Shown: positions 1-64,000 of the stretch, one piece after another
How the letters are laid out: every line of letters begins with the position of its first letter
Position numbering within the stretch: the first letter of the stretch is position 1
Virus record (IMG/VR): IMGVR_UViG_3300029448_000003
Coordinates: 32,001 to 96,000 of that record
Source of the DNA: a virus
DNA length: 64,000 nt
Strand: one strand, 5' to 3'
Made by a program: the position numbers and the translations under genes
The notes under the pieces: model-generated
What the model saw: the letters and a program-made list of their open reading frames with translations, nothing else
What the model was told of the DNA's origin: nothing
Database searches by the model: none

Positions 1-1
1 T

Positions 2-2575
2 GCAGGTATAGGTGGTGCTTTTGGTGCAGGTATTGGTACTTTAGTAGGGAAACAAGCTAGGAAAAGTAAATACAAATCTATCTTACAGCAACGTGCTAAC
101 AGAGCAATGGATGATGCAGACAATGAAGCTACGGATGCAATCAAAGGACCTATCACAGATGCAGAAAGAAACTGGCTAAATGGTTTAGAAAAGTATGACC
201 CTAAAAAAGGTAAGGATATACTACAGCAACAGATTAAAGTAGGTAAGAATGCTTATGTAGATGCAAGAGTATTACTAGATGTAAGTAGAAAGATGGTTAA
301 GGTTGTTGAAAATGTTACAAGAGAGCAAGCTGCTATTGGTGCTCCTATTACTCTTATAACACGAACAGCTAACAATCAGAAGGTAAGTGATACAGTTTTT
401 AATATTATTAATAATGTTGATACTATAGATAAAGATGTATTACAAAAAGCCTTACGTAAAAGTAAGGTAAAAGAAAAGAATTTCTTAGAGTTCCTTGCAA
501 GTAATGAAGAGTTTGCACATGCTCAAAAGAAATCTCTTAGTGATGCAGCTAAAGAGATGGCAGGGTATAGTAATCTAGGTAAGTTGAAAAAACAATTACT
601 AGAGATAGACCCAAGTATTAAGAAAAGAATGGAAGAATTATTTGGTGAAACAGATGATGTAACAAGTAATATAGGTTCATTTTATAAAATGTTTCAACGT
701 CTTGATAGAGAACGTAGAGCATTGATGGTGACACAGGTAGCTACAACTGCACGTAACGTTGCTACAGGTTTAGCTGTAATTACTTTTGAAACACTTGCCA
801 ATACATTAGAGTCTACCATAATGCATGGTGGTAAAGCATTTAAATCTTTATTAACAGAGGGTGGTTCAAGTAAAGGATTTCAAAAGGGATTAGAAAATTG
901 GACAAAGGATAGCTTTGGTCTTATAGAATTATTAGCTAGACAAAATAAATCAGGTGAAATGTCTCAGCTAATGTTGAAAGATAACCCTCGTCTTAACAGT
1001 ATACTGTTTCGTCAGCTTCAAGAGGTTGGAGCAGATGAAGTTCAAACACTATCTTCTTTTAGTAAGATGATGAACATTTTAAATATAACACAAGATGCTG
1101 TATTTAGAAGAGCTTTCTTTTCATATGACATGGATAAGAAACTACGTAGGGCAGGTTATTCTTTTGAAGATATGGCTACTGAAGGTAAAGGTTTAACAGT
1201 TAAAGAAATGCGTGGTAGTATGGAGTATGCATTAAAGAATACTTTTGCTATGATGCCAAGAAGTGGACCAGCCTATCACTTTGTAAAGTTTGTTGAATCA
1301 TTTCCAATGGTCCCAGTAATTGGTACAGGTGAATTTCCTTTCGCAAGATTTATGGCAAACGCAATGGCATTTCAATTAAAGTATAGTCCATTGAATGGTG
1401 CTTATGGATTGTATCAAGGTTCAGTAGCAACTGTAATGAAAGGATTGGGAAAAGAAGTTAGTCCTGCACAATGGTTAGAAGTTAGGGATAGACTATCAAA
1501 AGGTATGGTAGGTACAGCAGCTCTTATGTCAGCCATTCATTATAGAGAAAAGAATCAAGACACAGAGTGGTATAATATAAAGGCATCAGATGGTAGAACA
1601 ATTGACATGCGACCATTCTTTCCTGCCGCACCATACTTTATTGTAGCAGATATGATTGTCAAAGAGGGCAATGGTGAGCTTGATAAGATGTCAGGTAGAG
1701 ATTTTATTGATGGGTTTACTGGTGCTCAGTTTAGAGCAGGAGCTGCATCATATACTGTGGATAAGTTTTATGAGATAATGGGTTCAGAAGAAGGACTAGA
1801 AGGTGTAAGTGGTGAGAGATTAGGAGAGCTTGTTGGTGGATATGTTGGTGAGTTAACTGGTGGTTATCTAACTCCTCTTCGTGTTACTAAAGATATAGTT
1901 GCTGCCTTTGATGAAGAAGAAGCTATTGTTAGAGACTCGTCTATGGTAGAGGGACAAGGATGGAAAGAACGTGGTGTTCATGCCTTTCTAAATAAAATAC
2001 AAAAGGGTGTTCCTTTTTGGTCACAATCAATGCCTGAGTTTGAATCTCCTGTAAGAGGAGATAAGGCAATGACACAATCTCCTATACTTGGACAGATGTT
2101 AGGTCTACGATTTAGAGAACGTGCTAACCCAGCTGAATCTGAACTAGTAAGACTAGGGTATAAAACCTTTGAGATTCAACCTTCAACAGGTGATAAAGCT
2201 GCAGATATGTATGTTAAACGTGAGCTAGGTCCTCTTGTAGAAACATATATTGGTAACTTAATTGAGTCAGACCAATATAAAAATGCATCAGAGCCAAAGA
2301 AACTTGCTCTTGCTAAAAACTATTTGAAAGAGTTACGTTCTATTGCAAAAGAGTTTGGAGCATTCAATGCTAAACAAGATGCTCAAATAGAAGGGAAAGC
2401 CTTTACTCCATTTGATAGAACACAATGGCTAAGACTTCCCCGTAATGCACGTAAACTAGCTAATCAATGGTTTAAGAAAAAGAACAATGGTAAAACTGTA
2501 GAAGAGCTAGGTCAATATAGAAAGGGAGCTTATATAGGAAGACTCCTTGCTAGGAAACCACAGCTATCAAAGTAG
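2..2575 (+). CDS. Large internal virion (putative ejection) protein, 5'-partial; diverged homologue of 58904..62338
   Basis: Frame is open from base 2 (AGIGGAFGAGIG...). Shares DRERRALMVTQ.ATTARNVATG, GTGEFPFARFMANA.AFQ, RPFFP.APY and QFRAGAASYT with 58904..62338. Last gene of the structural arm. Confidence 0.7.
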   Translation, partial: AGIGGAFGAGIGTLVGKQARKSKYKSILQQRANRAMDDADNEATDAIKGPITDAERNWLNGLEKYDPKKGKDILQQQIKVGKNAYVDARVLLDVSRKMVKVVENVTREQAAIGAPITLITRTANNQKVSDTVFNIINNVDTIDKDVLQKALRKSKVKEKNFLEFLASNEEFAHAQKKSLSDAAKEMAGYSNLGKLKKQLLEIDPSIKKRMEELFGETDDVTSNIGSFYKMFQRLDRERRALMVTQVATTARNVATGLAVITFETLANTLESTIMHGGKAFKSLLTEGGSSKGFQKGLENWTKDSFGLIELLARQNKSGEMSQLMLKDNPRLNSILFRQLQEVGADEVQTLSSFSKMMNILNITQDAVFRRAFFSYDMDKKLRRAGYSFEDMATEGKGLTVKEMRGSMEYALKNTFAMMPRSGPAYHFVKFVESFPMVPVIGTGEFPFARFMANAMAFQLKYSPLNGAYGLYQGSVATVMKGLGKEVSPAQWLEVRDRLSKGMVGTAALMSAIHYREKNQDTEWYNIKASDGRTIDMRPFFPAAPYFIVADMIVKEGNGELDKMSGRDFIDGFTGAQFRAGAASYTVDKFYEIMGSEEGLEGVSGERLGELVGGYVGELTGGYLTPLRVTKDIVAAFDEEEAIVRDSSMVEGQGWKERGVHAFLNKIQKGVPFWSQSMPEFESPVRGDKAMTQSPILGQMLGLRFRERANPAESELVRLGYKTFEIQPSTGDKAADMYVKRELGPLVETYIGNLIESDQYKNASEPKKLALAKNYLKELRSIAKEFGAFNAKQDAQIEGKAFTPFDRTQWLRLPRNARKLANQWFKKKNNGKTVEELGQYRKGAYIGRLLARKPQLSK

Positions 2576-2581
2576 GTAGTA

Positions 2582-2956
2582 CTACCTATTATCTCCACTA
2601 CCACCTAACACACCTCTTTTCTTTCTAGACTGTAATTTTTCTAAATTGTTTTCCATTATCTTACCCAAATCAGAATCTAAGTAATCAGCTAACATAGCAC
2701 AGTACCATAACACATCACCTATTTCATTTGGTAAATCAGTTTTCCAATTAGAAGATGGTATATTATCCCTAATAATTTTCTTTATTTTATTGGCAATCTC
2801 GCCAGACTCCCCCACCAAACCTAACGATAAATATTCTAAGGCTTTATCTCTTGGAAATATTGCAGTCTCTTTTGCTTTTGATTGATACGTACTTGCCATA
2901 ATAGTGCTTTTGTTTTTATTTTCCATAAATTTATTTACTTCTTCCTCTAGTTTCAT
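2582..2956 (-). CDS. mazG: MazG-like nucleotide pyrophosphohydrolase
   Basis: LGLVGESGEIANKIKK...EIGDVLWY motif; start at MKLEEE chosen by comparison with the second copy. Confidence 0.9.
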   Translation of the reverse strand: MKLEEEVNKFMENKNKSTIMASTYQSKAKETAIFPRDKALEYLSLGLVGESGEIANKIKKIIRDNIPSSNWKTDLPNEIGDVLWYCAMLADYLDSDLGKIMENNLEKLQSRKKRGVLGGSGDNR

Positions 2957-3143
2957 AGTGTTTAACCTTTTTGAGTTGGGCATAAAATGCCGAATCAAAT
3001 CCTCGTTGCCATTCTCTATGTTGCATAGTGTTTAAATGGTAAGGTGTTCTTGTATAGCCACGATAGAATGCACCTCTACCCTTGTTAAATTGGATAGGTA
3101 AAGGTGCATCGTATTTAGACAGTCCGTACTTACGCTTTGCCAT
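2931..3143 (-). CDS. Small protein, ribosome modulation factor (RMF)-like pattern
   Basis: G..AF..G...PY...TMQHREWQRGF pattern, conserved in 62694..62942. Confidence 0.5.
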   Translation of the reverse strand: MAKRKYGLSKYDAPLPIQFNKGRGAFYRGYTRTPYHLNTMQHREWQRGFDSAFYAQLKKVKHYETRGRSK

Positions 3144-3387
3144 CTTTTTTCTCTTCGGCTTTAGGTTCAGCAGGTGGTTGAAAGTATCGTTGAATACAGC
3201 CTATCTTATCATGGTAGTCTGCTATCTTACCCAACTCTACTTCAATGGCTTCTTGAATATCTTGGTGATTGTCAGCGACACCACCTATGCCAGCAGGATT
3301 AGTAAGCAATACTTCTACGTTAGCTACGTGTTTGTTTAGCATACCTGTGTAGTATGCTAATTGTGCGTTAAGCAATAATTTTCTCAT
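3130..3387 (-). CDS. Conserved hypothetical phage protein
   Basis: KH..NVEVLLTNP.GIG..HQDIQ..IE.ELGKIADY; homologue at 62902..63153. Confidence 0.8.
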   Translation of the reverse strand: MRKLLLNAQLAYYTGMLNKHVANVEVLLTNPAGIGGVADNHQDIQEAIEVELGKIADYHDKIGCIQRYFQPPAEPKAEEKKDGKA

Positions 3388-3808
3388 TTGTTTTTCCTTT
3401 CTCTGAAAATGCTTTTATTACGTCTGATGAAAACAATTGTTTTATATTTAGTAGATACATCTTAGATGCTAGATGGTCTCCACCACGAACTGTTTTCTTA
3501 TAATCTAAATTGTTAATAATAGATTTTAGATTATCTGTTTTAAAGACAAGAGTTGCAAATGTATCTTCACCAATGCATAGGTTATGAAACCAATAGTCTG
3601 CTTCCGTACTACTGATGCCACTTGGTTTTCCATAAGACTCATACTCAATTGCAATATTGCCAGTCTTTTGCCATATATCTCTTTCACTTTTTACCTCAAT
3701 CTTTTTATCTTGTAACATATCTAATATTAATTTTTCCCGTACTTGTCCATACTGTAAATCAATATCAAACTTTTTTCTATCCTCTGTTTTGGGTTGCGTT
3801 GTATTCAT
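3368..3808 (-). CDS. Conserved phage protein, probable PD-(D/E)XK nuclease fold
   Basis: KIEVKSE...TGNIAIEY motif; GGAG RBS upstream. Confidence 0.55.
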   Translation of the reverse strand: MNTTQPKTEDRKKFDIDLQYGQVREKLILDMLQDKKIEVKSERDIWQKTGNIAIEYESYGKPSGISSTEADYWFHNLCIGEDTFATLVFKTDNLKSIINNLDYKKTVRGGDHLASKMYLLNIKQLFSSDVIKAFSEKGKTNEKIIA

Positions 3809-3809
3809 A

Positions 3810-5732
3810 TTAACTCCTTTCTAAATCAACGACTTCACATACACCTGCAGTACAAGCTAGTTCCTTGTGACCTGTAGTGTTATCGTCTTTTTCGTAGTTA
3901 GATAGTTTAGACCAATCAATATCACTTGTTGGCATTGCTTTAAGAAACTTCGTGTACTCTTCTTTTGAAATTTCTTGGTATGGTGCTTGTGCATATGTAT
4001 GGTCACTGTGTGGTAAAAAACTAATGCCTGAAATATCATCAAAGTTTTTATACACCCAAGCTCCTACATCTAACCATTCATTATCTCTTACAGTTATTGT
4101 AACAGATGGTTTATGCTCACACCAATGCTCTTGATATACCTTCCATATTTCTAAATGTTCTATGGCTGATAATTCATTTCTTGTAATTGCACCCTTTGGT
4201 GCTTTCATTGGAAAGCTGAAGACAGTTGTACTGTCAGGCTTTGTAATGTCAGGTTCGTTTGGAATACCTTCGTCTTTCATTAACTGTGTTAGTGGGTCTT
4301 TGTTATCAGCACGAACAGTACGTATGTAGTATTTACTATGTCGAGGATGAATACCACTTGCACTATCCACAAGCTGCGAAACTGTTCCACTAGGTTTAAC
4401 ACAAGTAATAGCTGTTGATTGGTTAATGCCAAACTTTTCTGCCCATATTTTATTTGTTTCGACTGCTGTTTGTTTTAACTCTTCTAAAAGTTTTGGTACA
4501 GTTTTAAGATTATACATGCTAACATTATCCATTATACCGGTAAGTGAAACACCTAACAAACGTTCTTCTACTGTGTTGTGTTGCCATATCTTACGTAGGT
4601 ATTTGAAATCTGTTAATGTAGATTGATACGTACCCAGTATTGTAGCTATCTTTATTTTATCCTTTATCATTTCAATTGTATCATCACTACGAACAACTAC
4701 TTCAGTAAGGTTACAGAATTGGCTAGGTCTTAGTATGATTTCGGAACAAGGGTTACACCCAAACTCATGGGCTGTATCTCGTCTACCTGATTTACCAGCT
4801 TGTTTCAATGCTGAACTTCTATTGAAGATACCTCGTTCCCCTGATTTACTTTCAACTAAAGATAACCATTCACGCATAAATGTCTCCATCTGTGGCTTAC
4901 TTTTGTAGGCTACACTATTATTAGACAATGCTCTATGTCCATCTGTCTCCCACCATTGACCAGCTTTTGCGTGTCTCATTTGGTCATCATTTAAATTTGA
5001 AAGACTGATGAGGGCAGAACGTCTTACCCCACCAACGACCACTACCTCACCAATCTTACACATTATGTCATGGCATTCAATAGGATAAAGCCTTCTCCCC
5101 CTTGCATTCTTAAATACCCTAACACAAAACTTATATAAATCTATTAATGGTGCAGGTCCAGATGCCCTACCACCAAACGTTTTTAACCTTGCACCTGCAG
5201 GTCTAACAGCTTCTACATCTAACGTAGGTATCTGACCTACAGATAACATAGCAAGTAACTCTCGTAATGCTCTTGCCCAACCTGAACGTGAGTCTGCAAC
5301 TTTAATTACTGTATTACTCTTTTCAAAATGTTCATTAATTGCAGGTATCTTATCTACATTATAGCGTTCAACACTAAAACCTACACCTGTTCCACACATA
5401 AGAATATACATTGCTTCGTCAAAAGCACGTAGGTCATCTACTACCAAGTAGGAACAATTATAACCTGCAACATTACACTTATCCAATGCTTTACCTGAAG
5501 TCATTAAGGCTCTCATGCTTGGCATAACTTTTAGTGTCTTAATATAATTAGCAATCTTGGGAGTAATATAACTAAGACTATTACTTGTACGAAACAATTT
5601 AGGATACTTGTTAATCATATTGTCAACGTATCTATTGACAGTTTCATCCCAAGTTTCTCTTCTGTTTTCTTCCTCAAGCCACCTTGTGTAGCGTGATGTA
5701 GCTATAAAATTTTGATAATTATCCATCGTCAT
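3810..5732 (-). CDS. nrdJ: Class II (adenosylcobalamin-dependent) ribonucleotide reductase
   Basis: NPCSEI, FCNLTE, TCVKPSGTVSQL, C-terminal CTAGVC; no beta-subunit gene adjacent. Confidence 0.92.
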   Translation of the reverse strand: MTMDNYQNFIATSRYTRWLEEENRRETWDETVNRYVDNMINKYPKLFRTSNSLSYITPKIANYIKTLKVMPSMRALMTSGKALDKCNVAGYNCSYLVVDDLRAFDEAMYILMCGTGVGFSVERYNVDKIPAINEHFEKSNTVIKVADSRSGWARALRELLAMLSVGQIPTLDVEAVRPAGARLKTFGGRASGPAPLIDLYKFCVRVFKNARGRRLYPIECHDIMCKIGEVVVVGGVRRSALISLSNLNDDQMRHAKAGQWWETDGHRALSNNSVAYKSKPQMETFMREWLSLVESKSGERGIFNRSSALKQAGKSGRRDTAHEFGCNPCSEIILRPSQFCNLTEVVVRSDDTIEMIKDKIKIATILGTYQSTLTDFKYLRKIWQHNTVEERLLGVSLTGIMDNVSMYNLKTVPKLLEELKQTAVETNKIWAEKFGINQSTAITCVKPSGTVSQLVDSASGIHPRHSKYYIRTVRADNKDPLTQLMKDEGIPNEPDITKPDSTTVFSFPMKAPKGAITRNELSAIEHLEIWKVYQEHWCEHKPSVTITVRDNEWLDVGAWVYKNFDDISGISFLPHSDHTYAQAPYQEISKEEYTKFLKAMPTSDIDWSKLSNYEKDDNTTGHKELACTAGVCEVVDLERS

Positions 5733-5904
5733 ACTCTCCCTTTTGTTGTGTTATTCTTAATGTTTTAACTTGCATTCCATTAATATCGTGTATATATTCT
5801 CGTAATGCATCTTCAATTTCCTCTCTTACATCGCCATCAGATGGTACAGCATACTCATCCGGGTCAACTAAAATATCTATCCACACTTTAACTTGTATTG
5901 CCAT
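5719..5904 (-). CDS. Hypothetical phage protein
   Basis: 61 aa ORF overlapping both neighbours in the operon. Confidence 0.7.
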   Translation of the reverse strand: MAIQVKVWIDILVDPDEYAVPSDGDVREEIEDALREYIHDINGMQVKTLRITQQKGEYDDG

Positions 5905-6247
5905 CTTGCTTCTCTATCTCTTGTTCCAATCTAGCTAAGTACCATTTAGCTTTACCTAAATCTTCTAGCTTCTTTCCTTTATAACCATATCTCCATACAT
6001 ACTTTTGTACATTTCCTTTTAAGTAACCACAAAATTCTATATCAGACATGGATGCTTGTATTGCATCTATGCATTCAATGCCGTGTTTATTATAATGTGG
6101 TGGGCTATTAACCATGTCTTCATCTTTTGAAGAAAAGAAATCAATTCCTGTTGTTCTTGTAAACAAGCCATCTACTTTTTTAGTTTTATTCATTATCTTT
6201 TTGTACGACATATTATGCACTCCCTTCTGTTTCTGTTTTAAAATCAA
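5888..6247 (-). CDS. DUF3310 family protein (start possibly at the internal MSYKK)
   Basis: DMVNSPPHY...IECIDAI...GYLKGNV.KYVWRY..K...EDL.KA.WYL. Confidence 0.85.
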   Translation of the reverse strand: MILKQKQKGVHNMSYKKIMNKTKKVDGLFTRTTGIDFFSSKDEDMVNSPPHYNKHGIECIDAIQASMSDIEFCGYLKGNVQKYVWRYGYKGKKLEDLGKAKWYLARLEQEIEKQDGNTS

Positions 6248-6569
6248 TCTTTATTAGATTACCCTCTTTACTTACAACTGTCAACTCTTTTTTAGTATCT
6301 TTGTTTTTTATAGTATCTATGCTTCCATATTCATGTGCTAAATCGTGTACTTCTGCAGCTAAATCTGGATACATCTCTAAAAAAGGTATCATACTTGCCA
6401 TCATACAGCAAAGATTATATACTTGTTTATTATCTGTTGCTCTTAGAGGATTGCTATTAGATGAAAGTATATTAATATTTACTCCACCAGTCCAGCGGTT
6501 TTTGTTTGTAATATCTGGGCGAACTTGTATAAGAAAGTCCTGCGGTTTAATGTGTTTTATATACTCCAT
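6213..6569 (-). CDS. Hypothetical phage protein
   Basis: In-operon ORF with GGAG RBS; C-terminal EGNLIKIDF. Confidence 0.75.
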   Translation of the reverse strand: MEYIKHIKPQDFLIQVRPDITNKNRWTGGVNINILSSNSNPLRATDNKQVYNLCCMMASMIPFLEMYPDLAAEVHDLAHEYGSIDTIKNKDTKKELTVVSKEGNLIKIDFKTETEGSA

Positions 6570-6570
6570 A

Positions 6571-7026
6571 CTAACTCCTTTTTATTTTCTTACCTTTAAA
6601 TACAATAAAGGTATCTGTTATGGGCTTACCCTTTTTCTTAATCCAAGATTGTGGTATAACTCTATCAGCATAAGGAATGCCATACTTAATACACCACTCA
6701 CCATATGTAGACTTTGCATTCTTTCGTAACTTTTTGTTACTATTTGTAAACACAAATCTTATGTCTAACTTTGGGTGTTGTTTCTTTATACACATATGTT
6801 TACGTCTATCCATTACTGTAAACAAACCTTTGGTTTCAATAATAATTCCATTATGTAGTATAAAGTCTGGGGTATAGGTGCGATAAGACAAGTCTTCCCA
6901 CTCAATTTTAATAGTTTCATATCCATATGAAATCTTTAAATCGTTTAGGTGGGATGCAACTTGGTCTTCTAAACCACTCCTATACCCATTCTTACGTGCT
7001 AAATAACGAGCACTATATCTAGACAT
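6571..7026 (-). CDS. T7 endonuclease I-like Holliday junction resolvase
   Basis: YRSGLE, YTPDF, IIIETKG, DIRFVF motifs. Confidence 0.92.
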   Translation of the reverse strand: MSRYSARYLARKNGYRSGLEDQVASHLNDLKISYGYETIKIEWEDLSYRTYTPDFILHNGIIIETKGLFTVMDRRKHMCIKKQHPKLDIRFVFTNSNKKLRKNAKSTYGEWCIKYGIPYADRVIPQSWIKKKGKPITDTFIVFKGKKIKRS

Positions 7027-7879
7027 TTTTATATTCTTCTTTTAAATATACATAAGATACAATCTTTGGCTCTTTTGCTTGCGACATAACGGCAGGCTTT
7101 TCTTCTAAACCTTCCCAACATGCATGACGAAAATCGCAGAACGTGCAACTCTTACCTAATACTTTATTCCCAGTAAGTTTACCTCTGAATGTTTCATCTA
7201 CAGCATCAAAGCATCTTTCAAATTTATTCTTATCAAGACGTTCAAACTTATCTTTTAATACAGTATATTCTTTTTTAATGTCAAGTTCTTTTGCAGAAAC
7301 ATATTTAAACTCTGCATTATTTTTATTGATAACCCACCAGCCACCAACATTTTTCTTGGATGCTTTAGCATACCCAGCTAACTGTCCTACGTAACCAAAG
7401 CTATCTCCATCTTTTACTGTTTCAAAGTCTCTAAACTTATTTGTGTAAGACCACGTAGATGCAGATTTAATATCGTCTACATGGTCATCTATTACAAGGT
7501 CATACGTTCCTTTTATCTTATTACCTTTGACGTTAAGGGATACTTCCTTACTATCGGTATATGATACACCAGCTTCAGTTAGTACACCCTTAAAAACAGC
7601 TTCAACAATATCACCCAGCATCATAAGCATTACACGATTAGCTGATGGTCTTATTGCAGTCTCTGGTCTATTCTTTTGAAACCATAGTTGACAGTAAGGT
7701 CTGCCGATATTTGACATACGTAATCGAAACTTCTCTTCTCTAGGAGAGAATTGTTTCTTTAATGCATCACGTATGTGAGACACAACCTGTTCGATTGTGT
7801 CATCACTCATACCGACAAGACCCCTTGTCGCTTTATCAAGGTAACTGTATACCTGTAATTCAGCTTTAGATGAAGCCAT
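7019..7879 (-). CDS. PD-(D/E)XK exonuclease (Cas4/RecB-like fold)
   Basis: LRMSNIG..C, G..D....DDIKS, Y..Q...Y, C..C.F...C. Confidence 0.8.
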   Translation of the reverse strand: MASSKAELQVYSYLDKATRGLVGMSDDTIEQVVSHIRDALKKQFSPREEKFRLRMSNIGRPYCQLWFQKNRPETAIRPSANRVMLMMLGDIVEAVFKGVLTEAGVSYTDSKEVSLNVKGNKIKGTYDLVIDDHVDDIKSASTWSYTNKFRDFETVKDGDSFGYVGQLAGYAKASKKNVGGWWVINKNNAEFKYVSAKELDIKKEYTVLKDKFERLDKNKFERCFDAVDETFRGKLTGNKVLGKSCTFCDFRHACWEGLEEKPAVMSQAKEPKIVSYVYLKEEYKNV

Positions 7880-8781
7880 TAAAATGGAATTTCATCATCT
7901 AATGTTTTGTCTACCTTAACAAAGTCTTCAACTAATTGTGAGTCCTCATTAGATAGTTCGGCAGGTTTAGCTTTATCTTTCCACGCACCAAAAACATATA
8001 TATTATAATTCTCAATCCATTGCATAAAGTCACCAAACCTTTCTTGCACTTCATCTGTTACCTCATTTACATCTTTACCCAATGTACCTGATGGTAAGTA
8101 GAACGTACCAATATTTCCTTTGCGTTCAGTAGAACCTAAAGCAATTTCATATTGGACAGGAAGATGTTTCAAACTTCCTACTTTACTAATAGGCTCACCC
8201 ATAATCTTAAAGGCATCCCTATTATCAATCTCCCAAATAAATGGAAGGTCAACTACATCCTCAAGTTCTGAACCATCTTCTCCTAAAACATTTTTAGCAG
8301 TAAGAGTACCTATAAAAACACGTACACGTTTAATACTCTTTAGTAGTTTCTTAGTACTATCAGGTAAAGCGTTATAGTCTTTAATCCAACCTGCAGGTTT
8401 ACCACAATTAAATCCACCTGCATTATCTTTAAGGTCAGTATTTAAATTGTCAGCCATTACAGTCTTAACATAGAAAGCTCTACCACTTGAGTTATCAAAC
8501 TTCTTGTACATAAATCTTTGTACGTAAGGTCTAATCGTTACCTCTTCTGAATAGAATGTAGCATCATTAGCAATGTCCTCTATTTTATAAGAGCCACCAT
8601 TTACTATGGCAGCTTGGGTTTTCTTACCCTTTACTTCTACTTCACCCATAATTGGTGAGTGTTGTAGTTTAAGTCTAGCTAATTGTAGTGTAGCTTTCTT
8701 AGTAGTTAAATCGGCATTCATACCCATAGCTTGAGCCATGCCATTAAAGTTATTTATATCAATTGTATTTACATTATTCAT
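7879..8781 (-). CDS. Putative single-stranded DNA-binding/annealing protein
   Basis: Follows the polymerase; acidic DDEIPF C-terminus typical of SSBs. Confidence 0.65.
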   Translation of the reverse strand: MNNVNTIDINNFNGMAQAMGMNADLTTKKATLQLARLKLQHSPIMGEVEVKGKKTQAAIVNGGSYKIEDIANDATFYSEEVTIRPYVQRFMYKKFDNSSGRAFYVKTVMADNLNTDLKDNAGGFNCGKPAGWIKDYNALPDSTKKLLKSIKRVRVFIGTLTAKNVLGEDGSELEDVVDLPFIWEIDNRDAFKIMGEPISKVGSLKHLPVQYEIALGSTERKGNIGTFYLPSGTLGKDVNEVTDEVQERFGDFMQWIENYNIYVFGAWKDKAKPAELSNEDSQLVEDFVKVDKTLDDEIPF

Positions 8782-8813
8782 AAATTATACTCCTTTCGTG
8801 AGTTGTTAATATA

Positions 8814-10835
8814 TTAAGCAACGTCTTTGGTGTCAAGCCAATTGTCACCAATCTTTGCTTCAAGTAATAATGGTACATTAAAACATACTTTAAAATGTTT
8901 GTCAACAAGTTTTTTTAATTTACCATTAATATTTTTAATGACCCCCAACACAACATTGATTTCAGTTGGATGTACATCAATAACAATACTATCATGTACT
9001 GTATTCACTATACATGATTGATATTGTTGTAATTCCCTATCCATTTCTAACAGAGTTATTGGTACAATATCTGCTGTAGCAAAACTTTGAACCGGGAAAT
9101 TCTTTATCTGCGTAAAATAACTAACTGTACCATTAGACCTACGTTCTACATTTGGAAATGAAAACTGTCTGCCTGATGGTGTTGTAATCTTACGTTCTTC
9201 TATAGCTTCTTTAGCCAATCTGGCATGCCAAAGTGCGATTCCTTTATACTTTTTCGTGAACTGTTTATAATACGTTGCTTCAGCAACTGACCTCCCAAAC
9301 CCCGTAGCTCCGTAGAGTGGTGCAAAGGTGTGGGCTTTAGCTTCTTGCCTACTAATCTTTTGACCACCCTCAGTAATAACTTTGGCAGTGTAGTTATGTA
9401 CGTCAAATCCATTATCTATCTCCTTCATTGCTGTTTCATCTTGTGCTAAATATGCAGCAGTTCTAAACTCTAACTGTGCAAAGTCTGCTTCTAATATCTT
9501 GCCACCTTCCCAACGTGAAATAAATACACGCTTTACAGGAAACGTACCACCTCTTGGCATGTTCTGCATGTTAGGGTCTGCTCCACTAAATCTACCTGTA
9601 GCTGTTCGATGTTGTAATAATCGTACATGTAGTTTATTATCTGATTTTATGTTGGTCTTTATCCCATCAACAAAAGACGATAGGTAACTATCCAATGCTG
9701 ACAACCTAATAACCTTAGATAAAAACTCATGTGCTTTGTCCATACCTTTTTGTTTAGCTACACTAGATAGAAAAGCAAGGTTGCTTTTGCTTGTGCTCCA
9801 CCCATGTGCTGAAATCCATTTAGAAGTAGGTGCAGTAAACTTCATACCTGCAATCTCCTTCGTAGGAATAAACAAGTATCCTTGAGCATTACAGCTAATA
9901 CACCTTGACTCTTTAGCAAAAGGAGAACCATCCTTTTTAATCTTTCGTATCTTACCACTACCATAACAAGTCTTACATTGTACGGCATTTGTTTTATATA
10001 AAACTGTAGAGTGTTCTCTGATGCTACGTTTGTATTCTGTATCTCCCATGTAAGGACTAAATATAATGGGCCATTCCTGCTTGTTCATAGGCTTACGACT
10101 ATAGATTAACCATGATAGTTGTTCAGGACTATTTAAATTAATAGGAGTGTCACCCATAAAATCTTTAACTTCCTTCTGTAAAAACTTTTCTATGTCCATC
10201 TTCTCTTGAGTAAATTCTTTTCTTACTATTTCAAGTGCATCATTATTTACTGCAAAACCACGTTGATATATATGTGCCAAACAGATAGCAACACGATTGG
10301 TTAGTAGTACACTACTGACAAGACCTCTTAGTTCTCTCTTCTTTAATCGTTCACATATCTTTGTGGCAAGTTCTTCGGTAGCATGTAGGTCACTCTTTAA
10401 ATATGAAACCAATTCATCATGTGGTATCTCATCTACACCTACTCCTTTCTTTAGATATTCTTTCATTGTGTCTTGCTTCTTAGTATTTAATTGGTATCGT
10501 TCAGCACATGCTTCCAATGAGAGAGGTTCTTTCTGTCCACATTGTAGTATGTATTCACCTAACATGGTATCAAATACATTGCCATCATATTTAAAACCAC
10601 ACTCCCATAACCACAATAAATCGTGAACAATATTGTGTCCAATCATACATGTAGTCTTATCAAGTATAGGTTGCAAGGCATCCCAGTTATCATACTCATC
10701 TGACATAATCATTGTGTTACCTTGCTCGTCAATACAACCAACCATAACAAGTTTATTTGTAGGTTCAAATGGGTCTAAGTGTAGCTTGTCATTGCGTTTA
10801 GTAACAGTATTCTCTACATCTAACACCAATCTCAT
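8814..10835 (-). CDS. polA: Family A DNA polymerase with 3'-5' exonuclease and DnaJ-like zinc-finger insert (HMO-2011 type)
   Basis: LDVE exo I, TATGRFS, DFAQLE, RQEAKAHTF..LYG, VHDS; insert CKTCYGSG...CISCNAQG. Confidence 0.95.
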   Translation of the reverse strand: MRLVLDVENTVTKRNDKLHLDPFEPTNKLVMVGCIDEQGNTMIMSDEYDNWDALQPILDKTTCMIGHNIVHDLLWLWECGFKYDGNVFDTMLGEYILQCGQKEPLSLEACAERYQLNTKKQDTMKEYLKKGVGVDEIPHDELVSYLKSDLHATEELATKICERLKKRELRGLVSSVLLTNRVAICLAHIYQRGFAVNNDALEIVRKEFTQEKMDIEKFLQKEVKDFMGDTPINLNSPEQLSWLIYSRKPMNKQEWPIIFSPYMGDTEYKRSIREHSTVLYKTNAVQCKTCYGSGKIRKIKKDGSPFAKESRCISCNAQGYLFIPTKEIAGMKFTAPTSKWISAHGWSTSKSNLAFLSSVAKQKGMDKAHEFLSKVIRLSALDSYLSSFVDGIKTNIKSDNKLHVRLLQHRTATGRFSGADPNMQNMPRGGTFPVKRVFISRWEGGKILEADFAQLEFRTAAYLAQDETAMKEIDNGFDVHNYTAKVITEGGQKISRQEAKAHTFAPLYGATGFGRSVAEATYYKQFTKKYKGIALWHARLAKEAIEERKITTPSGRQFSFPNVERRSNGTVSYFTQIKNFPVQSFATADIVPITLLEMDRELQQYQSCIVNTVHDSIVIDVHPTEINVVLGVIKNINGKLKKLVDKHFKVCFNVPLLLEAKIGDNWLDTKDVA

Positions 10836-12055
10836 ACAGTATACCTCGCTAGTCTATAGTCAAGTTCACAATGTACACTACCATGCCAACCTGATAATTT
10901 ATTTTTAACTATATTAAGATGTCTTTGTGCATCCTCTTCATCTTGTCCTTCTACTTGTGGGTTCTTTGCTATAAGAACCATTAGGTCTGCTTCAGCAGCC
11001 TTACCAGTTCTACTACCTTCCATCATACTCTGATTAAGTACCACCTTGCCCTCTGCTTCAGCACTTAACTGTGACATATATAATACTGCACATTCATATT
11101 GCTTTGCAATCTGTCTTGCATGTATAGCACAGGCTTTAAGTGCTTCGTCTGGTCTAGTAAACCCTTTGAACGTAGCAAACTTATCACCCATATCTAATAC
11201 AACAATATCAGGCTTAACAGATTTAACTGCTGACTCAACCCAATTCATGTCACTCATTGTGACATCTTTAATACGTATCTTGTCCTTAACCTTTTGATAG
11301 ATTGAGTGTGCTTTGGTTGGGTCTTGTTTTACTTGAGGTAAGGTAAGACCTGTTGCAGCTGTAAGGTAACGAGCAGCTACTCTGTGATAGCTTTCTTCAT
11401 TACATAATACAATACAGTTTGCACCTTGTTCTGCAAACCCACCCGGACCTGCTATCAATGATGCATGAAAAGATGTTTTACCTGTGTTAGGTCTAGCACC
11501 TATCTCTATTAGATGTCCTGCATTAATACCTTCTACTCGTCTACACAATGAGGGTATATTAAATGTCCACCTTGCTTCCAAATCATTCTTTGCAAGAAGA
11601 GTTTCAATTGTAATATCATCCCATTCAATATTCATGTTGGGAGTAAAGTCATCTGCATATTGCTCCAAGAGATTACGCAAAGGCTCAAGTGAACTCTTTG
11701 CACCATTAACATAATCAAACCCTAAGTTTGCTATGTCTTCTCCAATAACTTGTTGGAATAACTTTGACAACACTTCTTGTGCTACATCACTACCCATAGG
11801 TTTCTCTTTCTTTATTTGCATAAAGAGAGAACCATATGCATTCTTCTGTGCCGTACTCATTGAGGGATTACTTGCTATAAATAATGCTTCAACCTCATCA
11901 GGCGATACAGTACGGCTATATCTATCCATCGCCTTATCTAATGTTTGTTTTATCTTTTGTACATCCTTACTAAATAATCTGTTAGGACATCTTGAACCTC
12001 TATGCTCATCATAGAATGATTTGTCCATAAGACTTCTTACTAATGATAGTTCCAT
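10832..12055 (-). CDS. Replicative SF4 (DnaB/T7 gp4-like) helicase
   Basis: Walker A GARPNTGKT, VVLD, SQLS, KNK...G. Confidence 0.9.
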   Translation of the reverse strand: MELSLVRSLMDKSFYDEHRGSRCPNRLFSKDVQKIKQTLDKAMDRYSRTVSPDEVEALFIASNPSMSTAQKNAYGSLFMQIKKEKPMGSDVAQEVLSKLFQQVIGEDIANLGFDYVNGAKSSLEPLRNLLEQYADDFTPNMNIEWDDITIETLLAKNDLEARWTFNIPSLCRRVEGINAGHLIEIGARPNTGKTSFHASLIAGPGGFAEQGANCIVLCNEESYHRVAARYLTAATGLTLPQVKQDPTKAHSIYQKVKDKIRIKDVTMSDMNWVESAVKSVKPDIVVLDMGDKFATFKGFTRPDEALKACAIHARQIAKQYECAVLYMSQLSAEAEGKVVLNQSMMEGSRTGKAAEADLMVLIAKNPQVEGQDEEDAQRHLNIVKNKLSGWHGSVHCELDYRLARYTV

Positions 12056-12831
12056 ACCATCTCCTTTAAGTTGTTAATATCGGTTTCTTTTCTATACTTT
12101 AAGTCATCAGTTATACGCAAAACTTTTACTTTGTCAACCCATCCTCTTAATTCTTTTGCAATTTGCAAATTCTTTTTAAGAGCATCGGGGTCAAGTGCCA
12201 CGATAACTTTTTTATAATGACTTAAAAAATCTTTGTGTTCGTGTAGTAGGCTTGTACCCAATAGGGCTACACCTGCCATACCATACTCTGAAACAACACA
12301 TGCACTTATACAATCTTCTACTACAACACATGTATCATTACGTTCATTCGTTAGGGAATTGTAAACTCCTGATACAAAAGGTACTTTACTTTTACCATAA
12401 CGTTTCCATTTAGGAAGTCTGCTTCCTATGCTTCTACCAACGGCATCTATTACCATGCCCTCGTCATTAAATATTTTAAAGACTGCTCTATTTTCCCGGA
12501 CATCATGCATACAATAGTTTTCATATATATATTTATATTCATTATTATGTAACACACCATGTTTAAAATCCACAATGTATTCAGGAAAACTAAATGTCGT
12601 TCCTTCGACTTGCCTTTTATTAAATGCAGAACGTATCTGTTCTATTGACATGTTCACTTTAACTGAACCACCTACAGAACAACCAGCTTTGTAACAGTTG
12701 TACAATACTTGTCCCATATTTGTGGACACAGTAAATGTATGCTTACCACCACATGATGGACAGTCCATACGTTTTGTGCTGTCATAAGATAGCTCGTCTG
12801 CAATTTCGTTTACATATTTCTGTATATCCAT
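12040..12831 (-). CDS. DNA primase (zinc finger + TOPRIM)
   Basis: CPSC...CYKAGC; VVVED, ALLGT, ALDPDA. Confidence 0.9.
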   Translation of the reverse strand: MDIQKYVNEIADELSYDSTKRMDCPSCGGKHTFTVSTNMGQVLYNCYKAGCSVGGSVKVNMSIEQIRSAFNKRQVEGTTFSFPEYIVDFKHGVLHNNEYKYIYENYCMHDVRENRAVFKIFNDEGMVIDAVGRSIGSRLPKWKRYGKSKVPFVSGVYNSLTNERNDTCVVVEDCISACVVSEYGMAGVALLGTSLLHEHKDFLSHYKKVIVALDPDALKKNLQIAKELRGWVDKVKVLRITDDLKYRKETDINNLKEMVWNYH

Positions 12832-12852
12832 GTTTCACACCTTATCATATTT

Positions 12853-13212
12853 TTAGGAATAAAGCAAGTACCTTACTTTTAAAGTACTCCTAATTCCAGT
12901 GCATTCATTTATAATTCTACGACAAACTTTAGAAAATCTGTACTTGGAGTAGGGAATGTATGTGCCTTTATGTGGTCTTATTTGTGGTGCAATATACTCT
13001 TGGAATCCAAAGTCTTTCTTCTGTTTATCTAACAGAATCAATATGTTATTGTCCCAAGTTAAGTCAACATCACACCACTTCAATAAAAAGATTTCTTTAT
13101 ATTGTTGCCGCAATTCATAGGCAAGTTGAATTATTATTCCTATGTTCCTATATTCAAATTTACTGTATGAGTGTGACAAAAATGCAACGATTTCTTTTTT
13201 GTTCCACTTCAT
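12853..13212 (-). CDS. Degenerate tyrosine integrase remnant (open ORF, catalytic elements missing)
   Basis: W...EI.AFL...Y..F.YRNIG.II.LAYE, LKW.DVD and Q..DFGFQEY.AP resemble HMO-2011-type integrase; syntenic position before primase. Confidence 0.6.
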   Translation of the reverse strand: MKWNKKEIVAFLSHSYSKFEYRNIGIIIQLAYELRQQYKEIFLLKWCDVDLTWDNNILILLDKQKKDFGFQEYIAPQIRPHKGTYIPYSKYRFSKVCRRIINECTGIRSTLKVRYLLYS

Positions 13213-13487
13213 CTTTTTCTCCTCTTCATTGGTTTAAAGTTACCCTCTTGCCAATCAACTCTCATACTCTGCCACTTCTCATTAGTCCAATGAGGTAGCA
13301 GATTAAAGTTTGCAATAGACATTTTATGTACATCTCTGTACACATTACCTGCTTCACGTATCCAAACCCATTTACGTTTGGTTAGTACCCAAGTCTTTCT
13401 GTATCCACTACGTGGAAGTTTGCCTTGCCAATACACTTCATATAGCTCGGCATCCTGCCACCTCTTTGCCTTTGGTTTAGTCCACAT
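13209..13487 (-). CDS. Hypothetical early protein (Trp/Arg rich)
   Basis: Translationally coupled ORF. Confidence 0.7.
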   Translation of the reverse strand: MWTKPKAKRWQDAELYEVYWQGKLPRSGYRKTWVLTKRKWVWIREAGNVYRDVHKMSIANFNLLPHWTNEKWQSMRVDWQEGNFKPMKRRKR

Positions 13488-13765
13488 TAAAAATGTCCCA
13501 TGTCATTTTTCCAAGCAAGTTCGTCTGACTCTAGTACATAAGCATCATACCACTTAGACCCATGTCCATCATCACTCTTTTGTGGTACAAACTTTAGTGA
13601 GCTATGTAGATGACACAATAGTTCATCTAACATGGACACTTCTGACAGTCGTATATCATGGCATTCTGACACGTACTCTAGTGCTTCCTTCAATTTGTTG
13701 TGTAGTGTGAGGAACTTTAATCTTTGTTCCCCTGTAATTAATATATCTTCATTTACTTCTGGCAT
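13487..13765 (-). CDS. Hypothetical early protein
   Basis: Coupled ORF with AGGAG RBS. Confidence 0.7.
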   Translation of the reverse strand: MPEVNEDILITGEQRLKFLTLHNKLKEALEYVSECHDIRLSEVSMLDELLCHLHSSLKFVPQKSDDGHGSKWYDAYVLESDELAWKNDMGHF

Positions 13766-14027
13766 AATCGTACTCCTTTATGTAGTTAAATGTTATGTTT
13801 GCACTAGGATATTGTGACTGTGTAAAGTCCAGTGCATAGTTAATAGGGTCAACTTCAACACCATGTTTTTTGAGATGCTCATTTAGAAATCGCATCCTTG
13901 TAGGCTGCCCATCTACGGACATACCTACTTCATACTCAAACATTGTGCTGTCAGTAACTTCAATAGACTTTACTCTTGGTTCATTCTTACCTTTAGTAGT
14001 CCACGTTTCATAAAATTCATTTCTCAT
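13749..14027 (-). CDS. Hypothetical early protein
   Basis: Coupled ORF (TAATG overlap). Confidence 0.7.
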   Translation of the reverse strand: MRNEFYETWTTKGKNEPRVKSIEVTDSTMFEYEVGMSVDGQPTRMRFLNEHLKKHGVEVDPINYALDFTQSQYPSANITFNYIKEYDYARSK

Positions 14028-14431
14028 TATGCACTCTCCATTTCTATAAATTCTGTTAAGGGTTTTGTGTAGTCCCTTTCAAAGCCTACACCTGCGACTT
14101 TCCACTTACTGTGGTAAGAGGGTAATACATTTTTTGTATTGAACGTAAACAGTTCCACTACATCATTAACAGATGTAGACCTATGCTTACCCACTCTAAT
14201 ACCTATAATCTTTTTAGGGTCATAGTTACTCCCCCAGTATTGGCTTATCGTGTTTGTAGTTTTATAAACATCTTCAAGTATCTCATGCACTACAGACAGA
14301 TTATTAATTGTAGGATACCTAAGTGCTCGTGGCACTCTAATGGTTGCTACCCAATAGTATCGTAGGTTATTAGCTTCAGCAAACATATCAACTGCGTGAT
14401 ACACTCTTGCTTCATAAAAAATAGTTGTCAT
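14027..14431 (-). CDS. Hypothetical early protein
   Basis: GAGGAG RBS; RSTSVNDVV motif. Confidence 0.7.
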   Translation of the reverse strand: MTTIFYEARVYHAVDMFAEANNLRYYWVATIRVPRALRYPTINNLSVVHEILEDVYKTTNTISQYWGSNYDPKKIIGIRVGKHRSTSVNDVVELFTFNTKNVLPSYHSKWKVAGVGFERDYTKPLTEFIEMESA

Positions 14432-14435
14432 ATTG

Positions 14436-14588
14436 TTACTCCTCTAGTTGTTCATTGTATAAGTAAAGACCAAAATCATAGCCTTGTTTGTATGCATCAG
14501 ATAATTTACCATTTTTTCTTTTACCTTTTAGTAAACCATCTGTAACCCCATCTTTAAAATCTTGTAGGTTTATTACTGTATCATTCAT
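14436..14588 (-). CDS. Small hypothetical protein, 50 aa (not in ORF track)
   Basis: MNDTVINLQDFKDGVTDGLLKG...AYKQGYDFGLYLYNEQLEE; fills the gap, GAGGAG RBS. Confidence 0.7.
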   Translation of the reverse strand: MNDTVINLQDFKDGVTDGLLKGKRKNGKLSDAYKQGYDFGLYLYNEQLEE

Positions 14589-14802
14589 TGTTTATTAACT
14601 CCTCTGCCGTTTGTAATAAAACTTCTCTAAATGCACCATCTATTGTTGGGTTCTCTTCAGGATAGTGTTTTAAATTGTATAGGTACATATTTGTAACTCT
14701 TTCTATAAAATCAGATAATTTTAATTCATTTATGTCGTAAATATATCCATAAGGTTTGTTACTAATCATAATTAATATCCCATCTGTAAAATATGTGGTC
14801 AT
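14581..14802 (-). CDS. Hypothetical protein (start may be an internal Met)
   Basis: In-operon ORF. Confidence 0.6.
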   Translation of the reverse strand: MTTYFTDGILIMISNKPYGYIYDINELKLSDFIERVTNMYLYNLKHYPEENPTIDGAFREVLLQTAEELINNE

Positions 14803-15193
14803 CTATTCTTGCTATGTATGTCTTGGTGCTTGCCCAAGATGGTGTAACATAGTATGCATGGTAGTGTGTAGCACCCTCAACAAAGTCATCAAGGTTGCCA
14901 TGATATACTCCATGTGCCACGAGCATTGACTGCTCCCATGCATCCATATCTCTAGGTGCATCACTCTTGCCATCACAGTACCAGCTAAACTGACATCTGT
15001 TTTTAACAGGGTAGTCAGGCTTCCAACTGTAGGTAGGTCCTTGCTCCACCACTTCACATACTGTGTTAGGGTATCGCTCATCATACACTCTGTTCATCAC
15101 GACCTGTGCTACTGCTACCTGCCCTATTAAGGATTGGTTCTTAGCTTCGTGATACACATTGAGTGCTAAACATAATAATGTTTCAGCTATCAT
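14762..15193 (-). CDS. SleB-like cell wall hydrolase (Hydrolase_2)
   Basis: CLALNVYHEA, VAQVVMNRV, CQFSWYCDG, GATHYHA...P.W, HIFY. Confidence 0.9.
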   Translation of the reverse strand: MIAETLLCLALNVYHEAKNQSLIGQVAVAQVVMNRVYDERYPNTVCEVVEQGPTYSWKPDYPVKNRCQFSWYCDGKSDAPRDMDAWEQSMLVAHGVYHGNLDDFVEGATHYHAYYVTPSWASTKTYIARIDDHIFYRWDINYD

Positions 15194-15213
15194 ATTCTTC
15201 TCCTTTCGTTATG

Positions 15214-15630
15214 TTATATATAAACTCTTGGGTGTGGTTCGGATTCACTATTATGGACAAGTTCCATAACAATATTACCCATCCAACTAGGGTCTAAGTC
15301 TTTCCATCTGTTAAGATGTCTGTTATTTACTTTAAAATAATCATCTTCATATGGGTTATATCTAACCCTATTCCAACCAAAGTTTTCTATAGGTGGGTAT
15401 GAGATAAACGGAGATGCCAACATACCTACTGCAAATGCATGTACATTTTTCTTTCCTTGTTCTCGCACTCTCTTCTGTCCACCCTTTCGCACCACAAACT
15501 TTGCTTCAGACAGAACAACATGGTTGTCATGCCCAATAACTTTATTTGTTTTAGTGCTTTGAATACTCCAAAGTTTTTTGTGTAAGTTCCAGTATACACG
15601 AACTCTAAGTGTAAGATATTTCATATCCAT
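15214..15630 (-). CDS. Conserved hypothetical phage protein
   Basis: VYWNLHK..WS, RVR..GKKNVHAF, V.YNPY motifs. Confidence 0.75.
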   Translation of the reverse strand: MDMKYLTLRVRVYWNLHKKLWSIQSTKTNKVIGHDNHVVLSEAKFVVRKGGQKRVREQGKKNVHAFAVGMLASPFISYPPIENFGWNRVRYNPYEDDYFKVNNRHLNRWKDLDPSWMGNIVMELVHNSESEPHPRVYI

Positions 15631-15632
15631 AA

Positions 15633-16805
15633 TTATTTTACTCCTTCAAATATGTGGGCAATCACATCTACTGTCCACCCATTGCCTAACATCTTATAAC
15701 GTTGGGTGTTGGAGATGGTATCCCACTCTTGTTTTTTATCATTATATTTTCCAAACTGTGTGTAATTATCAGGCACAGTTTGTAGTCTTTCACACTCCAA
15801 TGGTGTTAGCTTTCTATATAATTCTTTCTGTACTACAACATTGTCCTTGTGGACAGTTGTCAAACAGTTTGACTTATCGCTATCACTTACTTCTAACTGT
15901 CGTGTAAATGGTAGTTCAAGTTGGTCATCCTTTCGTACTCCATTCTTATCAAGCCTACGATTAACAAGCCTACCAATGGCTACCTTTGGTTGTCTATGCC
16001 CACCCTGCATAGTCGTGAGTGTAGGACTCTTCCCATTAGGTGAGTATACTCGCTTGATAATGTCGTACCCCTTGATGTTGGTAGCATTACCTACTTGTAT
16101 GGGTTTCTTTACATAGGTAGGTATCTGTCCTTTGTACATAGATGCAGTAAGACAGTTAGCCTTTGGGTCATCAACAGACTTTACCATATCACCTCTACGT
16201 CTACCACACCATTCATTCTCAAGATAGTTTGGTATCTTGTGGAAAGGTAGGTTTTCAAGTATGTCACTAATAACAATGCCCTTGTCCTCTATCTGTGGTA
16301 TAGGTATCTGCTCGTACTCCTTTGATTCATTTAAGAATCCAAACCAATATAGCCTATGTCTATTCTGTGCTGATGCATCAGCAGAGTTAATCATCTGTGG
16401 TTCAAAGCCAATGAACTCTGATATAACATCTTGAGATTCTTTTTTCATGCGAACATTCTCCAAGAGAATATACTTTGGTTGTAGCATATCTCGTATACGT
16501 ATGAACTCAAAGAATAGTTTACTGCGTGGGTCATCAAAGTTTAACTGTTTGCCTGCAAAACTAAAACCTTGACATGGCGAACCACCCATAAGCAAGTCAC
16601 ACTCTATATCCCATTTACTTGCCGTACTAGAAGTAAACTTTGTAACGTCACCTAGTTGTACTGTGTTTGGATAGTTTTTCTGTGCCACTTGCATTGGATA
16701 GTTTTCTATCTCGCAAGCATAATAATTCCTATAGTCAATGCCCACTCTATTGAGTGCAATCTGACCACAAGACATACCATCAAATAAACTGACTACATCT
16801 TTCAT
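15633..16805 (-). CDS. C5 cytosine DNA methyltransferase
   Basis: SLFDG, GSPCQGFS, ENV, QNR.R, LTPLECERLQ, Y..LGNG. Confidence 0.93.
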   Translation of the reverse strand: MKDVVSLFDGMSCGQIALNRVGIDYRNYYACEIENYPMQVAQKNYPNTVQLGDVTKFTSSTASKWDIECDLLMGGSPCQGFSFAGKQLNFDDPRSKLFFEFIRIRDMLQPKYILLENVRMKKESQDVISEFIGFEPQMINSADASAQNRHRLYWFGFLNESKEYEQIPIPQIEDKGIVISDILENLPFHKIPNYLENEWCGRRRGDMVKSVDDPKANCLTASMYKGQIPTYVKKPIQVGNATNIKGYDIIKRVYSPNGKSPTLTTMQGGHRQPKVAIGRLVNRRLDKNGVRKDDQLELPFTRQLEVSDSDKSNCLTTVHKDNVVVQKELYRKLTPLECERLQTVPDNYTQFGKYNDKKQEWDTISNTQRYKMLGNGWTVDVIAHIFEGVK

Positions 16806-17369
16806 TTACTTCTCCTCTATGTAAACACGTAAGTGTGTTGACTGTTGTATGTTCTGCCCATGTGCCGTAGCACCAGTGCCTTTGTACTCGTCTTTAACAT
16901 GCTGACCTAACACCCTCATTTTGTATCTGCTTCTGTTGAAATATTTTCTTGCATCATCAACAAACCTTTGACCATCACAGTCATTAGGTATCTCGCTGAA
17001 TACATAACGTGGTGCTGTCACTTCTCTGTAAGACTTTTCCTCAAGCCTTTTGTGTAAGTCTTGATTACGTTCTTTGAGATTTTCATATACATCTATACTA
17101 ACAGAGTTGTTACAATGCTTTTTATACTGTTCAATTTCTTGGGTTAACTCAGCTACCTTACCCTCTTGTGTATCTCTTCGCACCTCTTCATTTAGTTGTG
17201 TGTTGTATTTTATAAATGCTCTGACAAAATGTACAAAGTCCATGTCCTCTAATGCATAATCCTTTTCTTGTGACTTGGATTCATAAAGAATATTATCTAA
17301 TTCTTTTATGTCTGATGGTACAAAACCATCAACTGTTTCAAGTATTTTTACTATCTGTTTTATCTTCAT
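16806..17369 (-). CDS. Hypothetical protein with central coiled coil
   Basis: 187 aa in-operon ORF. Confidence 0.75.
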   Translation of the reverse strand: MKIKQIVKILETVDGFVPSDIKELDNILYESKSQEKDYALEDMDFVHFVRAFIKYNTQLNEEVRRDTQEGKVAELTQEIEQYKKHCNNSVSIDVYENLKERNQDLHKRLEEKSYREVTAPRYVFSEIPNDCDGQRFVDDARKYFNRSRYKMRVLGQHVKDEYKGTGATAHGQNIQQSTHLRVYIEEK

Positions 17370-17524
17370 TGCATTTCTCCTATAATATTATTGTAATAAT
17401 ATGATACGTCATCATAACTTTCATCTTCAGATGCACCAGCACAATCCAAACACACTATACCCTCGTCAGTTTCGTGGCTAACCCAATCATTTTTAGTGGG
17501 TTCATTACATATAATACAATGCAT
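17366..17524 (-). CDS. Small zinc-ribbon protein
   Basis: CIIC...CLDC; start MHCIIC after GAGGAG RBS. Confidence 0.65.
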   Translation of the reverse strand: MHCIICNEPTKNDWVSHETDEGIVCLDCAGASEDESYDDVSYYYNNIIGEMQ

Positions 17525-17525
17525 A

Positions 17526-17675
17526 TTATGCACTCCTCTTTTTGTTGTTGTGTAATTGTTTAAGCAAATCATTTACAAACCATAGCTTTGTATTGTCTAC
17601 ATTTTTTCTTTGGTTACGTCTTTCCATTTGCCTTATAGTTTTATCAGCTTTCAGCTTTCTCTTCTCTTTCGACAT
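17526..17675 (-). CDS. Small basic protein, 49 aa (not in ORF track)
   Basis: MSKEKRKLKADKTIRQMERRNQRK...; fills the operon gap. Confidence 0.55.
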   Translation of the reverse strand: MSKEKRKLKADKTIRQMERRNQRKNVDNTKLWFVNDLLKQLHNNKKRSA

Positions 17676-17781
17676 CTTTCTTTTCCTTTTTTCTATTATA
17701 TTTTTTCTTGTCCTTCACAACCCTATGCTTGTACTGCTCAAGTTGCAGAGATTTAGCAATAGGGTTGCGAGGTTTTTGCAT
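17644..17781 (-). CDS. Small basic protein, ArfA-like, 45 aa (not in ORF track)
   Basis: NPIAKSL...YKHRVVKDKKKYNRK resembles the ArfA pattern N.I..LL...F.QRV.K.KK...Y.RK. Confidence 0.5.
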   Translation of the reverse strand: MQKPRNPIAKSLQLEQYKHRVVKDKKKYNRKKEKKDVEREEKAES

Positions 17782-17786
17782 GACAC

Positions 17787-18008
17787 CTAGCCTGCAAAGT
17801 GCCTTAACTTTGGGTTGGACACCTTTCTTTCAAAGGCTACAGTAAATTTCCCAAAGTGAAATTGTCTAAAGGTGTCACCTACATTGGTAGTAAACCAACC
17901 CCTAGATGTATGTTTACGTTTACGAGCAAAACCTTTTTGCCCTAATAAGTTAAAACGAAAACCTTTAGTGCCATCATTCAATGACTTTGTTGCTAAAATT
18001 AAAAACAT
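17787..18008 (-). CDS. Small basic hypothetical protein
   Basis: AAGGA RBS, 73 aa. Confidence 0.7.
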   Translation of the reverse strand: MFLILATKSLNDGTKGFRFNLLGQKGFARKRKHTSRGWFTTNVGDTFRQFHFGKFTVAFERKVSNPKLRHFAG

Positions 18009-18027
18009 AATGTTTTTCCTTTCTATA

Positions 18028-18050
18028 AGTGTCCTATATGGGACAGTTTA
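18028..18050. repeat. 23-bp palindromic repeat AGTGTCCTATATGGGACAGTTTA, copy 1
   Basis: Exact match to 19238..19260; variants at 20284..20305 (inverted) and 20860..20880. Confidence 0.95.
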
Positions 18051-18296
18051 TTGTGTAACATTATTGTTACTCAATTTCTTTTTCAGTAACTTCATTGCAG
18101 TTACTAATAGTTTGTGACTATCTTCTCCACCATATCCACCATAGCTTGTGTTACCATGCCATATGTAATGTGTTGTTTCATCACCCCAATGCTCATAATT
18201 ACCTATGTAACCCTTAGAATACTCGTCACCTAGTAATTCCATTACTATTTCAAGTGCTTGTTTGTTTGTATCTTCCACAATAAAACGTTTCAGCAT
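18048..18296 (-). CDS. Hypothetical early protein (cassette gene 1)
   Basis: AAGGA RBS; stop codon is the end of the 23-bp repeat. Confidence 0.7.
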   Translation of the reverse strand: MLKRFIVEDTNKQALEIVMELLGDEYSKGYIGNYEHWGDETTHYIWHGNTSYGGYGGEDSHKLLVTAMKLLKKKLSNNNVTQ

Positions 18297-18315
18297 TTTG
18301 TTTTCCTTTCTGTTA

Positions 18316-18362
18316 ATAGTTATATGTTACTTTTATATACATTTCAAGTAACATCTAACTAT
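18316..18362 (-). promoter_or_regulatory. Promoter-containing stem-loop 1 (TTGAAA-17-TATAAC)
   Basis: 17-bp arms with 1 mismatch around a 13-nt loop; core ACTTTTATATACATTTCAAGT identical at 19600..19620. Confidence 0.75.
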
Positions 18363-18371
18363 ATTTTATTT

Positions 18372-19043
18372 TTAGTGTTGCAAATATGCAACATCTTTTA
18401 CGTTACTATCCCAACACATACGGCAATCAAGGCACTTGTTGCCTTGCTTTGAGCTAGGACACATTTTGTCTACAACTAAATCCTCGCTAGTCACGACTGT
18501 ACTACTGTGCTTGTGGAACTTATGTGGTAAACCATTAATCATGGTTGCACTAATTCTAACCACAAGATTGCTAGGAAAATCCCCAAACAATTTCTTGTAC
18601 TCTTGCACTATGCTCACCTCTCGTGTGGGCAGCCAATGCCTAACACTAGGTGTATGTTTAGCAATCGTAACAATCATAGTTAAGTGTTCAATGCTTTGCA
18701 AGTCACCACTATCGTGCCACCTAAAGACCTTAGTCTTTGCACAATAGTGCAAGATAAGAAATACCATAGCATCAACCCATTTAGGGTTGTTCATTAGCTT
18801 GTCCATTCTCCTATCCAATGCTTCTTGTACATTGGGGAATGTGTACCTACCTTTGAGTGCATAGCAATCAGCACAAGTAGACATCAAAACTTTACGAAGT
18901 TTACTGCCTACTTTGCATTTAAATGCACTCAATGAATAGCCAAAAGATGGCATCTTAGATGGCTTGGATAAGCCACCTACCTCACTCCATGCTTCTTTAA
19001 CTGTGTTAAACATTATACTTACTCTCCAAAAGTTTCGTTCCAT
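18372..19043 (-). CDS. Gp88-like protein (radical-SAM-related Cys-rich phage family)
   Basis: GLSKPSKMP, C..CYA.KG.Y, FRWHDSGD, HWLPTRE, C..CR.CW. Confidence 0.75.
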   Translation of the reverse strand: MERNFWRVSIMFNTVKEAWSEVGGLSKPSKMPSFGYSLSAFKCKVGSKLRKVLMSTCADCYALKGRYTFPNVQEALDRRMDKLMNNPKWVDAMVFLILHYCAKTKVFRWHDSGDLQSIEHLTMIVTIAKHTPSVRHWLPTREVSIVQEYKKLFGDFPSNLVVRISATMINGLPHKFHKHSSTVVTSEDLVVDKMCPSSKQGNKCLDCRMCWDSNVKDVAYLQH

Positions 19044-19213
19044 TCGTGTGCAGGAATGCCACTCTTAATGAACTCACGTTCATCCTCCGACAAGTTCGGC
19101 ATAGCATTCTGTATGAGTTCTCCCCCATACCACGCATCAATCTGTGATTGAGTAACGTCAATATCCATTGTGTTTGTTTCACCACTAAATGGTGATGTCT
19201 TTGTTATTATCAT
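19019..19213 (-). CDS. Conserved small phage protein
   Basis: LIQNAMPNLS.DEREFI.SGI motif; AGGAG RBS. Confidence 0.75.
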   Translation of the reverse strand: MIITKTSPFSGETNTMDIDVTQSQIDAWYGGELIQNAMPNLSEDEREFIKSGIPAHEWNETFGE

Positions 19214-19237
19214 ATTTAACTCCTTTAGTTAAATGTT

Positions 19238-19260
19238 AGTGTCCTATATGGGACAGTTTA
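19238..19260. repeat. 23-bp palindromic repeat, copy 2
   Basis: Identical to 18028..18050. Confidence 0.95.
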
Positions 19261-19566
19261 AGTTAGCTTTATTAATAAGAGTGCTAACTCTTCAGTTGGT
19301 AGGTATCCCTTTACCCCACCTTCAAAAGTGCCATCATCTACATAGTTATAATCACTATCTAGAATTGCGACCTCTACTCGTTCTGCGTAGTCACCATACC
19401 TACCACCTATACTATCATAAGGTGCATTCTTATCGTTCTGAACGATAGATATGTAACGATTACCTTTAATAGGTAATACGATTTGATTTGCAGTTTCATC
19501 TCCAAAGTTTTTCTGAAACTTTTTGTTAATTAAATCAGCGAAAGTATAATCCATTTTCATTTTCAA
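19258..19566 (-). CDS. Hypothetical early protein (cassette gene 2)
   Basis: AGGAG RBS; stop codon is the end of the 23-bp repeat. Confidence 0.7.
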   Translation of the reverse strand: MKMKMDYTFADLINKKFQKNFGDETANQIVLPIKGNRYISIVQNDKNAPYDSIGGRYGDYAERVEVAILDSDYNYVDDGTFEGGVKGYLPTEELALLLIKLT

Positions 19567-19576
19567 ACTCCTTATA

Positions 19577-19640
19577 AGTTACATATAAATAAATAAAACA
19601 CTTTTATATACATTTCAAGTGTTTTATTTATTATGTAACT
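19577..19640 (-). promoter_or_regulatory. Stem-loop 2 with the same 13-nt loop (TTGAAA -35 element, weak -10)
   Basis: 24-bp arms with a 3-nt bulge; loop identical to stem-loop 1 while outer stem sequence differs. Confidence 0.7.
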
Positions 19641-19642
19641 AA

Positions 19643-19831
19643 TTACTTCTTACACAACGGAATGGCAAGAACACAAACCATACCAAACACTATTAACATA
19701 GTGCCAATTATGGTCAATATCATAGGCTGTACGTTTACATTCCATGCTACATCTATGGATAAACATACAAGTGAAATAGTACCAAGTACTATTGTAAAAT
19801 TACAGATAAAGTTATGTATAATGTTATACAT
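19643..19831 (-). CDS. Small two-TM membrane protein
   Basis: Two hydrophobic segments. Confidence 0.6.
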   Translation of the reverse strand: MYNIIHNFICNFTIVLGTISLVCLSIDVAWNVNVQPMILTIIGTMLIVFGMVCVLAIPLCKK

Positions 19832-20112
19832 TATAAAGTCTCCAAAAAGTTTGTAAGAATGTTAATACATTCTTCTGTTTCAGTTGGTTGTGTAAACAAC
19901 CCTTTGCTCCCATGACTATACAAAGCCATAGGCTTCATGTCAACGTTCATCTCTTCCTTCTCATATTCCGAAGGAAAGCTAGATGTTACACTAGATGGGT
20001 AATCTAGATTAAAGTTACGATTGCCCTTCTTGGAACAAGAAGTCTTACCCCATCTACGATTGTAAAACAATCTAGGGTCAGGTGGACACTTAGTTACAGA
20101 TACATGAGTCAT
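19831..20112 (-). CDS. Hypothetical early protein
   Basis: AAGGAG RBS. Confidence 0.65.
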   Translation of the reverse strand: MTHVSVTKCPPDPRLFYNRRWGKTSCSKKGNRNFNLDYPSSVTSSFPSEYEKEEMNVDMKPMALYSHGSKGLFTQPTETEECINILTNFLETL

Positions 20113-20139
20113 ATAAAATCTCCTTTTGAGAAAGTAGCG

Positions 20140-20772
20140 TTAAGCTACTTCCTCAGATGTTAACATTTTGATTTGCTCTATAAGAGCATTGATAAGTTCC
20201 TTGTGAGGAACTTGGTGAGTATCAGCTTGAACTAGCATTTCCAATGCTATGTCATCTGCTGATAGTTTCTTCTTAGAAACTTGAAACTGTCCAATATGGG
20301 ACACTTCAGATGATTTATCATCTGTTGTTTCAGTTGTTTTAGATGCTTTAGCATCTGTCTTAGGCTTGTCAGCTTTAGCTGATTCCGTGTCTACTTGCTC
20401 TTGGCTTGGCAAGGTATCTTTGTAATGTTTTCTCATTGCATTTTGCAATGAACCAATATTAGTTCCTTTGAAACCAACCTTCTTAATGAAGGTAGACACA
20501 GTTTCACTGTGTTCAATAAGCCATTCAGATTCAGACGTTCTACGTCTGTCAATAGGTGGAAAGTTGTATTTATCCTTTATCGTTTTACTTAAAACGGATA
20601 CATTTTCAACAGCCTTAATCTGTTTGATTAAGTTTCCAATTCTGTAGTCCAATCCACCATCCTTAATGGATTTAGCAAAACTTCTTTGTTCTGTTTTGAC
20701 GGCTTTCGTCAGAGCTTGTCCTTCATTCTGAAGGGAAGAGATTTGTGATTTGTTGTTTTCGATTTTTGTCAT
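20140..20772 (-). CDS. First gene of the early arm, hypothetical
   Basis: 210 aa, GGAG RBS; contains an inverted copy of the palindromic repeat. Confidence 0.75.
   Translation of the reverse strand: MTKIENNKSQISSLQNEGQALTKAVKTEQRSFAKSIKDGGLDYRIGNLIKQIKAVENVSVLSKTIKDKYNFPPIDRRRTSESEWLIEHSETVSTFIKKVGFKGTNIGSLQNAMRKHYKDTLPSQEQVDTESAKADKPKTDAKASKTTETTDDKSSEVSHIGQFQVSKKKLSADDIALEMLVQADTHQVPHKELINALIEQIKMLTSEEVA
20284..20305. repeat. Palindromic repeat variant, inverted, intragenic
   Basis: Reverse complement AGTGTCCCATATTGGACAGTTT. Confidence 0.85.
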
Positions 20773-20859
20773 GTTAATTACTCCATATATTTTTAAACAC
20801 TTCTCATAAACATTCGAAGTGCTTTAAAAATATTGGAGTTATAATGCTGTTGGTTTTTG

Positions 20860-20880
20860 GTGTCCCATATCGGACAGTTT
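20860..20880. repeat. Palindromic repeat variant upstream of the first early gene
   Basis: GTGTCCCATATCGGACAGTTT. Confidence 0.85.
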
Positions 20881-20919
20881 TGTACTCCAACGTAGTTGGG
20901 AACGTCATTTCCTCATAAT

Positions 20920-21290
20920 CATCACTATGTGATGGCATAGGTGACGGCAACTGTGCTTCTTTGCGTGTGTCCGGGCATAATGCCTGCCCAAGCGAGAGGG
21001 TAGGGCGAGGGACACCCCCCTGTGGGGGGGTATTGTGTATGAATATATACACAGATTAGGAATAAGGTTGGTAACCACTTACAGAATAAGCGTATACTGT
21101 TGCAAAAGTATCACACCTTTGTACATATTTTTACACAAAGGGGGTTGACATAAATATAAAAGTTTGGTATAATTACTACATTAAAGTGTTACACTAAATA
21201 AATAAAGAAACAGTTAGAAGTGTAACATATAAGAAGTATTAGATTTTCTTTTTAACTCATTAATATGATACTTCTGTACTAAAATAATTC
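20920..21290. other. Divergence region between the two arms; probable genome terminus/control region
   Basis: Locally GC-rich, ACCCCCC-TGT-GGGGGGGT hairpin, further inverted repeats, strand switch. Confidence 0.55.
21145..21173 (+). promoter_or_regulatory. Consensus sigma70 promoter
   Basis: TTGACA-17 bp-TATAAT perfect match, facing the structural arm. Confidence 0.85.
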
Positions 21291-21506
21291 TTGACAATGA
21301 CTAAAAAATCCGTAAAACTAAACTATGACGATAATATTCTTCATAAAACTTATAACTCTGTGCTAAAACATGGAGACCTACGTGCTGTACATATACCACA
21401 TTCATCTGTACATTACATTAGAGCACTCATAGAACGTGATACAGGAGTGCGTTATTCTCTATCTCATGTAGAGAATGCCATGAAAGCCGAAGGCTGGACA
21501 GAATAA
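21291..21506 (+). CDS. Small conserved phage protein
   Basis: HIPHSSVHYIRA.IE..TG..YSL.HVE; first ORF of the plus arm; true start probably downstream of the TTG. Confidence 0.65.
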   Translation: MTMTKKSVKLNYDDNILHKTYNSVLKHGDLRAVHIPHSSVHYIRALIERDTGVRYSLSHVENAMKAEGWTE

Positions 21507-21520
21507 GGGAGACCCAAACG

Positions 21521-22201
21521 ATGGCATTTATAAAATTACTAACAAAGGCTGCAAAAAAAGGTGTTAAATCAGCCACTAAAAAAGAAGCAGCTAAAGTAGC
21601 AAATAGATTACAGAAAACTACAAGCTCTGTCGCAGCATCAAAAGGTGTTAAAAGTATGCAAAAGACACTTACGATGGCATTTATAAATAAACAACCACCT
21701 GCTGTAAGAAAAGAACTTATGAAAAGAAGAAAAAAGTTTCTTGCTGATAGAGCAGCTGCAGCAGAAAGCAGAAAAAAAGTTATAGCTAATGCTAAAGCCA
21801 CTGGTAAAAAACTACCTAAATTAAAAGGCAGAGGTATGTCCTTTGAATCTGTTCCAACTAAAAGAGACAAAAGAATAGAAGGTTCAGGTTCACAATCATC
21901 TAGACCTCCGGGTTCTAAGGGTAAAGCTAGTGTAAAATCTGACTCACCTAGAGGAAGTGTAGCAGGTCTGTCAATGGCTGATGCAAGAAAAGCACAGGCT
22001 CGTAAAAATAAACCGGGTAACATTAAAAGTAAAACAGTAGCGACAGCACGAAAATACGATGACTTAATGGTTGGAGTAAAGCGAAGAGCAGTTGCTGCAT
22101 TACGTGCAGGTGACAGAGACAAAGCAAGAAAGATACTTTCAGGCACTGGAATATCAGTTAGTGATTTTATATCCGTAATAAGGCAAAGGGGGAAAATGTA
22201 A
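21521..22201 (+). CDS. Highly basic Lys/Ala/Arg-rich protein
   Basis: AGGGAG RBS; histone H1-like composition. Confidence 0.75.
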   Translation: MAFIKLLTKAAKKGVKSATKKEAAKVANRLQKTTSSVAASKGVKSMQKTLTMAFINKQPPAVRKELMKRRKKFLADRAAAAESRKKVIANAKATGKKLPKLKGRGMSFESVPTKRDKRIEGSGSQSSRPPGSKGKASVKSDSPRGSVAGLSMADARKAQARKNKPGNIKSKTVATARKYDDLMVGVKRRAVAALRAGDRDKARKILSGTGISVSDFISVIRQRGKM

Positions 22202-22608
22202 TGCCACATAAAAAAGGACACACAAAAATAACAAAAAGCGACATGATGAATAAAAAAATTTTAGATAAGATGAATCCTGATATGATTATGAAATATCTTG
22301 TAAAGTTTGGACTCATAGACCCTAAAAAAGATTTTAAGTATGGTGGAAGTGTACAGAAAAAAGCACCTGTTAAATCCGTAACCTACAAAAGGGGTGGAGT
22401 AGTAAAAGCTAAAGATGGTATTTTAATTAATAAACAAACCGATAAAAAAATTGATAGGGGTTTAAAACTTGCGGCACTAAAGAAAAATAGTGACTTAGCA
22501 AAAAGTTCATTAAAAAAACTTCAGTCTAAAAATTTAGTGAAGAATAAAAAGTTATCATCAAATAAAAGTATGCCAATAAAAAAAGGAAGAATGGGCAGAA
22601 AAAAATAA
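22201..22608 (+). CDS. Basic protein with FKYGGSV / YKRGGVV motifs
   Basis: Coupled ORF. Confidence 0.75.
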   Translation: MPHKKGHTKITKSDMMNKKILDKMNPDMIMKYLVKFGLIDPKKDFKYGGSVQKKAPVKSVTYKRGGVVKAKDGILINKQTDKKIDRGLKLAALKKNSDLAKSSLKKLQSKNLVKNKKLSSNKSMPIKKGRMGRKK

Positions 22609-22754
22609 TGAGACTGACTGTTACTCGTATAACTCCTTTAACAAAAACAAAAGCGAGACAGCTATGGCTTATCAATAAAAATAAAAAGAAGAAAAAAAAG
22701 CCAGCGAATAAAAAAGCTGTAAATAAAAAAAAGATACGTAATGTAGGTAGTTAA
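22608..22754 (+). CDS. Small Lys-rich protein, 48 aa (not in ORF track)
   Basis: TAATG coupling; MRLTVTRITPLTKTKARQLWLINKNKKKKKK... Confidence 0.6.
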   Translation: MRLTVTRITPLTKTKARQLWLINKNKKKKKKPANKKAVNKKKIRNVGS

Positions 22755-22931
22755 ATGTTAAAACGAAAACCAAAAAAAGCAAAGAAAAAAACTGTCAATG
22801 AAATAATGGATATATTAAACAATCCAAATAAATATTCAAAGGCAGTTTACCAATCGGCTATTCGTTCTTTTGGAACTATGCAAAGAAAAACTTTTGCCAA
22901 CAAAGGAAAATTAATTAGGAAAAAGAAGTAA
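22755..22931 (+). CDS. Small Lys-rich protein, 58 aa (not in ORF track)
   Basis: Abuts the previous stop; MLKRKPKKAKKK...FANKGKLIRKKK. Confidence 0.6.
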   Translation: MLKRKPKKAKKKTVNEIMDILNNPNKYSKAVYQSAIRSFGTMQRKTFANKGKLIRKKK

Positions 22932-22975
22932 CTACAGGAGACTGGTTAAACTAAATATAGAAAGACACCCCAACC

Positions 22976-23467
22976 ATGATTGACCCCATTACAGCATTGA
23001 CAGCTGCTAGTTCTGCTTACAGTCTTATTAAAAAAGGTTTTGCCGCAGGTCGTGAGATTGAATCTATGACAGGCGATTTAGCAAAATGGATGGGTGCTAT
23101 TTCAGACATTAAGCATGTCGAAAAGCAAGCTAAGAACCCACCACTATTTAAAAAACTCTTTAGTGGTTCTTCTGTAGAACAGGAAGCTATGGATGCTTTT
23201 GCTGCAAAGAAAAAAGCAGAAGCAATGGAAGAAGAGTTACGTAACTGGATTAACTTAACACATGGACCTAATGCATGGTCTGACCTTTTAAAGATGCAGG
23301 CTAAGATTAGGAAGGATAGACAAGAGCAAATATATGCTCAACAGGAAGCTAGAAAAAAAGTTATGAATGTTATAGGTATTGTATTGGCTTCTATCGTATT
23401 AGCCGTGGCTGTTTCTATTTTATTCTATGTTATAGTGACAGGAGTACAAGCAGACCCTAAAGTGTGA
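22976..23467 (+). CDS. Conserved phage protein with C-terminal TM helix
   Basis: MIDPITAL N-terminus, coiled coil, hydrophobic C-terminus. Confidence 0.8.
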   Translation: MIDPITALTAASSAYSLIKKGFAAGREIESMTGDLAKWMGAISDIKHVEKQAKNPPLFKKLFSGSSVEQEAMDAFAAKKKAEAMEEELRNWINLTHGPNAWSDLLKMQAKIRKDRQEQIYAQQEARKKVMNVIGIVLASIVLAVAVSILFYVIVTGVQADPKV

Positions 23468-23471
23468 TAAA

Positions 23472-23654
23472 ATGTTATGGATGCTATTTGTAATACTAAA
23501 CGGAACGGATATACAAGAGAATGTCTACTTCAATGATTTGGATACGTGCCTTGAATATGCACAAAAAATGCAACAACAAGATTTACACCAGCGACAAGCA
23601 GGTGATAAAATTTACCTCAAGGTTTATTGCATACCTAAAAATGCAACTGATTAG
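23472..23654 (+). CDS. Small exported two-Cys protein
   Basis: Hydrophobic N-terminus, F...DTC...YCIP. Confidence 0.65.
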   Translation: MLWMLFVILNGTDIQENVYFNDLDTCLEYAQKMQQQDLHQRQAGDKIYLKVYCIPKNATD

Positions 23655-23669
23655 AGGAAAGAAAATAAT

Positions 23670-23879
23670 ATGTGGATTCCAGTAATAACAATACTATGGG
23701 CATTAGGTGAAAATGCTACGTGGGTAAATTTTCCAATGGTAAATTTTCCATTTACAACACAAGATAGATGTCAAGAATATGTAGCAAGGGTTAGAAGTAG
23801 TATAACTAAAGACCCTCAATATTTAGAAGGGTATAGTGTATGTGTAGAGATACCTAGTAAAAAAGGAGAAGCAACATGA
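23670..23879 (+). CDS. Small exported two-Cys protein
   Basis: Hydrophobic N-terminus, F...DRC...VCVE. Confidence 0.65.
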   Translation: MWIPVITILWALGENATWVNFPMVNFPFTTQDRCQEYVARVRSSITKDPQYLEGYSVCVEIPSKKGEAT

Positions 23880-24916
23880 ATAAAATGATTTATACATTTA
23901 GTATATTTTTAACTTTAGTAGGCACTATATCTAGTGCTGTCGCAAGAGAACAAATAAGGATAGTCGGTTCTAGTACTGTTTATCCATTTTCAACAATCGT
24001 TGCAGAGAAATTTGCACAACAAGGAAATCCAGCTCCTATTGTAGAATCAACAGGTTCAGGTGGTGGAATGAAATTATTTTGTGCTGGTGTAGGTTTAGAA
24101 CATCCAGATATTACAAACGCATCAAGAGCAATTAAAGATAAAGAAGCTACAACTTGTAAGAAAAATGGTGTTGCATTTACAGAGTTTGTTGTAGGTAATG
24201 ATGGACTTGCATTTGCAAATTCAAACGAAGGACAAAAATTTAGTATTTCTATTGCACATATAGCAGCGGCACTTGCAAAAGAACTCCCTAAAGATGGGTC
24301 TATGCAAGATAATTTTTTGATGACTTGGGATGAAGTAGATGCTTATGTGCATAAACAAATGGGTCATCCGATTTTAAATTTACCAAATCAAAAGATTGCA
24401 ATTATGATACCACCACCAACCTCTGGAACAAGAGATGCAATGGGTTCTTTGTTTATGAAGAATGGTTGGAAGAAACTAGGGTTATATTCTGGTGACACGA
24501 AAGGTGGATATAAAGTATTAAGAGAAGATGGTGTTGCAATAGAGATGGGCGAAAACGATAATTTAATAGTAGAAAAATTAGTTGCAGATTCAAATTTATT
24601 TGGTGTTTTTGGTTATTCCTTTTTTGACCAAAATAGAGATAAAGTCCAATCCTCTATAATTGATAATATAGAATTAACTTTTGATAATATTGCATCATAT
24701 CAATATCCGGGTGCTAGACCATTATTCTTTTATGTAAAGAATGACCATATTTATGCAATACCAAACATGTTAAGTTATGTTGAAGAATTTGTGTCAGAGA
24801 GGGCTATGAGTATTAATGGATATTTATTTCCAGCAGGGCTTGTGCCTTTATCAAATGATGACTATGCAAAACAAGTTGATGCATTATCAACATTAAAGGA
24901 AAACAAACATGATTAA
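23876..24916 (+). CDS. pstS: Phosphate ABC transporter substrate-binding protein
   Basis: Signal peptide; IRIVGSSTVYPF, ESTGSGGG, NASR, PPTSGTRD, FGYSF, YPGARPLFFYVK. Confidence 0.93.
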   Translation: MNKMIYTFSIFLTLVGTISSAVAREQIRIVGSSTVYPFSTIVAEKFAQQGNPAPIVESTGSGGGMKLFCAGVGLEHPDITNASRAIKDKEATTCKKNGVAFTEFVVGNDGLAFANSNEGQKFSISIAHIAAALAKELPKDGSMQDNFLMTWDEVDAYVHKQMGHPILNLPNQKIAIMIPPPTSGTRDAMGSLFMKNGWKKLGLYSGDTKGGYKVLREDGVAIEMGENDNLIVEKLVADSNLFGVFGYSFFDQNRDKVQSSIIDNIELTFDNIASYQYPGARPLFFYVKNDHIYAIPNMLSYVEEFVSERAMSINGYLFPAGLVPLSNDDYAKQVDALSTLKENKHD

Positions 24917-25040
24917 TTGGGATAAAATTAAATTTGATATGTGGAATAAAAGATTTGGCGAAGGAACTAATTTTGATTTAGACTATGGTAAGTTACTTAT
25001 TATAGGTCTATTAGTGTATCACATCTTTTTTCAAGGTTAG
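24909..25040 (+). CDS. Small membrane protein, 43 aa (not in ORF track)
   Basis: MINWDKIKFDMWNKRFGEGTNFDLDYGKLLIIGLLVYHIFFQG; AAGGA RBS. Confidence 0.65.
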   Translation: MINWDKIKFDMWNKRFGEGTNFDLDYGKLLIIGLLVYHIFFQG

Positions 25041-25042
25041 CT

Positions 25043-25315
25043 ATGGTTTTAAAAAGACATCAAAATCCTTCTGGTGGTTTAAACGCTGCAGGTCGAGCAC
25101 ACTTTAAAAAGAAAGACGGCAGTAATCTTAAACCACCTGTAAAAGCAGGAGTTAATCCTAGAAGAGTTTCTTTTGCTGCACGATTTGCAGGTATGAAAGG
25201 ACCTATGAAAAAACCTAATGGTGAACCTACACGTAAGGCATTAGCGTTAAAAGCATGGGGTTTTCGTAATGAGCAATCAGCGAGAAATTTCGCAAACAGG
25301 CACAAAAAAACATGA
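25043..25315 (+). CDS. DUF6321-like basic protein
   Basis: GGLNAAGR, NLKPPV, RR.SF.ARF.GM.GPM, TRKALAL..W. Confidence 0.7.
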   Translation: MVLKRHQNPSGGLNAAGRAHFKKKDGSNLKPPVKAGVNPRRVSFAARFAGMKGPMKKPNGEPTRKALALKAWGFRNEQSARNFANRHKKT

Positions 25316-25590
25316 CAAACGCAAAAAAAGTAATTAAAAAAGTAGTTAAGGGATTAAAAAAAGCTAGTAAATCTCATGCAGGTCAAGCTAAATCATTAGC
25401 GTCTTTAAAATTAAATAAAGGTGGTAGTACTGTAAATAAAGCAGGTAACTATACAAAACCTACTATGCGTAAGAGTTTATTTAATTCTATTAAAGCAGGT
25501 GGTAAGGGTGGTAATCCGGGACAATGGTCTGGAAGAAAAGCTCAAATGTTAGCCAAACAATATAAAGCTAAAGGTGGGGGATACCGATAG
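25312..25590 (+). CDS. DUF5872-like protein, N-terminal half
   Basis: YTKP..R...IKAGGKGGNPGQWSGRKAQ.LA..YKAKGGGY. Confidence 0.65.
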   Translation: MTNAKKVIKKVVKGLKKASKSHAGQAKSLASLKLNKGGSTVNKAGNYTKPTMRKSLFNSIKAGGKGGNPGQWSGRKAQMLAKQYKAKGGGYR

Positions 25591-25838
25591 TGGCATTAGC
25601 TAAACCACAAAGGTCTTTAAAAGCATGGGGAAAACAGAAGTGGCGAACAAAATCAGGGAAGCCATCCAAGCAAACAGGAGAAAGATACTTGCCTACAGCG
25701 GCAATAAAAGCTCTAACACCTGCCCAGTATGCGGCAACGACAAAAGCAAAACGGCAAGGAACAAAAAAGGGCAAACAAGCTGTGAAGCAACCGAAGTCAG
25801 TTGCAAGACAAACAGCAAAATATAGGAGATTTACATAG
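25590..25838 (+). CDS. DUF5872-like protein, C-terminal half
   Basis: QRSLKAW.KQKWRTKSG...GERYLP. Confidence 0.6.
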   Translation: MALAKPQRSLKAWGKQKWRTKSGKPSKQTGERYLPTAAIKALTPAQYAATTKAKRQGTKKGKQAVKQPKSVARQTAKYRRFT

Positions 25839-26242
25839 TGCTTGGACTAAGTTCATTATTAGGACCTATTGCTAATATAGCAGGAACGTATATACAAGGA
25901 AAAGTAGACAAGGCAAAAGCCGAAACAGAAGTAAAAGTTGCTCGTGCAAAAGCTGAAGCAAAAGTTTATGAAACAGAAGCAACCTCAAGTATGTTGAATG
26001 AGCAAAGCCTTACTCAACAAATGGCAGGAAGTTGGAAAGATGAATTTTGGACTTTAATCTTTGGAGGGATATTAGTATGTTGTTTTTTACCTTGGACACA
26101 AGAGTATGTTAAAGAGGGGTTTCTTTTCCTCGAAGAAAATACTCCTAATTGGTTTTCTACTTGCCTATATATTTGTATTGGCAGTAGTTTTGGATATAGG
26201 TTCGGTAAGACAGGTCTTCAATTAATAAATAAGAAGGGGTAA
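25838..26242 (+). CDS. Putative holin (3-TM, GTA-holin-like)
   Basis: SWKDEFW, TM segments, P.W, SFG.R; near the endolysin. Confidence 0.65.
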   Translation: MLGLSSLLGPIANIAGTYIQGKVDKAKAETEVKVARAKAEAKVYETEATSSMLNEQSLTQQMAGSWKDEFWTLIFGGILVCCFLPWTQEYVKEGFLFLEENTPNWFSTCLYICIGSSFGYRFGKTGLQLINKKG

Positions 26243-26245
26243 TCT

Positions 26246-26497
26246 ATGTCTTGTGAGTGTGGAAATGAAAATTGTAAATGTGATGGTGACTTAGTTCCAG
26301 ATAAATTAGCATACCAAGTAAACAAAAGGAGAATGGCATGGGTTTTAATTATTCTTATGGGTATTACTACTATCCTAACTTTGGCTTACCCAAACAGACT
26401 AGCCGAAGCAGAAAGTATACTTATGACACAATATATTTCGATGTGTGGACTGGTTGGAGCATATTTCGGATTTAGTGCATTGAGTGGTAAAAAATAA
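26246..26497 (+). CDS. Two-TM membrane protein (holin/antiholin candidate)
   Basis: KRRMAW, GLVGAYFG. Confidence 0.6.
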   Translation: MSCECGNENCKCDGDLVPDKLAYQVNKRRMAWVLIILMGITTILTLAYPNRLAEAESILMTQYISMCGLVGAYFGFSALSGKK

Positions 26498-26503
26498 TGG
26501 CTT

Positions 26504-26746
26504 ATGGAAGGTATCTTACAATATTGGGAACAGTTAATTTTTTTCTTGACAGCACTTGTAGTAGCTGTTAAACTACACACAGATGTTACAACACTCAAGA
26601 AAGATGTAGAAAAACTAGAAGCCGATTGCCAAAAGGCAAACGATAAGATACAGGATAACTTTGTAAGTTCGGTAAGAACTGAAAGTGCCGTAAAAGAAAC
26701 AGAGAAAAAAATTGAATCTCTATTTCAGTTACATAACAAAGATTAA
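26504..26746 (+). CDS. TM plus coiled-coil protein
   Basis: N-terminal TM then heptad pattern. Confidence 0.65.
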   Translation: MEGILQYWEQLIFFLTALVVAVKLHTDVTTLKKDVEKLEADCQKANDKIQDNFVSSVRTESAVKETEKKIESLFQLHNKD

Positions 26747-26751
26747 AGTTT

Positions 26752-26919
26752 ATGAAAAATGGTTGGGATAACCACGAAGATACTTTTGAAGAAACATTAC
26801 GTAGAGAAATGTTAAAATGGAAAAAGTTATATTTTCTTCTACAAGATGATATGAAAGAATTAACAAAAGCATATTACAAAGTTCTCAAAGAGAATGAACA
26901 ATTAAAAAGGAAACACTAA
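26752..26919 (+). CDS. Small coiled-coil protein, 55 aa (not in ORF track)
   Basis: MKNGWDNHEDTFEETLRREMLKW...; fills the gap. Confidence 0.6.
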   Translation: MKNGWDNHEDTFEETLRREMLKWKKLYFLLQDDMKELTKAYYKVLKENEQLKRKH

Positions 26920-26920
26920 T

Positions 26921-27364
26921 ATGGGCATAGCAAGTAAACTAGCAAGAGCAATAGCAAAAAAAATACCTAAGAAAAAAGTAGATTCAAAAGGTAATACTAA
27001 AAGCATATTTAGAGGGCAGAGTACTAATCAAGCAAAGACACAAAAACCTACAGAAAAACAAAGAAGATACAGAGTTGGACAAGCAAAGGGATTTCTTGCT
27101 GGTGCAGGTACTGTGTTAACTGTTGGTTCAGCCGTGGCTCTGTATAAAAAAGATGCAACTTTTAGATCACGTTTAGATGCAGCACAGAAAGCAGGGAAAG
27201 CTACAGTTAATTATAAAGGAAGTACCTATAAAGTACCAAAAAATAAAATACCTCTACCTGTTTCAAAACCCAAAACAACACCTAGTAAGCTTAAAAAGGG
27301 TAGCAGGATTAGTTATGCTGAAAGATTTAAAGAAATAGAAGATGAAAAAAAAGGAAAGAATTAA
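26921..27364 (+). CDS. Basic protein with MGIASKLARA leader
   Basis: F...L.AA.KAGK....YKG..Y module; leader shared with 33447. Confidence 0.7.
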   Translation: MGIASKLARAIAKKIPKKKVDSKGNTKSIFRGQSTNQAKTQKPTEKQRRYRVGQAKGFLAGAGTVLTVGSAVALYKKDATFRSRLDAAQKAGKATVNYKGSTYKVPKNKIPLPVSKPKTTPSKLKKGSRISYAERFKEIEDEKKGKN

Positions 27365-27819
27365 TGGAAACACTTACAGATAGATTAAGAGAAGAGTTAA
27401 AAACAGATGAAGGTTGTAAGTATGAAGTATATTTAGATCACTTAGGTTTACCCACATTTGGTATCGGACATTTAATTACTGACAAAGACCCAGAACACCA
27501 AATGGGAATGGGAACACCTGTCGATGAAATAAGAGTTAATGAAGCATTTGAACAAGATGTGCATGTAACATTAGATGAATGTAGAAAGCTATTTAATGAT
27601 TGGGATAATTTACCTGAAGAAGTAAAACTAATTACAGCTAACATGATGTTTAATATGGGTAGACCTAGATTATCAGGTTTTAAAAAAATGATACAGGCTA
27701 TTAGCGATGGTGATTGGTTAGAAGCAGCAATTCAAATGAAAGATTCTAGATGGTACAAGCAAGTAACAAACAGAGCCGACAGGCTAATAAGCAGAATGAA
27801 AGCTGTAAATTTACAGTAA
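27364..27819 (+). CDS. Endolysin, T4-lysozyme-like (GH24)
   Basis: DEG...Y.D.LG.PT.GIGHL, NMMFNMG, DSRWY.Q..NRA.RL. Confidence 0.9.
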   Translation: METLTDRLREELKTDEGCKYEVYLDHLGLPTFGIGHLITDKDPEHQMGMGTPVDEIRVNEAFEQDVHVTLDECRKLFNDWDNLPEEVKLITANMMFNMGRPRLSGFKKMIQAISDGDWLEAAIQMKDSRWYKQVTNRADRLISRMKAVNLQ

Positions 27820-27913
27820 GCGAAATTGAAAAACAAAAAAATAGAGAACGGCATAAGCATAATTTGCGTAAATTATTTAAGCCTATTAGTAGACAATTTA
27901 AAGGGAGTAGCAC

Positions 27914-28942
27914 ATGGCAGAAATGCCCTATAACAACAACCAAGAGCCAACAGGTGAACAACTAGGTATTCCGACACCACCTAGACCTCCTATGGGTACG
28001 GCTACACCAGATGCTGTAGCACCAACACCTGTAGCAACACCTATGCCAGATCAAATGCAAACAGTATCAACACCTAGAGAACAAACAGCCGTTGCAACAC
28101 GAGATTGGCAAGCAGAAATTAATGACTTAAAAAGCCGTATGGAAGAGCAAAAAGCACAGTATATAATGCAGATTGAAATGCTAAAAGCTCAATTACAAGC
28201 TCAACAGAAACCAGCACCTGTTCAAGATGTAGAAGCTGTTCAAGAAGTTGTAACACCAATGCCAACACAACCTGTACAGCCACCACGACAAGGACCTACT
28301 GCTGATCCTAGACCGGCTGTAACACCAATGCCAGCAAAGCCTATCATGCCAATGCTACCAACACTACCTGTACAGCCTAATCCTAGAACTACTGGACAGC
28401 TAGAACTTCTTAAAAAGAAACTTGCTGAACAAAGAAAAACATTTGGAACTATGACACCAGAGCAAAGACGTAATTTTTCTGCTAATCAGAGTATACAAAA
28501 AATAATGTCTAACACTATGCTAGACCCAGTAGAACAAAGAAAAAGAGTACGGCAGGTTAAACTAGATTTAGCACATGCAAGACAAATAGAGCAAATGAGA
28601 AAACAAAATGTGCCACCTACAGTTATTATGGATAGATCATTTAGATACAACCTACAAAAAGCTAGACGTAATGCCGTACCCAATGAGCAAATAAGATTAA
28701 TGATTATGCAACATCAACACAGAAAAAAAATGTTTAGGGCACAAAAAGCAGGTGTGTCACGTAAAGAACTAATGAATATGCAAGCTAGTTTTCAAGTAGA
28801 TGTGCTAAACTATAAAAACCGATTAGCGATGGCAACTAAAAAAATGGATGCACGTACACGTAACAGAGATAGGTATAGGTCAATGTATGAGAGATGGAAA
28901 CAGCAAAGAGCACAGGCAAATAGACCAAGGAATGTAAGATGA
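27914..28942 (+). CDS. Low-complexity Pro/Gln/Met/Arg-rich protein
   Basis: AGGGAG RBS; 342 aa, coupled to the next gene. Confidence 0.7.
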   Translation: MAEMPYNNNQEPTGEQLGIPTPPRPPMGTATPDAVAPTPVATPMPDQMQTVSTPREQTAVATRDWQAEINDLKSRMEEQKAQYIMQIEMLKAQLQAQQKPAPVQDVEAVQEVVTPMPTQPVQPPRQGPTADPRPAVTPMPAKPIMPMLPTLPVQPNPRTTGQLELLKKKLAEQRKTFGTMTPEQRRNFSANQSIQKIMSNTMLDPVEQRKRVRQVKLDLAHARQIEQMRKQNVPPTVIMDRSFRYNLQKARRNAVPNEQIRLMIMQHQHRKKMFRAQKAGVSRKELMNMQASFQVDVLNYKNRLAMATKKMDARTRNRDRYRSMYERWKQQRAQANRPRNVR

Positions 28943-29316
28943 GTAGACAACTAACAGAAAGACAACAAAAATTTATGGATGCCTTATTTAATGATGCTAA
29001 TGGTAATATTACAAATGCTAAAATAATTGCAGGGTATTCTACAAAAACAAATAATCAAGAAATTATTAAGACTTTAAAAGATGAAATAATGGAAGCAACA
29101 CAACTGTATATGGCAAGTAATGCTCCACGAGCTGCTGTAGCAATAGCTGATAGTTTAGATAACCCAACAGAGTTAGGTATTAAAGACAAGATGATTGCTG
29201 CAAAAGAACTGTTAGATAGAACAGGTTTAATAAAAACAGAAAAGGTACAAGTAGAAGCATCAGGTGGTGTAATGCTTATGCCGACTAAGAAACCAATAGA
29301 GGATAATGACGAGTAG
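28939..29316 (+). CDS. Putative terminase small subunit
   Basis: LTERQQKF...A.IIAGYS HTH, AAKELLDRTG; upstream of TerL. Confidence 0.7.
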   Translation: MSRQLTERQQKFMDALFNDANGNITNAKIIAGYSTKTNNQEIIKTLKDEIMEATQLYMASNAPRAAVAIADSLDNPTELGIKDKMIAAKELLDRTGLIKTEKVQVEASGGVMLMPTKKPIEDNDE

Positions 29317-29731
29317 AAGTATAGGTAAATGGGATTTACCACAACCACTAGACATGAAAGAACAAAATGAATGGATTGCGATACCAAGAATTGCAAGAAC
29401 TGTTCCTTTTGGTTATGAAATAGACCCTGAAAATGAATACATTCTTAGACCCATACCTCGTGAGTTAGATGCTTTAGAAAAAGCAAAAGAACACTTAAAA
29501 CAGTATTCATATAGACAGGTCGCAAATTGGTTAAGTACTTTTACTGAAAGGTACATTTCCCACATAGGATTAATGAAAAGAGTAAGACGTGAGCAAAAAC
29601 GTAAGAACAAAGCTAGAACTCTCCGTGTCTGGTCAGAATATGCAGAAAAGGCAATACAAACAGCGAAAGAAGAAGCAAAAAGACTTGAAAACCAAAGAAC
29701 AGGTAGTCAGCAAAGTATTAGCTACGGATAG
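29306..29731 (+). CDS. HTH DNA-binding protein (recombinase-DBD-like)
   Basis: VPFGY, SYRQVANWL, ISH.GL.KR. Confidence 0.65.
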   Translation: MTSRSIGKWDLPQPLDMKEQNEWIAIPRIARTVPFGYEIDPENEYILRPIPRELDALEKAKEHLKQYSYRQVANWLSTFTERYISHIGLMKRVRREQKRKNKARTLRVWSEYAEKAIQTAKEEAKRLENQRTGSQQSISYG

Positions 29732-31160
29732 TAGTATAGATTATATAGAACCTGTACAAGAAGCAGAGCAAAATGTAGTATTTAAACCTAATGATGGACC
29801 TCAAACAGAGTTTCTTGCTGCAAGCGAAAGAGAAGTTTTATATGGTGGTTCAGCAGGTGGTGGCAAGTCGTTTGCTATGTTAGCTGACCCTCTTAGGTAT
29901 ATGGGTCATTCTTCATTTAGTGGCTTACTATTACGACACACAACAGAAGAGTTAAGAGAACTTATATTTAAGTCACAAGAATTATATCCTAAAGTTTGGA
30001 AGGGTATAAAGTGGTATGAAAGAAAAATGCAATGGGTTGCACCGTCAGGTGCAAGATTGTGGATGTCATACCTTGATAGAGATGAAGATGTGATGCGATA
30101 CCAAGGTTTAGCTTTTAGTTGGATAGGTTTTGACGAATTAACACAATGGGCAACCCCTTTTGCATGGAACTATATGCGTTCACGTTTACGTTCTGTAGCA
30201 TCGGATTTACCTATCTTTATGAGGGCTACAACAAACCCCGGTGGTATAGGACATCAATGGGTTAAGAAAATGTTTATTGACCCTGCACCTTATGGAAAAG
30301 AGTTTGATGCAACAGATATTGAAACAGGAGAAGTCCTTAAATACCCAGCAGGACATAGAAAGGCTGGAAAATCTTTATTCAAACGGAGATTTATTCCTGC
30401 AAGACTATCTGACAATCCATACCTCTCAGAAAGTGGTGACTATGAAGCAATGCTCTTATCCCTTCCTGAACAACAGCGTAAACAGCTTTTGGATGGCGAT
30501 TGGGATATTAAAGAAGGTGCTGCTTTTACCGAGTTTAACAGGGATATACACGTTGTTGAACCTTTTGCTATACCTAATAGTTGGATTAAGTTCCGTGCTT
30601 GTGATTACGGCTACGGAAGTTATTCAGGGGTTCTTTGGTTTGCTGTATCGCCTTCTGAACAGTTGGTGGTATATCGTGAACTTTACGTATCAAAAGTTCT
30701 TGCAACGGACTTAGCAGATAGGATACTAGAGTTAGAAGCTGAAGATGGTAATCTTAAATATGGCATACTAGATTCTAGTTTATGGCACAAAAGAGGTGAC
30801 ACAGGACCTTCTCTAGCAGAACAAATGACTATGAGAGGTTGTCGATTTAGACCATCAGATAGAAGTAAAGGTTCTCGTGTATCAGGTAAAAATGAAGTAC
30901 ACAGACGATTACAAATAGACGATTTTACAAAGGAATCAAGGTTAGTGTTTTTTAACACCTGTACAGAAATAATTGCACAGTTACCTTCTATTCCGTTAGA
31001 TAAAAAAAATCCAGAGGATGTAGATACAAAAGCAGAAGATCACTTGTATGATGCTTTAAGATATGGTATAATGTCAAGACCAAGGTTTAATATATTTGAT
31101 TATGACCCACATATACCAAAAGCAACATTTAAACCTGCAGATTCTACGTTTGGATATTAA
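29589..31160 (+). CDS. terL: Terminase large subunit (start uncertain)
   Basis: YGGSAGGGKS, GFDE, TTNPGG, DYG, EDHLYDALRY. Confidence 0.95.
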   Translation: MSKNVRTKLELSVSGQNMQKRQYKQRKKKQKDLKTKEQVVSKVLATDSSIDYIEPVQEAEQNVVFKPNDGPQTEFLAASEREVLYGGSAGGGKSFAMLADPLRYMGHSSFSGLLLRHTTEELRELIFKSQELYPKVWKGIKWYERKMQWVAPSGARLWMSYLDRDEDVMRYQGLAFSWIGFDELTQWATPFAWNYMRSRLRSVASDLPIFMRATTNPGGIGHQWVKKMFIDPAPYGKEFDATDIETGEVLKYPAGHRKAGKSLFKRRFIPARLSDNPYLSESGDYEAMLLSLPEQQRKQLLDGDWDIKEGAAFTEFNRDIHVVEPFAIPNSWIKFRACDYGYGSYSGVLWFAVSPSEQLVVYRELYVSKVLATDLADRILELEAEDGNLKYGILDSSLWHKRGDTGPSLAEQMTMRGCRFRPSDRSKGSRVSGKNEVHRRLQIDDFTKESRLVFFNTCTEIIAQLPSIPLDKKNPEDVDTKAEDHLYDALRYGIMSRPRFNIFDYDPHIPKATFKPADSTFGY

Positions 31161-31169
31161 AGGAAAGTT

Positions 31170-33302
31170 ATGGCAGAAGAAGAAAATACAGAAAATGTAG
31201 TTGAAGACCAGTCTATGCATTTAGAAGATGTTAGCTCTATTGATAAAGAAGAACCTTCTTCAGCTAGTATTGCTATTTTTGTAAAAGATAAGTATAAGAA
31301 AGCAGAAGATGCTAGACGAACAGATGAGCAAAGATGGTTACGTTCATATAGAAATTATAGAGGTTTGTATGGTCCAGATGTTCAGTTTTCAGAAGCAGAA
31401 AAATCTAGAGTATTTATCAAGATAACTAAAACTAAAACTTTGGCTGCGTATAGTCAAATTGTTGACGTTTTATTTGCAGGTAATAAATTTCCTATTAGCG
31501 TTGAGCCAACAGAATTACCTGATGGTGTATCTGAAGATGTACATATAGATATAGAAAAACCAAACAAAGAAGATGAGCAACAACAACCTGAATTAGAGTT
31601 TTCAGGAGATGGTACACCTTTACCTAAAGGGTATCGTTCAGGAGTACAACTAGGTCCTATCGAAGAAAAAATAGCTAAGATGGAAAACGTTACTGTGCAA
31701 GAAGGTCCGGGAACTAAGCCAAAGACAGTAACCTATAGCCCTGCTATGATTGCAGCTAAAAAGATGGAAAAGAAGATCATGGATCAACTTGAAGAATCTA
31801 GTGCTTCTAAACATCTACGTAGCACAGCTTTTGAGATGGCATTGTTTGGCACAGGTGTAATGAAAGGTCCTTTTGCTCTAGATAAAGAATACCCTAATTG
31901 GGAAGAAAATGGTGAATACAATCCTGTATTTAAAACAATACCACAGGTATCTAACGTATCTGTTTGGAATTTTTATCCTGATCCAGATTCAAATAACATG
32001 GATGACGCACAATATGTAATAGAAAGACATAAACTTTCACGTAGTCAATTACGTGCTCTTAAAAAAAGACCTTACTTTAGAGAAAACATGATAGATGCTT
32101 GTATTGATATGGGCGAAGAGTATAACAAAAAATATTGGGAAGATGATTTATCTGACTATACTGAAGAAACGGAAATTGACAGATTTGAAGTTATAGAGTA
32201 TTGGGGTGTTGTTGATACACAACTACTTATTGATAACGAAGTTGATATACCAAAAGAGTTAAAAGATTCAGACGAGTTACATGCTAATATATGGATGTGC
32301 CAAAACAATCTTATTCGTGTAGTTTTAAATCCGTTTAAACCTGCTAAAATACCTTATATGGCATCTCCATATGAGTTAAACCCTTATTCATTCTTTGGTG
32401 TAGGCATAGCTGAAAACATGGATGATACACAAACCTTAATGAATGGTTTTATGCGTATGGCAGTTGATAATGCCGTACTATCAGGTAACTTACTTATAGA
32501 AGTAGATGAAACAAACCTAGTTCCGGGACAAGACTTATCTGTATATCCGGGAAAAGTGTTTAGAAGACAAGGTGGTGCTCCGGGACAAGCAATCTTTGGT
32601 ACAAAGTTTCCAAATGTATCTAACGAAAATATGCAGTTATTTGATAAAGCTAGACAGCTATCAGATGAGAGTACAGGGTTTCCTAGCTTTGCACACGGTC
32701 AAACAGGTGTGTCAGGTGTAGGAAGAACAGCAAGTGGTATATCTATGCTAATGAACGCAGCAAGTGGTTCAATTAAAGCTGTTATTAAAAATGTTGACGA
32801 TTATTTACTTAGACCATTAGGTGAAAATCTATTTCGTTTTAATATGCAGTTTGATTTTAATCCAGACTTTAGAGGTGATTTAGAAATTAAAGCTAGAGGA
32901 ACAGAAAGTCTTATGGCTAACGAAGTTAGAAGTCAAAGATTAATGCAATTCCTACAAACAGCTAGTTCACCTGCACTTGCTCCATTTGCTAAGTTTCAAT
33001 TTATTATTAGAGAAATAGCAAAGACTATGGATTTAGACCCTGATAAAGTAACTAATAACATGGAAGAAGCTGAATTACAGGCTAGTATGATGCAAAAGAT
33101 GCAAATGCAACAACAGCCACCTGCAGGAGCAGACCCCAATGATCCAACAGGAGCAGGTGGTGGTACAATAGGAACAGGCATAGCTCCTACCCCAAACGAA
33201 CAAGGATTTACAGGAAATGAACAAGGACAAGGACAAACAGCAGGTGCTGTCACCCCTCAAGAAGTTGGTGGACAACAAACGGCTACTAGACAGTTTCAAT
33301 AA
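31170..33302 (+). CDS. Portal protein (P22-like)
   Basis: 710 aa after TerL; LFGTG..K, FG.G.AE, RTASGISMLM. Confidence 0.88.
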   Translation: MAEEENTENVVEDQSMHLEDVSSIDKEEPSSASIAIFVKDKYKKAEDARRTDEQRWLRSYRNYRGLYGPDVQFSEAEKSRVFIKITKTKTLAAYSQIVDVLFAGNKFPISVEPTELPDGVSEDVHIDIEKPNKEDEQQQPELEFSGDGTPLPKGYRSGVQLGPIEEKIAKMENVTVQEGPGTKPKTVTYSPAMIAAKKMEKKIMDQLEESSASKHLRSTAFEMALFGTGVMKGPFALDKEYPNWEENGEYNPVFKTIPQVSNVSVWNFYPDPDSNNMDDAQYVIERHKLSRSQLRALKKRPYFRENMIDACIDMGEEYNKKYWEDDLSDYTEETEIDRFEVIEYWGVVDTQLLIDNEVDIPKELKDSDELHANIWMCQNNLIRVVLNPFKPAKIPYMASPYELNPYSFFGVGIAENMDDTQTLMNGFMRMAVDNAVLSGNLLIEVDETNLVPGQDLSVYPGKVFRRQGGAPGQAIFGTKFPNVSNENMQLFDKARQLSDESTGFPSFAHGQTGVSGVGRTASGISMLMNAASGSIKAVIKNVDDYLLRPLGENLFRFNMQFDFNPDFRGDLEIKARGTESLMANEVRSQRLMQFLQTASSPALAPFAKFQFIIREIAKTMDLDPDKVTNNMEEAELQASMMQKMQMQQQPPAGADPNDPTGAGGGTIGTGIAPTPNEQGFTGNEQGQGQTAGAVTPQEVGGQQTATRQFQ

Positions 33303-33450
33303 TTACGTAGACTATTTAATAGCAAACCAACACAAAGCTATGGAACAAGCTGATACTAATGTTCTATTGTATAGGACACAGGGAGCGATTTCTGTCTTGC
33401 GTAAATTAAAATATTTAAGAGAAGAAGTAATAGGAGCAGATAAACAATGA
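33217..33450 (+). CDS. Small conserved protein downstream of portal
   Basis: LYRTQGAI..LR.LK.LREEV motif typical of this position. Confidence 0.75.
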   Translation: MNKDKDKQQVLSPLKKLVDNKRLLDSFNNYVDYLIANQHKAMEQADTNVLLYRTQGAISVLRKLKYLREEVIGADKQ

Positions 33451-36400
33451 GTGTAGCATCTAAACTTGCTAGAGCAGTAACTAAAAAACTAACAAAAAAC
33501 ATTACAAAAGATACTCCTGTAGAAAAAGAATCTATACCTGTAAGACCTGTTAATCAATCTAATTTAGAAAAAGTAGGTTTACCTTATAGACACGGTGGCG
33601 AATATATTAATCCTATAACTAAAGAAATATTAACAGATAAAAATGTAGGTGGTGCAAATATTAAAATAAGACCAGAAATGGAAGTTAAAGGCGATAGACC
33701 TCAAGCATCTATGGCTGTAACGGATTTAGATGTGTCTGATATAGGTTCACAAGGCACAGATATAAAAGTTAATTTAGTAAAACCATCAAAAACAGGTAAA
33801 AAAGCTGGATGGGATTGGTTAAATAGAGTAGATGAAAATTTAGATGTTAATACTTTAGTATCTGTTACTAATAGGGGAAAACACTTTTATACTTTAGAAA
33901 CAGATTTTTCTAAAGGTGCTAGATTAAAAACCTATCCTGCTAATAGAGATGAGCCTAGACTACGACCAACAGTTACTGGTAATTTAGAGCTAGGAGAAAT
34001 TATTGGTACTATTAAGCTAAGAGGAAAAGAACATCCTGTATATAATAAAATAGTAACTTACAATAAAGGTGGAGCAGTAATGAAAAAACAAGAAGGGGGT
34101 TTAGCAGACGATGGTGGAACAATAGAAGAAGAATCAGGTAATGAAGTTCCTGTTGGTTCACTTAAAAGCGAAGTAAGAGATGATATTGATGCAAAGCTAT
34201 CAGAAGGAGAGTTTGTATTTCCTGCAGATGTAGTACGTTTTATAGGTTTAAATAAACTAATGTCTTTGCGACAAAAGGCTAAACAAGGGCTTCAACAAAT
34301 GGAGGACATGGGTCAAATGGGAAATGCAGAAGAAGCAACTATGGAAGATAGTGGAGAATGGAATGAAGATGCAATGATAGAACCTGAAGTTAAAATGGCT
34401 CCGGGTGGCTTAGTATCTACTACTAGTAATCAAAGTTCTAGATTTGCAGGACTAGCACCTACACTTGCACCTGTAGAACAACAACCTATGCAAGAAGAAG
34501 ATGAAGAAATATTAGATGTTGAAGAAGATGACATAGACGCAATAGGTGATGACTCTGATGATGAAATATTATCATATGAAGACTTAATGCCAAAAGTAGA
34601 AAACTTATATGGCATTAAACAGTATTATGATCCAAATTCAAAAAGAATATATCGTATTACTTTTATAAATGGTAAACCTACATCGCCTATACCAGATCAT
34701 TGGTTGGCAACAGATTCAGATGAATTTAAAGCTCTTATGAAAGAAGAACAGAAAAAAATAGATAAAACAACTGTTGAAGAAATGAATGGTATCGCACCTG
34801 AAACTGACAACAAAGATACAACAGAAAAAGAAAATGAAGAGAGAAGAGAACACACAAAACAGGTTCTAGGATTAACAGAAACAGCGACAGAAACAGATAC
34901 TATATCATCTTTATTTGGTACAGGTTCAGATGCGTCAAATGATCCTCTTATAAAAAGATTTTCTCGTGGTGTTTTAATGAGTGCTTTAGGAATACCTATT
35001 TGGGCGGCCATTGCCGCAGAAAAATTAGGAGTAACTAAAAAACTAGCAGGTGCTATTGATTCTTTTTTAGAAGGTGATACATCTGAAGAAGTGACAAAAA
35101 CATTAGAAGAAGGAAAGAAAGCCTTAGTGCTATCTGGTGGTTCTTTTGATGATACAGCAACAGGAAAATTTACAGGTGGTACTCAACCTGCTCCTTCTGT
35201 AGAAGAATACTTTGATGGAAAGAAATATGTATATGATGCTTTAGAGGGTAAAGATAAACTTACAGTATTGTTTGGGTCTACGGATACTCGTGGTGGTTTT
35301 GGTAATGTTGGGCAAGAATATTATCTTGAGGGTGAAGATAGAGGTAATAAGCCTATCCTTACAGTAACAGGTCAGATAGGCTATAATGCTGGGGATATGG
35401 ACCCCACTACAGGTGGCATATTTAATAACGCAGGACAGGCTGTAGACATAAGAACAAACAAACTATTAAACGCTTACAATACCTATGATAATTTTGTCTT
35501 GGGTAAAAAACTTTCTATAGAAACAGGATGGTTTGGTGGAGAGATTAGTTATGATACTTGGTCGCAACTTTCACCTGAAGGAAAAGTTAAATACGAGAAA
35601 TACTATCTAGCTTTACAGAGAGAAGGTATTGAAGTAGCTAAATATGGTAGAAACGAAACTCCGTTTCAACACCAAATGAATAAAGTACTTGAAACAGGAA
35701 ATTCTGACGATTTAAAAACATTAGCACAAGCATCTATTGTCACAGATAGTGAAGGTAATGCTGTAAGGTCTTCCGAAAATGGTACTCCTGTAACTTCTAT
35801 GGAAGGTTCTTTCTTAACTAATAACCAAAAAAATCAACTAGCCGATGTCTTAGTTAAGGATTATTTAACAAATTTTGCAACTAATCATAATTATGTATAT
35901 GATATTGATCCAACACAATTTACAGATTCTATAAAGAATAACACTATTAAAAATAAAAATGATTTAGTTAGTGCGATTGCAGAAGCTGAAAATGACAAAA
36001 AGCTTGAAGCTGAATTATTAGCACAGCAAAAAGCTCAAGAAGCACAGCGAAAAGCTCAAGAGAAAGCTGACGCAGCATTTGCAGAGGAAGAAGCTCGTAG
36101 AATTAAAATAGAAGAAGAAGAAGCAAAAGCAGCTGAATTATTAGCACAGCAACAAGAGGAAGCTAGAGTCTATGAAGCACAATTACTTGCTCAAAAAGCT
36201 AAAGCTGATGCCGAAGCAAAAGCAAAAGCTGATGAATTATTTGCACAGCAACAAGCTGATGAAGCTGCTGAGTTACTTGCACAACAGAAAGCCCAAAAAG
36301 CAAAAGAAGAAGCTGACAGACTAGCACGTATAGCAGAAGAAAATAGACTCATTGCTCTTCAACAAGCACAAGATGACAAGGATAATAACGCTAGTAGTGG

Positions 36401-36647
36401 AACTCCATTTACTTCTAATCTAGGTGCTACTGTGACGCAACAAGATATTAGGGATGCTGATACGGCTAGACAACAAGTGATGGATGATAGAGAGGATGAG
36501 AAAGCAGAAAATAGAGGTGGAACATCTGCAGGAGATGCAGGATTTACTGACTCAAGTGGATATAGTGATGCTTTTAACACAGGTGGTTTAACAACTAAGC
36601 CTAAAAAGAAAAGTATGAAGCGTGGTGGGTTAGCTTCTAAGAAATAA
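33447..36647 (+). CDS. Large multidomain virion-associated protein with DDIDAKLSEGEFVFPADVV domain and AELLAQQ coiled-coil repeats
   Basis: Between portal and scaffold; several xxGG motifs. Confidence 0.7.
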   Translation: MSVASKLARAVTKKLTKNITKDTPVEKESIPVRPVNQSNLEKVGLPYRHGGEYINPITKEILTDKNVGGANIKIRPEMEVKGDRPQASMAVTDLDVSDIGSQGTDIKVNLVKPSKTGKKAGWDWLNRVDENLDVNTLVSVTNRGKHFYTLETDFSKGARLKTYPANRDEPRLRPTVTGNLELGEIIGTIKLRGKEHPVYNKIVTYNKGGAVMKKQEGGLADDGGTIEEESGNEVPVGSLKSEVRDDIDAKLSEGEFVFPADVVRFIGLNKLMSLRQKAKQGLQQMEDMGQMGNAEEATMEDSGEWNEDAMIEPEVKMAPGGLVSTTSNQSSRFAGLAPTLAPVEQQPMQEEDEEILDVEEDDIDAIGDDSDDEILSYEDLMPKVENLYGIKQYYDPNSKRIYRITFINGKPTSPIPDHWLATDSDEFKALMKEEQKKIDKTTVEEMNGIAPETDNKDTTEKENEERREHTKQVLGLTETATETDTISSLFGTGSDASNDPLIKRFSRGVLMSALGIPIWAAIAAEKLGVTKKLAGAIDSFLEGDTSEEVTKTLEEGKKALVLSGGSFDDTATGKFTGGTQPAPSVEEYFDGKKYVYDALEGKDKLTVLFGSTDTRGGFGNVGQEYYLEGEDRGNKPILTVTGQIGYNAGDMDPTTGGIFNNAGQAVDIRTNKLLNAYNTYDNFVLGKKLSIETGWFGGEISYDTWSQLSPEGKVKYEKYYLALQREGIEVAKYGRNETPFQHQMNKVLETGNSDDLKTLAQASIVTDSEGNAVRSSENGTPVTSMEGSFLTNNQKNQLADVLVKDYLTNFATNHNYVYDIDPTQFTDSIKNNTIKNKNDLVSAIAEAENDKKLEAELLAQQKAQEAQRKAQEKADAAFAEEEARRIKIEEEEAKAAELLAQQQEEARVYEAQLLAQKAKADAEAKAKADELFAQQQADEAAELLAQQKAQKAKEEADRLARIAEENRLIALQQAQDDKDNNASSGTPFTSNLGATVTQQDIRDADTARQQVMDDREDEKAENRGGTSAGDAGFTDSSGYSDAFNTGGLTTKPKKKSMKRGGLASKK

Positions 36648-36657
36648 ATAACCCACA

Positions 36658-36710
36658 TTTGTTGGCTACTCATACCCCTATGATTGGCTACTTTGACCCC
36701 AACAAAGGAG
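36658..36710 (+). promoter_or_regulatory. Structured leader abutting the scaffold RBS
   Basis: TTTGTTGG/CCAACAAA stem, tandem TTGGCTACT, inner TCATA/TATGA hairpin. Confidence 0.55.
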
Positions 36711-36717
36711 AAGAAAT

Positions 36718-37587
36718 ATGGCTGAACAAGCTATGACAAAAGAAGTAAAAGTTGAGAAAAAGGCATTTATAAGTAAACCCTATTCTCGTGAAGAAAAAAT
36801 AAAAAAAGACGAAGCAGAACTAGAACAGTTAAAAAAAGAACAAAAAGGAGAAGTTGATGCTAAAGAATCTGTGGCTACCGATCAAGAACCTGATAGTGCT
36901 GAAGAACGAAGTTTCAAGAAACGCTATGGAGATTTACGTAAACATCAGCAACAGCAACAGAAATCTTTGGAAGACAAAGTATCGGCTCTTGAGAATCAGT
37001 TGGAAGAAGCTACTAAGAAAGAAATTAAACTTCCTAAAACTGAAGAAGAAATAGACAAATGGACAACTGAGTACCCTGATGTTGCAGCAATTGTAGAAAC
37101 GATTGCCATGAAAAAAGCAAGAGAGCAATCTAAAACAATGGAAAAACGCATAGTAGAAATAGAAAATATGCGTACTGAAGCAACAAAAGAAAAAGCAGAA
37201 GTTGAGCTTTTAAAGTTTCATCCTGATTTTAATACGATTAGAGAAGAAGATGATTTTCACGAATGGGCAGAACAGCAACCTAAATGGGTACAAGATGCTC
37301 TATATGAAAATCAAGAAGATGCTCGTTCAGCAGCTCGTGCAATTGATTTATATAAAGTAGACAAAGGTATTAAAACTTCTAATAAACCATCTAATAAAGA
37401 TGCTGCTAAATCAGTTAACATAAAATCAAAAGCAGGAGAACCTCTAACAAATGAATCTAAAAATTATTTAAAAGAATCTGAAATACAAGCAATGTCAGCA
37501 AAAGAATATGAAAAACATTCAGAAGAAATTATGGATGCTATTCGTTCTGGAAAATTTATTTATGACATTTCTGGGTCAGCAAGATAA
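36718..37587 (+). CDS. Capsid scaffolding protein
   Basis: FKKRYGDLR, coiled coil, HPDF, F..W...QP, I..MS..EY C-terminus; precedes the coat gene. Confidence 0.85.
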   Translation: MAEQAMTKEVKVEKKAFISKPYSREEKIKKDEAELEQLKKEQKGEVDAKESVATDQEPDSAEERSFKKRYGDLRKHQQQQQKSLEDKVSALENQLEEATKKEIKLPKTEEEIDKWTTEYPDVAAIVETIAMKKAREQSKTMEKRIVEIENMRTEATKEKAEVELLKFHPDFNTIREEDDFHEWAEQQPKWVQDALYENQEDARSAARAIDLYKVDKGIKTSNKPSNKDAAKSVNIKSKAGEPLTNESKNYLKESEIQAMSAKEYEKHSEEIMDAIRSGKFIYDISGSAR

Positions 37588-37590
37588 CTG

Positions 37591-37619
37591 TTGACAAACA
37601 AGCATTTATGGTGTATAAC
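37591..37619 (+). promoter_or_regulatory. Sigma70-type promoter for the capsid gene
   Basis: TTGACA-17 bp-TATAAC. Confidence 0.75.
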
Positions 37620-37834
37620 TATAATCGAGTTTAGATTAGCCTAAACGGTGTTTACAACCTAGCTAAACTCAAAATCTCGCAAATTCCAAATAAGACAAAG
37701 ACATACTCTTTAGTATTTGCCCAAATGTTTAATCCGATTGCAACGTATTAAATTATTTGCACCTTATAACTATAGACCTCTCTGAACATGTATGGTATTT
37801 TGCATCTGTTTATGTAAAAGAAAAGGAGATAACT

Positions 37835-38887
37835 ATGGCTTTTACAAAAGTGGCAGGACATGGGAATTTACCTAACGGTAATTTTTCACCTATCATATAT
37901 TCCAAACAGGTACAACTTGCTTTTCGTAAGGGTTCTGTAGTGGAAGCAATAACTAACTCAGATTACTTTGGTGAAATCGCTAACTTTGGCGATACTGTTA
38001 AAGTCATCAAAGAACCTGAGATCACCGTCAAATCATATGCTCGTGGTACAACTATTCAACCACAAGATATTGACGATGAAGAATTTTCTCTTACCATTGA
38101 CAAAGCAAACTATTTTGCATTTAAAGTCGATGATATAGAGGAAGCACATTCGCATGTGAATTTTCAATCACTTGCATCCGATAGAGCAGCGTATAGATTG
38201 AAAGATCAATACGACCAAGACGTTCTTGGTTACTTATCAGGTTTTAAACAATCTGCTATTCATGGCACTCCTGATACTGCAAACACAACAGTGAATGGAA
38301 CTAAGGCTGTTTCAACTGCTGGTTCAAATGAACTATTATCATCTATGTTACTTAATGAAGATGATTTTGGTGGTTCAGGTGGAGCGGCTATAGCCATTAA
38401 ACCTCGTGGTTCTGAAGCGGCACCAACAGCTGCTGGCGATAGAAACCCACTAACTGTGATTGCTCGTATGTCAAGGTTGCTAGATCAACAAAATGTAGAT
38501 ACTGATGGAAGATGGTTAGTTTTAGACCCTGTATTTATTGAAGTATTAAAAGACGAAGATTCTAGACTTTTCCAAGCAGATTGGTCAGGTTCTGGTCTTC
38601 AAAACGGTTTAGTACTTAATAACTTACATGGTTTTAAAGTATACCAATCTAACAATCTACCTTCTGTTGGAACAGGTCCTACTTTTGCAGGAACTAATAG
38701 CACAGATAACTACGGAGTAATTGTTGCAGGACATAGTTCTGCTATAGCTACTGCTGAACAAATCAACAAGACAGAAACTTACAGGGACCCTGATAGTTTC
38801 GCTGATATTGTTCGTGGCATGCATTTGTATGGTCGAAAAATACTTAGACCTGAAGCTCTTGTTAGAGCACAATATCACTTAGCGTAA
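37835..38887 (+). CDS. Major capsid protein (P22 coat-like)
   Basis: F.P.IYS, GEI...GDTV, F.VDDIE, LD.QNV...GRW, RG.HLYG.K.LRPE; AAGGAG RBS before ATG 37835. Confidence 0.92.
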   Translation: MAFTKVAGHGNLPNGNFSPIIYSKQVQLAFRKGSVVEAITNSDYFGEIANFGDTVKVIKEPEITVKSYARGTTIQPQDIDDEEFSLTIDKANYFAFKVDDIEEAHSHVNFQSLASDRAAYRLKDQYDQDVLGYLSGFKQSAIHGTPDTANTTVNGTKAVSTAGSNELLSSMLLNEDDFGGSGGAAIAIKPRGSEAAPTAAGDRNPLTVIARMSRLLDQQNVDTDGRWLVLDPVFIEVLKDEDSRLFQADWSGSGLQNGLVLNNLHGFKVYQSNNLPSVGTGPTFAGTNSTDNYGVIVAGHSSAIATAEQINKTETYRDPDSFADIVRGMHLYGRKILRPEALVRAQYHLA

Positions 38888-38900
38888 GGGAGAATAGAAT

Positions 38901-39380
38901 ATGGCAACACTTACATCTTTATTGCTACCAGAACATGGAAGTTCCTCAAGAGGAAGAAAACCATATATGGTACAAAAAACTATCGACCTTACTGCACAAG
39001 CAATTTCTTGTACAGCAGGTGACGTAGTTCAATGTCTAACTATTCCTGCTAATACAAGAGTGTTACATGCAGGTTTTCAGGTTGTATTAAGTGCAACTAT
39101 GAATACAGGTACTAACGCTACAGCAACTCTTGGTGCTGCAGATGCCGATGAATTTGTAGCGGCATTTGACATTGATGGTGCGGCAGATGGAGCTTATGCT
39201 CCTTCAGCAACACCTGCAGCTGATATTACGCTTGCAACAGCAGATACACTAGATTTAACTTTTGCAGGAGATGGTGCAACCTTCTCAGCAGGTAAAATCA
39301 GAGTATATGCTATAATGATGGATGTTAGCGATCAAGGAGATTCTTCTCCGGATGAAGTTGACAGAGATACATTAGCGTAA
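38901..39380 (+). CDS. Putative capsid decoration/minor capsid protein
   Basis: Directly after MCP, before a terminator; beta-rich, GKIRVYA. Confidence 0.65.
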   Translation: MATLTSLLLPEHGSSSRGRKPYMVQKTIDLTAQAISCTAGDVVQCLTIPANTRVLHAGFQVVLSATMNTGTNATATLGAADADEFVAAFDIDGAADGAYAPSATPAADITLATADTLDLTFAGDGATFSAGKIRVYAIMMDVSDQGDSSPDEVDRDTLA

Positions 39381-39402
39381 CTTTGCAAATGTAGTTAATA
39401 AG

Positions 39403-39440
39403 AAGGGTGAGGTACGATATTATCTGCCTTGCCCTTTTTT
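39403..39440 (+). terminator. Rho-independent terminator
   Basis: AAGGGTGAGGTA/TGCCTTGCCCTT stem (with G-U pairs) followed by a T run. Confidence 0.75.
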
Positions 39441-39453
39441 AAAGGAATTTAAT

Positions 39454-39819
39454 ATGGCATATGAACCTAAAAAACGAATAAGTAATTTTTTAAAAGCAAC
39501 ATCTACAAATGTAACGCAGGTTTGTAAATGCCCTAACGATAGATTATATAATATTAAAGAAATATTTATTTCAAATGTTTCTTCAAACGAAATAACATAT
39601 ACACTAACAATACGAAAGTATGACAAAACATCTGATGATGGTAGTGGCGAAAGTTTTACATTAATTAATTCAAATACTTTAGTTTCTAACGGTTTTATTC
39701 GTTTTGATAGTGCAGATATAATGCTTGAAAGAGAAGATATATTAAACATACAAGTATCAGAATCTGATGCAGTACACGTATCAGTTTTTATAGAAGAATA
39801 CATTAGTATTGGAAGGTAA
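39454..39819 (+). CDS. Small virion protein
   Basis: AAGGA RBS; beta-rich, resembles 41698..42078. Confidence 0.65.
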   Translation: MAYEPKKRISNFLKATSTNVTQVCKCPNDRLYNIKEIFISNVSSNEITYTLTIRKYDKTSDDGSGESFTLINSNTLVSNGFIRFDSADIMLEREDILNIQVSESDAVHVSVFIEEYISIGR

Positions 39820-39824
39820 ATAAA

Positions 39825-40262
39825 ATGGCAATAACTACAAAAATGTGTGTTTCATTTAAGCAAGAGTTATTAAATAAAGAACACGATATTAACTCAGACA
39901 CAATTAAAATTGCTTTAATTAAATCAGGAGAATCTGGTACATATAATGCAAGCACAACTAATTACAGTACTGTTACAGGAAATTCAGACGAAGCATCAGG
40001 AACAGGATATTCAGCAGGTGGGCAAACGCTTCAAAATGCTAACTTACAAATAAGTGGAGAAGTAGCTTTTGTAGACTTTGATGATGTTACTTGGTCTGGC
40101 TCTACTATTTCAGCAGCAGGTGCTATCCTATACAACTCAAGCGTGTCCAATAAAGCAATTGCTATATTAAGTTTTGGTGGTACAGTAGCATCGTCTTCAG
40201 GTAATTTTGTTTTAACGATGCCAGCAAATAATTCAAGTAATGCCCTTTTAAGGTTGTCGTAA
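39825..40262 (+). CDS. Virion structural protein
   Basis: SFKQELL...H, KIAL, GY.AGG..L, VDF.D..W, GA.LYN. Confidence 0.75.
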   Translation: MAITTKMCVSFKQELLNKEHDINSDTIKIALIKSGESGTYNASTTNYSTVTGNSDEASGTGYSAGGQTLQNANLQISGEVAFVDFDDVTWSGSTISAAGAILYNSSVSNKAIAILSFGGTVASSSGNFVLTMPANNSSNALLRLS

Positions 40263-41678
40263 ATGGCTCATGTCTTATTAGATAGAGCAAAAGTAGTTGC
40301 TACTAGTATGACTGGCAATTTGCCTAACTATGCCTTAACCAATGCTCCACCTACAGGCTTTGTAGATTTTACAGGTGTAGGAGATGGTAATACTACTTTT
40401 TATGTAGCAGAAGATGACACAGGTCTTTTTGAAATAGGAGTAGGTACATTTGCTACATCAGGAGAGGTATTAACACGAACTGATGGAAATGTTATATTGT
40501 CAAGCAATAATGGTAATAATAATAGGGTTAGTTGGCCCTCTAATTCTACACCTACAGTTTTTATATCACAACCTGCTGATAAAGCAGTATCCTTAGATAA
40601 TAATAACAATGTAACTATAACTTCTACAACAGATGATGGACCAGTACTTAATCTTGTATCTAATGACCATAGTGATGCTGCTAATTGGACTACTGAAGGA
40701 AAGATATCATTTAAAGCAGATAATGATGCTAACGAAGAAACAGAATTTGCAAGTATATCATTGACTACAGCAGAGATTGCTGATGGTAATGAAACTGGTA
40801 GGCTAAAACTTAAGTTGACAAATGCTGGTGGTAGTCCAACAGAATCTTATCAATTTGCATACAACAAATTATTTTTAGAGGATGATAGCCATGCTATTAG
40901 ATGGAATAATACAAGAGGTACTAGTTATGATTTAGAGCTTGTAACTACCACACCTACAGCAAATAGAACATATACATTACCTGATGCTACAGGAACTGTA
41001 ATAACTACTGGTAATATGAATGCTATTACAGATATAGGAATACAACAATATACTATTCAACTTGGAGCAGGAGCTAATTTAGAGTTTGAAGGTGCTACAG
41101 GAAATGCCCATGAAACAACTTTAACTGTTACAGAACCAACTCAAGACAATACCATAACTTTACCAGATGCTACAGGTACTGTTGTTCTAGATACCCATGC
41201 TGGTAATCTTACAGTTAATGGTCAATTCATTATAAATTATACAAATAGTGGAGCTTGGCAAAAACCGATACAAGCGTTAGCTCCTAATTTAGCTGATGGT
41301 CAAAATGCACAGTTTACTTTTGGTAAAGCTTCAAGTAGTAATAATCTTGTTGAATTTAGTGCTAAACATATAAGTGATGGTGATGCAGGAAATTATTTTT
41401 CATTTGGGTATCATAGTGGCACAGTAAGACCTTGTGTCAGAACAGATGGAAAAGTTTCTATAGGAAATACGCATAATTCTCCGGGAAATTGGAATCAAAT
41501 TTTAAATGTAAATGGTAATATAGAAGCAATGGGAACTATAGAATTAGGACATGCAGACGATACAACAATAGAAAGAGTATCAGCAGGTGTCGTTTCAATT
41601 CAAAGTAATAATATCCTAACTACAGCAACAGGTGCGACTACAGGTAAAGCTATCGCAATGGCAATGGTATTCGGATAA
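40263..41678 (+). CDS. Tail/capsid fibre protein
   Basis: Repeated PT...T.TLPDATGTV, FEGAT...HETTL, C-terminal GKAIAMAMVFG. Confidence 0.75.
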   Translation: MAHVLLDRAKVVATSMTGNLPNYALTNAPPTGFVDFTGVGDGNTTFYVAEDDTGLFEIGVGTFATSGEVLTRTDGNVILSSNNGNNNRVSWPSNSTPTVFISQPADKAVSLDNNNNVTITSTTDDGPVLNLVSNDHSDAANWTTEGKISFKADNDANEETEFASISLTTAEIADGNETGRLKLKLTNAGGSPTESYQFAYNKLFLEDDSHAIRWNNTRGTSYDLELVTTTPTANRTYTLPDATGTVITTGNMNAITDIGIQQYTIQLGAGANLEFEGATGNAHETTLTVTEPTQDNTITLPDATGTVVLDTHAGNLTVNGQFIINYTNSGAWQKPIQALAPNLADGQNAQFTFGKASSSNNLVEFSAKHISDGDAGNYFSFGYHSGTVRPCVRTDGKVSIGNTHNSPGNWNQILNVNGNIEAMGTIELGHADDTTIERVSAGVVSIQSNNILTTATGATTGKAIAMAMVFG

Positions 41679-41697
41679 AAGAAAGAGAGAATAAAAT

Positions 41698-42078
41698 ATG
41701 GCAGCTCCAAATATAGTCAACGTAACTTCAATACTAGGTAAAACAGCTTATGATGCTGATGTTGCAACGAGTGCAGCAACACTACTAGACAATGGAGCAA
41801 CTACTAATAAATTATTAAAAATTAATAGTATTATTGCCGCGAATATTGATGGAACAAATGATGCAGATATTACAGTTTTTGTAACTTTACAAACAAATAC
41901 TAACACTACACTTTTTCATTTAGCAAAAACAGTTACAGTTCCAGCAGATTCATCCCTTGTTATCATATCAAAAGATACATCTTTTTATTTAGAAGAAGAT
42001 AGAGCAATTCGTGCCCTTGCAAGTGCAACTGGTGATATTAGTTTAATGTGTTCTTATGAAGAATTAGATGATGCTTAA
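41698..42078 (+). CDS. Fibre-associated small virion protein
   Basis: MAAPNIVNVT, ANIDGTN.ADI, VPADSSL, YLEE. Confidence 0.75.
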   Translation: MAAPNIVNVTSILGKTAYDADVATSAATLLDNGATTNKLLKINSIIAANIDGTNDADITVFVTLQTNTNTTLFHLAKTVTVPADSSLVIISKDTSFYLEEDRAIRALASATGDISLMCSYEELDDA

Positions 42079-42080
42079 CT

Positions 42081-43082
42081 ATGTCTTTCAATTATTTTAA
42101 TAATCAAAGCTATGTTGGCATAAGTGAAATTCTTAACTTTAAAGGTATATCTAGTATAGATAGTACTAGATTAAATACTGCTATAATAGGGGGTGCATTG
42201 TTTCGTAACACAAGTACTTCAAACCACACACATACTTGGACAGTTCCTGTAGGAGTACTCTCTGTTTCTGTTGTTTGTATCGGTGCAGGTGGTGGTGGTA
42301 TGTATTATGCTAATAGTAATCAAAATCACACTTATGCTATGGGTGGTGGTGCAGGTGGTGCTTTAGCATGGTTAAATGGTGTAACTGTTACTCCCGGTGA
42401 AAGTATTTCAATACAAGTAGGTGGAAGAGGTAACTATGGTGCTTATCAAAATGGTTCAACTGCAGGTGGAGCTAGTTTTTTTAAAGATGTATCGACAATA
42501 AACGCTAATGGTGGTAGTCCGGGAAGATACAATACGGATTTAAGTGGTGCTACGTTTACTGTTTCTACTTCCTATGGAACTTATGGGGGTGGAAATGGTG
42601 GTGGAGTAAATTCAACATCAAGTCAAGGCTATGGTCCTGCAGGTGGTGGTGGTGCAGGTGGTTATAGTGGAAATGGTGGAGATGGGCGAGATGATGCCGC
42701 TGCTTCAGGAGATAATGGCTCTGGTGGTGCTGGTGGAGGTGGTGGTGCGGCTATGGGTGATTATACAGACCACATATCAGGTGGAGGAGGAGGAGTAGCT
42801 CCTTATGGTGAAGGTTCTAGTGGAAACGGCTCAAGCACTGGTGCTGGTGGTGGAGGTTCTGGTGGAGATAATACTGAAATACCTTCGGATTTAGCTCAAA
42901 CTCAATCTGGTGGTCACTATGGTGGTGGTGGTGGTGGTAAATCATCAAGCTACTGGGGTAGTAGTGCAGGTTCTGGTGGACAAGGTGTAGTTAGGGTTAT
43001 ATGGGGTCCTTTAAGAACTTTTCCTTCAACAAATGTAGGGCAGGATTATTTAGGTTTTACAGAAACAACTTATTTTAACTAG
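42081..43082 (+). CDS. Glycine-rich fibre/receptor-binding protein
   Basis: WTVP.GV..VSVVCIGAGGGG, polyglycine runs, G.G.VRVIW. Confidence 0.8.
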   Translation: MSFNYFNNQSYVGISEILNFKGISSIDSTRLNTAIIGGALFRNTSTSNHTHTWTVPVGVLSVSVVCIGAGGGGMYYANSNQNHTYAMGGGAGGALAWLNGVTVTPGESISIQVGGRGNYGAYQNGSTAGGASFFKDVSTINANGGSPGRYNTDLSGATFTVSTSYGTYGGGNGGGVNSTSSQGYGPAGGGGAGGYSGNGGDGRDDAAASGDNGSGGAGGGGGAAMGDYTDHISGGGGGVAPYGEGSSGNGSSTGAGGGGSGGDNTEIPSDLAQTQSGGHYGGGGGGKSSSYWGSSAGSGGQGVVRVIWGPLRTFPSTNVGQDYLGFTETTYFN

Positions 43083-43091
43083 GCATTAAAA

Positions 43092-44243
43092 ATGAAAAGA
43101 AATAGTGGGTTTATTACAGACGATAGAATAGTTACTAGCACTTTAGCTGCAAAAGGTGTCCACGATTTGCATGACGTTCATATTAAAAGAGTAGCAATTG
43201 AATGGCCCAGAACTCATAGGTTTTTATCTCTTACTCCTAGTGTAACAACTGTTACAGAGGGAAACGCTGTAACATTTACACTTGTTACAGAACACATTCC
43301 TAATAGTAGTACTTTATATTATACAATATCTACTGTTTCTGGTACTACTATGGTAGACGCTGATTTTAATAGTTCACCAAATAATGGTGGTATAGATGGT
43401 TCATTTAGTACTACCAATAATTCAACTGCTATTGTTTTTGGCTTAGTTGCAGAAGTAAGTCCGGGGGATTCAGAAAGTAATGTATTTAAATTGCAGATAA
43501 GAACAGGAAGCACATCTGGACCTATAGTTATTGAGTCTAGTGATATAACTGTAACTGATGCCATACAAATTGGAACAGATATTAGAAGTGCTTTTTATGA
43601 AATATCTAATAGAACAATAGTGGATTCTTCTTCAGGCGATTACACTCTTGATTATGATGTTGGTGAAATACAACAAGCGTTTGGTGGAAGTGCAAGAGTT
43701 TATGTAGTGCTAAAATGCACTACGGCAACAACGTATAGAAATGATATTTGTATAGCAGCTGTGCAAGTACTAAACTCTTCTAATGTAATACAACAGACTT
43801 GGAATTTTTCTGTTAATAACCAATCTTGGGAAGATAATGGCACAAGAATTGCTGGTTCTAGTAGCTTGTTAAGTAGTTATCTTACCCCATCTGATGTAGC
43901 TAGTTATTCAGGATATGCCGCTATTACAGCAGGTGCTGGTGTTAATGAAATTAATTTAGCATCTGGTACTGGTAGTACATACACAGGGATGGCAGATGGA
44001 ATTGCTCCTACCCTAGTTGCTGTTTATTCTGTAGGAAACGGTACAGTAGCTCAAAGTAGTGGTGCTAATTATATATATGGTGAAGTAAGTGGAGCATCTA
44101 GATATTCTCATGTAGTTGCAAGAAGCCCTGCTCATACTTTTAGTGCTGGTGATAAAATAAGAGTTGTGCATGGTGTTGTAACTAATCCTACTGAATCTTC
44201 TACAATTAATATAAATGATTCAATATGGATAGGAATTTATTAA
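43092..44243 (+). CDS. Virion protein with Ig/Calx-beta-like domain
   Basis: V.EG..VTFT..T, LYYTI, F.LQIRTGSTSGPIV. Confidence 0.7.
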   Translation: MKRNSGFITDDRIVTSTLAAKGVHDLHDVHIKRVAIEWPRTHRFLSLTPSVTTVTEGNAVTFTLVTEHIPNSSTLYYTISTVSGTTMVDADFNSSPNNGGIDGSFSTTNNSTAIVFGLVAEVSPGDSESNVFKLQIRTGSTSGPIVIESSDITVTDAIQIGTDIRSAFYEISNRTIVDSSSGDYTLDYDVGEIQQAFGGSARVYVVLKCTTATTYRNDICIAAVQVLNSSNVIQQTWNFSVNNQSWEDNGTRIAGSSSLLSSYLTPSDVASYSGYAAITAGAGVNEINLASGTGSTYTGMADGIAPTLVAVYSVGNGTVAQSSGANYIYGEVSGASRYSHVVARSPAHTFSAGDKIRVVHGVVTNPTESSTININDSIWIGIY

Positions 44244-44244
44244 A

Positions 44245-44529
44245 GTGTCACAAGATTTTAAACATAATTATTTTTATTCCTATAAAGAACAATACCCTTT
44301 AATATGGGATGAACTACCACACAGAATACGATTATCAAATGGTAAGACAAGAACAGATAAAGAAAGTTTTACAAAAGAAGAACTAAAAGATGCTGGATAT
44401 GCGTTAGTTGATAGATATCCAAATTACAATGATGAAACGCATGTCTGTACTTGGAACGGTGCTGATTGGGTAGTTACACAACATCGTGATCCTAATAAGA
44501 AAATAATATTTTTTGACGATCCAGTTTAA
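44245..44529 (+). CDS. Putative fibre assembly chaperone
   Basis: LP.RIRLS.G.TRTD, EL..AGY, W.G..W. Confidence 0.6.
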   Translation: MSQDFKHNYFYSYKEQYPLIWDELPHRIRLSNGKTRTDKESFTKEELKDAGYALVDRYPNYNDETHVCTWNGADWVVTQHRDPNKKIIFFDDPV

Positions 44530-44531
44530 CA

Positions 44532-44930
44532 ATGTTTAGTACTAATCCATATTCCGTTGTTCCTTTTTCAACACTACCTTTAGCTGGAAGTGTACTAGTA
44601 GTTACAGGTGTTAATACAGATGGTTTAGTTACTCTTCCTTATTTTGATAATACAACTGCTGTAGAATCTGTAAATAGTAATGCAACTGTAAATGTAACAT
44701 TTTTAAGTACAGGTGGTATTGATGTATCAGAATCACCTCTTGAATTTGTATCAAGTACAGGTGTTGCAGGAACAGTAGATACTTTAACAAGCACCACAGC
44801 TACAGGTGTTGTTAGTCAAGGTATTGCAAATCTTGGTGTAAGTCCTGCTAGTGGTACGGCATTTGATTTTTCTGCACACGCAGATAACTATAGCAGAAGA
44901 CGTACAGCATACGTAAGAAGAGTAGCATAA
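44532..44930 (+). CDS. Virion protein
   Basis: MFS..P.S..PFS N-terminus; Thr/Val/Gly rich. Confidence 0.65.
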   Translation: MFSTNPYSVVPFSTLPLAGSVLVVTGVNTDGLVTLPYFDNTTAVESVNSNATVNVTFLSTGGIDVSESPLEFVSSTGVAGTVDTLTSTTATGVVSQGIANLGVSPASGTAFDFSAHADNYSRRRTAYVRRVA

Positions 44931-45097
44931 TGCGTAGCACAAAAGAAAGAACAATAAATGTACCTGTTGAAAATAGATTTGCGTACATTGAAACTCAAAA
45001 TATAGCAAGAACAATAAATGTACCTGTTGAAACAAGAAAAGTTTATATAGAATCTCAAACAACAACAGGAGAACGAACAGTATTAATAATGGAGTAA
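44930..45097 (+). CDS. Small internally repeated protein, 55 aa (not in ORF track)
   Basis: RTINVPVE twice; 26-bp direct repeat at 44947..44972 and 45007..45032; TAATG coupling. Confidence 0.65.
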   Translation: MRSTKERTINVPVENRFAYIETQNIARTINVPVETRKVYIESQTTTGERTVLIME

Positions 45098-45100
45098 AAT

Positions 45101-45667
45101 ATGTCTTTTCGATGGCCCTCTAAAGACCCAGATGAACAATTAGATTTTAGTGTAGATTGGTCACGGTGGTTAGGAACAGCAACCATACCAAACGTAGGTT
45201 CAGTTGTATGGTCTTTAAAATCAAGTGAATATGATACAGAAGTAAACGTTGATGACGGTCAATCTTTCAGCACGGCATCACAAGGTACAGCTGCTGTAAA
45301 CGGTGCAACAACATCTTCAACTACTGTTGCTTTAGATGGGCATGCTAACGAACCTATTCAAGTTGGTATGACGGTAACAGGTTCAGGAATATCTGGAACA
45401 GTAACTGTTACGGCTGTAGCAAGTCAATCTAGTATAACACTTTCGTCTGCACAAACTTTAAGTAATGATGTAACTTTAACATTTACAGGCACTACAGATA
45501 ACATACAAAAAATAGGAGCAACAACTTTAGATTCAACAAGTCAAGTAGCAACTTTACAAATTGCAGGTGGTGTTACAGGCAGAGAGTACACATGGTTTTG
45601 TAAAATTACAGATAGCACTGGAAGCATTGCAAAACGAAGTATTAAATTAGCAGTAAGGGATAAATAA
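45101..45667 (+). CDS. Virion protein (KDPDE.LD...DW family) with inserted beta module
   Basis: WPSKDPDEQLDFSVDWSRWL...GG..G.EY...C.IT. Confidence 0.75.
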   Translation: MSFRWPSKDPDEQLDFSVDWSRWLGTATIPNVGSVVWSLKSSEYDTEVNVDDGQSFSTASQGTAAVNGATTSSTTVALDGHANEPIQVGMTVTGSGISGTVTVTAVASQSSITLSSAQTLSNDVTLTFTGTTDNIQKIGATTLDSTSQVATLQIAGGVTGREYTWFCKITDSTGSIAKRSIKLAVRDK

Positions 45668-45668
45668 T

Positions 45669-46421
45669 ATGGCATATAATTTTTTAGGTGTTGTTAATGA
45701 TATCAATAGTAGATTAAATGAAGTACAGTTAACTTCTTCTAATTTTGCAACAGCAACAGGTTTTTATCAATCAGCAAAAGAAGCAATTAATTCTTCTATA
45801 CGATATATTAATCAATCTGAATATGAATGGCCCTTTAATCATGTAACACAAGAAGATGTGCTAACTGTAAATGTAGGTCGTTACCCTTTTCCAGCAGATG
45901 CTAAAACAATTAACTTTAGAAGTTTTCGTATTAAAGAAGATTCAACATTAAATAATTCAACGGTAAAATTAAAAGAGTTAATATACAACGAATATCTAGA
46001 TAGGTATGTAGATCAAGAATATAAAGAGAACCCTGTAGCAGGAGTTCCTAATCATATTATTGCTGCACCATCATTAGAGTATATTGTAACACCTGTTCCT
46101 GATAAAGCATATAAATTAATATACGAATATTACAGAATAGCTGTGGACTTAATTAATGCAACAGATGTTCCTGCTGTACCTGAACGTTTTAGACATGTTA
46201 TTATAGATGGAGCAATGCACTATGCTTATTTGTTTAGAGGTAATACCCAAGATGCTACAGTAGCAAAACAAAAGTTTGATGATGGCATAAAACATATGCG
46301 TTCTTTACTTATTAATAACTATACCTATGTTCGTTCTTATATGATACCAACAATTGCAGGTGGTAGAGGTAGAGTAGGTAGTTCACTCGTCAATGCAGGT
46401 TCTTCATTGGATTCACTATAA
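45669..46421 (+). CDS. Putative head-tail adaptor (tail tubular protein A-like)
   Basis: L..VN....RLNEV, WPF, P.PDKAY, D.P.VPERF..VIIDGA. Confidence 0.7.
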   Translation: MAYNFLGVVNDINSRLNEVQLTSSNFATATGFYQSAKEAINSSIRYINQSEYEWPFNHVTQEDVLTVNVGRYPFPADAKTINFRSFRIKEDSTLNNSTVKLKELIYNEYLDRYVDQEYKENPVAGVPNHIIAAPSLEYIVTPVPDKAYKLIYEYYRIAVDLINATDVPAVPERFRHVIIDGAMHYAYLFRGNTQDATVAKQKFDDGIKHMRSLLINNYTYVRSYMIPTIAGGRGRVGSSLVNAGSSLDSL

Positions 46422-49400
46422 TGGCAGATACTTTACAAACCTTACCCTTAGAATTTAGTGGTGGTTTAATTACAAGTTTATCACCACTACAACAAGGAAC
46501 AAAAGCTCCCGGATCAGCACGAAAGCTTGTTAACTTTGAGCCTTCTGTTGGTGGTGGTTATAGAAGATTAGAAGGGTATGTAAAGTATGCAGACGATATT
46601 GTTCCCCCATACGGAGAACCTAGTCTATTTAGTCAAATAGCAAAAGATGCTAATACAAGCATCACAATACAAAACTTATCTATGCAACCTGCCGTAGGTG
46701 ACACATTTGAAGTTAGAGGTCGTACTGCAACAGCACTTGTTAATAACGATAGTGGTAGTGCAGATACATCTGTTCCTATAGACAATATAGTAGGACCTAT
46801 CACTATAGGTATGGCTGTTAGTGGAACAGGTATAAGTGCAGGAACTACTGTAACAAACATTACTACTCAGCAAAATGGTCTTAATACAATATATACTGTA
46901 GTTTTAAGTGCTTCTGTAGCATTAACTAATAATGTAACACTAACATTTACTTCTGATACTAAAACTTACACGATACAGGATTTATCTTCTACTTTTGAGT
47001 TTTCAACGCAGCAAGTTACCATTTCTCCTGCTTTATCTTATCAAACAGCACATAATGAAAAAATAGTCTTTACAAAAGGAACAAACTCTGATATACTAGG
47101 AGTACATATTTGGAACGATACAACAGTTGTTGCAAGAGGTTTAGATTTATACACAAGTAAAGGTGGTGGTTGGACAAAAATTAGTACACCAGATTATGGA
47201 CAAGCTTCTATAAAATATGGAATTGAAACAAATACCTCTGTAATATTTACTGGTTTAAATCAAATGCCAAAAATAGGAGATACTTTTACTGTAGAAGATT
47301 CTTATCGTGATTATACTTTTCCTTATCATAATATAAATGATGGCAGATTTCATAAAGCTGTTTATATAATTACAAAAGTTGAAAATTATAACAATGCTTT
47401 TACAGAAACACAAGTTGAACAAGATGGAGTAGCTAACAAAGGAACAGCTTTAATAACTTTTAGAACTAGGTATACTCACAATAATTATAATTACTACAAC
47501 ACTGGACAATCTACTAATGGTTTAACGATATCTGTACAAGAAGGGGATCGTGTTAAATTTCAAAGTGCTTATAGCAGAGAAAAAACAACGTCACGTTTTA
47601 GATTTGCTAATTTTAATTTTGATGGTGTAGAAAAATTTATTGCTGTAGATGGTAAAAACGCTCCAGTATATTATGATGGGGGTAGTTTTAAATCATTAGC
47701 TAGATATGTAGATTCTAATGGAATAGAAAAAGATACACCAAATGATATTATAGGTGCTTCTTTTGTTACAGAATTTAAAAATCACATTTTTTATGGAAAT
47801 AAAAACATATTAGCTCATTCGCAAATAAATACGTTTTCAGGTTTTGATGCTTCTGTGGGAGCAACAACACGAAATGTAGGAAATGACATTTCAGGTTTTG
47901 AAGTTTTTCGTAACCAACTTATTATATTTGGAAGACAACGCATACAAAAAATTACAGGAATGGGAGAAGTAGATTGGGCTCTACAACCTATTACAACAGA
48001 TATAGGTTGTCCTTATCCAGATACTATAAAAGAAATAGGTGGGGATATAGTATTTTTAGGACCTGATGGTGTTCGTTCTTTAAGTGGAACAGAACAATTT
48101 AATGAGTTTAATTTAGCTGTTATTTCTAAAAATATTCAAGATGAAATAACAACTTTAATAAAAGATAATTTAGAATTTTGTAGTATGGTAGTTAGAGGTA
48201 AATCTCAATATCGTTTATTTGGTTACAAAAAAGATAGAGAAGCTATTGCAGGAACAACTACTGAAGGTTTTATAGGTACTCAACTAGCTGAAGGTTTTTC
48301 ATGGAGTACTATCTCAGGGTACAAAGCAAAAATAGCAACAAGTTCTTATCTAGCTTATCCTACAGACATAGATGAATTAATTCTATATGCTAATGAAACA
48401 GAGCATATTTATCAAATGGAAAAAGGTACAACGTTAGATGGTTCTGACATTGTTGCACGGTATGCTTCTCCTTTTATGCCTATACGTGACCCACAGAAAA
48501 GAAAATCATTACATAAGATGAAATTATTTACTGATCCTGAAGGAGATGTAGTTGGAGATGTATCTATTAAATTTGATTTTGAAGATAGTAATATTATACA
48601 GCCTGAAGCAATACCAATTACAAACGTAACAAATACTGCTACTACAGCAAAATATAATACAAGTAAAACTATGCATAGTGGTATTATTTATGCAAATACT
48701 GCAACAGGATATAATAGTACAACAGCAAATAAATTAAAAATGATTGGTTTAACTAGACCACTACAGGTAGGAGATGTTGTTCGTTTTTCAGGAATACATC
48801 AGCAATACTCAACAGCAGACGGTATATCTTTAACACAGTATGGTAATCTTCTGTTTAATAGTACTGGTTTGATAAAAAATTATAGCAATTCAAGCTCATC
48901 TTTAAATTTAAGTTTTACGCATCCTCTTTTTACAACACGGTTTGTAAAATTTCTTAATCCTACAAGTAGATTAGACTATCAATTTGGAACAGATAATGTT
49001 GTAGCTGACGCAACTAGTGGTTGGGGTACAGTTTTAAAAGGTGGTACTTTAATTATTGATGTTAGTGATAGTAGCATGGCAGGTAAAAGTGTATTTTTCT
49101 CAACTACTGCTGATGGAACACATGGTGGTGGAACACCTATACTAGACGGATACGATACTGGAGATATACCTGCAGGAAGTAATGGAGCAAAGATAACATG
49201 GACTATTCCAACAAATTTAAGTGGTGCTGTGTATTATTATGTTGCTGAAAATTCAGGTTTAGGAAATACTGGAAATCTAACTTTTGAAAGTTTAGGCACA
49301 CAAATAACTACAACGTCTTCTCCAATACCAACAAGTATGGAGTTTGAAGTTGCTAGTTTAGTAGATTATCCGGGAAATGGAAGTTGGCTATCTTCTATAG

Positions 49401-49807
49401 CAAACAATACAGGAATGGTTAATAATGGTTTTACAGCTAATGCTGCAAACCTAGAGTATAAAAATGCTAATAATCAAACACGCTATGCACAAGAAGCTAT
49501 TTTCTTTCAAAAAGGCTTTACTGCTCCTAATAGTGGTAATACAACATCAGGTGAAAATTTTTATTTATCAGGGTTAGGGCTAGAAGGAGCTACACATTTT
49601 TATGTAGTAACCGATCCTGATCCATTATTATTAAATGACCAAGAAATTAATAAATTTCCTGTTCAAGACAGCATTAAAAAAGTGTATGAAAAACAATTAA
49701 TCGGTTCAGGTTTTAATGCATCATTAGATTTTACAACAACAGATAAATCAAAACCATATTCAATTGATATGGCTACATTTGATTACATAGAACATTCACA
49801 TTCGTAA
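46421..49807 (+). CDS. Putative tail nozzle/stabilisation protein (tubular B or P22 gp10-like) with insertions
   Basis: FSGGL, NFEP...GGYRR, IGC...DTI.EIGGD..FL.PDG.R beta-propeller-like core. Confidence 0.7.
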   Translation: MADTLQTLPLEFSGGLITSLSPLQQGTKAPGSARKLVNFEPSVGGGYRRLEGYVKYADDIVPPYGEPSLFSQIAKDANTSITIQNLSMQPAVGDTFEVRGRTATALVNNDSGSADTSVPIDNIVGPITIGMAVSGTGISAGTTVTNITTQQNGLNTIYTVVLSASVALTNNVTLTFTSDTKTYTIQDLSSTFEFSTQQVTISPALSYQTAHNEKIVFTKGTNSDILGVHIWNDTTVVARGLDLYTSKGGGWTKISTPDYGQASIKYGIETNTSVIFTGLNQMPKIGDTFTVEDSYRDYTFPYHNINDGRFHKAVYIITKVENYNNAFTETQVEQDGVANKGTALITFRTRYTHNNYNYYNTGQSTNGLTISVQEGDRVKFQSAYSREKTTSRFRFANFNFDGVEKFIAVDGKNAPVYYDGGSFKSLARYVDSNGIEKDTPNDIIGASFVTEFKNHIFYGNKNILAHSQINTFSGFDASVGATTRNVGNDISGFEVFRNQLIIFGRQRIQKITGMGEVDWALQPITTDIGCPYPDTIKEIGGDIVFLGPDGVRSLSGTEQFNEFNLAVISKNIQDEITTLIKDNLEFCSMVVRGKSQYRLFGYKKDREAIAGTTTEGFIGTQLAEGFSWSTISGYKAKIATSSYLAYPTDIDELILYANETEHIYQMEKGTTLDGSDIVARYASPFMPIRDPQKRKSLHKMKLFTDPEGDVVGDVSIKFDFEDSNIIQPEAIPITNVTNTATTAKYNTSKTMHSGIIYANTATGYNSTTANKLKMIGLTRPLQVGDVVRFSGIHQQYSTADGISLTQYGNLLFNSTGLIKNYSNSSSSLNLSFTHPLFTTRFVKFLNPTSRLDYQFGTDNVVADATSGWGTVLKGGTLIIDVSDSSMAGKSVFFSTTADGTHGGGTPILDGYDTGDIPAGSNGAKITWTIPTNLSGAVYYYVAENSGLGNTGNLTFESLGTQITTTSSPIPTSMEFEVASLVDYPGNGSWLSSIANNTGMVNNGFTANAANLEYKNANNQTRYAQEAIFFQKGFTAPNSGNTTSGENFYLSGLGLEGATHFYVVTDPDPLLLNDQEINKFPVQDSIKKVYEKQLIGSGFNASLDFTTTDKSKPYSIDMATFDYIEHSHS

Positions 49808-49819
49808 GGAGAAAACATT

Positions 49820-51343
49820 ATGCCAATAGGATATGCAAGTCGAAATGACACATCTAATAACATTGCTTCAGGACAAGTATTAAATGCTGCAGATTTAGAT
49901 GGAGAGTTTGATGCCATTCTAGTTGCTTTTAACAGCACGACAGGACATACGCATGATGGTGTGTCAAGTGGTCAAGGAGGTCCAGTTTCAAAAGTAGGTG
50001 AAACGGTTGGTGGGGATTTAGAAGTTATATCTTCTGGTATATTTCCAACAGTAACAGCTACTTTAGATATAGGTAAACCTACTGCAACGTTTAATAACAT
50101 CTATATTGGAGATAATAAATACCTTTATATAGGAGCAGATTCGGATTATAAACTAGGTTATAGTTCATCTGATACTGCTTTTTGTATTGAAGCTGCTAAT
50201 TCTCAACCTATTGATATACGTTTAAAAGCAGATAGGGGTGATAATAATGGTGATATATGGGTACTAGAAACATTAGATAGTTCAGGTGGTGGTGATTTTG
50301 TATTAAAAAATAATATTTCTGGTAGTTTTGTTGATATGTTTAAAATAGACCCTCATTCTACTGCTACGTCTATTGAAACTACAATTACAGGTTCATTAGT
50401 TACTACACACGACATGACATTAAAAAATGATGGTGCAATTTTAGGTTTTGGTGCAGATACAGATACAACTCTAACACACACAGACGGAACAGGTTTAACT
50501 CTTAATGGCACAAATAAGTTAACATTTGGAGATGCCGCTAGTTTTATACATCAAAGTTCCGATGGTACTTTAGTTATAGATGGTGAACAGGAAATTCATT
50601 TAGATGCTTCAACACAAGTATCAATAACTACACCAAAACTAAAATTAGATAGTGATGGTGCTTATATAGGTTTTGGTGCAAATAATGAAGTAACACTTAC
50701 TCATGTTCATAATGATGGATTAAAACTTTCTGGTAATGACCAATTACAATTTGGTGATAGTGGCACGTATATTCATCAATCTGCTGATGGTGTTCTTGAT
50801 TTAGTTTCAGATACAGAAATAGAGATTAATGCTAATACAGTAGATATTAATGCTAGTATAGATGTATCAGGTACGTCTTTGTTTGCAGGAGCTACAACAC
50901 ACTCTGCTGGTATTCAAATAGCAGACGGTGGTACAATTGGGTCTGTAAGTGATACAGATGCTATGACTATTTCTGGTGCAGGACTTGTCACATTCTCAAA
51001 ACCTGTTGTACCTGCAACACAAACGGCAGCATTTAGTTCTCTTTCTTCAGGTGTATTAAACTTTGATAGTTTTCAAAATTTTGTAATAACTTTAGGAACA
51101 GGTACAAATACTTTTGGTGCACCTACTACTGAAGCAGGAAATATAGGTCAAACAGGTACGCTTATTTTAGTGCAACCTTCAGGTGGTACAGCAGGTACTG
51201 TATCAATGCATGCTGATTACAAAACAATTGGAAACGCTACTATATCGCTTTCAAGTGGAGCATCTAAAGTTGATCTTATTCCTTACATTATTCAATCAGA
51301 AAATAATATTCTATTGGGCAACACAGAGTTAGATTTCTCATAA
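49820..51343 (+). CDS. Tail fibre protein
   Basis: A.DLD.EF.AI..AF....GHTHDG; internal repeats FGA..(D/E).TLTH and L.FGD....IHQS.DG. Confidence 0.75.
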   Translation: MPIGYASRNDTSNNIASGQVLNAADLDGEFDAILVAFNSTTGHTHDGVSSGQGGPVSKVGETVGGDLEVISSGIFPTVTATLDIGKPTATFNNIYIGDNKYLYIGADSDYKLGYSSSDTAFCIEAANSQPIDIRLKADRGDNNGDIWVLETLDSSGGGDFVLKNNISGSFVDMFKIDPHSTATSIETTITGSLVTTHDMTLKNDGAILGFGADTDTTLTHTDGTGLTLNGTNKLTFGDAASFIHQSSDGTLVIDGEQEIHLDASTQVSITTPKLKLDSDGAYIGFGANNEVTLTHVHNDGLKLSGNDQLQFGDSGTYIHQSADGVLDLVSDTEIEINANTVDINASIDVSGTSLFAGATTHSAGIQIADGGTIGSVSDTDAMTISGAGLVTFSKPVVPATQTAAFSSLSSGVLNFDSFQNFVITLGTGTNTFGAPTTEAGNIGQTGTLILVQPSGGTAGTVSMHADYKTIGNATISLSSGASKVDLIPYIIQSENNILLGNTELDFS

Positions 51344-54300
51344 TGGCAGGTTTAGGTACATTTTTCTTTGGTGTTCCTCGTGTATACCCACATCAAATAC
51401 AGCAATCTTTAAAATTAGGAGGTGCAAACTTCTGGTATACTACCGAAATGTACAATAATAATGAAGATCATTTACTAGGTAGAAGACATTATTTAGCCAA
51501 AACATATGAATCTGCTAGTACGTCTACTGCGTGTACTATAGCAACGTGGTGGAAACCGTATCAAGATAACATAGCTTATTTAGGTGGTGGAACACATAAT
51601 ATATTTCAAGCATACACAAGTGGAACATGGTCAGGTTCAGTAGAGGATACTACATTTGCATCTTTATATTTTACAGCAAGAGAAAACAGTAATCCAGTAA
51701 TAGGTCAAAATCCAGCATTAGCAAGGCAATTTTTTATAACTGGTGGTAATGATACATATTCTACAGGGGGTGGTTCTCTTGAATTAATTGCTGTAACAAA
51801 TGGTGATTGTGTAATTAGAAGAACTGTTCAGGATTTTGTAATAGATACAAATTGGATGCATATAGTATGTCGTATGGACACTACTAACGGAACATTTAAT
51901 ATATATATAAACGGAGAAGATCAAGCTTTGAGAACAGATAATGGAGGTAGTAATTGGACTTCTCTTGTCGAGTGTCCTTCTGATAGTACTAGCCTTGCTT
52001 TTGGTCAAAATTGTATTCATTATATAGGTGGTAATACTGCTAAAGCCAATGGTTCACCCCCTCGAAAATTTGCATGGCAAGATCAGAGTATAGGTCTTGC
52101 AGATTTTCATTTTATAGATGGTCAAGCTTTAGAGCCAAAACATTTTGGAAGACGTAACGAATATGGTTTATGGGTCCCTAAAGACACTAGTAATATTAAC
52201 TTTGGTGCAAATGGATGTAGACTTGATTTTTCTGATAAAAATAATATAGGAAATGATATAAGTGGTAATGGCAATCATTATAATGCAGATTTAGCTATAG
52301 GTCAGGCTATAACTCCTACAACATTAGAAACTGGATATCCTGCAGGTGTACATAATTATTCAAAAGATTCTCCTACTAATACCTTTTGTGTTCTTGACAA
52401 TCCGGGAGCTACTAATAATTTTTCAGATTTTTACAACCACGCAGAAACAGGTTCAATATTAGGAACTTCTTTATGGTCAAGTGATAATGAAGATTTAAGA
52501 ATATCTAGGTTTTCTAATTGGCTTTTAAGAAGTGGTAAGTGGTATGTAGAATTTCATTCACCTTCATGGGTTGAACATGCTGTAATAGGAATACAACGAG
52601 CCACCAATTATATTTTCGGACAGTCCATAAATTCTAACGTTACTGGTTTTGGCAGAGGTACATTAGCATTTTATAATGGTAGTGGTGGTTCTGGAGCAAA
52701 TAATGGGCAATATATTGAAAGTGTAGATACTTCTATAGCAACTGCGTTAGCAGGTTCAGGAATATCTAATTTTAGTGATGTAGTTGCTTTAAAAATAGAT
52801 TTAGAAAGCAACACAAAGTCTGTAGAATTAGTAAAATGTAATGCTGATAATACTTTTACAAGTATTCAATCCCTTAATATTAGTAACGATTTACTTAACT
52901 ATGATTTTAATGAAGGAGTTCCCTTTCGTATATTTATAACTGGTAAATTTATATATGAAGATGTTGGTAATTCTTGGGATAATACAGCACATGCAAATTT
53001 TGGACAAGATAGCACTTTTAATGGTTTTAAACCTTCAGGATCACATAATGCTACAGATGAAAATGGGCATGGAAATTTTCATAACACTCCACCATCAGGG
53101 TTTTTAGCTATGTGTTCTTCTAATGCTCCTAATCCTTCTATAGCTGTTGATGACGGAAGGATTAATTCTTTTAAATCACATTTTGACGTAATTAGATATT
53201 CAGTTCCTGCACAGGCAACGCTAGGAAACGGAGAAACATTAAATATTACAAAACAATCTAAAATAAAACCTGATTTTGTAATGTTAAAAGACTTATCTTC
53301 TTCTGGGGGTATTAAATTTTGGGATTCTAGTAGAGGTGCTAATAAAATGTTAAGTACGGATGAAGATGCTGTAGAATCTACTAACGATGCTGATGGCTAT
53401 ATTAGTTCTTTTAATGGTGGTGGTTTTACATTAACAGGTGGTTCAAATAGTGCTGACAATGTTTATAATAGCCATAATAGTAATATAAACAATTATGTTG
53501 CTATGTGTTGGAAAGCAAACGGTGGTGTAACAACAACAAATGATGCAAGTGAAACAGGAATAGGAACACTAGACAGTACCTATCAAGCAAACACAGATGC
53601 AGGTTTTAGTATTGTTACTTTTAATCGTAATGGTGGTGGTTTAGTAGCTCATGGGTTAGGTAAAAAACCTGCTTTTATACTTATGAAATCTCTTACTGCT
53701 GATAGTAGTACTGCTTGGGGAAGTGACCAACCTGTAACTGTTTTTCATAAATACTCAGCTTTTGATTGGGATGCATACAATAGTGGAACAGATACTACTA
53801 CATTTAATTATAATGGTAATTGGAAACATGATTCAATAGGACCAGAAGAAGTTATTATGAGTTTTTCATCTGATGCTACAGGAGCAGAATTGGATAGAAA
53901 AACAATCTCTAATACGGACATACGTTTAGGAGCATGGAAAGATAGTGATGGAGGAACAGATGACCCAACATCAACTACGTTTTCTGTTACAGACAAACAA
54001 GGAACAATATCTTCAAACGTAAACGCTGTTGCATATTGTTGGGCAGAGATACCGGGTTATTCAGCTTTTACTGGTTTATATGCACCCAATTTTGCTAATA
54101 TTGGAAATTATCTTTTTGTTCCTTTGGGATTTAGACCTAAATTTGTTATAATGAAACCTATGTTTGGTCAAGAAGAATGGTCTATGTTTACAGATGAAAT
54201 ATCTGAAAGTACAAATAATTTTTCTACTAAGTTTCATCATTATATAAGTACACCATTTAATCAAAGCACAGATAACGTAGGTACAACGACTACTACAGGG

Positions 54301-54468
54301 CATCAACTTTGGAGTGGAACGTCTACTTTTCCAACAACAGTACAGTTTAAACACGATGGAATTTATATGCACGGTGCACCTGATCCATCGCCTTCAAATG
54401 GAACAACAGGATATTATATAGTCTGTGCATGGGCAGACATACCGTTTAAATATGCGAGTGGATTTTAA
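51343..54468 (+). CDS. Large receptor-binding/lectin-like virion protein (ConA/LamG plus SPRY-like)
   Basis: WMHIV, FIDGQAL.P..FG, D.SGNGNH, DSPTN.F, SGKWY.E, NFGQ, PPSGFLAMC, AGFSIVT, HGLG..P. Confidence 0.8.
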   Translation: MAGLGTFFFGVPRVYPHQIQQSLKLGGANFWYTTEMYNNNEDHLLGRRHYLAKTYESASTSTACTIATWWKPYQDNIAYLGGGTHNIFQAYTSGTWSGSVEDTTFASLYFTARENSNPVIGQNPALARQFFITGGNDTYSTGGGSLELIAVTNGDCVIRRTVQDFVIDTNWMHIVCRMDTTNGTFNIYINGEDQALRTDNGGSNWTSLVECPSDSTSLAFGQNCIHYIGGNTAKANGSPPRKFAWQDQSIGLADFHFIDGQALEPKHFGRRNEYGLWVPKDTSNINFGANGCRLDFSDKNNIGNDISGNGNHYNADLAIGQAITPTTLETGYPAGVHNYSKDSPTNTFCVLDNPGATNNFSDFYNHAETGSILGTSLWSSDNEDLRISRFSNWLLRSGKWYVEFHSPSWVEHAVIGIQRATNYIFGQSINSNVTGFGRGTLAFYNGSGGSGANNGQYIESVDTSIATALAGSGISNFSDVVALKIDLESNTKSVELVKCNADNTFTSIQSLNISNDLLNYDFNEGVPFRIFITGKFIYEDVGNSWDNTAHANFGQDSTFNGFKPSGSHNATDENGHGNFHNTPPSGFLAMCSSNAPNPSIAVDDGRINSFKSHFDVIRYSVPAQATLGNGETLNITKQSKIKPDFVMLKDLSSSGGIKFWDSSRGANKMLSTDEDAVESTNDADGYISSFNGGGFTLTGGSNSADNVYNSHNSNINNYVAMCWKANGGVTTTNDASETGIGTLDSTYQANTDAGFSIVTFNRNGGGLVAHGLGKKPAFILMKSLTADSSTAWGSDQPVTVFHKYSAFDWDAYNSGTDTTTFNYNGNWKHDSIGPEEVIMSFSSDATGAELDRKTISNTDIRLGAWKDSDGGTDDPTSTTFSVTDKQGTISSNVNAVAYCWAEIPGYSAFTGLYAPNFANIGNYLFVPLGFRPKFVIMKPMFGQEEWSMFTDEISESTNNFSTKFHHYISTPFNQSTDNVGTTTTTGHQLWSGTSTFPTTVQFKHDGIYMHGAPDPSPSNGTTGYYIVCAWADIPFKYASGF

Positions 54469-54469
54469 T

Positions 54470-54703
54470 ATGGAAATAAATCCTATACTATTTTGGAATG
54501 GAATACTTACAGTTGTAATAGCACCTGCTATATGGGTTTTTCGTGGTATGTTTGTAGAAATAAAAAGACTTGACATACTATTAAATAAAACAAGAGAAGA
54601 ATATGCAAAACGTGATGACGTTAAAGAAGATATGCATACTGTAATGGATGCTCTTCAAAGATTAGAAGATAAATTAGATAAAATATTAATAGGAAATAAA
54701 TAA
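54470..54703 (+). CDS. Small TM plus coiled-coil protein
   Basis: Start MEINPILFWN; ILLNKTREEYA, RLEDKLD. Confidence 0.7.
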   Translation: MEINPILFWNGILTVVIAPAIWVFRGMFVEIKRLDILLNKTREEYAKRDDVKEDMHTVMDALQRLEDKLDKILIGNK

Positions 54704-54714
54704 AGGGGAATATT

Positions 54715-56235
54715 GTGGCAGAACAAGTAGTCGATAACAATTTATTAAGTGGTTTAACAGAAGGTGTAGCAGAAACGGTAGTATCGGATAAAAGCACAAC
54801 AAACCTAACAGAAGGTACTGAAGGAGATGATGCAGGAACAAGTGTAGCCGAAGGAACGACAGCTTTAGGTGAAAAAATAGCAGATCGTGCACAAGACCCT
54901 TCTTTCGATGAAAATGACGGCAGAAAATTTGAAACGGTAGATTTCTCAGAAAAAGATAAATCCGATGGTAAAATTTCTGATAGCACATATGTTGGTGCAG
55001 ACGGTCAAACCTATAGTAAAAAAACTGGACAAGTTGTTGGAGTAATTGATACGACAACAACAACAGTAGATGGTGCTCAACAAGCAAATGTTCCAACAGA
55101 TGACTATGATATAGAATCGGAAGACGAAGAATTAGATGATCTTGCTAAAATAGAAGCTGCTCAAGCTACAATGACAGCAGATGAAAAACAAGCTTATGCT
55201 GATGCTTTAGCGGCAGGTCAAGCTACACCTGATGAACTTGCTACAATTCAAGGGCAACTTAAAGGTTTAAACGCAGACATACAGGATGGTACAGTTCCTT
55301 TGTACTCAAAGGGTGCATACAGAAGTGCAATGAAAACAATGGCTCAAATGGGTCTAGGTGGTTCTATGATGGCAAGTGATTATGTCTATGGTGCTGTTAT
55401 GGAATCTCAAATGCGTATTGCAGAAAAAGATGCAAATGTATTTGCTGAATATGGTTTAAAGAACGCATCTAATGCACAGATGGCACATTTAGCAAAAGCG
55501 GCAGCTCTGTCTTCTATTAACATGGCAAACTTAAATGCTAGACAGCAAGCTAATGTAGAAAATGCAAAAAATTTTTTAAAAGTACAATTAACTAATATGG
55601 ACAATGAGCAACAATCAAAAATATTTAATGCTCAAATGCAACAAACTTTTATGCTCTCCGATCAAGCGGCAGAAAACGCGGCAAAAAACTTTAATGCTTC
55701 ATCTGAAAATCAAGTAAAAATGTTCTACGATAATTTAACGTCAACGGTTGAACAGTATAATGCAGGACAAGTAAATGCTACTAATCAATTTAATGCTGGA
55801 CAAACAAATTCAATGGAACAGTTTACTACTAAAATGAATGATTTACGTGAGCAATTTAATGCCGCAAATCAATTGGTTGTTGAACAGTTTAATGCACAAT
55901 GGAAACAAAATATTGCTACTACAGAAAACGCTCAAGACAATGCTGCGAATGAAACAAATGCTAAAGCTTTACTTGACATTTCTAATACATCCTATGCTAA
56001 TCTATGGAATCAAATGAGTGATTTAATGGAGTGGGCATGGACAAGTGGAGAAAATGCATCAGATAGAATACACGAAATGTCTATGGCTGAACTAGATGCT
56101 AAAATGAAACAGTATATGTCTGATATGGATTATAGTGTAGCAGAACGAGAATCTCTTGGTGGTATGTTTTCAGATATATTAACAAACCCTGTTGCAGGAT
56201 CAATACTTACTAAATTTATAGGATGGATTTCATAG
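54715..56235 (+). CDS. Putative internal virion/ejection protein (Asn/Gln/Ala repeats)
   Basis: Repeated QFNA motifs. Confidence 0.65.
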   Translation: MAEQVVDNNLLSGLTEGVAETVVSDKSTTNLTEGTEGDDAGTSVAEGTTALGEKIADRAQDPSFDENDGRKFETVDFSEKDKSDGKISDSTYVGADGQTYSKKTGQVVGVIDTTTTTVDGAQQANVPTDDYDIESEDEELDDLAKIEAAQATMTADEKQAYADALAAGQATPDELATIQGQLKGLNADIQDGTVPLYSKGAYRSAMKTMAQMGLGGSMMASDYVYGAVMESQMRIAEKDANVFAEYGLKNASNAQMAHLAKAAALSSINMANLNARQQANVENAKNFLKVQLTNMDNEQQSKIFNAQMQQTFMLSDQAAENAAKNFNASSENQVKMFYDNLTSTVEQYNAGQVNATNQFNAGQTNSMEQFTTKMNDLREQFNAANQLVVEQFNAQWKQNIATTENAQDNAANETNAKALLDISNTSYANLWNQMSDLMEWAWTSGENASDRIHEMSMAELDAKMKQYMSDMDYSVAERESLGGMFSDILTNPVAGSILTKFIGWIS

Positions 56236-56246
56236 GAGAATAAAAA

Positions 56247-56483
56247 ATGATGAACAATTCAGGTAGAATATTATATGCTAGGCTTAGTCCTTTTGTGGAC
56301 AAAGAAGCTGTAGACGATAAACCCAAAGAAACAAAAGGGTTAATGACTAAAAAATATGCACAAGGGGGTTTGGCTACAACACAAGAAGAAAAACCTGTTG
56401 CAATAAAAGTTATAGATTATATGCGTTCAGTTAGAAATAGCATGAAGGTACAAAAAGAGGAGAATACAGATGGGATTCAGTAG
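56247..56483 (+). CDS. Small virion-associated protein
   Basis: AGGAG RBS; KGLMTKK and YAQGGLA motifs. Confidence 0.65.
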   Translation: MMNNSGRILYARLSPFVDKEAVDDKPKETKGLMTKKYAQGGLATTQEEKPVAIKVIDYMRSVRNSMKVQKEENTDGIQ

Positions 56484-56982
56484 TTCAGTTAAAGCTTTTT
56501 CAGCACCAATTCCCGGTCAAGGAATGACAGCAGAACCTAAGAGCAGACCTTGGAATAATCCTGCACAGTTTAAAAATGTTGAAGAAGCATTAGAGTTTTA
56601 CATTCCTCGTATTGCAGAAAAAAGTGCAATGGCTAGACTAGTAGACGCTATGGAAAAGGGTATACCTATAACTGTTTTAGCTGAAACATTAACAACAGGT
56701 GGTGTTATGCAAGGATTGCATACTATAGATGTAGCAATACTGTTAAACCCTATTATAATAGAATTTTTAAAAGGTATAGCAGAAAATGCTGGAGTTAAAT
56801 ATACGTTAGGTGATAAAACATTAGAAGATGAAAAAGCTGATCCGTCTATATTAAAAGAAGCTATGCAAAAATTTAGAGAACAAAAAGGAAATCAGAGTAT
56901 GGCACAAGAAATGCCTATGCAAGAAGAAATGCCACAAGAAGAAACAGAAGGTTTGATGTCTAGGAGAGGAGCAACAGAATAA
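56470..56982 (+). CDS. Conserved virion-associated protein
   Basis: APIPGQ.MT.EP...PW..P, G.HTIDV..L; C-terminal GLMSRR. Confidence 0.75.
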   Translation: MGFSSSVKAFSAPIPGQGMTAEPKSRPWNNPAQFKNVEEALEFYIPRIAEKSAMARLVDAMEKGIPITVLAETLTTGGVMQGLHTIDVAILLNPIIIEFLKGIAENAGVKYTLGDKTLEDEKADPSILKEAMQKFREQKGNQSMAQEMPMQEEMPQEETEGLMSRRGATE

Positions 56983-58901
56983 TGGTAGGATTTTTAACAG
57001 GATTTGCAAGAAGAACAAGTGAAAATTTAAGGACATTACAGAATAAAGCTGATGATACTATTAAGTCTTATGCACTACAGGCAGCACAAGATGCAAAAGA
57101 AGTTCGTAAACAGAGAGTAAAATCTCAACTAGACTACAGTAATATGGCAAAAGCATTAAGTTCTAGTTATGGTTTAAATGATGGTCAAGTTCAAGCTCTT
57201 TTAAGAGGTGGGTTGCAAGCTGGTCAACGTTACATAGACGGTTTTGATGTAGCAAAATCAAATGACGATAAAGTAACAGCAGCGTCTTACAGAGATGCAA
57301 TACTAAGACAAATAGATGGTGTTGATTCAAAACAGCAAGTTAGAAATATTGCAGATCAAGCACGTTACTTTGCTCAAATGCAAAACCCAAATGCAGGTGA
57401 AGATATAGAAACTTTTGCTTCTAACATTGCAGATTCAACGCAAACTTTAATTGGTGGTGTTCCAATGTCATACATTAAATCTGGTATTGAATCTCAAATG
57501 AGGGCACAAATGGGTGGAAGAGTATTGCAAGACAAAAAATACGATGAGCAACTTCCTCAATACACAATTGAAAGTTTATCACCGACTTTAGAAAAACTAT
57601 CATTAATGGCAGATGTAAAAAAGGTACAAACAGAAACAGAAAGTATTTCAATGAGTACTTTATTAACAAAAGAAAACATAAACGTCAGTAAAGCACAGGT
57701 TAAACAAATAGATGCAAGAATAAAAAATTTAGATGCGGACACAAAATTAACAATATCTAAAAAAATAACAGAAGGTTTTACAAGACGAAACATGAATTGG
57801 CAAAGGAACTTTAAAGCAGAAGAATTAGACTTTAAGAAAGAGCAAGCTGCAGCAGATCAAAAAAGATTTGAGGATAATTTAAAATTAGATAAAGAAAAAT
57901 TTAAAGAACTAAAAAAACAACATCTAGACGATTTTGGTATTAAAAGTCAGCAAGTTGTTTCTGAAATAGCATATAGAAAACATCTAATAGAACAATCAAT
58001 GTATCAAAATCCAGAACAGGTATTTGGTGCTCTATTAGTGCAAGAGAATACAATTAAACAGGAAATAGAAACCCTTACTGGAAAAGTTGGAGCTGAAGAA
58101 AAAATAAATGAGCTAGAAGGTGAACTTAAAATGGTTCAAGGGCAACAGACAAGATCACTTGTAATGATTGAACAATATAATACAGCAAAAGACACAACTA
58201 CTGGTAGAGATTTTAGTTACTTTAATACTTTTGTATCTCTTAGAGAAAGTAGTAGACAAGAATATGGTCGTAACAATGGTGGTAATTACAATGCAAGAGG
58301 AGAATTAATGTCTGTAATGACTAAAAACAATGGCATAATGGCAAAAGACGATTTTCTAAAAACAGATGAAGGAAAACAATGGGTAAAAAATAGAGATGCC
58401 TATGTAGAAAAAGAAGGAAGACAAGCATTTTCTGGCAATACCGAAGGTGGTTGGCTAAATGATGCAGCAAAATATGTATTTGAGGATAACTTAGACATAG
58501 AACCGGGTGCGGCAGATGACCCTGCACAGGTTACAGAAAAACTATCAACTATGTCATTAGAGCAAATAATTAACGATACTGTACATAGTGAGGGTACATT
58601 TTTTAAAAGAAATAAAGATAGCACCATAAATTTAATTAAACTAATAAGACAATATGCAAATCCTAAAGAACTTGAAGGTGTTAGCAATCAAGATATTGTA
58701 GACAAGATAGCAGAAATTATAAAAAATCCGTCAATTGGAGCATCTTCAGAAGAAAAAGAAGAAGATAACTTTGAAGATTTAGATTATCAGAATATAATGG
58801 ATTTTAGTAATCAAAAACTTAGTAAAGAAAATTTATCTGAAGAAATAAAAAACCAGATAAAGTTTGACACGAAATCATTATCAACTAGTATTAAAGGATA
58901 A
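56982..58901 (+). CDS. Putative internal virion protein
   Basis: 639 aa helical protein in the ejection-protein position. Confidence 0.6.
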   Translation: MVGFLTGFARRTSENLRTLQNKADDTIKSYALQAAQDAKEVRKQRVKSQLDYSNMAKALSSSYGLNDGQVQALLRGGLQAGQRYIDGFDVAKSNDDKVTAASYRDAILRQIDGVDSKQQVRNIADQARYFAQMQNPNAGEDIETFASNIADSTQTLIGGVPMSYIKSGIESQMRAQMGGRVLQDKKYDEQLPQYTIESLSPTLEKLSLMADVKKVQTETESISMSTLLTKENINVSKAQVKQIDARIKNLDADTKLTISKKITEGFTRRNMNWQRNFKAEELDFKKEQAAADQKRFEDNLKLDKEKFKELKKQHLDDFGIKSQQVVSEIAYRKHLIEQSMYQNPEQVFGALLVQENTIKQEIETLTGKVGAEEKINELEGELKMVQGQQTRSLVMIEQYNTAKDTTTGRDFSYFNTFVSLRESSRQEYGRNNGGNYNARGELMSVMTKNNGIMAKDDFLKTDEGKQWVKNRDAYVEKEGRQAFSGNTEGGWLNDAAKYVFEDNLDIEPGAADDPAQVTEKLSTMSLEQIINDTVHSEGTFFKRNKDSTINLIKLIRQYANPKELEGVSNQDIVDKIAEIIKNPSIGASSEEKEEDNFEDLDYQNIMDFSNQKLSKENLSEEIKNQIKFDTKSLSTSIKG

Positions 58902-58903
58902 AT

Positions 58904-61900
58904 ATGGGAAAAGCATCCGATTTATTTAACCAAATGTATTCTTCTGATGAAACGGAAGAAATACAAACAGAAGAAGAAAATATAATACAAGCAGACCCTG
59001 CTACAGAAGATGCTGATGCTATTGAATCGTGGGCACAGGATCAAGAAAGAATGAAAAGTCTAAACACCTACATGGAACAAAGGTATGGAGAAGAAGGGTA
59101 TAAACAACCTGACGAATCAAACACGGATTACGTAAAACGTTTTTTAACGCATGCTCGTGGTATTGAAAATAACAGTATGCGTTTAATGCAACAAATAGAT
59201 TATTTACGAGAAGCCAATGATGAGCAAAGAATAGCTTTTGGAACTGTGTATGATGAGTATAATAAACTACCTATGTTTGCAGACGGTACAGCAAGAGCAG
59301 TTAAAGACACAGTAACACAGTTACTTTTTGATCCTATCAATTTATTTAGTTTAGGTGTGGGTAGAATTGCCGCTTCAACTGTTGGTAAAGTAGCTGTAAA
59401 AGAAGGATTAAGAAGATTTATACCTAAAAGTGCTATAGCTAGAGGAGCGTTAGCAGCAGGAGCGTCATCAGGAGTTCAAACTGTAGGGTTTGATGCAGGT
59501 TTACAAGAGGTTGAAAGAAAAGGATATGTAGGTGACGCAAGACCAGATGATAAAGTTGATTTAACAAGATTAGCTATAGCAGGTGGAGTTGGAACAGTAT
59601 TTGGAGCAGGATTAGGTGCTGTTGGTTCTATTGGTGCAAGAAAATCGGCACGGCAGGCTGCTATTGAAGGTGCAAAAAGGTCTAAATCTTTAACTGCTAC
59701 AGCAGACGCTACAGCAAGTAAAAATGCTAAAGAAGGTTCATTTGATCCTCTTATTGGCAATATAAAATTTGACGAAGGTGTAGATAAAGCTTTAAGAGAT
59801 TTAAAAGCAAAAGAAGTTAAAGAAAGAATGGCAAAAGATGTAGACTTTTCTGATGAAGCTATATATAAAGACAAACCTTTTTTACAACCTGAAGTTCTTA
59901 CATCTTTAAGTGTTAAAATGACAAAGGTTGTAGAAAACCTTGCTAAAGAAACTAAAGGAACAGATATGGATATACTTAAAAAACATCCTGCTGTTTTTAA
60001 TGCAAAGGGTCAGCAAGTTGAGGGTAAAAAAGTTTTTGAGGTAGTAGAAGATGTTATAGCAGAAATTATAACAAAAGATGAAGGTATAGACATAGATGCT
60101 TTAGAGCGAGCAATAGTTAAAACAGGTATGAAAAAAGAAGAGTTTATAGACTTTTTAGAAGTAGCTAGAGAACAGGGCTATGATATTGGATCATTAATTC
60201 GTGTAGGAGCATCTGAAAGTGCTACTAAACTAGGAGCAGGTGGCGAGCTAGGAAAAATGAGAAAAGTAATGAATGAGCTTGCACCAGAACATAAAGAAAG
60301 ACTAAATAAACTTTATGGAAAACCAGAAGATACATCTAATATTTACTCTAAAACATATGGGTTTATAAGAAAAGCAGACAGAGAACGTAGAGCATTAATG
60401 GTAACACAAATAGCCACAACAGCAAGAAACGTAGCAACAGGAATATCCGTTGTAGGTTTTGAAACGGCTGCTAGTTTAATGGAAGCAAGCATTTATCATT
60501 TTGGTAAAAGTTTAAGAAAAAAACAAACAGATGCTAATTGGTGGAGCAAAAATATTAACCCTGTTAAAGATTATAGGTCTTCCGTATCCGATATAATGAA
60601 AGATTCGTTTGGTCTATTAGGATCAATAGTCAATCAACAAAATAGTGATGAGCTTTCAAGGTTTGTGTTACGGCACAACCCAAAGTTACAAAAAACTCTA
60701 TTAAGAACTGTACAAGAAGCAGGTTCAGAAGCAGACTTATCTAGATTTTCAATGTTTTTTAATAGGATAAATCTTGCACAGGATGCTTTTTTTAGAAGAG
60801 CTTTTTTTTCTAACTCTATAGATAAAAAATTAAGAAGAGCAGGAACAGGAGATTTAGCTAAAAATATTTACACAGCAGATGAATTAAGGATTCTTGATTT
60901 AAAAGAAGATGATTTTGTATCTGGTCTTCAGTATATATTAAAAACAGGAAAAGATGTACCTCTTGATATGCTTAAAAGTAGTGTAGATGACGCTCTTGGC
61001 AATACTTTTGCTCTAATGCCTAAAACAGGACCTGTTCGTAATATTATTAGAGCTATTGAAGGTTTACCGGGTGTACCTGTATTTGGAACAGGAGAGTTTC
61101 CGTTTGCTAGATTTATGGCTAATGCTCTTGCTTTTCAATTTAGGTTTAGCCCTCTTAACGGTGCTGTTGCATTAACTAATGGTGCAGGATATTTGCTAAG
61201 AAAATCACGAGGTAAAGTAAGAGATGTGGAAGAAGGACAAAGAGCATTAGAAGATTTTGCTAAACGTTTTTCTGAAAGTGTAGTTGGTGGAGCTGCTTTA
61301 GCTACAGCAATGTACTATAGATCACAAAATCAAGATATACGATGGTATGAAGGTCGTTCTAAAGATGGTAAAACCATAGACCTAAGACCATTTTTTCCTT
61401 TAGCTCCTTATTTAATTGTTGGTGATTGGGCTGTAAAATGGTCAAAAGGAGAAACAGATAAACTTACAATGATGGGTGATATAACTCAAGGTCTTACAGG
61501 TTCTCAGTTTAGAGCAGGTGCTGCTTCTTATACTTTAAGTAAGTTTTATGAATTGTTTGGTAATCCAGATAGTATTGGATCACAAGAACAAATAGGCGAA
61601 ATGTTTGGGCAGTATATGGGAGAACTTATGGGTGGATACATAACACCAGCAAGAGTTTTAAAAGATGTTGTTGCTACGTTTGATGAAGAATCAGCTATTG
61701 TTCGTGATACTAGACAAATTGAAGGAGAGGGATTTGAAAGAGGGTTTGACGCATTTTTAAAAACAACTTTCCATAAAAACTTACCTTTCTTAGAAAAAAC
61801 TTTACCTGAATTACAGTTACCTACTAGAGAAGGTCCTGTGTATAGACAATCGCCTTTCTATGGACAAGCTCTAGGTTTAAGATTTATACAAAAAAGAACA

Positions 61901-62338
61901 CCTGAAGAAAGAGAATTAGTACGTTTAGGATTTGAAAACTACGAAATAATGAGAACGACAGGCGATAAAAAAGCTGATGCTATGGTAAAAAAACAACTAG
62001 CATCTTTAATATCTACAAGAATTAAACCTATTATAGATAGTACAACATACAAAAAATTTAACGAAAATCAAAAACAAATATACATGAATAATGTTTTAAT
62101 TCAATTTAGATCGGAAGCAAAAGACTTTGCAAAAACTGTTGCTGATGCTGAAAGAGGAATAGATGAAACATACACACCTTTTGATAGAGTAGAATATTTA
62201 AAACTAAAAAAATCTACAAAGAAATTAGTAGAAGATTATTTTGAAAAGAACTTTGAAGGAAAATCTGTAGCAGAAACAGGACAATACAAATTAGCAAAAA
62301 AAGTAGGGTTAATGCTACAGAAAGTATATAAACCTTAA
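58904..62338 (+). CDS. Large internal virion (putative ejection) protein
   Basis: 1144 aa, DPINL plus glycine-rich hydrophobic segments; homologous to 2..2575. Confidence 0.7.
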   Translation: MGKASDLFNQMYSSDETEEIQTEEENIIQADPATEDADAIESWAQDQERMKSLNTYMEQRYGEEGYKQPDESNTDYVKRFLTHARGIENNSMRLMQQIDYLREANDEQRIAFGTVYDEYNKLPMFADGTARAVKDTVTQLLFDPINLFSLGVGRIAASTVGKVAVKEGLRRFIPKSAIARGALAAGASSGVQTVGFDAGLQEVERKGYVGDARPDDKVDLTRLAIAGGVGTVFGAGLGAVGSIGARKSARQAAIEGAKRSKSLTATADATASKNAKEGSFDPLIGNIKFDEGVDKALRDLKAKEVKERMAKDVDFSDEAIYKDKPFLQPEVLTSLSVKMTKVVENLAKETKGTDMDILKKHPAVFNAKGQQVEGKKVFEVVEDVIAEIITKDEGIDIDALERAIVKTGMKKEEFIDFLEVAREQGYDIGSLIRVGASESATKLGAGGELGKMRKVMNELAPEHKERLNKLYGKPEDTSNIYSKTYGFIRKADRERRALMVTQIATTARNVATGISVVGFETAASLMEASIYHFGKSLRKKQTDANWWSKNINPVKDYRSSVSDIMKDSFGLLGSIVNQQNSDELSRFVLRHNPKLQKTLLRTVQEAGSEADLSRFSMFFNRINLAQDAFFRRAFFSNSIDKKLRRAGTGDLAKNIYTADELRILDLKEDDFVSGLQYILKTGKDVPLDMLKSSVDDALGNTFALMPKTGPVRNIIRAIEGLPGVPVFGTGEFPFARFMANALAFQFRFSPLNGAVALTNGAGYLLRKSRGKVRDVEEGQRALEDFAKRFSESVVGGAALATAMYYRSQNQDIRWYEGRSKDGKTIDLRPFFPLAPYLIVGDWAVKWSKGETDKLTMMGDITQGLTGSQFRAGAASYTLSKFYELFGNPDSIGSQEQIGEMFGQYMGELMGGYITPARVLKDVVATFDEESAIVRDTRQIEGEGFERGFDAFLKTTFHKNLPFLEKTLPELQLPTREGPVYRQSPFYGQALGLRFIQKRTPEERELVRLGFENYEIMRTTGDKKADAMVKKQLASLISTRIKPIIDSTTYKKFNENQKQIYMNNVLIQFRSEAKDFAKTVADAERGIDETYTPFDRVEYLKLKKSTKKLVEDYFEKNFEGKSVAETGQYKLAKKVGLMLQKVYKP

Positions 62339-62734
62339 TTATCTAGTATCGCCACTACCACCTAACACTCCTCGTGACTTTCTAGATTGTAATTTATCTA
62401 AATTGTTTTCCATAATCTGCCCAAGATTAACTTGAAAATAATCAGATAACATAGCACAATACCAAAGTACATCACCTATCTCACTAGCTATGTCATTACT
62501 AAAGTGCATATAGTCAGCTTGTTGCGTTCCTGCAACTTTATTATCCCTTATTATTTTTTTTACCTTGTTAGCGACTTCACCTGCTTCACCTACCAACCCT
62601 AAAGAAAGATACTCTAGGGCTGTGTTAGCAGGAAATATTGCAGTTGTTTTTGCCTTCTCTTGATATTCAGTTGCTGTTATCATACTTTTATTTTTAGTGT
62701 CCATGAATTTCTTTACCTCTTCTTCTAGTTTCAT
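62339..62734 (-). CDS. mazG: MazG-like pyrophosphohydrolase, second copy
   Basis: LGLVGEAGEVANKVKK...EIGDVLWY. Confidence 0.9.
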   Translation of the reverse strand: MKLEEEVKKFMDTKNKSMITATEYQEKAKTTAIFPANTALEYLSLGLVGEAGEVANKVKKIIRDNKVAGTQQADYMHFSNDIASEIGDVLWYCAMLSDYFQVNLGQIMENNLDKLQSRKSRGVLGGSGDTR

Positions 62735-62942
62735 AATATTTTATCCTTTTTACATTTTCAAAATAGGCAGAGTTAAAACCTCTTTGCCATTCACGATGTT
62801 GCATAGTGTTAGGGTGAAAGGGGGATTTTAAATATCCCCTCTTAAAACTATTGTATCCTTTATTATATTGTATAATAAGGGGTGCATCATATTTTTTAAG
62901 ACTATTCTTTCTTTTCACTTGTAACCTCTTTCTGATTGTCAT
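62694..62942 (-). CDS. RMF-like small protein, second copy
   Basis: KYDAPL.IQ.NKG...NTMQHREWQRGF.SA. Confidence 0.5.
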   Translation of the reverse strand: MTIRKRLQVKRKNSLKKYDAPLIIQYNKGYNSFKRGYLKSPFHPNTMQHREWQRGFNSAYFENVKRIKYYETRRRGKEIHGH

Positions 62943-63153
62943 TGTTTTCTTTTCGCTCAAAAAATTTAACAAGTACTTCAACTTTATCATTATAGTCTGC
63001 AATCTTACCAAGTTCTTCTTCTATAGAAGCCTGAATATCTTGATGCTCTCCTATACCTGTAGGATTAGTTAATAAAACTTCTACGTTTGATATATGTTTG
63101 TTAATTAAGCCAATATAGTAAGCTTTTGCTCCTCGTAATAGTATTTCTCTCAA
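62902..63153 (-). CDS. Conserved hypothetical protein, second copy
   Basis: Homologous to 3130..3387; AGGAG RBS, TTG start. Confidence 0.8.
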   Translation of the reverse strand: MREILLRGAKAYYIGLINKHISNVEVLLTNPTGIGEHQDIQASIEEELGKIADYNDKVEVLVKFFERKENNDNQKEVTSEKKE

Positions 63154-63245
63154 TTTTCTTCTCCTTTCAAAAATTTATCTTTATATAAAGACCGTCAGAG
63201 GGGTAGAACTACCTGCTCGTATGCAATACTACCCCAAAATATACT

Positions 63246-64000
63246 CTATAAGTCTACAACCTCGCAAACCCCTGCAGAACAAGCAAGCTCTTTATTGCCC
63301 TTAGTTGTGTCCTCTTTTTCGTACTTTGACAGATTTTCCCATCTAATTTGTGGAATCTTCTCAAATTCGTTATATGCTTTTTGAGAAATCTCCTGATAGG
63401 GTGCTTGAGCATAGGTATGTTCACTATGGGGAAGAAAACTGATGCCTGAAATATCATCAAATTTATCATACACCCATGCTCCTACCTTCATCCACTCTTC
63501 TTCACGAACAGTAACTGTGATAGAAGGTTTGTGTTCACACCAATGCTCTTGATATTTAAGCCATAATTCTAATTGTTCTATGGCTGTCATATCATTCCTT
63601 GTAACAGCATTTTTAGGACTCTCCATTGGAAAGCTAAAAACTGTTGTATCGTTTGGTTTTGTAATATCAGGTTCATTTGGAACACCTTCATCTTTCATTA
63701 ATTGTGTTAGTGGGTCTTTGTTATCAGCACGAACAGTACGAATATAATACTTGCTATGTCGAGGGTGAATACCACTCGCACTATCCACAAGTTGTGAAAC
63801 TGTTCCACTAGGTTTAACACAAGTAATGGCAGTTGATTGGTTAATCCCAAACTTCTCTGACCATATTTTATTTGTTTCAATAGCATGCTCCTTTAATTCT
63901 GTTAATAGTTTTTCTATATCACCTTTAGAACCATTTGTCAAGCTATTATCCATAATACCTGTAAGAGAAACACCTAATAGACTTTCTTCTTTTGTATTAT
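63246..64000 (-). CDS. nrdJ: Class II ribonucleotide reductase, second copy, 5'-partial
   Basis: TCVKPSGTVSQL...CSAGVCEVVDL; runs off the window end. Confidence 0.9.
   Translation of the reverse strand, partial: NTKEESLLGVSLTGIMDNSLTNGSKGDIEKLLTELKEHAIETNKIWSEKFGINQSTAITCVKPSGTVSQLVDSASGIHPRHSKYYIRTVRADNKDPLTQLMKDEGVPNEPDITKPNDTTVFSFPMESPKNAVTRNDMTAIEQLELWLKYQEHWCEHKPSITVTVREEEWMKVGAWVYDKFDDISGISFLPHSEHTYAQAPYQEISQKAYNEFEKIPQIRWENLSKYEKEDTTKGNKELACSAGVCEVVDL

Follow-up and report, generated by a model that had tools for sequence, protein, structure and literature searches.

The window, a stretch of 64,000 nucleotides (positions 32,001 to 96,000) of the IMG/VR virus record IMGVR_UViG_3300029448_000003, includes the early arm of an HMO-2011-type phage whose DNA polymerase shares 62% identity with its counterparts in CRP-345, HMO-2011 and CRP-1. 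Phages of this type are among the most abundant marine viruses, and the one described here was found in marine metagenomes of 10 studies (public runs). The first early gene, gp01 (20140..20772, minus strand), encodes a protein of 210 aa. Also on the minus strand are a 102-aa ORFan (19258..19566, likely ATG at 19560), a GP88-family gene identified by a profile match (PF17338; 18372..19043) and an 82-aa ORFan (18048..18296). A 64-aa gene (19019..19213) and a 73-aa gene (17787..18008) accompany them, and a small conserved protein, p69, is encoded on the plus strand (21297..21506), transcribed away from gp01. When ten local genes were compared with Pfam and PHROGs, the matches were confined to the GP88 family and to two PHROGs whose function is unknown, and Rfam and tRNA scans yielded nothing. 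In a nucleotide search against cultured phages the methylase gene was the sole match.

Two kinds of repeated element are interspersed with these genes, a long hairpin and a short palindrome, and all copies of both lie within the early arm. The first-pass annotation had described two of each; both elements are real, but there are three hairpins and four palindromes. Hairpin 1 (18316..18362, minus strand) has a 17-bp stem and a 13-nt loop, and on the minus strand reads TTGAAA-N17-TATAAC followed by a Shine-Dalgarno (SD) sequence and the ATG of the 82-aa gene. Hairpin 2 (19578..19639, minus strand) shares the loop and the top 4 bp with hairpin 1 but has a different stem. The exact 21-bp repeat formed in this way (18329-18349 and 19600-19620; 0.02 expected) corresponds to the loop of 13 nt together with the uppermost 4 bp of each hairpin; the lower stems differ between the two yet remain complementary. 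Folded as RNA, the two hairpins reach −14.5 and −20.6 kcal/mol (z −4.8 and −6.7). Hairpin 3 (20782..20837, minus strand; RNA fold z −4.9) lies just upstream of gp01, carries the related loop GAATGTTTATGA and is probably the first early promoter.

The hairpins had been interpreted as promoter stem-loops and indeed look the part. The family surrounds a sigma70-like promoter, TTGAnn-N16/17-TATAAC, present in about 25 of the 30 unique hairpins; SD and ATG come next, either directly or after a palindrome. The top ACTT/AAGT is invariant in all 30, stem positions 5-13 are paired in 97-100% of them with 2-4 pair types each, and overall 81% of positions pair, compared with 54% when arms are swapped between hairpins. 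Compensated stems are also seen in the orthologous hairpin of the closest relative, L047. A scan for consensus promoters did not call the hairpins, of which the TATAAC lacks the usual final T, and no U-run follows them. We propose that the AT-rich hairpin carries a sigma70-type promoter with CTTGAnn at the 5′ edge of an 11-13-nt loop and, 16-17 nt further on, TATAAC at the base of the 3′ arm. Compensatory changes would maintain the stem, and the hairpin may additionally end or stabilise the upstream transcript.

The core of the palindrome, TGTCCNATATNGGACA (TGTCC-N6-GGACA), occurs four times in the window, and these are the only four copies in the whole 110.9-kb record (0.2 expected). Copies 1 and 2 (minus strand; 18028..18050, core 18030-18045, and 19238..19260, core 19240-19255) are the identical 23-mers noticed earlier, letter for letter, and their last three bases (18048-18050 and 19258-19260) are, as had been said, the TAA stop codons of the minus-strand 82-aa and 102-aa genes. 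The repeat spacings of 1210 and 1271 bp were likewise correct. What did not hold is the unit of hairpin, gene and palindrome proposed from this arrangement: each palindrome goes with the gene that follows it. Copy 1 lies 21 nt before the ATG of the 73-aa gene and copy 2 precedes the SD and ATG of the 64-aa gene. Copy 3 (20284..20306, core 20288-20303, minus strand) lies with inverted flanks inside the disordered linker of gp01, where it is translated as the peptide EVSHIGQF. Copy 4 (20858..20880, core 20861-20876, minus strand) is in the gp01 leader, upstream of the gp01 promoter hairpin. A role as intrinsic terminator was considered and rejected; the sense strand has no U-run, and a terminator scan flags the copies on the antisense strand only.

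Searching IMG/VR for the exact palindrome gave 25 single matches, the number expected by chance, and the hairpin core gave two, both unrelated. Relatives were collected through protein similarity and their early regions fetched via gp01, giving 80 regions, about 76 of which contain the palindrome family in 3-9 copies at stereotyped positions: before gp01, inside gp01 and, for the early genes that follow, about 20 nt ahead of their start codons. Throughout the group, the first three copies keep the same positions. The cultured phages HMO-2011, CRP-1 and CRP-345 also carry the family, mostly as GTCCAA-YR-TTGGAC. In five whole genomes the copies are restricted to the early arm, and a reversed-pattern control gave zero. 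Perfect 6+6 arms are present in 284 of 302 unique copies, in which the central two bases vary (TG 173, CA 54, CG 41). The distance from palindrome end to start codon has a median of 20 nt (IQR 19-22; 139 of 326 unique copies) and that from hairpin end to palindrome a median of 27 nt, so that a typical module in relatives leads from a hairpin over 27 nt to a palindrome and over another 20 nt to the ATG. Neither gp01 nor palindromes are present in the second phage of this record, which has three GAAC-N7-GAAC boxes instead; with its different early arm lacking gp01, it was unsuitable as a positional control for cassettes. The main comparative paper on the HMO-2011 group makes no mention of promoters, palindromes or intergenic elements (PMC9038755), and we found no published description of palindrome/hairpin modules in the literature.

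The phage protein that appears to change together with the palindrome is gp01. In its helix SL[T/S]ALQ, threonine accompanies GTCCAA and serine accompanies GTCCGA or TTCCGA in 75 of 76 unique sequences, a correlation to which linkage could contribute, the residue being some 35 codons from the internal palindrome. All four independent pairs on supported branches change in the same direction (sign test p 0.125). A close comparison is offered by L088 and L096 (84% DNA identity), in which the same symmetric base pair differs in all orthologous palindrome copies. Because the Thr/Ser residue switches with the palindrome A/G, we read the palindrome as a putative operator of gp01. The protein is predicted to have an N-domain made up entirely of helices, followed by a disordered linker and a C-domain of two helices. 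Its structural model (pLDDT 81) gave as best weak matches TetR (Z 4.8), the KorB DNA-binding domain (Z 4.7) and Spo0J (Z 4.4), values that fall in the noise range for helical proteins. Foldseek returned no match for gp01, a profile search of PDB sequences nothing, and a comparison of 35 members with Pfam only noise and no family. Two other candidates for the partner of the palindrome were rejected. The p69 protein has a weak winged-helix match, its fold search was uninformative (best Z 2.9), and it does not covary with palindrome type; this phage has no integrase among its early or replication genes.

The fixed distance to the start codon raises the possibility that the palindrome acts not as DNA but as an RNA hairpin in the 5′ UTR, with a 5-bp stem and a 4-6-nt loop 20 nt before the start codon. 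It could then be a translational operator of the RegA or coat-protein kind, bound by gp01 or a host factor, or it could insulate the individual ribosome-binding sites as a signal for processing or stabilisation. The tightness of the spacing would suit such a role, as would the conservation of asymmetric flanks in the sense orientation, the compensatory arm changes in single copies of L103 (GTCC..GGAC, GTCC..GGTC, GACC..GGTC) and the variable length of the centre, which is 3 or 4 nt within one genome (L033). The spacing, the L103 changes and the L033 centres agree with an RNA hairpin at least as well as with a DNA operator. A feature search gave the cluster of T4 RegA-type translational repressors with a score of 0.90, which we treat as a lead. 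In metatranscriptome data, one contig spans exactly the downstream gene and stops at the centre of copy 1, a weak hint since contigs cannot show RNA ends. However, the two innermost symmetric positions cannot pair around a 2-nt centre and are nevertheless equally conserved. As RNA the palindrome is weak (−5.8 kcal/mol, z about −2), copies with inverted flanks sit in coding regions, and structure alone leaves the presence of the same sequence in every copy of a genome unexplained. Given its place ahead of the hairpin that carries the first early promoter, copy 4 is probably untranscribed, which favours recognition as DNA. We consider the RNA hairpin possible but doubtful.

Recognition by a protein could also be dispensed with altogether, if the palindromes are structural elements (hairpins or cruciforms, in DNA or RNA) homogenised within a genome by gene conversion, or if the palindrome is a site for a host protein. 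Whole modules do evolve in concert: flanks, spacer and SD are homogenised within genomes, including spacers that are unlikely to be contacted by a protein, and palindrome types are mixed within the genomes of L103, L086 and L078. Against this, GTCCAA/TTGGAC is kept exactly across phages of which the gp01 proteins are just 25-30% identical and the hosts differ (SAR116, Roseobacter RCA). Neither the covariation with gp01 nor the want of palindromes in the gp01-less phage of the same record would be expected, and we regard this explanation as very unlikely.

The first-pass annotation had seen in the repeats a system for capturing and shuffling gene cassettes, and part of this stands. Among 261 de-duplicated indels and replacements between related phages, homology typically stops 10-39 nt past the palindrome centre and picks up again either immediately ahead of the palindrome or some 95 nt earlier, at the base of the promoter hairpin. 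In a test of gene starts that used crude gene calls and ignored relatedness, a breakpoint was found at 77 of 108 module-bearing starts and at 198 of 383 (52%) module-less ones (odds ratio 2.3). This test replaced a first junction control with crude ORF calls, which had given an enrichment of about 1.5-fold. Gene content in relatives thus often changes at the motifs, with breakpoints gathering at module edges, but not exclusively so, as half of the module-less starts vary as well.

The 102-aa gene provides the clearest case in the window. It lies exactly between hairpin 2 and palindrome 2 and is inserted relative to L047, which lacks it and in which hairpin 2 runs straight into the palindrome. 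Hairpin 2 is 98.6% identical to the L047 hairpin, whereas the flanking DNA is about 75% identical. The inserted 316 bp are flanked by the 7-bp direct repeat TAAGTTA (19259..19265 and 19575..19581). The 82-aa gene, between hairpin 1 and palindrome 1, does not fit a shuffled cassette; a counterpart with 72% aa identity occupies the corresponding position in L047, and the gene is also present in L035. Elsewhere in the group, the GP88-family gene has palindromes on both sides in L035 and L033, and L078 has imported a gene together with a palindrome of a foreign type.

These observations could mean that shuffling is the primary function, with the palindromes, the hairpin cores or both serving as recombination sites in the manner of PeSL mini-circles or integrons. 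The clustered breakpoints, the precise placement of the 102-aa insertion, hairpin 2 as a conserved island between unrelated flanks, the imported gene with its palindrome in L078 and the homogenised modules would all agree with this, as would the finding that the central palindrome bases are flipped while the flanks stay constant. Yet no recombinase travels with the motifs; an integrase is optional among relatives (PMC9038755), and the early and replication genes of the present phage did not include one. A 7-bp microhomology, and not a pair of motif copies, delimits the 102-aa insert, module-less junctions vary too, and the group-wide fixed positions of the first three copies fit regulation better than mobility. 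The 1210- and 1271-bp deletion or circle joints anticipated earlier were not seen in assembled contigs of public runs (3 DNA runs); the single joint listed, with a 21-nt side, comes from something else. A palindrome that is group-wide, conserved in sequence and covarying with a phage protein points to an operator rather than a dedicated recombination site, and we judge shuffling as the primary function unlikely.

In view of the above, we give a probability of roughly 55% to the reading that the hairpin promoter and a palindromic operator bound by gp01 together form an early expression module, with gene exchange as a by-product. The two motifs would be standard parts placed before early genes of HMO-2011-type phages. 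The palindrome (GTCC-N6-GGAC in general, TGTCC-yATATr-GGACA here) would be a dispersed operator, with one copy upstream of the first early promoter, one in gp01 and the others about 20 nt before start codons, preceded either by a hairpin promoter some 27 nt away or immediately by the stop codon of the gene before. A dimer of gp01, as the first protein made, most probably binds the palindrome as DNA, and would throttle or shut off its own and other early genes, acting either as a feedback repressor or as a roadblock. Inside one genome, stretches of 45-110 nt are nearly the same from module to module, and the modules are therefore preferred places for exchange; early genes would be inserted, lost and swapped there between related phages as a PeSL-like consequence of the repeats rather than through a dedicated recombination machine. 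The 102-aa gene would be such an insertion, one that split a hairpin-palindrome module, and the 82-aa gene an older, conserved resident.

The analogy with promoter early stem-loops (PeSL) of T4-like phages (Arbiol et al. 2010, PMC2839356; Comeau et al. 2014, PMC4122927), drawn before, holds in that modules mark the edges of variable early genes. In both systems a stem-loop, a sigma70-like early promoter, an SD and a start codon are repeated between genes of a hyperplastic early region, conserved within a genome but divergent between phage lineages, and adjoin insertions, deletions and replacements of ORFans. The analogy fails in the architecture. Here the promoter is enclosed by the hairpin, its −35 lying at the edge of the loop and its −10 at the base of the 3′ arm, whereas the PeSL stem-loop is upstream of the promoter, and a second element is present, a 14-16-bp palindrome between promoter and SD that is also found without a promoter. 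The phage group is unrelated (55-kb podovirus type), and the formation of mini-circles has been shown experimentally for PeSLs.

The proposed operator resembles in several respects the stoperators of cluster A mycobacteriophages. These are asymmetric 13-bp, orientation-dependent sites, present in 20-30 copies over both genome arms and bound by the lysogeny repressor (gp71 in L5). Both are short sites dispersed in many copies in the short intergenic spaces of transcription units, and the action proposed is in both cases a block to read-through transcription. Stoperators and their phage protein change together between lineages; the present sites may do so as well, given the 75/76 sequences and 4 well-supported independent pairs (p 0.125). 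Unlike stoperators, the present sites are palindromes, number 3-9, keep to the early arm, where they lie a constant 20 nt ahead of start codons, and occur in phages with and without an integrase.

In the KorB-OB and ParB-parS systems of IncP plasmids and chromosomes, palindromic sites of 13-16 bp are bound by a helical protein that forms a dimer and has an arginine-rich patch. The likeness lies in the dispersal of the sites, some close to promoters, others distant from them or within genes, and in the KorB DNA-binding domain and Spo0J being among the top weak structural matches of gp01, although these matches (Z 4.4-4.7) are within noise and no significant match to the ParB N-terminal or KorB family was obtained; nothing about gp01 points to CTP binding or spreading. 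Integron cassettes offer a further parallel: their arrays hold promoterless ORFs that an upstream promoter serves, each with an imperfect palindrome behind it. The attC site, however, spans 57-141 bp with an R″-L″/L′-R′ architecture and extrahelical bases and is served by an IntI-type integrase with an attI site. The palindrome described here is a simple one of 14-23 bp with 5-6-bp arms, without attC architecture and coupled to the downstream ribosome-binding site, and no IntI-type integrase was found beside the array or elsewhere among this phage's early and replication genes.

There is also a slim chance that gp01 pairs identical sites, within a genome or between co-infecting relatives, and so actively promotes exchange at modules. 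If this were true, the early arm would be a protein-guided array of gene cassettes needing no integrase, and the flipped centres, homogenised modules and imported gene-plus-palindrome units would be its footprints. For the expression module, the two parts would offer a candidate regulator with its binding site for experiments on cultured HMO-2011, CRP-1 and CRP-345, in which transcription start sites could be predicted and the Thr/Ser pair with A/G would serve as a natural specificity switch. Such modules would account for the mosaic, ORFan-rich early arm of these phages, and could guide the annotation of early genes, and of the limits of cassettes, in thousands of contigs from metagenomes.

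The 110,914-bp record consists of two related phages of ~55 kb in tandem, at about 75% identity: phage A (record 1-56833) and phage B (record 56834-110914). They are joined head to tail at window position ~24834 within a conserved gene, an ORF at 23876..24916 spanning the joint. The record is probably an assembly chimera, and its completeness is rated 100% despite this two-phage make-up. The motifs under study belong to the early arm of phage A. Roseobacter phage CRP-345, Puniceispirillum phage HMO-2011 and CRP-1 have DNA polymerases with 62% identity to the one encoded here (8814..10835, minus strand), so the first-pass annotation was right to call the phage HMO-2011-type. Genes lie on the minus strand from 2582 to 20772 and on the plus strand from 21297 onward, which places a divergent control region at about 20780-21300. 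In phage B the first early gene (gp01), the divergent gene p69 and the palindromes are all absent, and three GAAC-N7-GAAC boxes are found upstream of the early genes. These sites (record 109876-109986, outside the window) resemble alphaproteobacterial SOS boxes. The motif GGAGGAGTAC, which phage A and its relatives carry 5' of the leader palindrome, is also present in phage B.

The two 23-bp palindromes described earlier (18028-18050 and 19238-19260) are indeed identical, and their ends form the TAA stop codons of the 82-aa gene (18048..18296, minus strand) and the 102-aa gene (19258..19566, minus strand). The 21-bp core reported for hairpins 1 (18316..18362) and 2 (19578..19639) is likewise an exact match; it comprises the loop and top four pairs, while the lower stems differ and are each complementary. 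The repeat system is larger than that first description, with four palindrome cores and three hairpins. The core TGTCC-N6-GGACA occurs four times across the whole record against 0.2 expected. The third copy (core 20288-20303) lies within gp01 (20140..20772) with its flanks inverted, and the fourth (core 20861-20876) is in the gp01 leader. Between this copy and gp01 stands hairpin 3 (20782-20837), which has the same build as the other two. A strain variant from one marine metagenome (run X8), G>C at 18040, affects the centre edge of copy 1 and leaves the arms intact. A metatranscriptome contig (run X20) at 17788-18039 matches the extent of the 73-aa gene exactly and stops at the centre of copy 1; assemblies can break at palindromes, and contigs cannot define RNA ends.

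Thirty unique hairpins were found in the group, all with ACTT/AAGT at the top. Pairing at stem positions 5-13 holds in 97-100% of these hairpins, each position showing two to four pair types, and over all stem positions it is 81%, compared to 54% for arms exchanged among hairpins. L047, the closest relative, has an orthologue of hairpin 1 with a different but compensated stem. The invariant letters are TTGAnn, where stem meets loop, and TATAAC, 16-17 nt downstream, which corresponds to sigma70 geometry. From these sequence features we infer that the hairpins form a covarying promoter family. TATAAC misses the usual final T, and the hairpin sites were not among the matches of a consensus promoter scan. 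That scan did return a perfect TTGACA-17-TATAAT with an upstream TG at 21145-21173 (plus strand), 5' of the divergent p69. The hairpin is followed by a palindrome in 20/34 cases, at a median distance of 27 nt, and directly by a Shine-Dalgarno sequence and ATG in 12/34, including hairpins 1 and 2. The A+T-rich control region also contains a G+C-rich hairpin (C6-N-G6, 21014-21031), and comparable C-run/G-run hairpins occur 5' of the leader palindrome in L113, L118, L033 and L034.

Searching IMG/VR with the exact motifs gave chance-level matches only. Relatives were gathered through a GP88-like protein, a 187-aa protein and an alignment of gp01. The palindrome version differs by relative, each version being repeated across that relative's early arm, and a single family is present in about 76 of the 80 gp01-bearing loci, with 3-9 copies per locus. 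It also occurs in HMO-2011, CRP-345 and CRP-1. Most loci carry GTCCAA-YR-TTGGAC, and some GTCCGA-YR-TCGGAC or TTCCGA-N3-TCGGAA. The arms are perfect (6+6) in 284 of 302 unique copies, with two variable central bases. Across five complete genomes no copy lies outside the early arm, and a reversed-pattern control gave zero matches. Copy positions are stereotyped, with one about 300 nt (90 nt here) 5' of gp01, one inside gp01 and one directly after it. The remaining copies stand immediately 5' of the ribosome-binding sites that serve early genes further on; a Shine-Dalgarno sequence and start codon follow 139 of 326 unique copies, the start codon at a median of 20 nt from the palindrome end (IQR 19-22). 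Extra copies are found within a small basic ORF and within the integrase gene of those phages that have one. The small basic ORF (MRYEMQNFIKF...DDWKRERK; L045:2082-2231, L046 about 2228, L054, L068, L113) reads its in-frame palindrome as SNVGQ, matching the gp01-internal copy in frame and peptide; in L095 the palindrome stands between two ORFs instead. In CRP-345, CRP-1 and a number of uncultured relatives, a GG-centre palindrome (L045:7079-7092, L046:6868-6881) falls within the gene for the tyrosine integrase.

All copies of one genome share a single variant, and between L088 and L096 (84% DNA identity) the same symmetric base pair differs at every orthologous copy. Such concerted change requires a trans factor or strong gene conversion. 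A candidate factor is gp01 (210 aa). In 75 of 76 unique sequences its helix KKGFTSL[T/S]ALQ shows Thr where the sites are GTCCAA and Ser where they are GTCCGA or TTCCGA. On a gp01 tree computed without the covarying columns the site type switches about nine times; independent pairs on supported branches agree in direction in 4/4 cases (p 0.125; four pairs cannot attain significance). In the gp01 model (pLDDT 81) an all-helical N-domain is joined to a two-helix C-domain by a disordered linker, the segment encoded across the internal palindrome. Its structural matches are weak and serve as leads only (TetR, Z 4.8; KorB DNA-binding domain, Z 4.7; Spo0J, Z 4.4). The other protein considered was p69 (21297-21506, plus strand, 69 aa), which has a weak winged-helix match, is found in every related locus at 45-79% identity and is always transcribed away from gp01. 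It was rejected as specificity partner since this conserved protein does not change alongside the site type.

The position of copy 4, upstream of the hairpin promoter of gp01, favours recognition of the palindrome as DNA. A role at the RNA level is kept alive by the fixed distance to the start codon, the varying length of the centre and compensatory changes in single copies of L103. The early region of that phage holds three states (GTCC..GGAC, GTCC..GGTC and GACC..GGTC), which looks like a half-completed compensatory change or a combination of imported modules.

Exchange at the modules, i.e. a hairpin promoter and/or palindrome before an early gene, was assessed from 261 de-duplicated indels or replacements between phage pairs at >= 80% identity. 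Homology is mostly lost 10-39 nt past the palindrome centre and resumes either just 5' of a palindrome or some 95 nt upstream of it, at the start of the promoter hairpin. Breakpoints fall within 30 nt of a palindrome in 30% (left) and 19% (right) of events, versus 7% for random positions. Gene starts coincide with a breakpoint in 77/108 module-bearing versus 198/383 module-less cases (odds ratio 2.3, p 3e-4, with relatedness ignored and crude start calls). CRP-345 and CRP-1 share 90-97% identity in the module around copy 2, whereas the gene behind it is replaced; in L078 one gene has a foreign-type palindrome with foreign flanks. Hairpin 2 is 98.6% identical to its L047 counterpart in surroundings of about 75%, and L047 has a different gene in place of the one upstream. 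The expected change of gene content in relatives was found for the 102-aa gene, which L047 lacks, its hairpin leading straight into the palindrome, but not for the 82-aa gene, which is kept there with hairpin 1 and copy 1 (partly so in L035). Gene content thus does change at the motifs, but not exclusively, as module-less junctions vary too. The proposed excision of 1210 or 1271 bp was not upheld as the route: no such joints occurred in the contigs, which came from three DNA runs and one RNA run, and the changes are instead module-edge and microhomology events, such as the 316-bp insert of phage A that carries the 102-aa gene between 7-bp repeats (TAAGTTA).

No prior description of these modules was found in the searchable literature, and integron features, when tested, were not found here. 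Like the stoperators of cluster A mycobacteriophages, the palindromes are dispersed sites covarying with a phage protein; unlike these, they are palindromes, low in number, found in the early arm only and linked to ribosome-binding sites. In the way it works, the arrangement resembles the PeSL cassettes of T4-like phages (PMC4122927), from which it differs in that the promoter would lie inside the hairpin and a second, operator-like element is added. The evidence indicates that the modules may act as preferred points of exchange.

Follow-up and report, generated by a model that had tools for sequence, protein, structure and literature searches.

Why should short Gly-Gly peptides recur on otherwise unrelated late proteins of one phage, several of them on the product of the gene that follows the portal gene? 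We addressed this question in a 64,000-nt stretch of viral DNA (positions 32,001 to 96,000 of IMG/VR record IMGVR_UViG_3300029448_000003), called the window below; the record also holds a second, diverged phage genome. A sequence-only reading of the window had proposed a tag-and-reader system for cleaving or loading internal capsid cargo, with the post-portal protein as a self-processing polyprotein.

A hypervariable gene downstream of the portal

Based on sequence comparison, we assign the window to an HMO-2011-type marine podovirus, with a conserved order of large terminase, portal, small ORF, core-bearing gene, scaffold-position gene and capsid gene. Phages of this type rank with the most abundant seawater viruses, and their post-portal gene is annotated merely as hypothetical. 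The genes on either side of it in the window are as follows:

31170..33302, plus strand, portal gene (PF23899, phrog_332/1216)
33447..36647, plus strand, hypervariable post-portal gene, 1066 aa (tag-core-tag module, coiled coil, C-terminal double tag)
36718..37587, plus strand, phrog_13678 protein in the scaffold position (PHROG match and gene order)
37757..38887, plus strand, major capsid protein, 77% identical to its HMO-2011 counterpart

The post-portal gene, 33447, had been noted to occupy the slot where prohead proteases often lie. Its position between the portal and capsid genes stands, but the slot is equally that of MuF/gp7 proteins and comes without a protease signal. A prohead protease (S78/U35/S49/ClpP-like) was rejected because we found neither a peptidase profile nor catalytic residues in a globular fold. 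Identity with MuF or SPP1 gp7, whose gene likewise lies directly downstream of the portal, was rejected as well, since a search of 33447 for PF04233 (Phage_Mu_F) returned no match.

Conservation of 33447 among HMO-2011/CRP phages is limited to residues ~205-325 and, at the C-terminus, a double tag followed by a lysine tail, within which we distinguish the following elements:

34059..34079, plus strand, upstream tag YNKGGAV, residues 205-211 (matrix score 8.5)
34092..34340, plus strand, conserved core, residues 216-298 (alignments, PHROG matches)
34395..34415, plus strand, downstream tag MAPGGLV, residues 317-323 (matrix score 9.4)
36573..36593, plus strand, penultimate C-terminal tag FNTGGLT (homologue positions)

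The core contains inner degenerate GG tags, SGNxVPxGS, VRDDI(D/P)AxLSEGEFVFPADVV and a helix ending in MGQMGN; DDIDAKLSEGEFVFPADVV corresponds to residues 245-263 of the protein. It has 37-42 invariant columns (alignments A1 and A2), and searching with it retrieved 2855 representative clusters at E<1e-3. Across more than 150 homologues, tags flank the LSxGEFV core at constant distances (about -60 to -40 from LSxGEFV upstream, +60 to +79 from the core downstream) and recur as the C-terminal double tag, whose last two copies are spaced by 14-18 residues. The two tags described as bracketing the GEFV segment do so, at positions conserved in ~150 homologues.

Tags of 33447 fall at borders between conserved and variable parts. 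The variable part of the window's protein (residues 380-850) is an orphan with 2 homologues only, and a long coiled coil covers ~residues 845-985. The counterpart in the second genome of the record is 456 aa and otherwise different, and it retains the N-terminal tags, the core and the C-terminal FMKQGGLASKKK.

Homologues of 33447 carry fused methyltransferase, ART-PolyVal, LPD23, lysozyme (Phage_lysozyme2) and L5_gp82 domains. The fusions to methyltransferase, ADP-ribosyltransferase and lysozyme suggest that 33447 is a post-portal polyvalent ejected protein, and, as far as domain matches can tell, they match the concept of polyvalent proteins, in which several effector domains are joined in one phage polypeptide beside packaging genes (Iyer et al. 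2017, PMC5512222). Like MuF and polyvalent proteins, the family combines a constant anchoring part with effectors that are swapped among homologues (the same three activities and LPD23), and packaging followed by injection is presumed for both. Unlike in MuF, the constant part consists of a tape-measure-type module and a C-terminal peptide, without PF04233.

Enrichment of the Gly-Gly tag

Every GG peptide listed in the sequence-only reading was located in the window ORFs. Four are in the 33447 protein (YNKGGAV, MAPGGLV, FNTGGLT and MKRGGLA), and two weaker peptides, AKDGIL in 22201 and ANKGKLI at the C-terminus of 22755-22931, were likewise found. The other tag-bearing genes are:

22201..22608, plus strand, hyperbasic 135-aa protein, net charge +31 (tags FKYGGSV at 22333-22353 and YKRGGVV at 22384-22404)
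22755..22931, plus strand, 58-aa basic protein whose C-terminus, FANKGKLIRKKK, is a degenerate tag with a basic tail
25312..25590, plus strand, basic 92-aa protein, phrog_17747 (LNKGGST at 25411-25431, directly before the conserved domain)
56247..56483, plus strand, 78-aa protein in the internal-virion-protein gene cluster (YAQGGLA at 56355-56375, matrix score 5.5)

The consensus of the tag is [F/Y/M]-x-x-G-G-(hydrophobic/small)-[V/A]. Over the whole window, the loose pattern [FYLMIVW]..GG.[VLITA] gave 18 matches compared to 12.6 expected (P=0.09). A scoring matrix trained only on the tags of 33447 homologues gave 5 matches in the window proteins except 33447, compared to 1.76 expected (P=0.035). 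Judged by the window alone, enrichment outside 33447 is modest. In the same-strand non-core ORFs of 80 related viral contigs, 103 matches were counted against 21.5 expected from composition-preserving shuffles (z=18); the opposite strand of these contigs gave 1 match against 0.4 expected, and the enrichment in relatives is confined to the late strand. The claim that unrelated late proteins share the tag is thus borne out by this enrichment, by the fixed positions in homologues and by the window peptides, with the excess over background strong in the related contigs and weak in the window by itself.

The peptides could simply be frequent words of glycine- and lysine-rich proteins, as the loose-pattern count would allow, and for two window tags, YAQGGLA and FKYGGSV, an orthologue search gave none for comparison. 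This explanation is extremely improbable given the excess over composition-preserving shuffles, the fixed tag positions in homologues and the conserved tag placement in the 25312 family. For the family it is already refuted, and it could hold only for individual tags of the window, FKYGGSV for example. A Shine-Dalgarno artefact was also rejected. The Gly codons of the tags (GGT-GGN) vary and avoid GGAGG, which points to selection at the protein level.

Tag repeats in small basic proteins

Many of the matches in the 80 related contigs are tandem arrays within hyperbasic proteins of 40-250 aa. Small ORFs of the relatives carry 2-5 tags each in 29% lysine, with a C-terminal bias, and 14 of them end with a tag followed by a K/R tail, to be compared with the degenerate ending of 22755 in the window. 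The window gene 22201 lies upstream of the terminase gene, in the early part of the late operon and in the same region as the tag-repeat miniproteins of relatives; homologue searches with its protein gave none. Among the 16 homologues of 25312 in related contigs, 9 have a tag before the conserved part (5 of them immediately before it), and the rest are without a tag. HMO-2011 gp25, from the internal-virion-protein gene cluster in which 56247 also lies, carries MAKGGMI and MQTGGSV, and an unannotated 50-aa HMO-2011 ORF differs from a relative by 7 synonymous and 3 non-synonymous codons. The post-portal gene of the pelagiphage HTVC115P encodes a tape-measure-type module and a C-terminal MAKGGLL; the gene before it is hyperbasic, codes for 45 aa and contains tag-like repeats of weaker form. 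We conclude that the recurrence of the Gly-Gly tag on the post-portal protein and on tiny, very basic proteins is real.

In the small basic proteins the tags repeat every 10-14 residues, with 29% lysine in their flanks versus 6.6% in the background; neighboring small proteins have net charges of +17 to +46, and the small basic tag genes sit close to the lysis cassette. These features fit direct binding of tags and lysine flanks to nucleic acid or acidic membranes, without a specific protein partner, in which case the miniproteins would condense DNA like protamines or serve as cationic lysis/entry peptides (disruptin-like). We consider direct binding unlikely, as the tags that flank the module lack a basic context, tape-measure proteins of actinobacterial phages bear these tags too, and a specific pocket is favored by the strictly C-terminal position and by the residues conserved at -3, -2, +2 and +3.

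The core as a candidate reader or protease

The GEFV segment had been proposed as a reader domain. In that model, it would be a folded reader or protease acting on tags in cis and in trans, with 33447 as a self-processing polyprotein. Consistent with this, invariant polar residues are numerous in the core (S, N, E, D, D, S, E, E, D, R), each related genome examined has both the core and free tags, and the catalysis of tape-measure cleavage is not known. However, AlphaFold2 models of the module reached a pLDDT of 58 with 27 and with 127 sequences, were confident for one helical stretch only (65-94), and had no autonomous or globular fold and no docking of the flanking tags. The core matched no enzyme among families or solved structures, and Pfam, NCBIfam and PHROG gave no peptidase signal, either for 33447 or for the remaining late proteins scanned. 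In the tape-measure module, too, the bracketing tags are constant; they are integral parts of the module. We therefore do not retain the reader domain, and regard a tag-cleaving core as very unlikely.

Relationship to tape-measure proteins

The resemblance of the GEFV segment to a module of tape-measure proteins, noted in the sequence-only reading, was confirmed by a match to phrog_5448 (E=1e-4) and by the homologues. One of these, P0012, carries both module variants, and its second, tape-measure-type copy matches ~12 tape-measure PHROGs and chains 8zdo_S and 8rk3_A. Module matches are present in the tape-measure proteins of 60+ cultured phages, lying in the C-terminal region of those examined (lambda gpH, Burkholderia SBP33, Vibrio LV6 and JBD30), with further, internal matches in other long tape-measure proteins. 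The tag-core-helix-tag layout also occurs in lambda gpH, SBP33, LV6 and Gordonia PokyPuppy. Besides profile-level sequence matches, the 33447 module and the tape-measure C-terminal region have in common a [hydrophobic]-x-x-GG-x-[hydrophobic] element, (D/S)IPAxLSxGEFV, a helix and a second [hydrophobic]-x-x-GG-x-[hydrophobic]; lambda gpH, as 33447 does, ends in an additional tag, MRDGGLF... The tag belongs to an old module that tail tape-measure proteins also have.

Tape-measure proteins are ejected through the tail, as we propose for 33447. The 33447 module differs from theirs in its podovirus setting after the portal, in a longer insert (SGNxVPxGS), in far higher conservation and in the free-standing tags on other proteins of this phage group. 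A tail-length ruler of a long-tailed phage was rejected, the gene belonging to a podovirus and lying between portal and scaffold. Residues 1022-1066 of JBD30's tape-measure protein (gp46), which are the GG-GEFV module, have been predicted to form a hook anchoring the protein in the baseplate lumen (PMC11445458).

Two tape-measure proteins are cut near this motif. T5 pb2 is cleaved after R1127 (PMC10038345), where the T5 sequence reads FVPR↓AEGGMMY, so that the released pb2C begins at the GG element. Lambda gpH loses a C-terminal fragment, gpHC, of ~14 kDa, with site and catalyst unknown (PMC12617516). Its extent is ~residues 690-853, with the start estimated from fragment size to be near or just upstream of FATGGFT (733), so gpHC would contain the whole module. 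The GG element is thus directly after the T5 site and near the inferred lambda site.

Together with the tags at conserved/variable borders of 33447, these sites suggest an alternative in which the tags are proteolytic processing sites, the 33447 protein and the hyperbasic precursors being cut during assembly by a host or unrecognised protease. Read as a protease site, however, the tag has its hydrophobic residue at P5 and N/A/Q/K at P4, unlike the sites of adenain, PLpro and double-glycine leaders, where the hydrophobic residue is P4; a site of this kind was rejected, no such protease having been found among the late proteins scanned. A tag 3 residues from a free C-terminus, with only K/R after it, makes little sense as a cut site, no protease gene was found in 33447 or elsewhere among the late proteins scanned, and T5 provides a single mapped site with Arg at the F/Y/M position of the tag. 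We judge processing to be improbable as the role of the tags, about on a par with direct binding.

A conserved hairpin at the C-terminal tag

The 33447 gene ends in two overlapping elements:

36615..36644, plus strand, terminal decapeptide MKRGGLASKK, stop codon immediately after (degenerate DNA pattern)
36625..36656, plus strand, conserved hairpin overlapping the last tag (pairing and covariation)

A degenerate DNA pattern for the decapeptide matches at least 119 viral contigs. The stop codon follows immediately 3′ in 121/122 in-frame matches, and the core is present in 102 of the proteins bearing the in-frame decapeptide. The 5′ arm of the hairpin consists of the G-G-L codons of the last tag; the 3′ arm is the stop codon and next bases in relatives, and a few bases past the stop in the window. 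Hairpin cells are paired in 91.8%, compared to 34-45% with the structure slid, and in 15 sequences the Leu codon (TTA/CTA) and the stop codon (TAA/TAG) covary. Since this covarying hairpin overlaps the codons and the stop, the invariance of the decapeptide partly reflects a nucleic-acid constraint.

Discussion

Our preferred explanation, to which we give a probability of roughly 0.45, is that the tags serve proteins passing through the tail as docking or address elements. The peptide [F/Y/M]-x-x-G-G-hydrophobic-[V/A] would be a short linear element, probably forming a tight Gly-Gly turn that draws two hydrophobic residues close to each other, and would mark proteins that are stored in the virion or DNA conduit and ejected through the tail. 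The core would be neither reader nor enzyme but a segment that takes on order only within an oligomer or in contact with a conserved partner (portal, channel lumen and scaffold are candidates), resembling the hook predicted for the same module in JBD30. Through its basic tail and the tag itself, the C-terminus would bring cargo and small basic proteins alike to a partner they share or to packaged DNA. Counting against docking, the lysine-rich context could mean plain DNA or membrane binding, and the tape-measure proteins of T5 and lambda undergo cleavage in the vicinity of this motif; with pb2 cut at R1127↓AEGG, cleavage beside tags may also occur.

As short, portable peptides on unrelated cargo, the tags resemble the T4 capsid targeting sequence and the encapsulin loading peptide, with no sequence relationship to either. 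The T4 sequence is N-terminal on internal proteins and removed by gp21, whereas the window tag is often at the extreme C-terminus followed by basic residues, like the C-terminal encapsulin peptide. The latter binds the inner face of an HK97-fold shell; what the tags show is the C-terminal placement on unrelated proteins.

A far-reaching and rather doubtful extension would make the Gly-Gly tag a universal address and processing code for tail-exiting proteins. It would govern the conversion of gpH to gpH* and gpHC and of pb2 to pb2* and pb2C, and HMO-2011-type podoviruses of the ocean would use it for loading exchangeable effector cargo along with protamine-like miniproteins, with the dual-coded RNA hairpin at the end of the cargo gene marking a cassette border.

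For this abundant group of phages, the analysis defines, on a swappable cargo protein that is probably injected, a constant part with a proposed docking role. It further defines tiny hyperbasic genes with tag repeats as a new class, one member of which lacks annotation in the HMO-2011 reference genome. It also links the family directly, by sequence, to the C-terminal fragments of tape-measure proteins, which even in lambda have no known function or processing route, and provides a simple peptide motif that makes the question of these fragments testable by mass spectrometry and mutagenesis.

Phage identity and gene order

The capsid protein (37757-38887) shares 77% identity with its counterpart in Puniceispirillum phage HMO-2011, and the terminase, the portal, the scaffold-position protein and most replication genes match this phage gene for gene. 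With genes named by their ORF start in the window, the late strand reads in this order:

small basic genes
lysis genes
29589, large terminase
31170, portal
33217, small ORF
33447, post-portal gene (1066 aa)
36625-36656, conserved hairpin (8-bp stem, 12-nt loop; also in alignment A3), spanning the G-G-L codons of the last tag and the stop codon of 33447
36718, phrog_13678 scaffold-position gene
37757-38887, capsid gene

The whole record (110,914 bases; 110.9 kb) contains two diverged HMO-2011-type genomes. HMO-2011 gp22 is matched twice in the window (107-2575 and 58904-62338), as is MazG (2582-2998 and 62339-62734); the paired regions are 1-2998 and 58904-62734. A second post-portal gene bearing the 33447 core lies at about 7741-9111 of the record (G000:C1; locus L207:1480-2850); its 456-aa product has the C-terminal end FMKQGGLASKKK and has the word VKAKDG (VIVKAKDGQDI) in common with the 22201 protein (VVKAKDGIL).

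A Gly-Gly tag in late proteins

The sequence-only reading had listed eight copies of a short xxGG(x)[VL] tag, and every one was found in the window: FKYGGSV and YKRGGVV (22201), LNKGGST (25312), YNKGGAV, MAPGGLV, FNTGGLT and MKRGGLA (33447) and YAQGGLA (56247). Its two weaker examples, AKDGIL and ANKGKLI, were found as well. A loose pattern showed no significant enrichment (18 matches against 12.6 expected, P=0.09). Fitting a pattern to these eight copies themselves would be post hoc, so such a pattern was given no weight, and we used instead a position matrix trained on homologues' tags only. This gave 5 matches against 1.76 expected in window proteins other than 33447 (P=0.035), an enrichment that is suggestive and not decisive. 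No homologues of 22201 or 56247 were found among cultured phages or in IMG/VR.

Residues 196-328 of 33447 retrieved 2855 representative clusters (431 below 1e-30) at 60-77% identity, in proteins of 130-1600 aa and with the segment placed anywhere along them. The homologues' tags follow the consensus [F/Y/M]-[N/A/Q]-x-G-G-x-[V/A] at fixed offsets from LSxGEFV (-40 and -60 before, +60 to +79 after), with two further tags at the extreme C-terminus. Across 80 related contigs, same-strand ORFs lacking the core held 103 matrix matches against 21.5 expected (z=18), and the opposite strand held 1 against 0.4. In the 25312 family, the tag stands ahead of the conserved part in 9/16 homologues found in related contigs. 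The tag is, by these comparisons, a recurrent element that is real at the protein level.

Two alternative origins were considered. Chance is ruled out for the family by the matrix counts in the window and related contigs, and a Shine-Dalgarno artefact, with KGG encoded as AAAGGAGG, by Gly codon usage: the first Gly codon is GGT in 75% of tags, GGA is depleted (5% against a 22% background), and GGAGG is avoided while the Gly codons vary. Our literature search found no paper on the tag or on the hyperbasic miniproteins described below, and a comparative paper on HMO-2011-type phages mentions neither.

The core belongs to a tape-measure module

Two of the tags in 33447 bracket a conserved GEFV segment, the core, which is nearly invariant (37-42 invariant columns). 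The sequence-only reading saw in it a likeness to a tape-measure module, and this holds: the core matches tape-measure PHROGs. The homologue P0012 has, in addition, another copy of tape-measure type (GPGTETSDDIPAMLSDGEFV), for which the matches are a dozen tape-measure PHROGs, two solved tape-measure chains and the tape-measure proteins of many cultured phages. The same tag-core-helix-tag unit occurs in the tape-measure proteins of Burkholderia SBP33, Gordonia PokyPuppy, Vibrio LV6 and lambda gpH, the last with FATGGFT at 733, GEFV at 754, YATGGYV and a further tag at its very end. The post-portal gene of Pelagiphage HTVC115P likewise has a tape-measure-type module and a C-terminal MAKGGLL; the gene before it, hyperbasic and of 45 aa, has weaker repeats that resemble the tag (MMGGGMM, MMHGGAI). 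Since the unit recurs in these tape-measure proteins, the bracketing tags are parts of one old module and not substrates beside a reader. The core's D-D-I-P-A-x-L (DDIDAKL at 34179-34199) bears a putative resemblance to D-I-P-A-F-L, the peptide conserved at the C-terminus of FtsZ, with the key Phe not kept, and the tags may resemble the encapsulin loading peptide.

The reader domain proposed earlier did not emerge. Searches of Pfam and NCBIfam (even at E=10) and of PDB sequences returned no match to the core, and AlphaFold2, run with 27 and 127 sequences, reached a low-confidence pLDDT of 58 both times, with one helical stretch alone confident and the bracketing tags undocked. The ESM Atlas gave unnamed viral clusters only, with one weak lead to crAss cargo (0.78), and nothing for residues 490-850. 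The variable part of the protein (residues 380-850) is an orphan.

No peptidase signal was detected in 33447 or the other late proteins scanned, and homologues fuse the module to methyltransferase, ART-PolyVal, LPD23, Phage_lysozyme2 and L5_gp82 domains. Such fusions characterise the phage polyvalent proteins, for which packaging and then injection is presumed (PMC5512222). The gene's place thus reads as the MuF/gp7 slot rather than the prohead-protease slot suggested from gene position, and a core acting as reader or protease is highly improbable. Proteolytic processing beside the tags is a rival reading, which we consider unlikely. In its favour, the cut in T5 pb2 falls after R1127 (PMC10038345), where the T5 sequence reads FVPR|AEGGMMY, and lambda gpHC (about residues 690-853) includes the whole module, the gpH site and catalyst being unknown (PMC12617516).

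Hyperbasic tag-repeat miniproteins

Many matrix matches in relatives are proteins of 40-250 aa with 2-5 tandem tags in lysine-rich surroundings (for example, KKKG-YAKGG-MMKKK), encoded early in the late operon; 14 end with a tag and a K/R tail. One such ORF, hyperbasic, of 50 aa and with MMRGGMA present twice, lies unannotated in the HMO-2011 reference genome itself (50628-50780, minus strand; L071:248-400). It is conserved in a metagenomic relative, in which 7 codons differ synonymously and 3 non-synonymously. PHROG and Pfam scans of the miniproteins and large late proteins indicated no function and no protease, and neither 21521 nor 22201 shows homology to HMO-2011 gp68 outside the tag itself.

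Very basic proteins (net charge +17 to +46) cluster upstream of the terminase gene in the window (21521-22931, 25043-25838, 26921-27364 and 27914-28942), and an N-terminal ASKLARA-type leader is common to the 26921 and 33447 proteins. A 25312-type domain (GQWSARKAQ...GGGY) is naturally fused to a 25590-type domain at L022:4928-5398, which suggests that these neighbouring small basic proteins work together.

The terminal tag and its hairpin

The decapeptide MKRGGLASKK directly precedes the stop codon of 33447. A degenerate DNA pattern for it matched at least 119 viral contigs; a stop codon follows immediately in 121/122 in-frame matches, and 102 of the proteins contain the core. A word search with the C-terminal 45 residues returned 6 matches only. 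That lysine-flanked tags simply bind DNA or membrane seems doubtful to us: the tag is placed strictly at the C-terminus here and its residues at -3, -2, +2 and +3 are conserved, which points to a specific pocket.

The MKRGGLASKK codons are nearly invariant at synonymous sites as well, whereas codon choice is free in the other tags. The G-G-L codons form the 5′ arm of the hairpin, and the stop codon and following bases the 3′ arm. Pairing holds for 91.8% of cells across 64 distinct contexts, compared to 34-45% with the structure slid. In 15 sequences the Leu codon (TTA/CTA) and the stop codon (TAA/TAG) covary in compensatory fashion, and stem and loop geometry are kept where the protein has a tail shortened by one residue. 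The extreme conservation of the terminal tag is therefore dual, of peptide and nucleic acid. The hairpin may act as a terminator, be a processing site or mark the border of a cassette. Between it and the ribosome-binding site of the scaffold gene lie one or two (T/A)TGGCTAC boxes.

Proposed role

In the JBD30 tape-measure protein, the module is predicted to act as a hook anchoring the protein within the baseplate lumen (PMC11445458). Our best reading, to which we give a probability of roughly 0.45, takes the core as an anchor to the conduit or portal that would become ordered only within the assembly, and the tags as putative docking or address elements common to proteins stored in the particle and then ejected.
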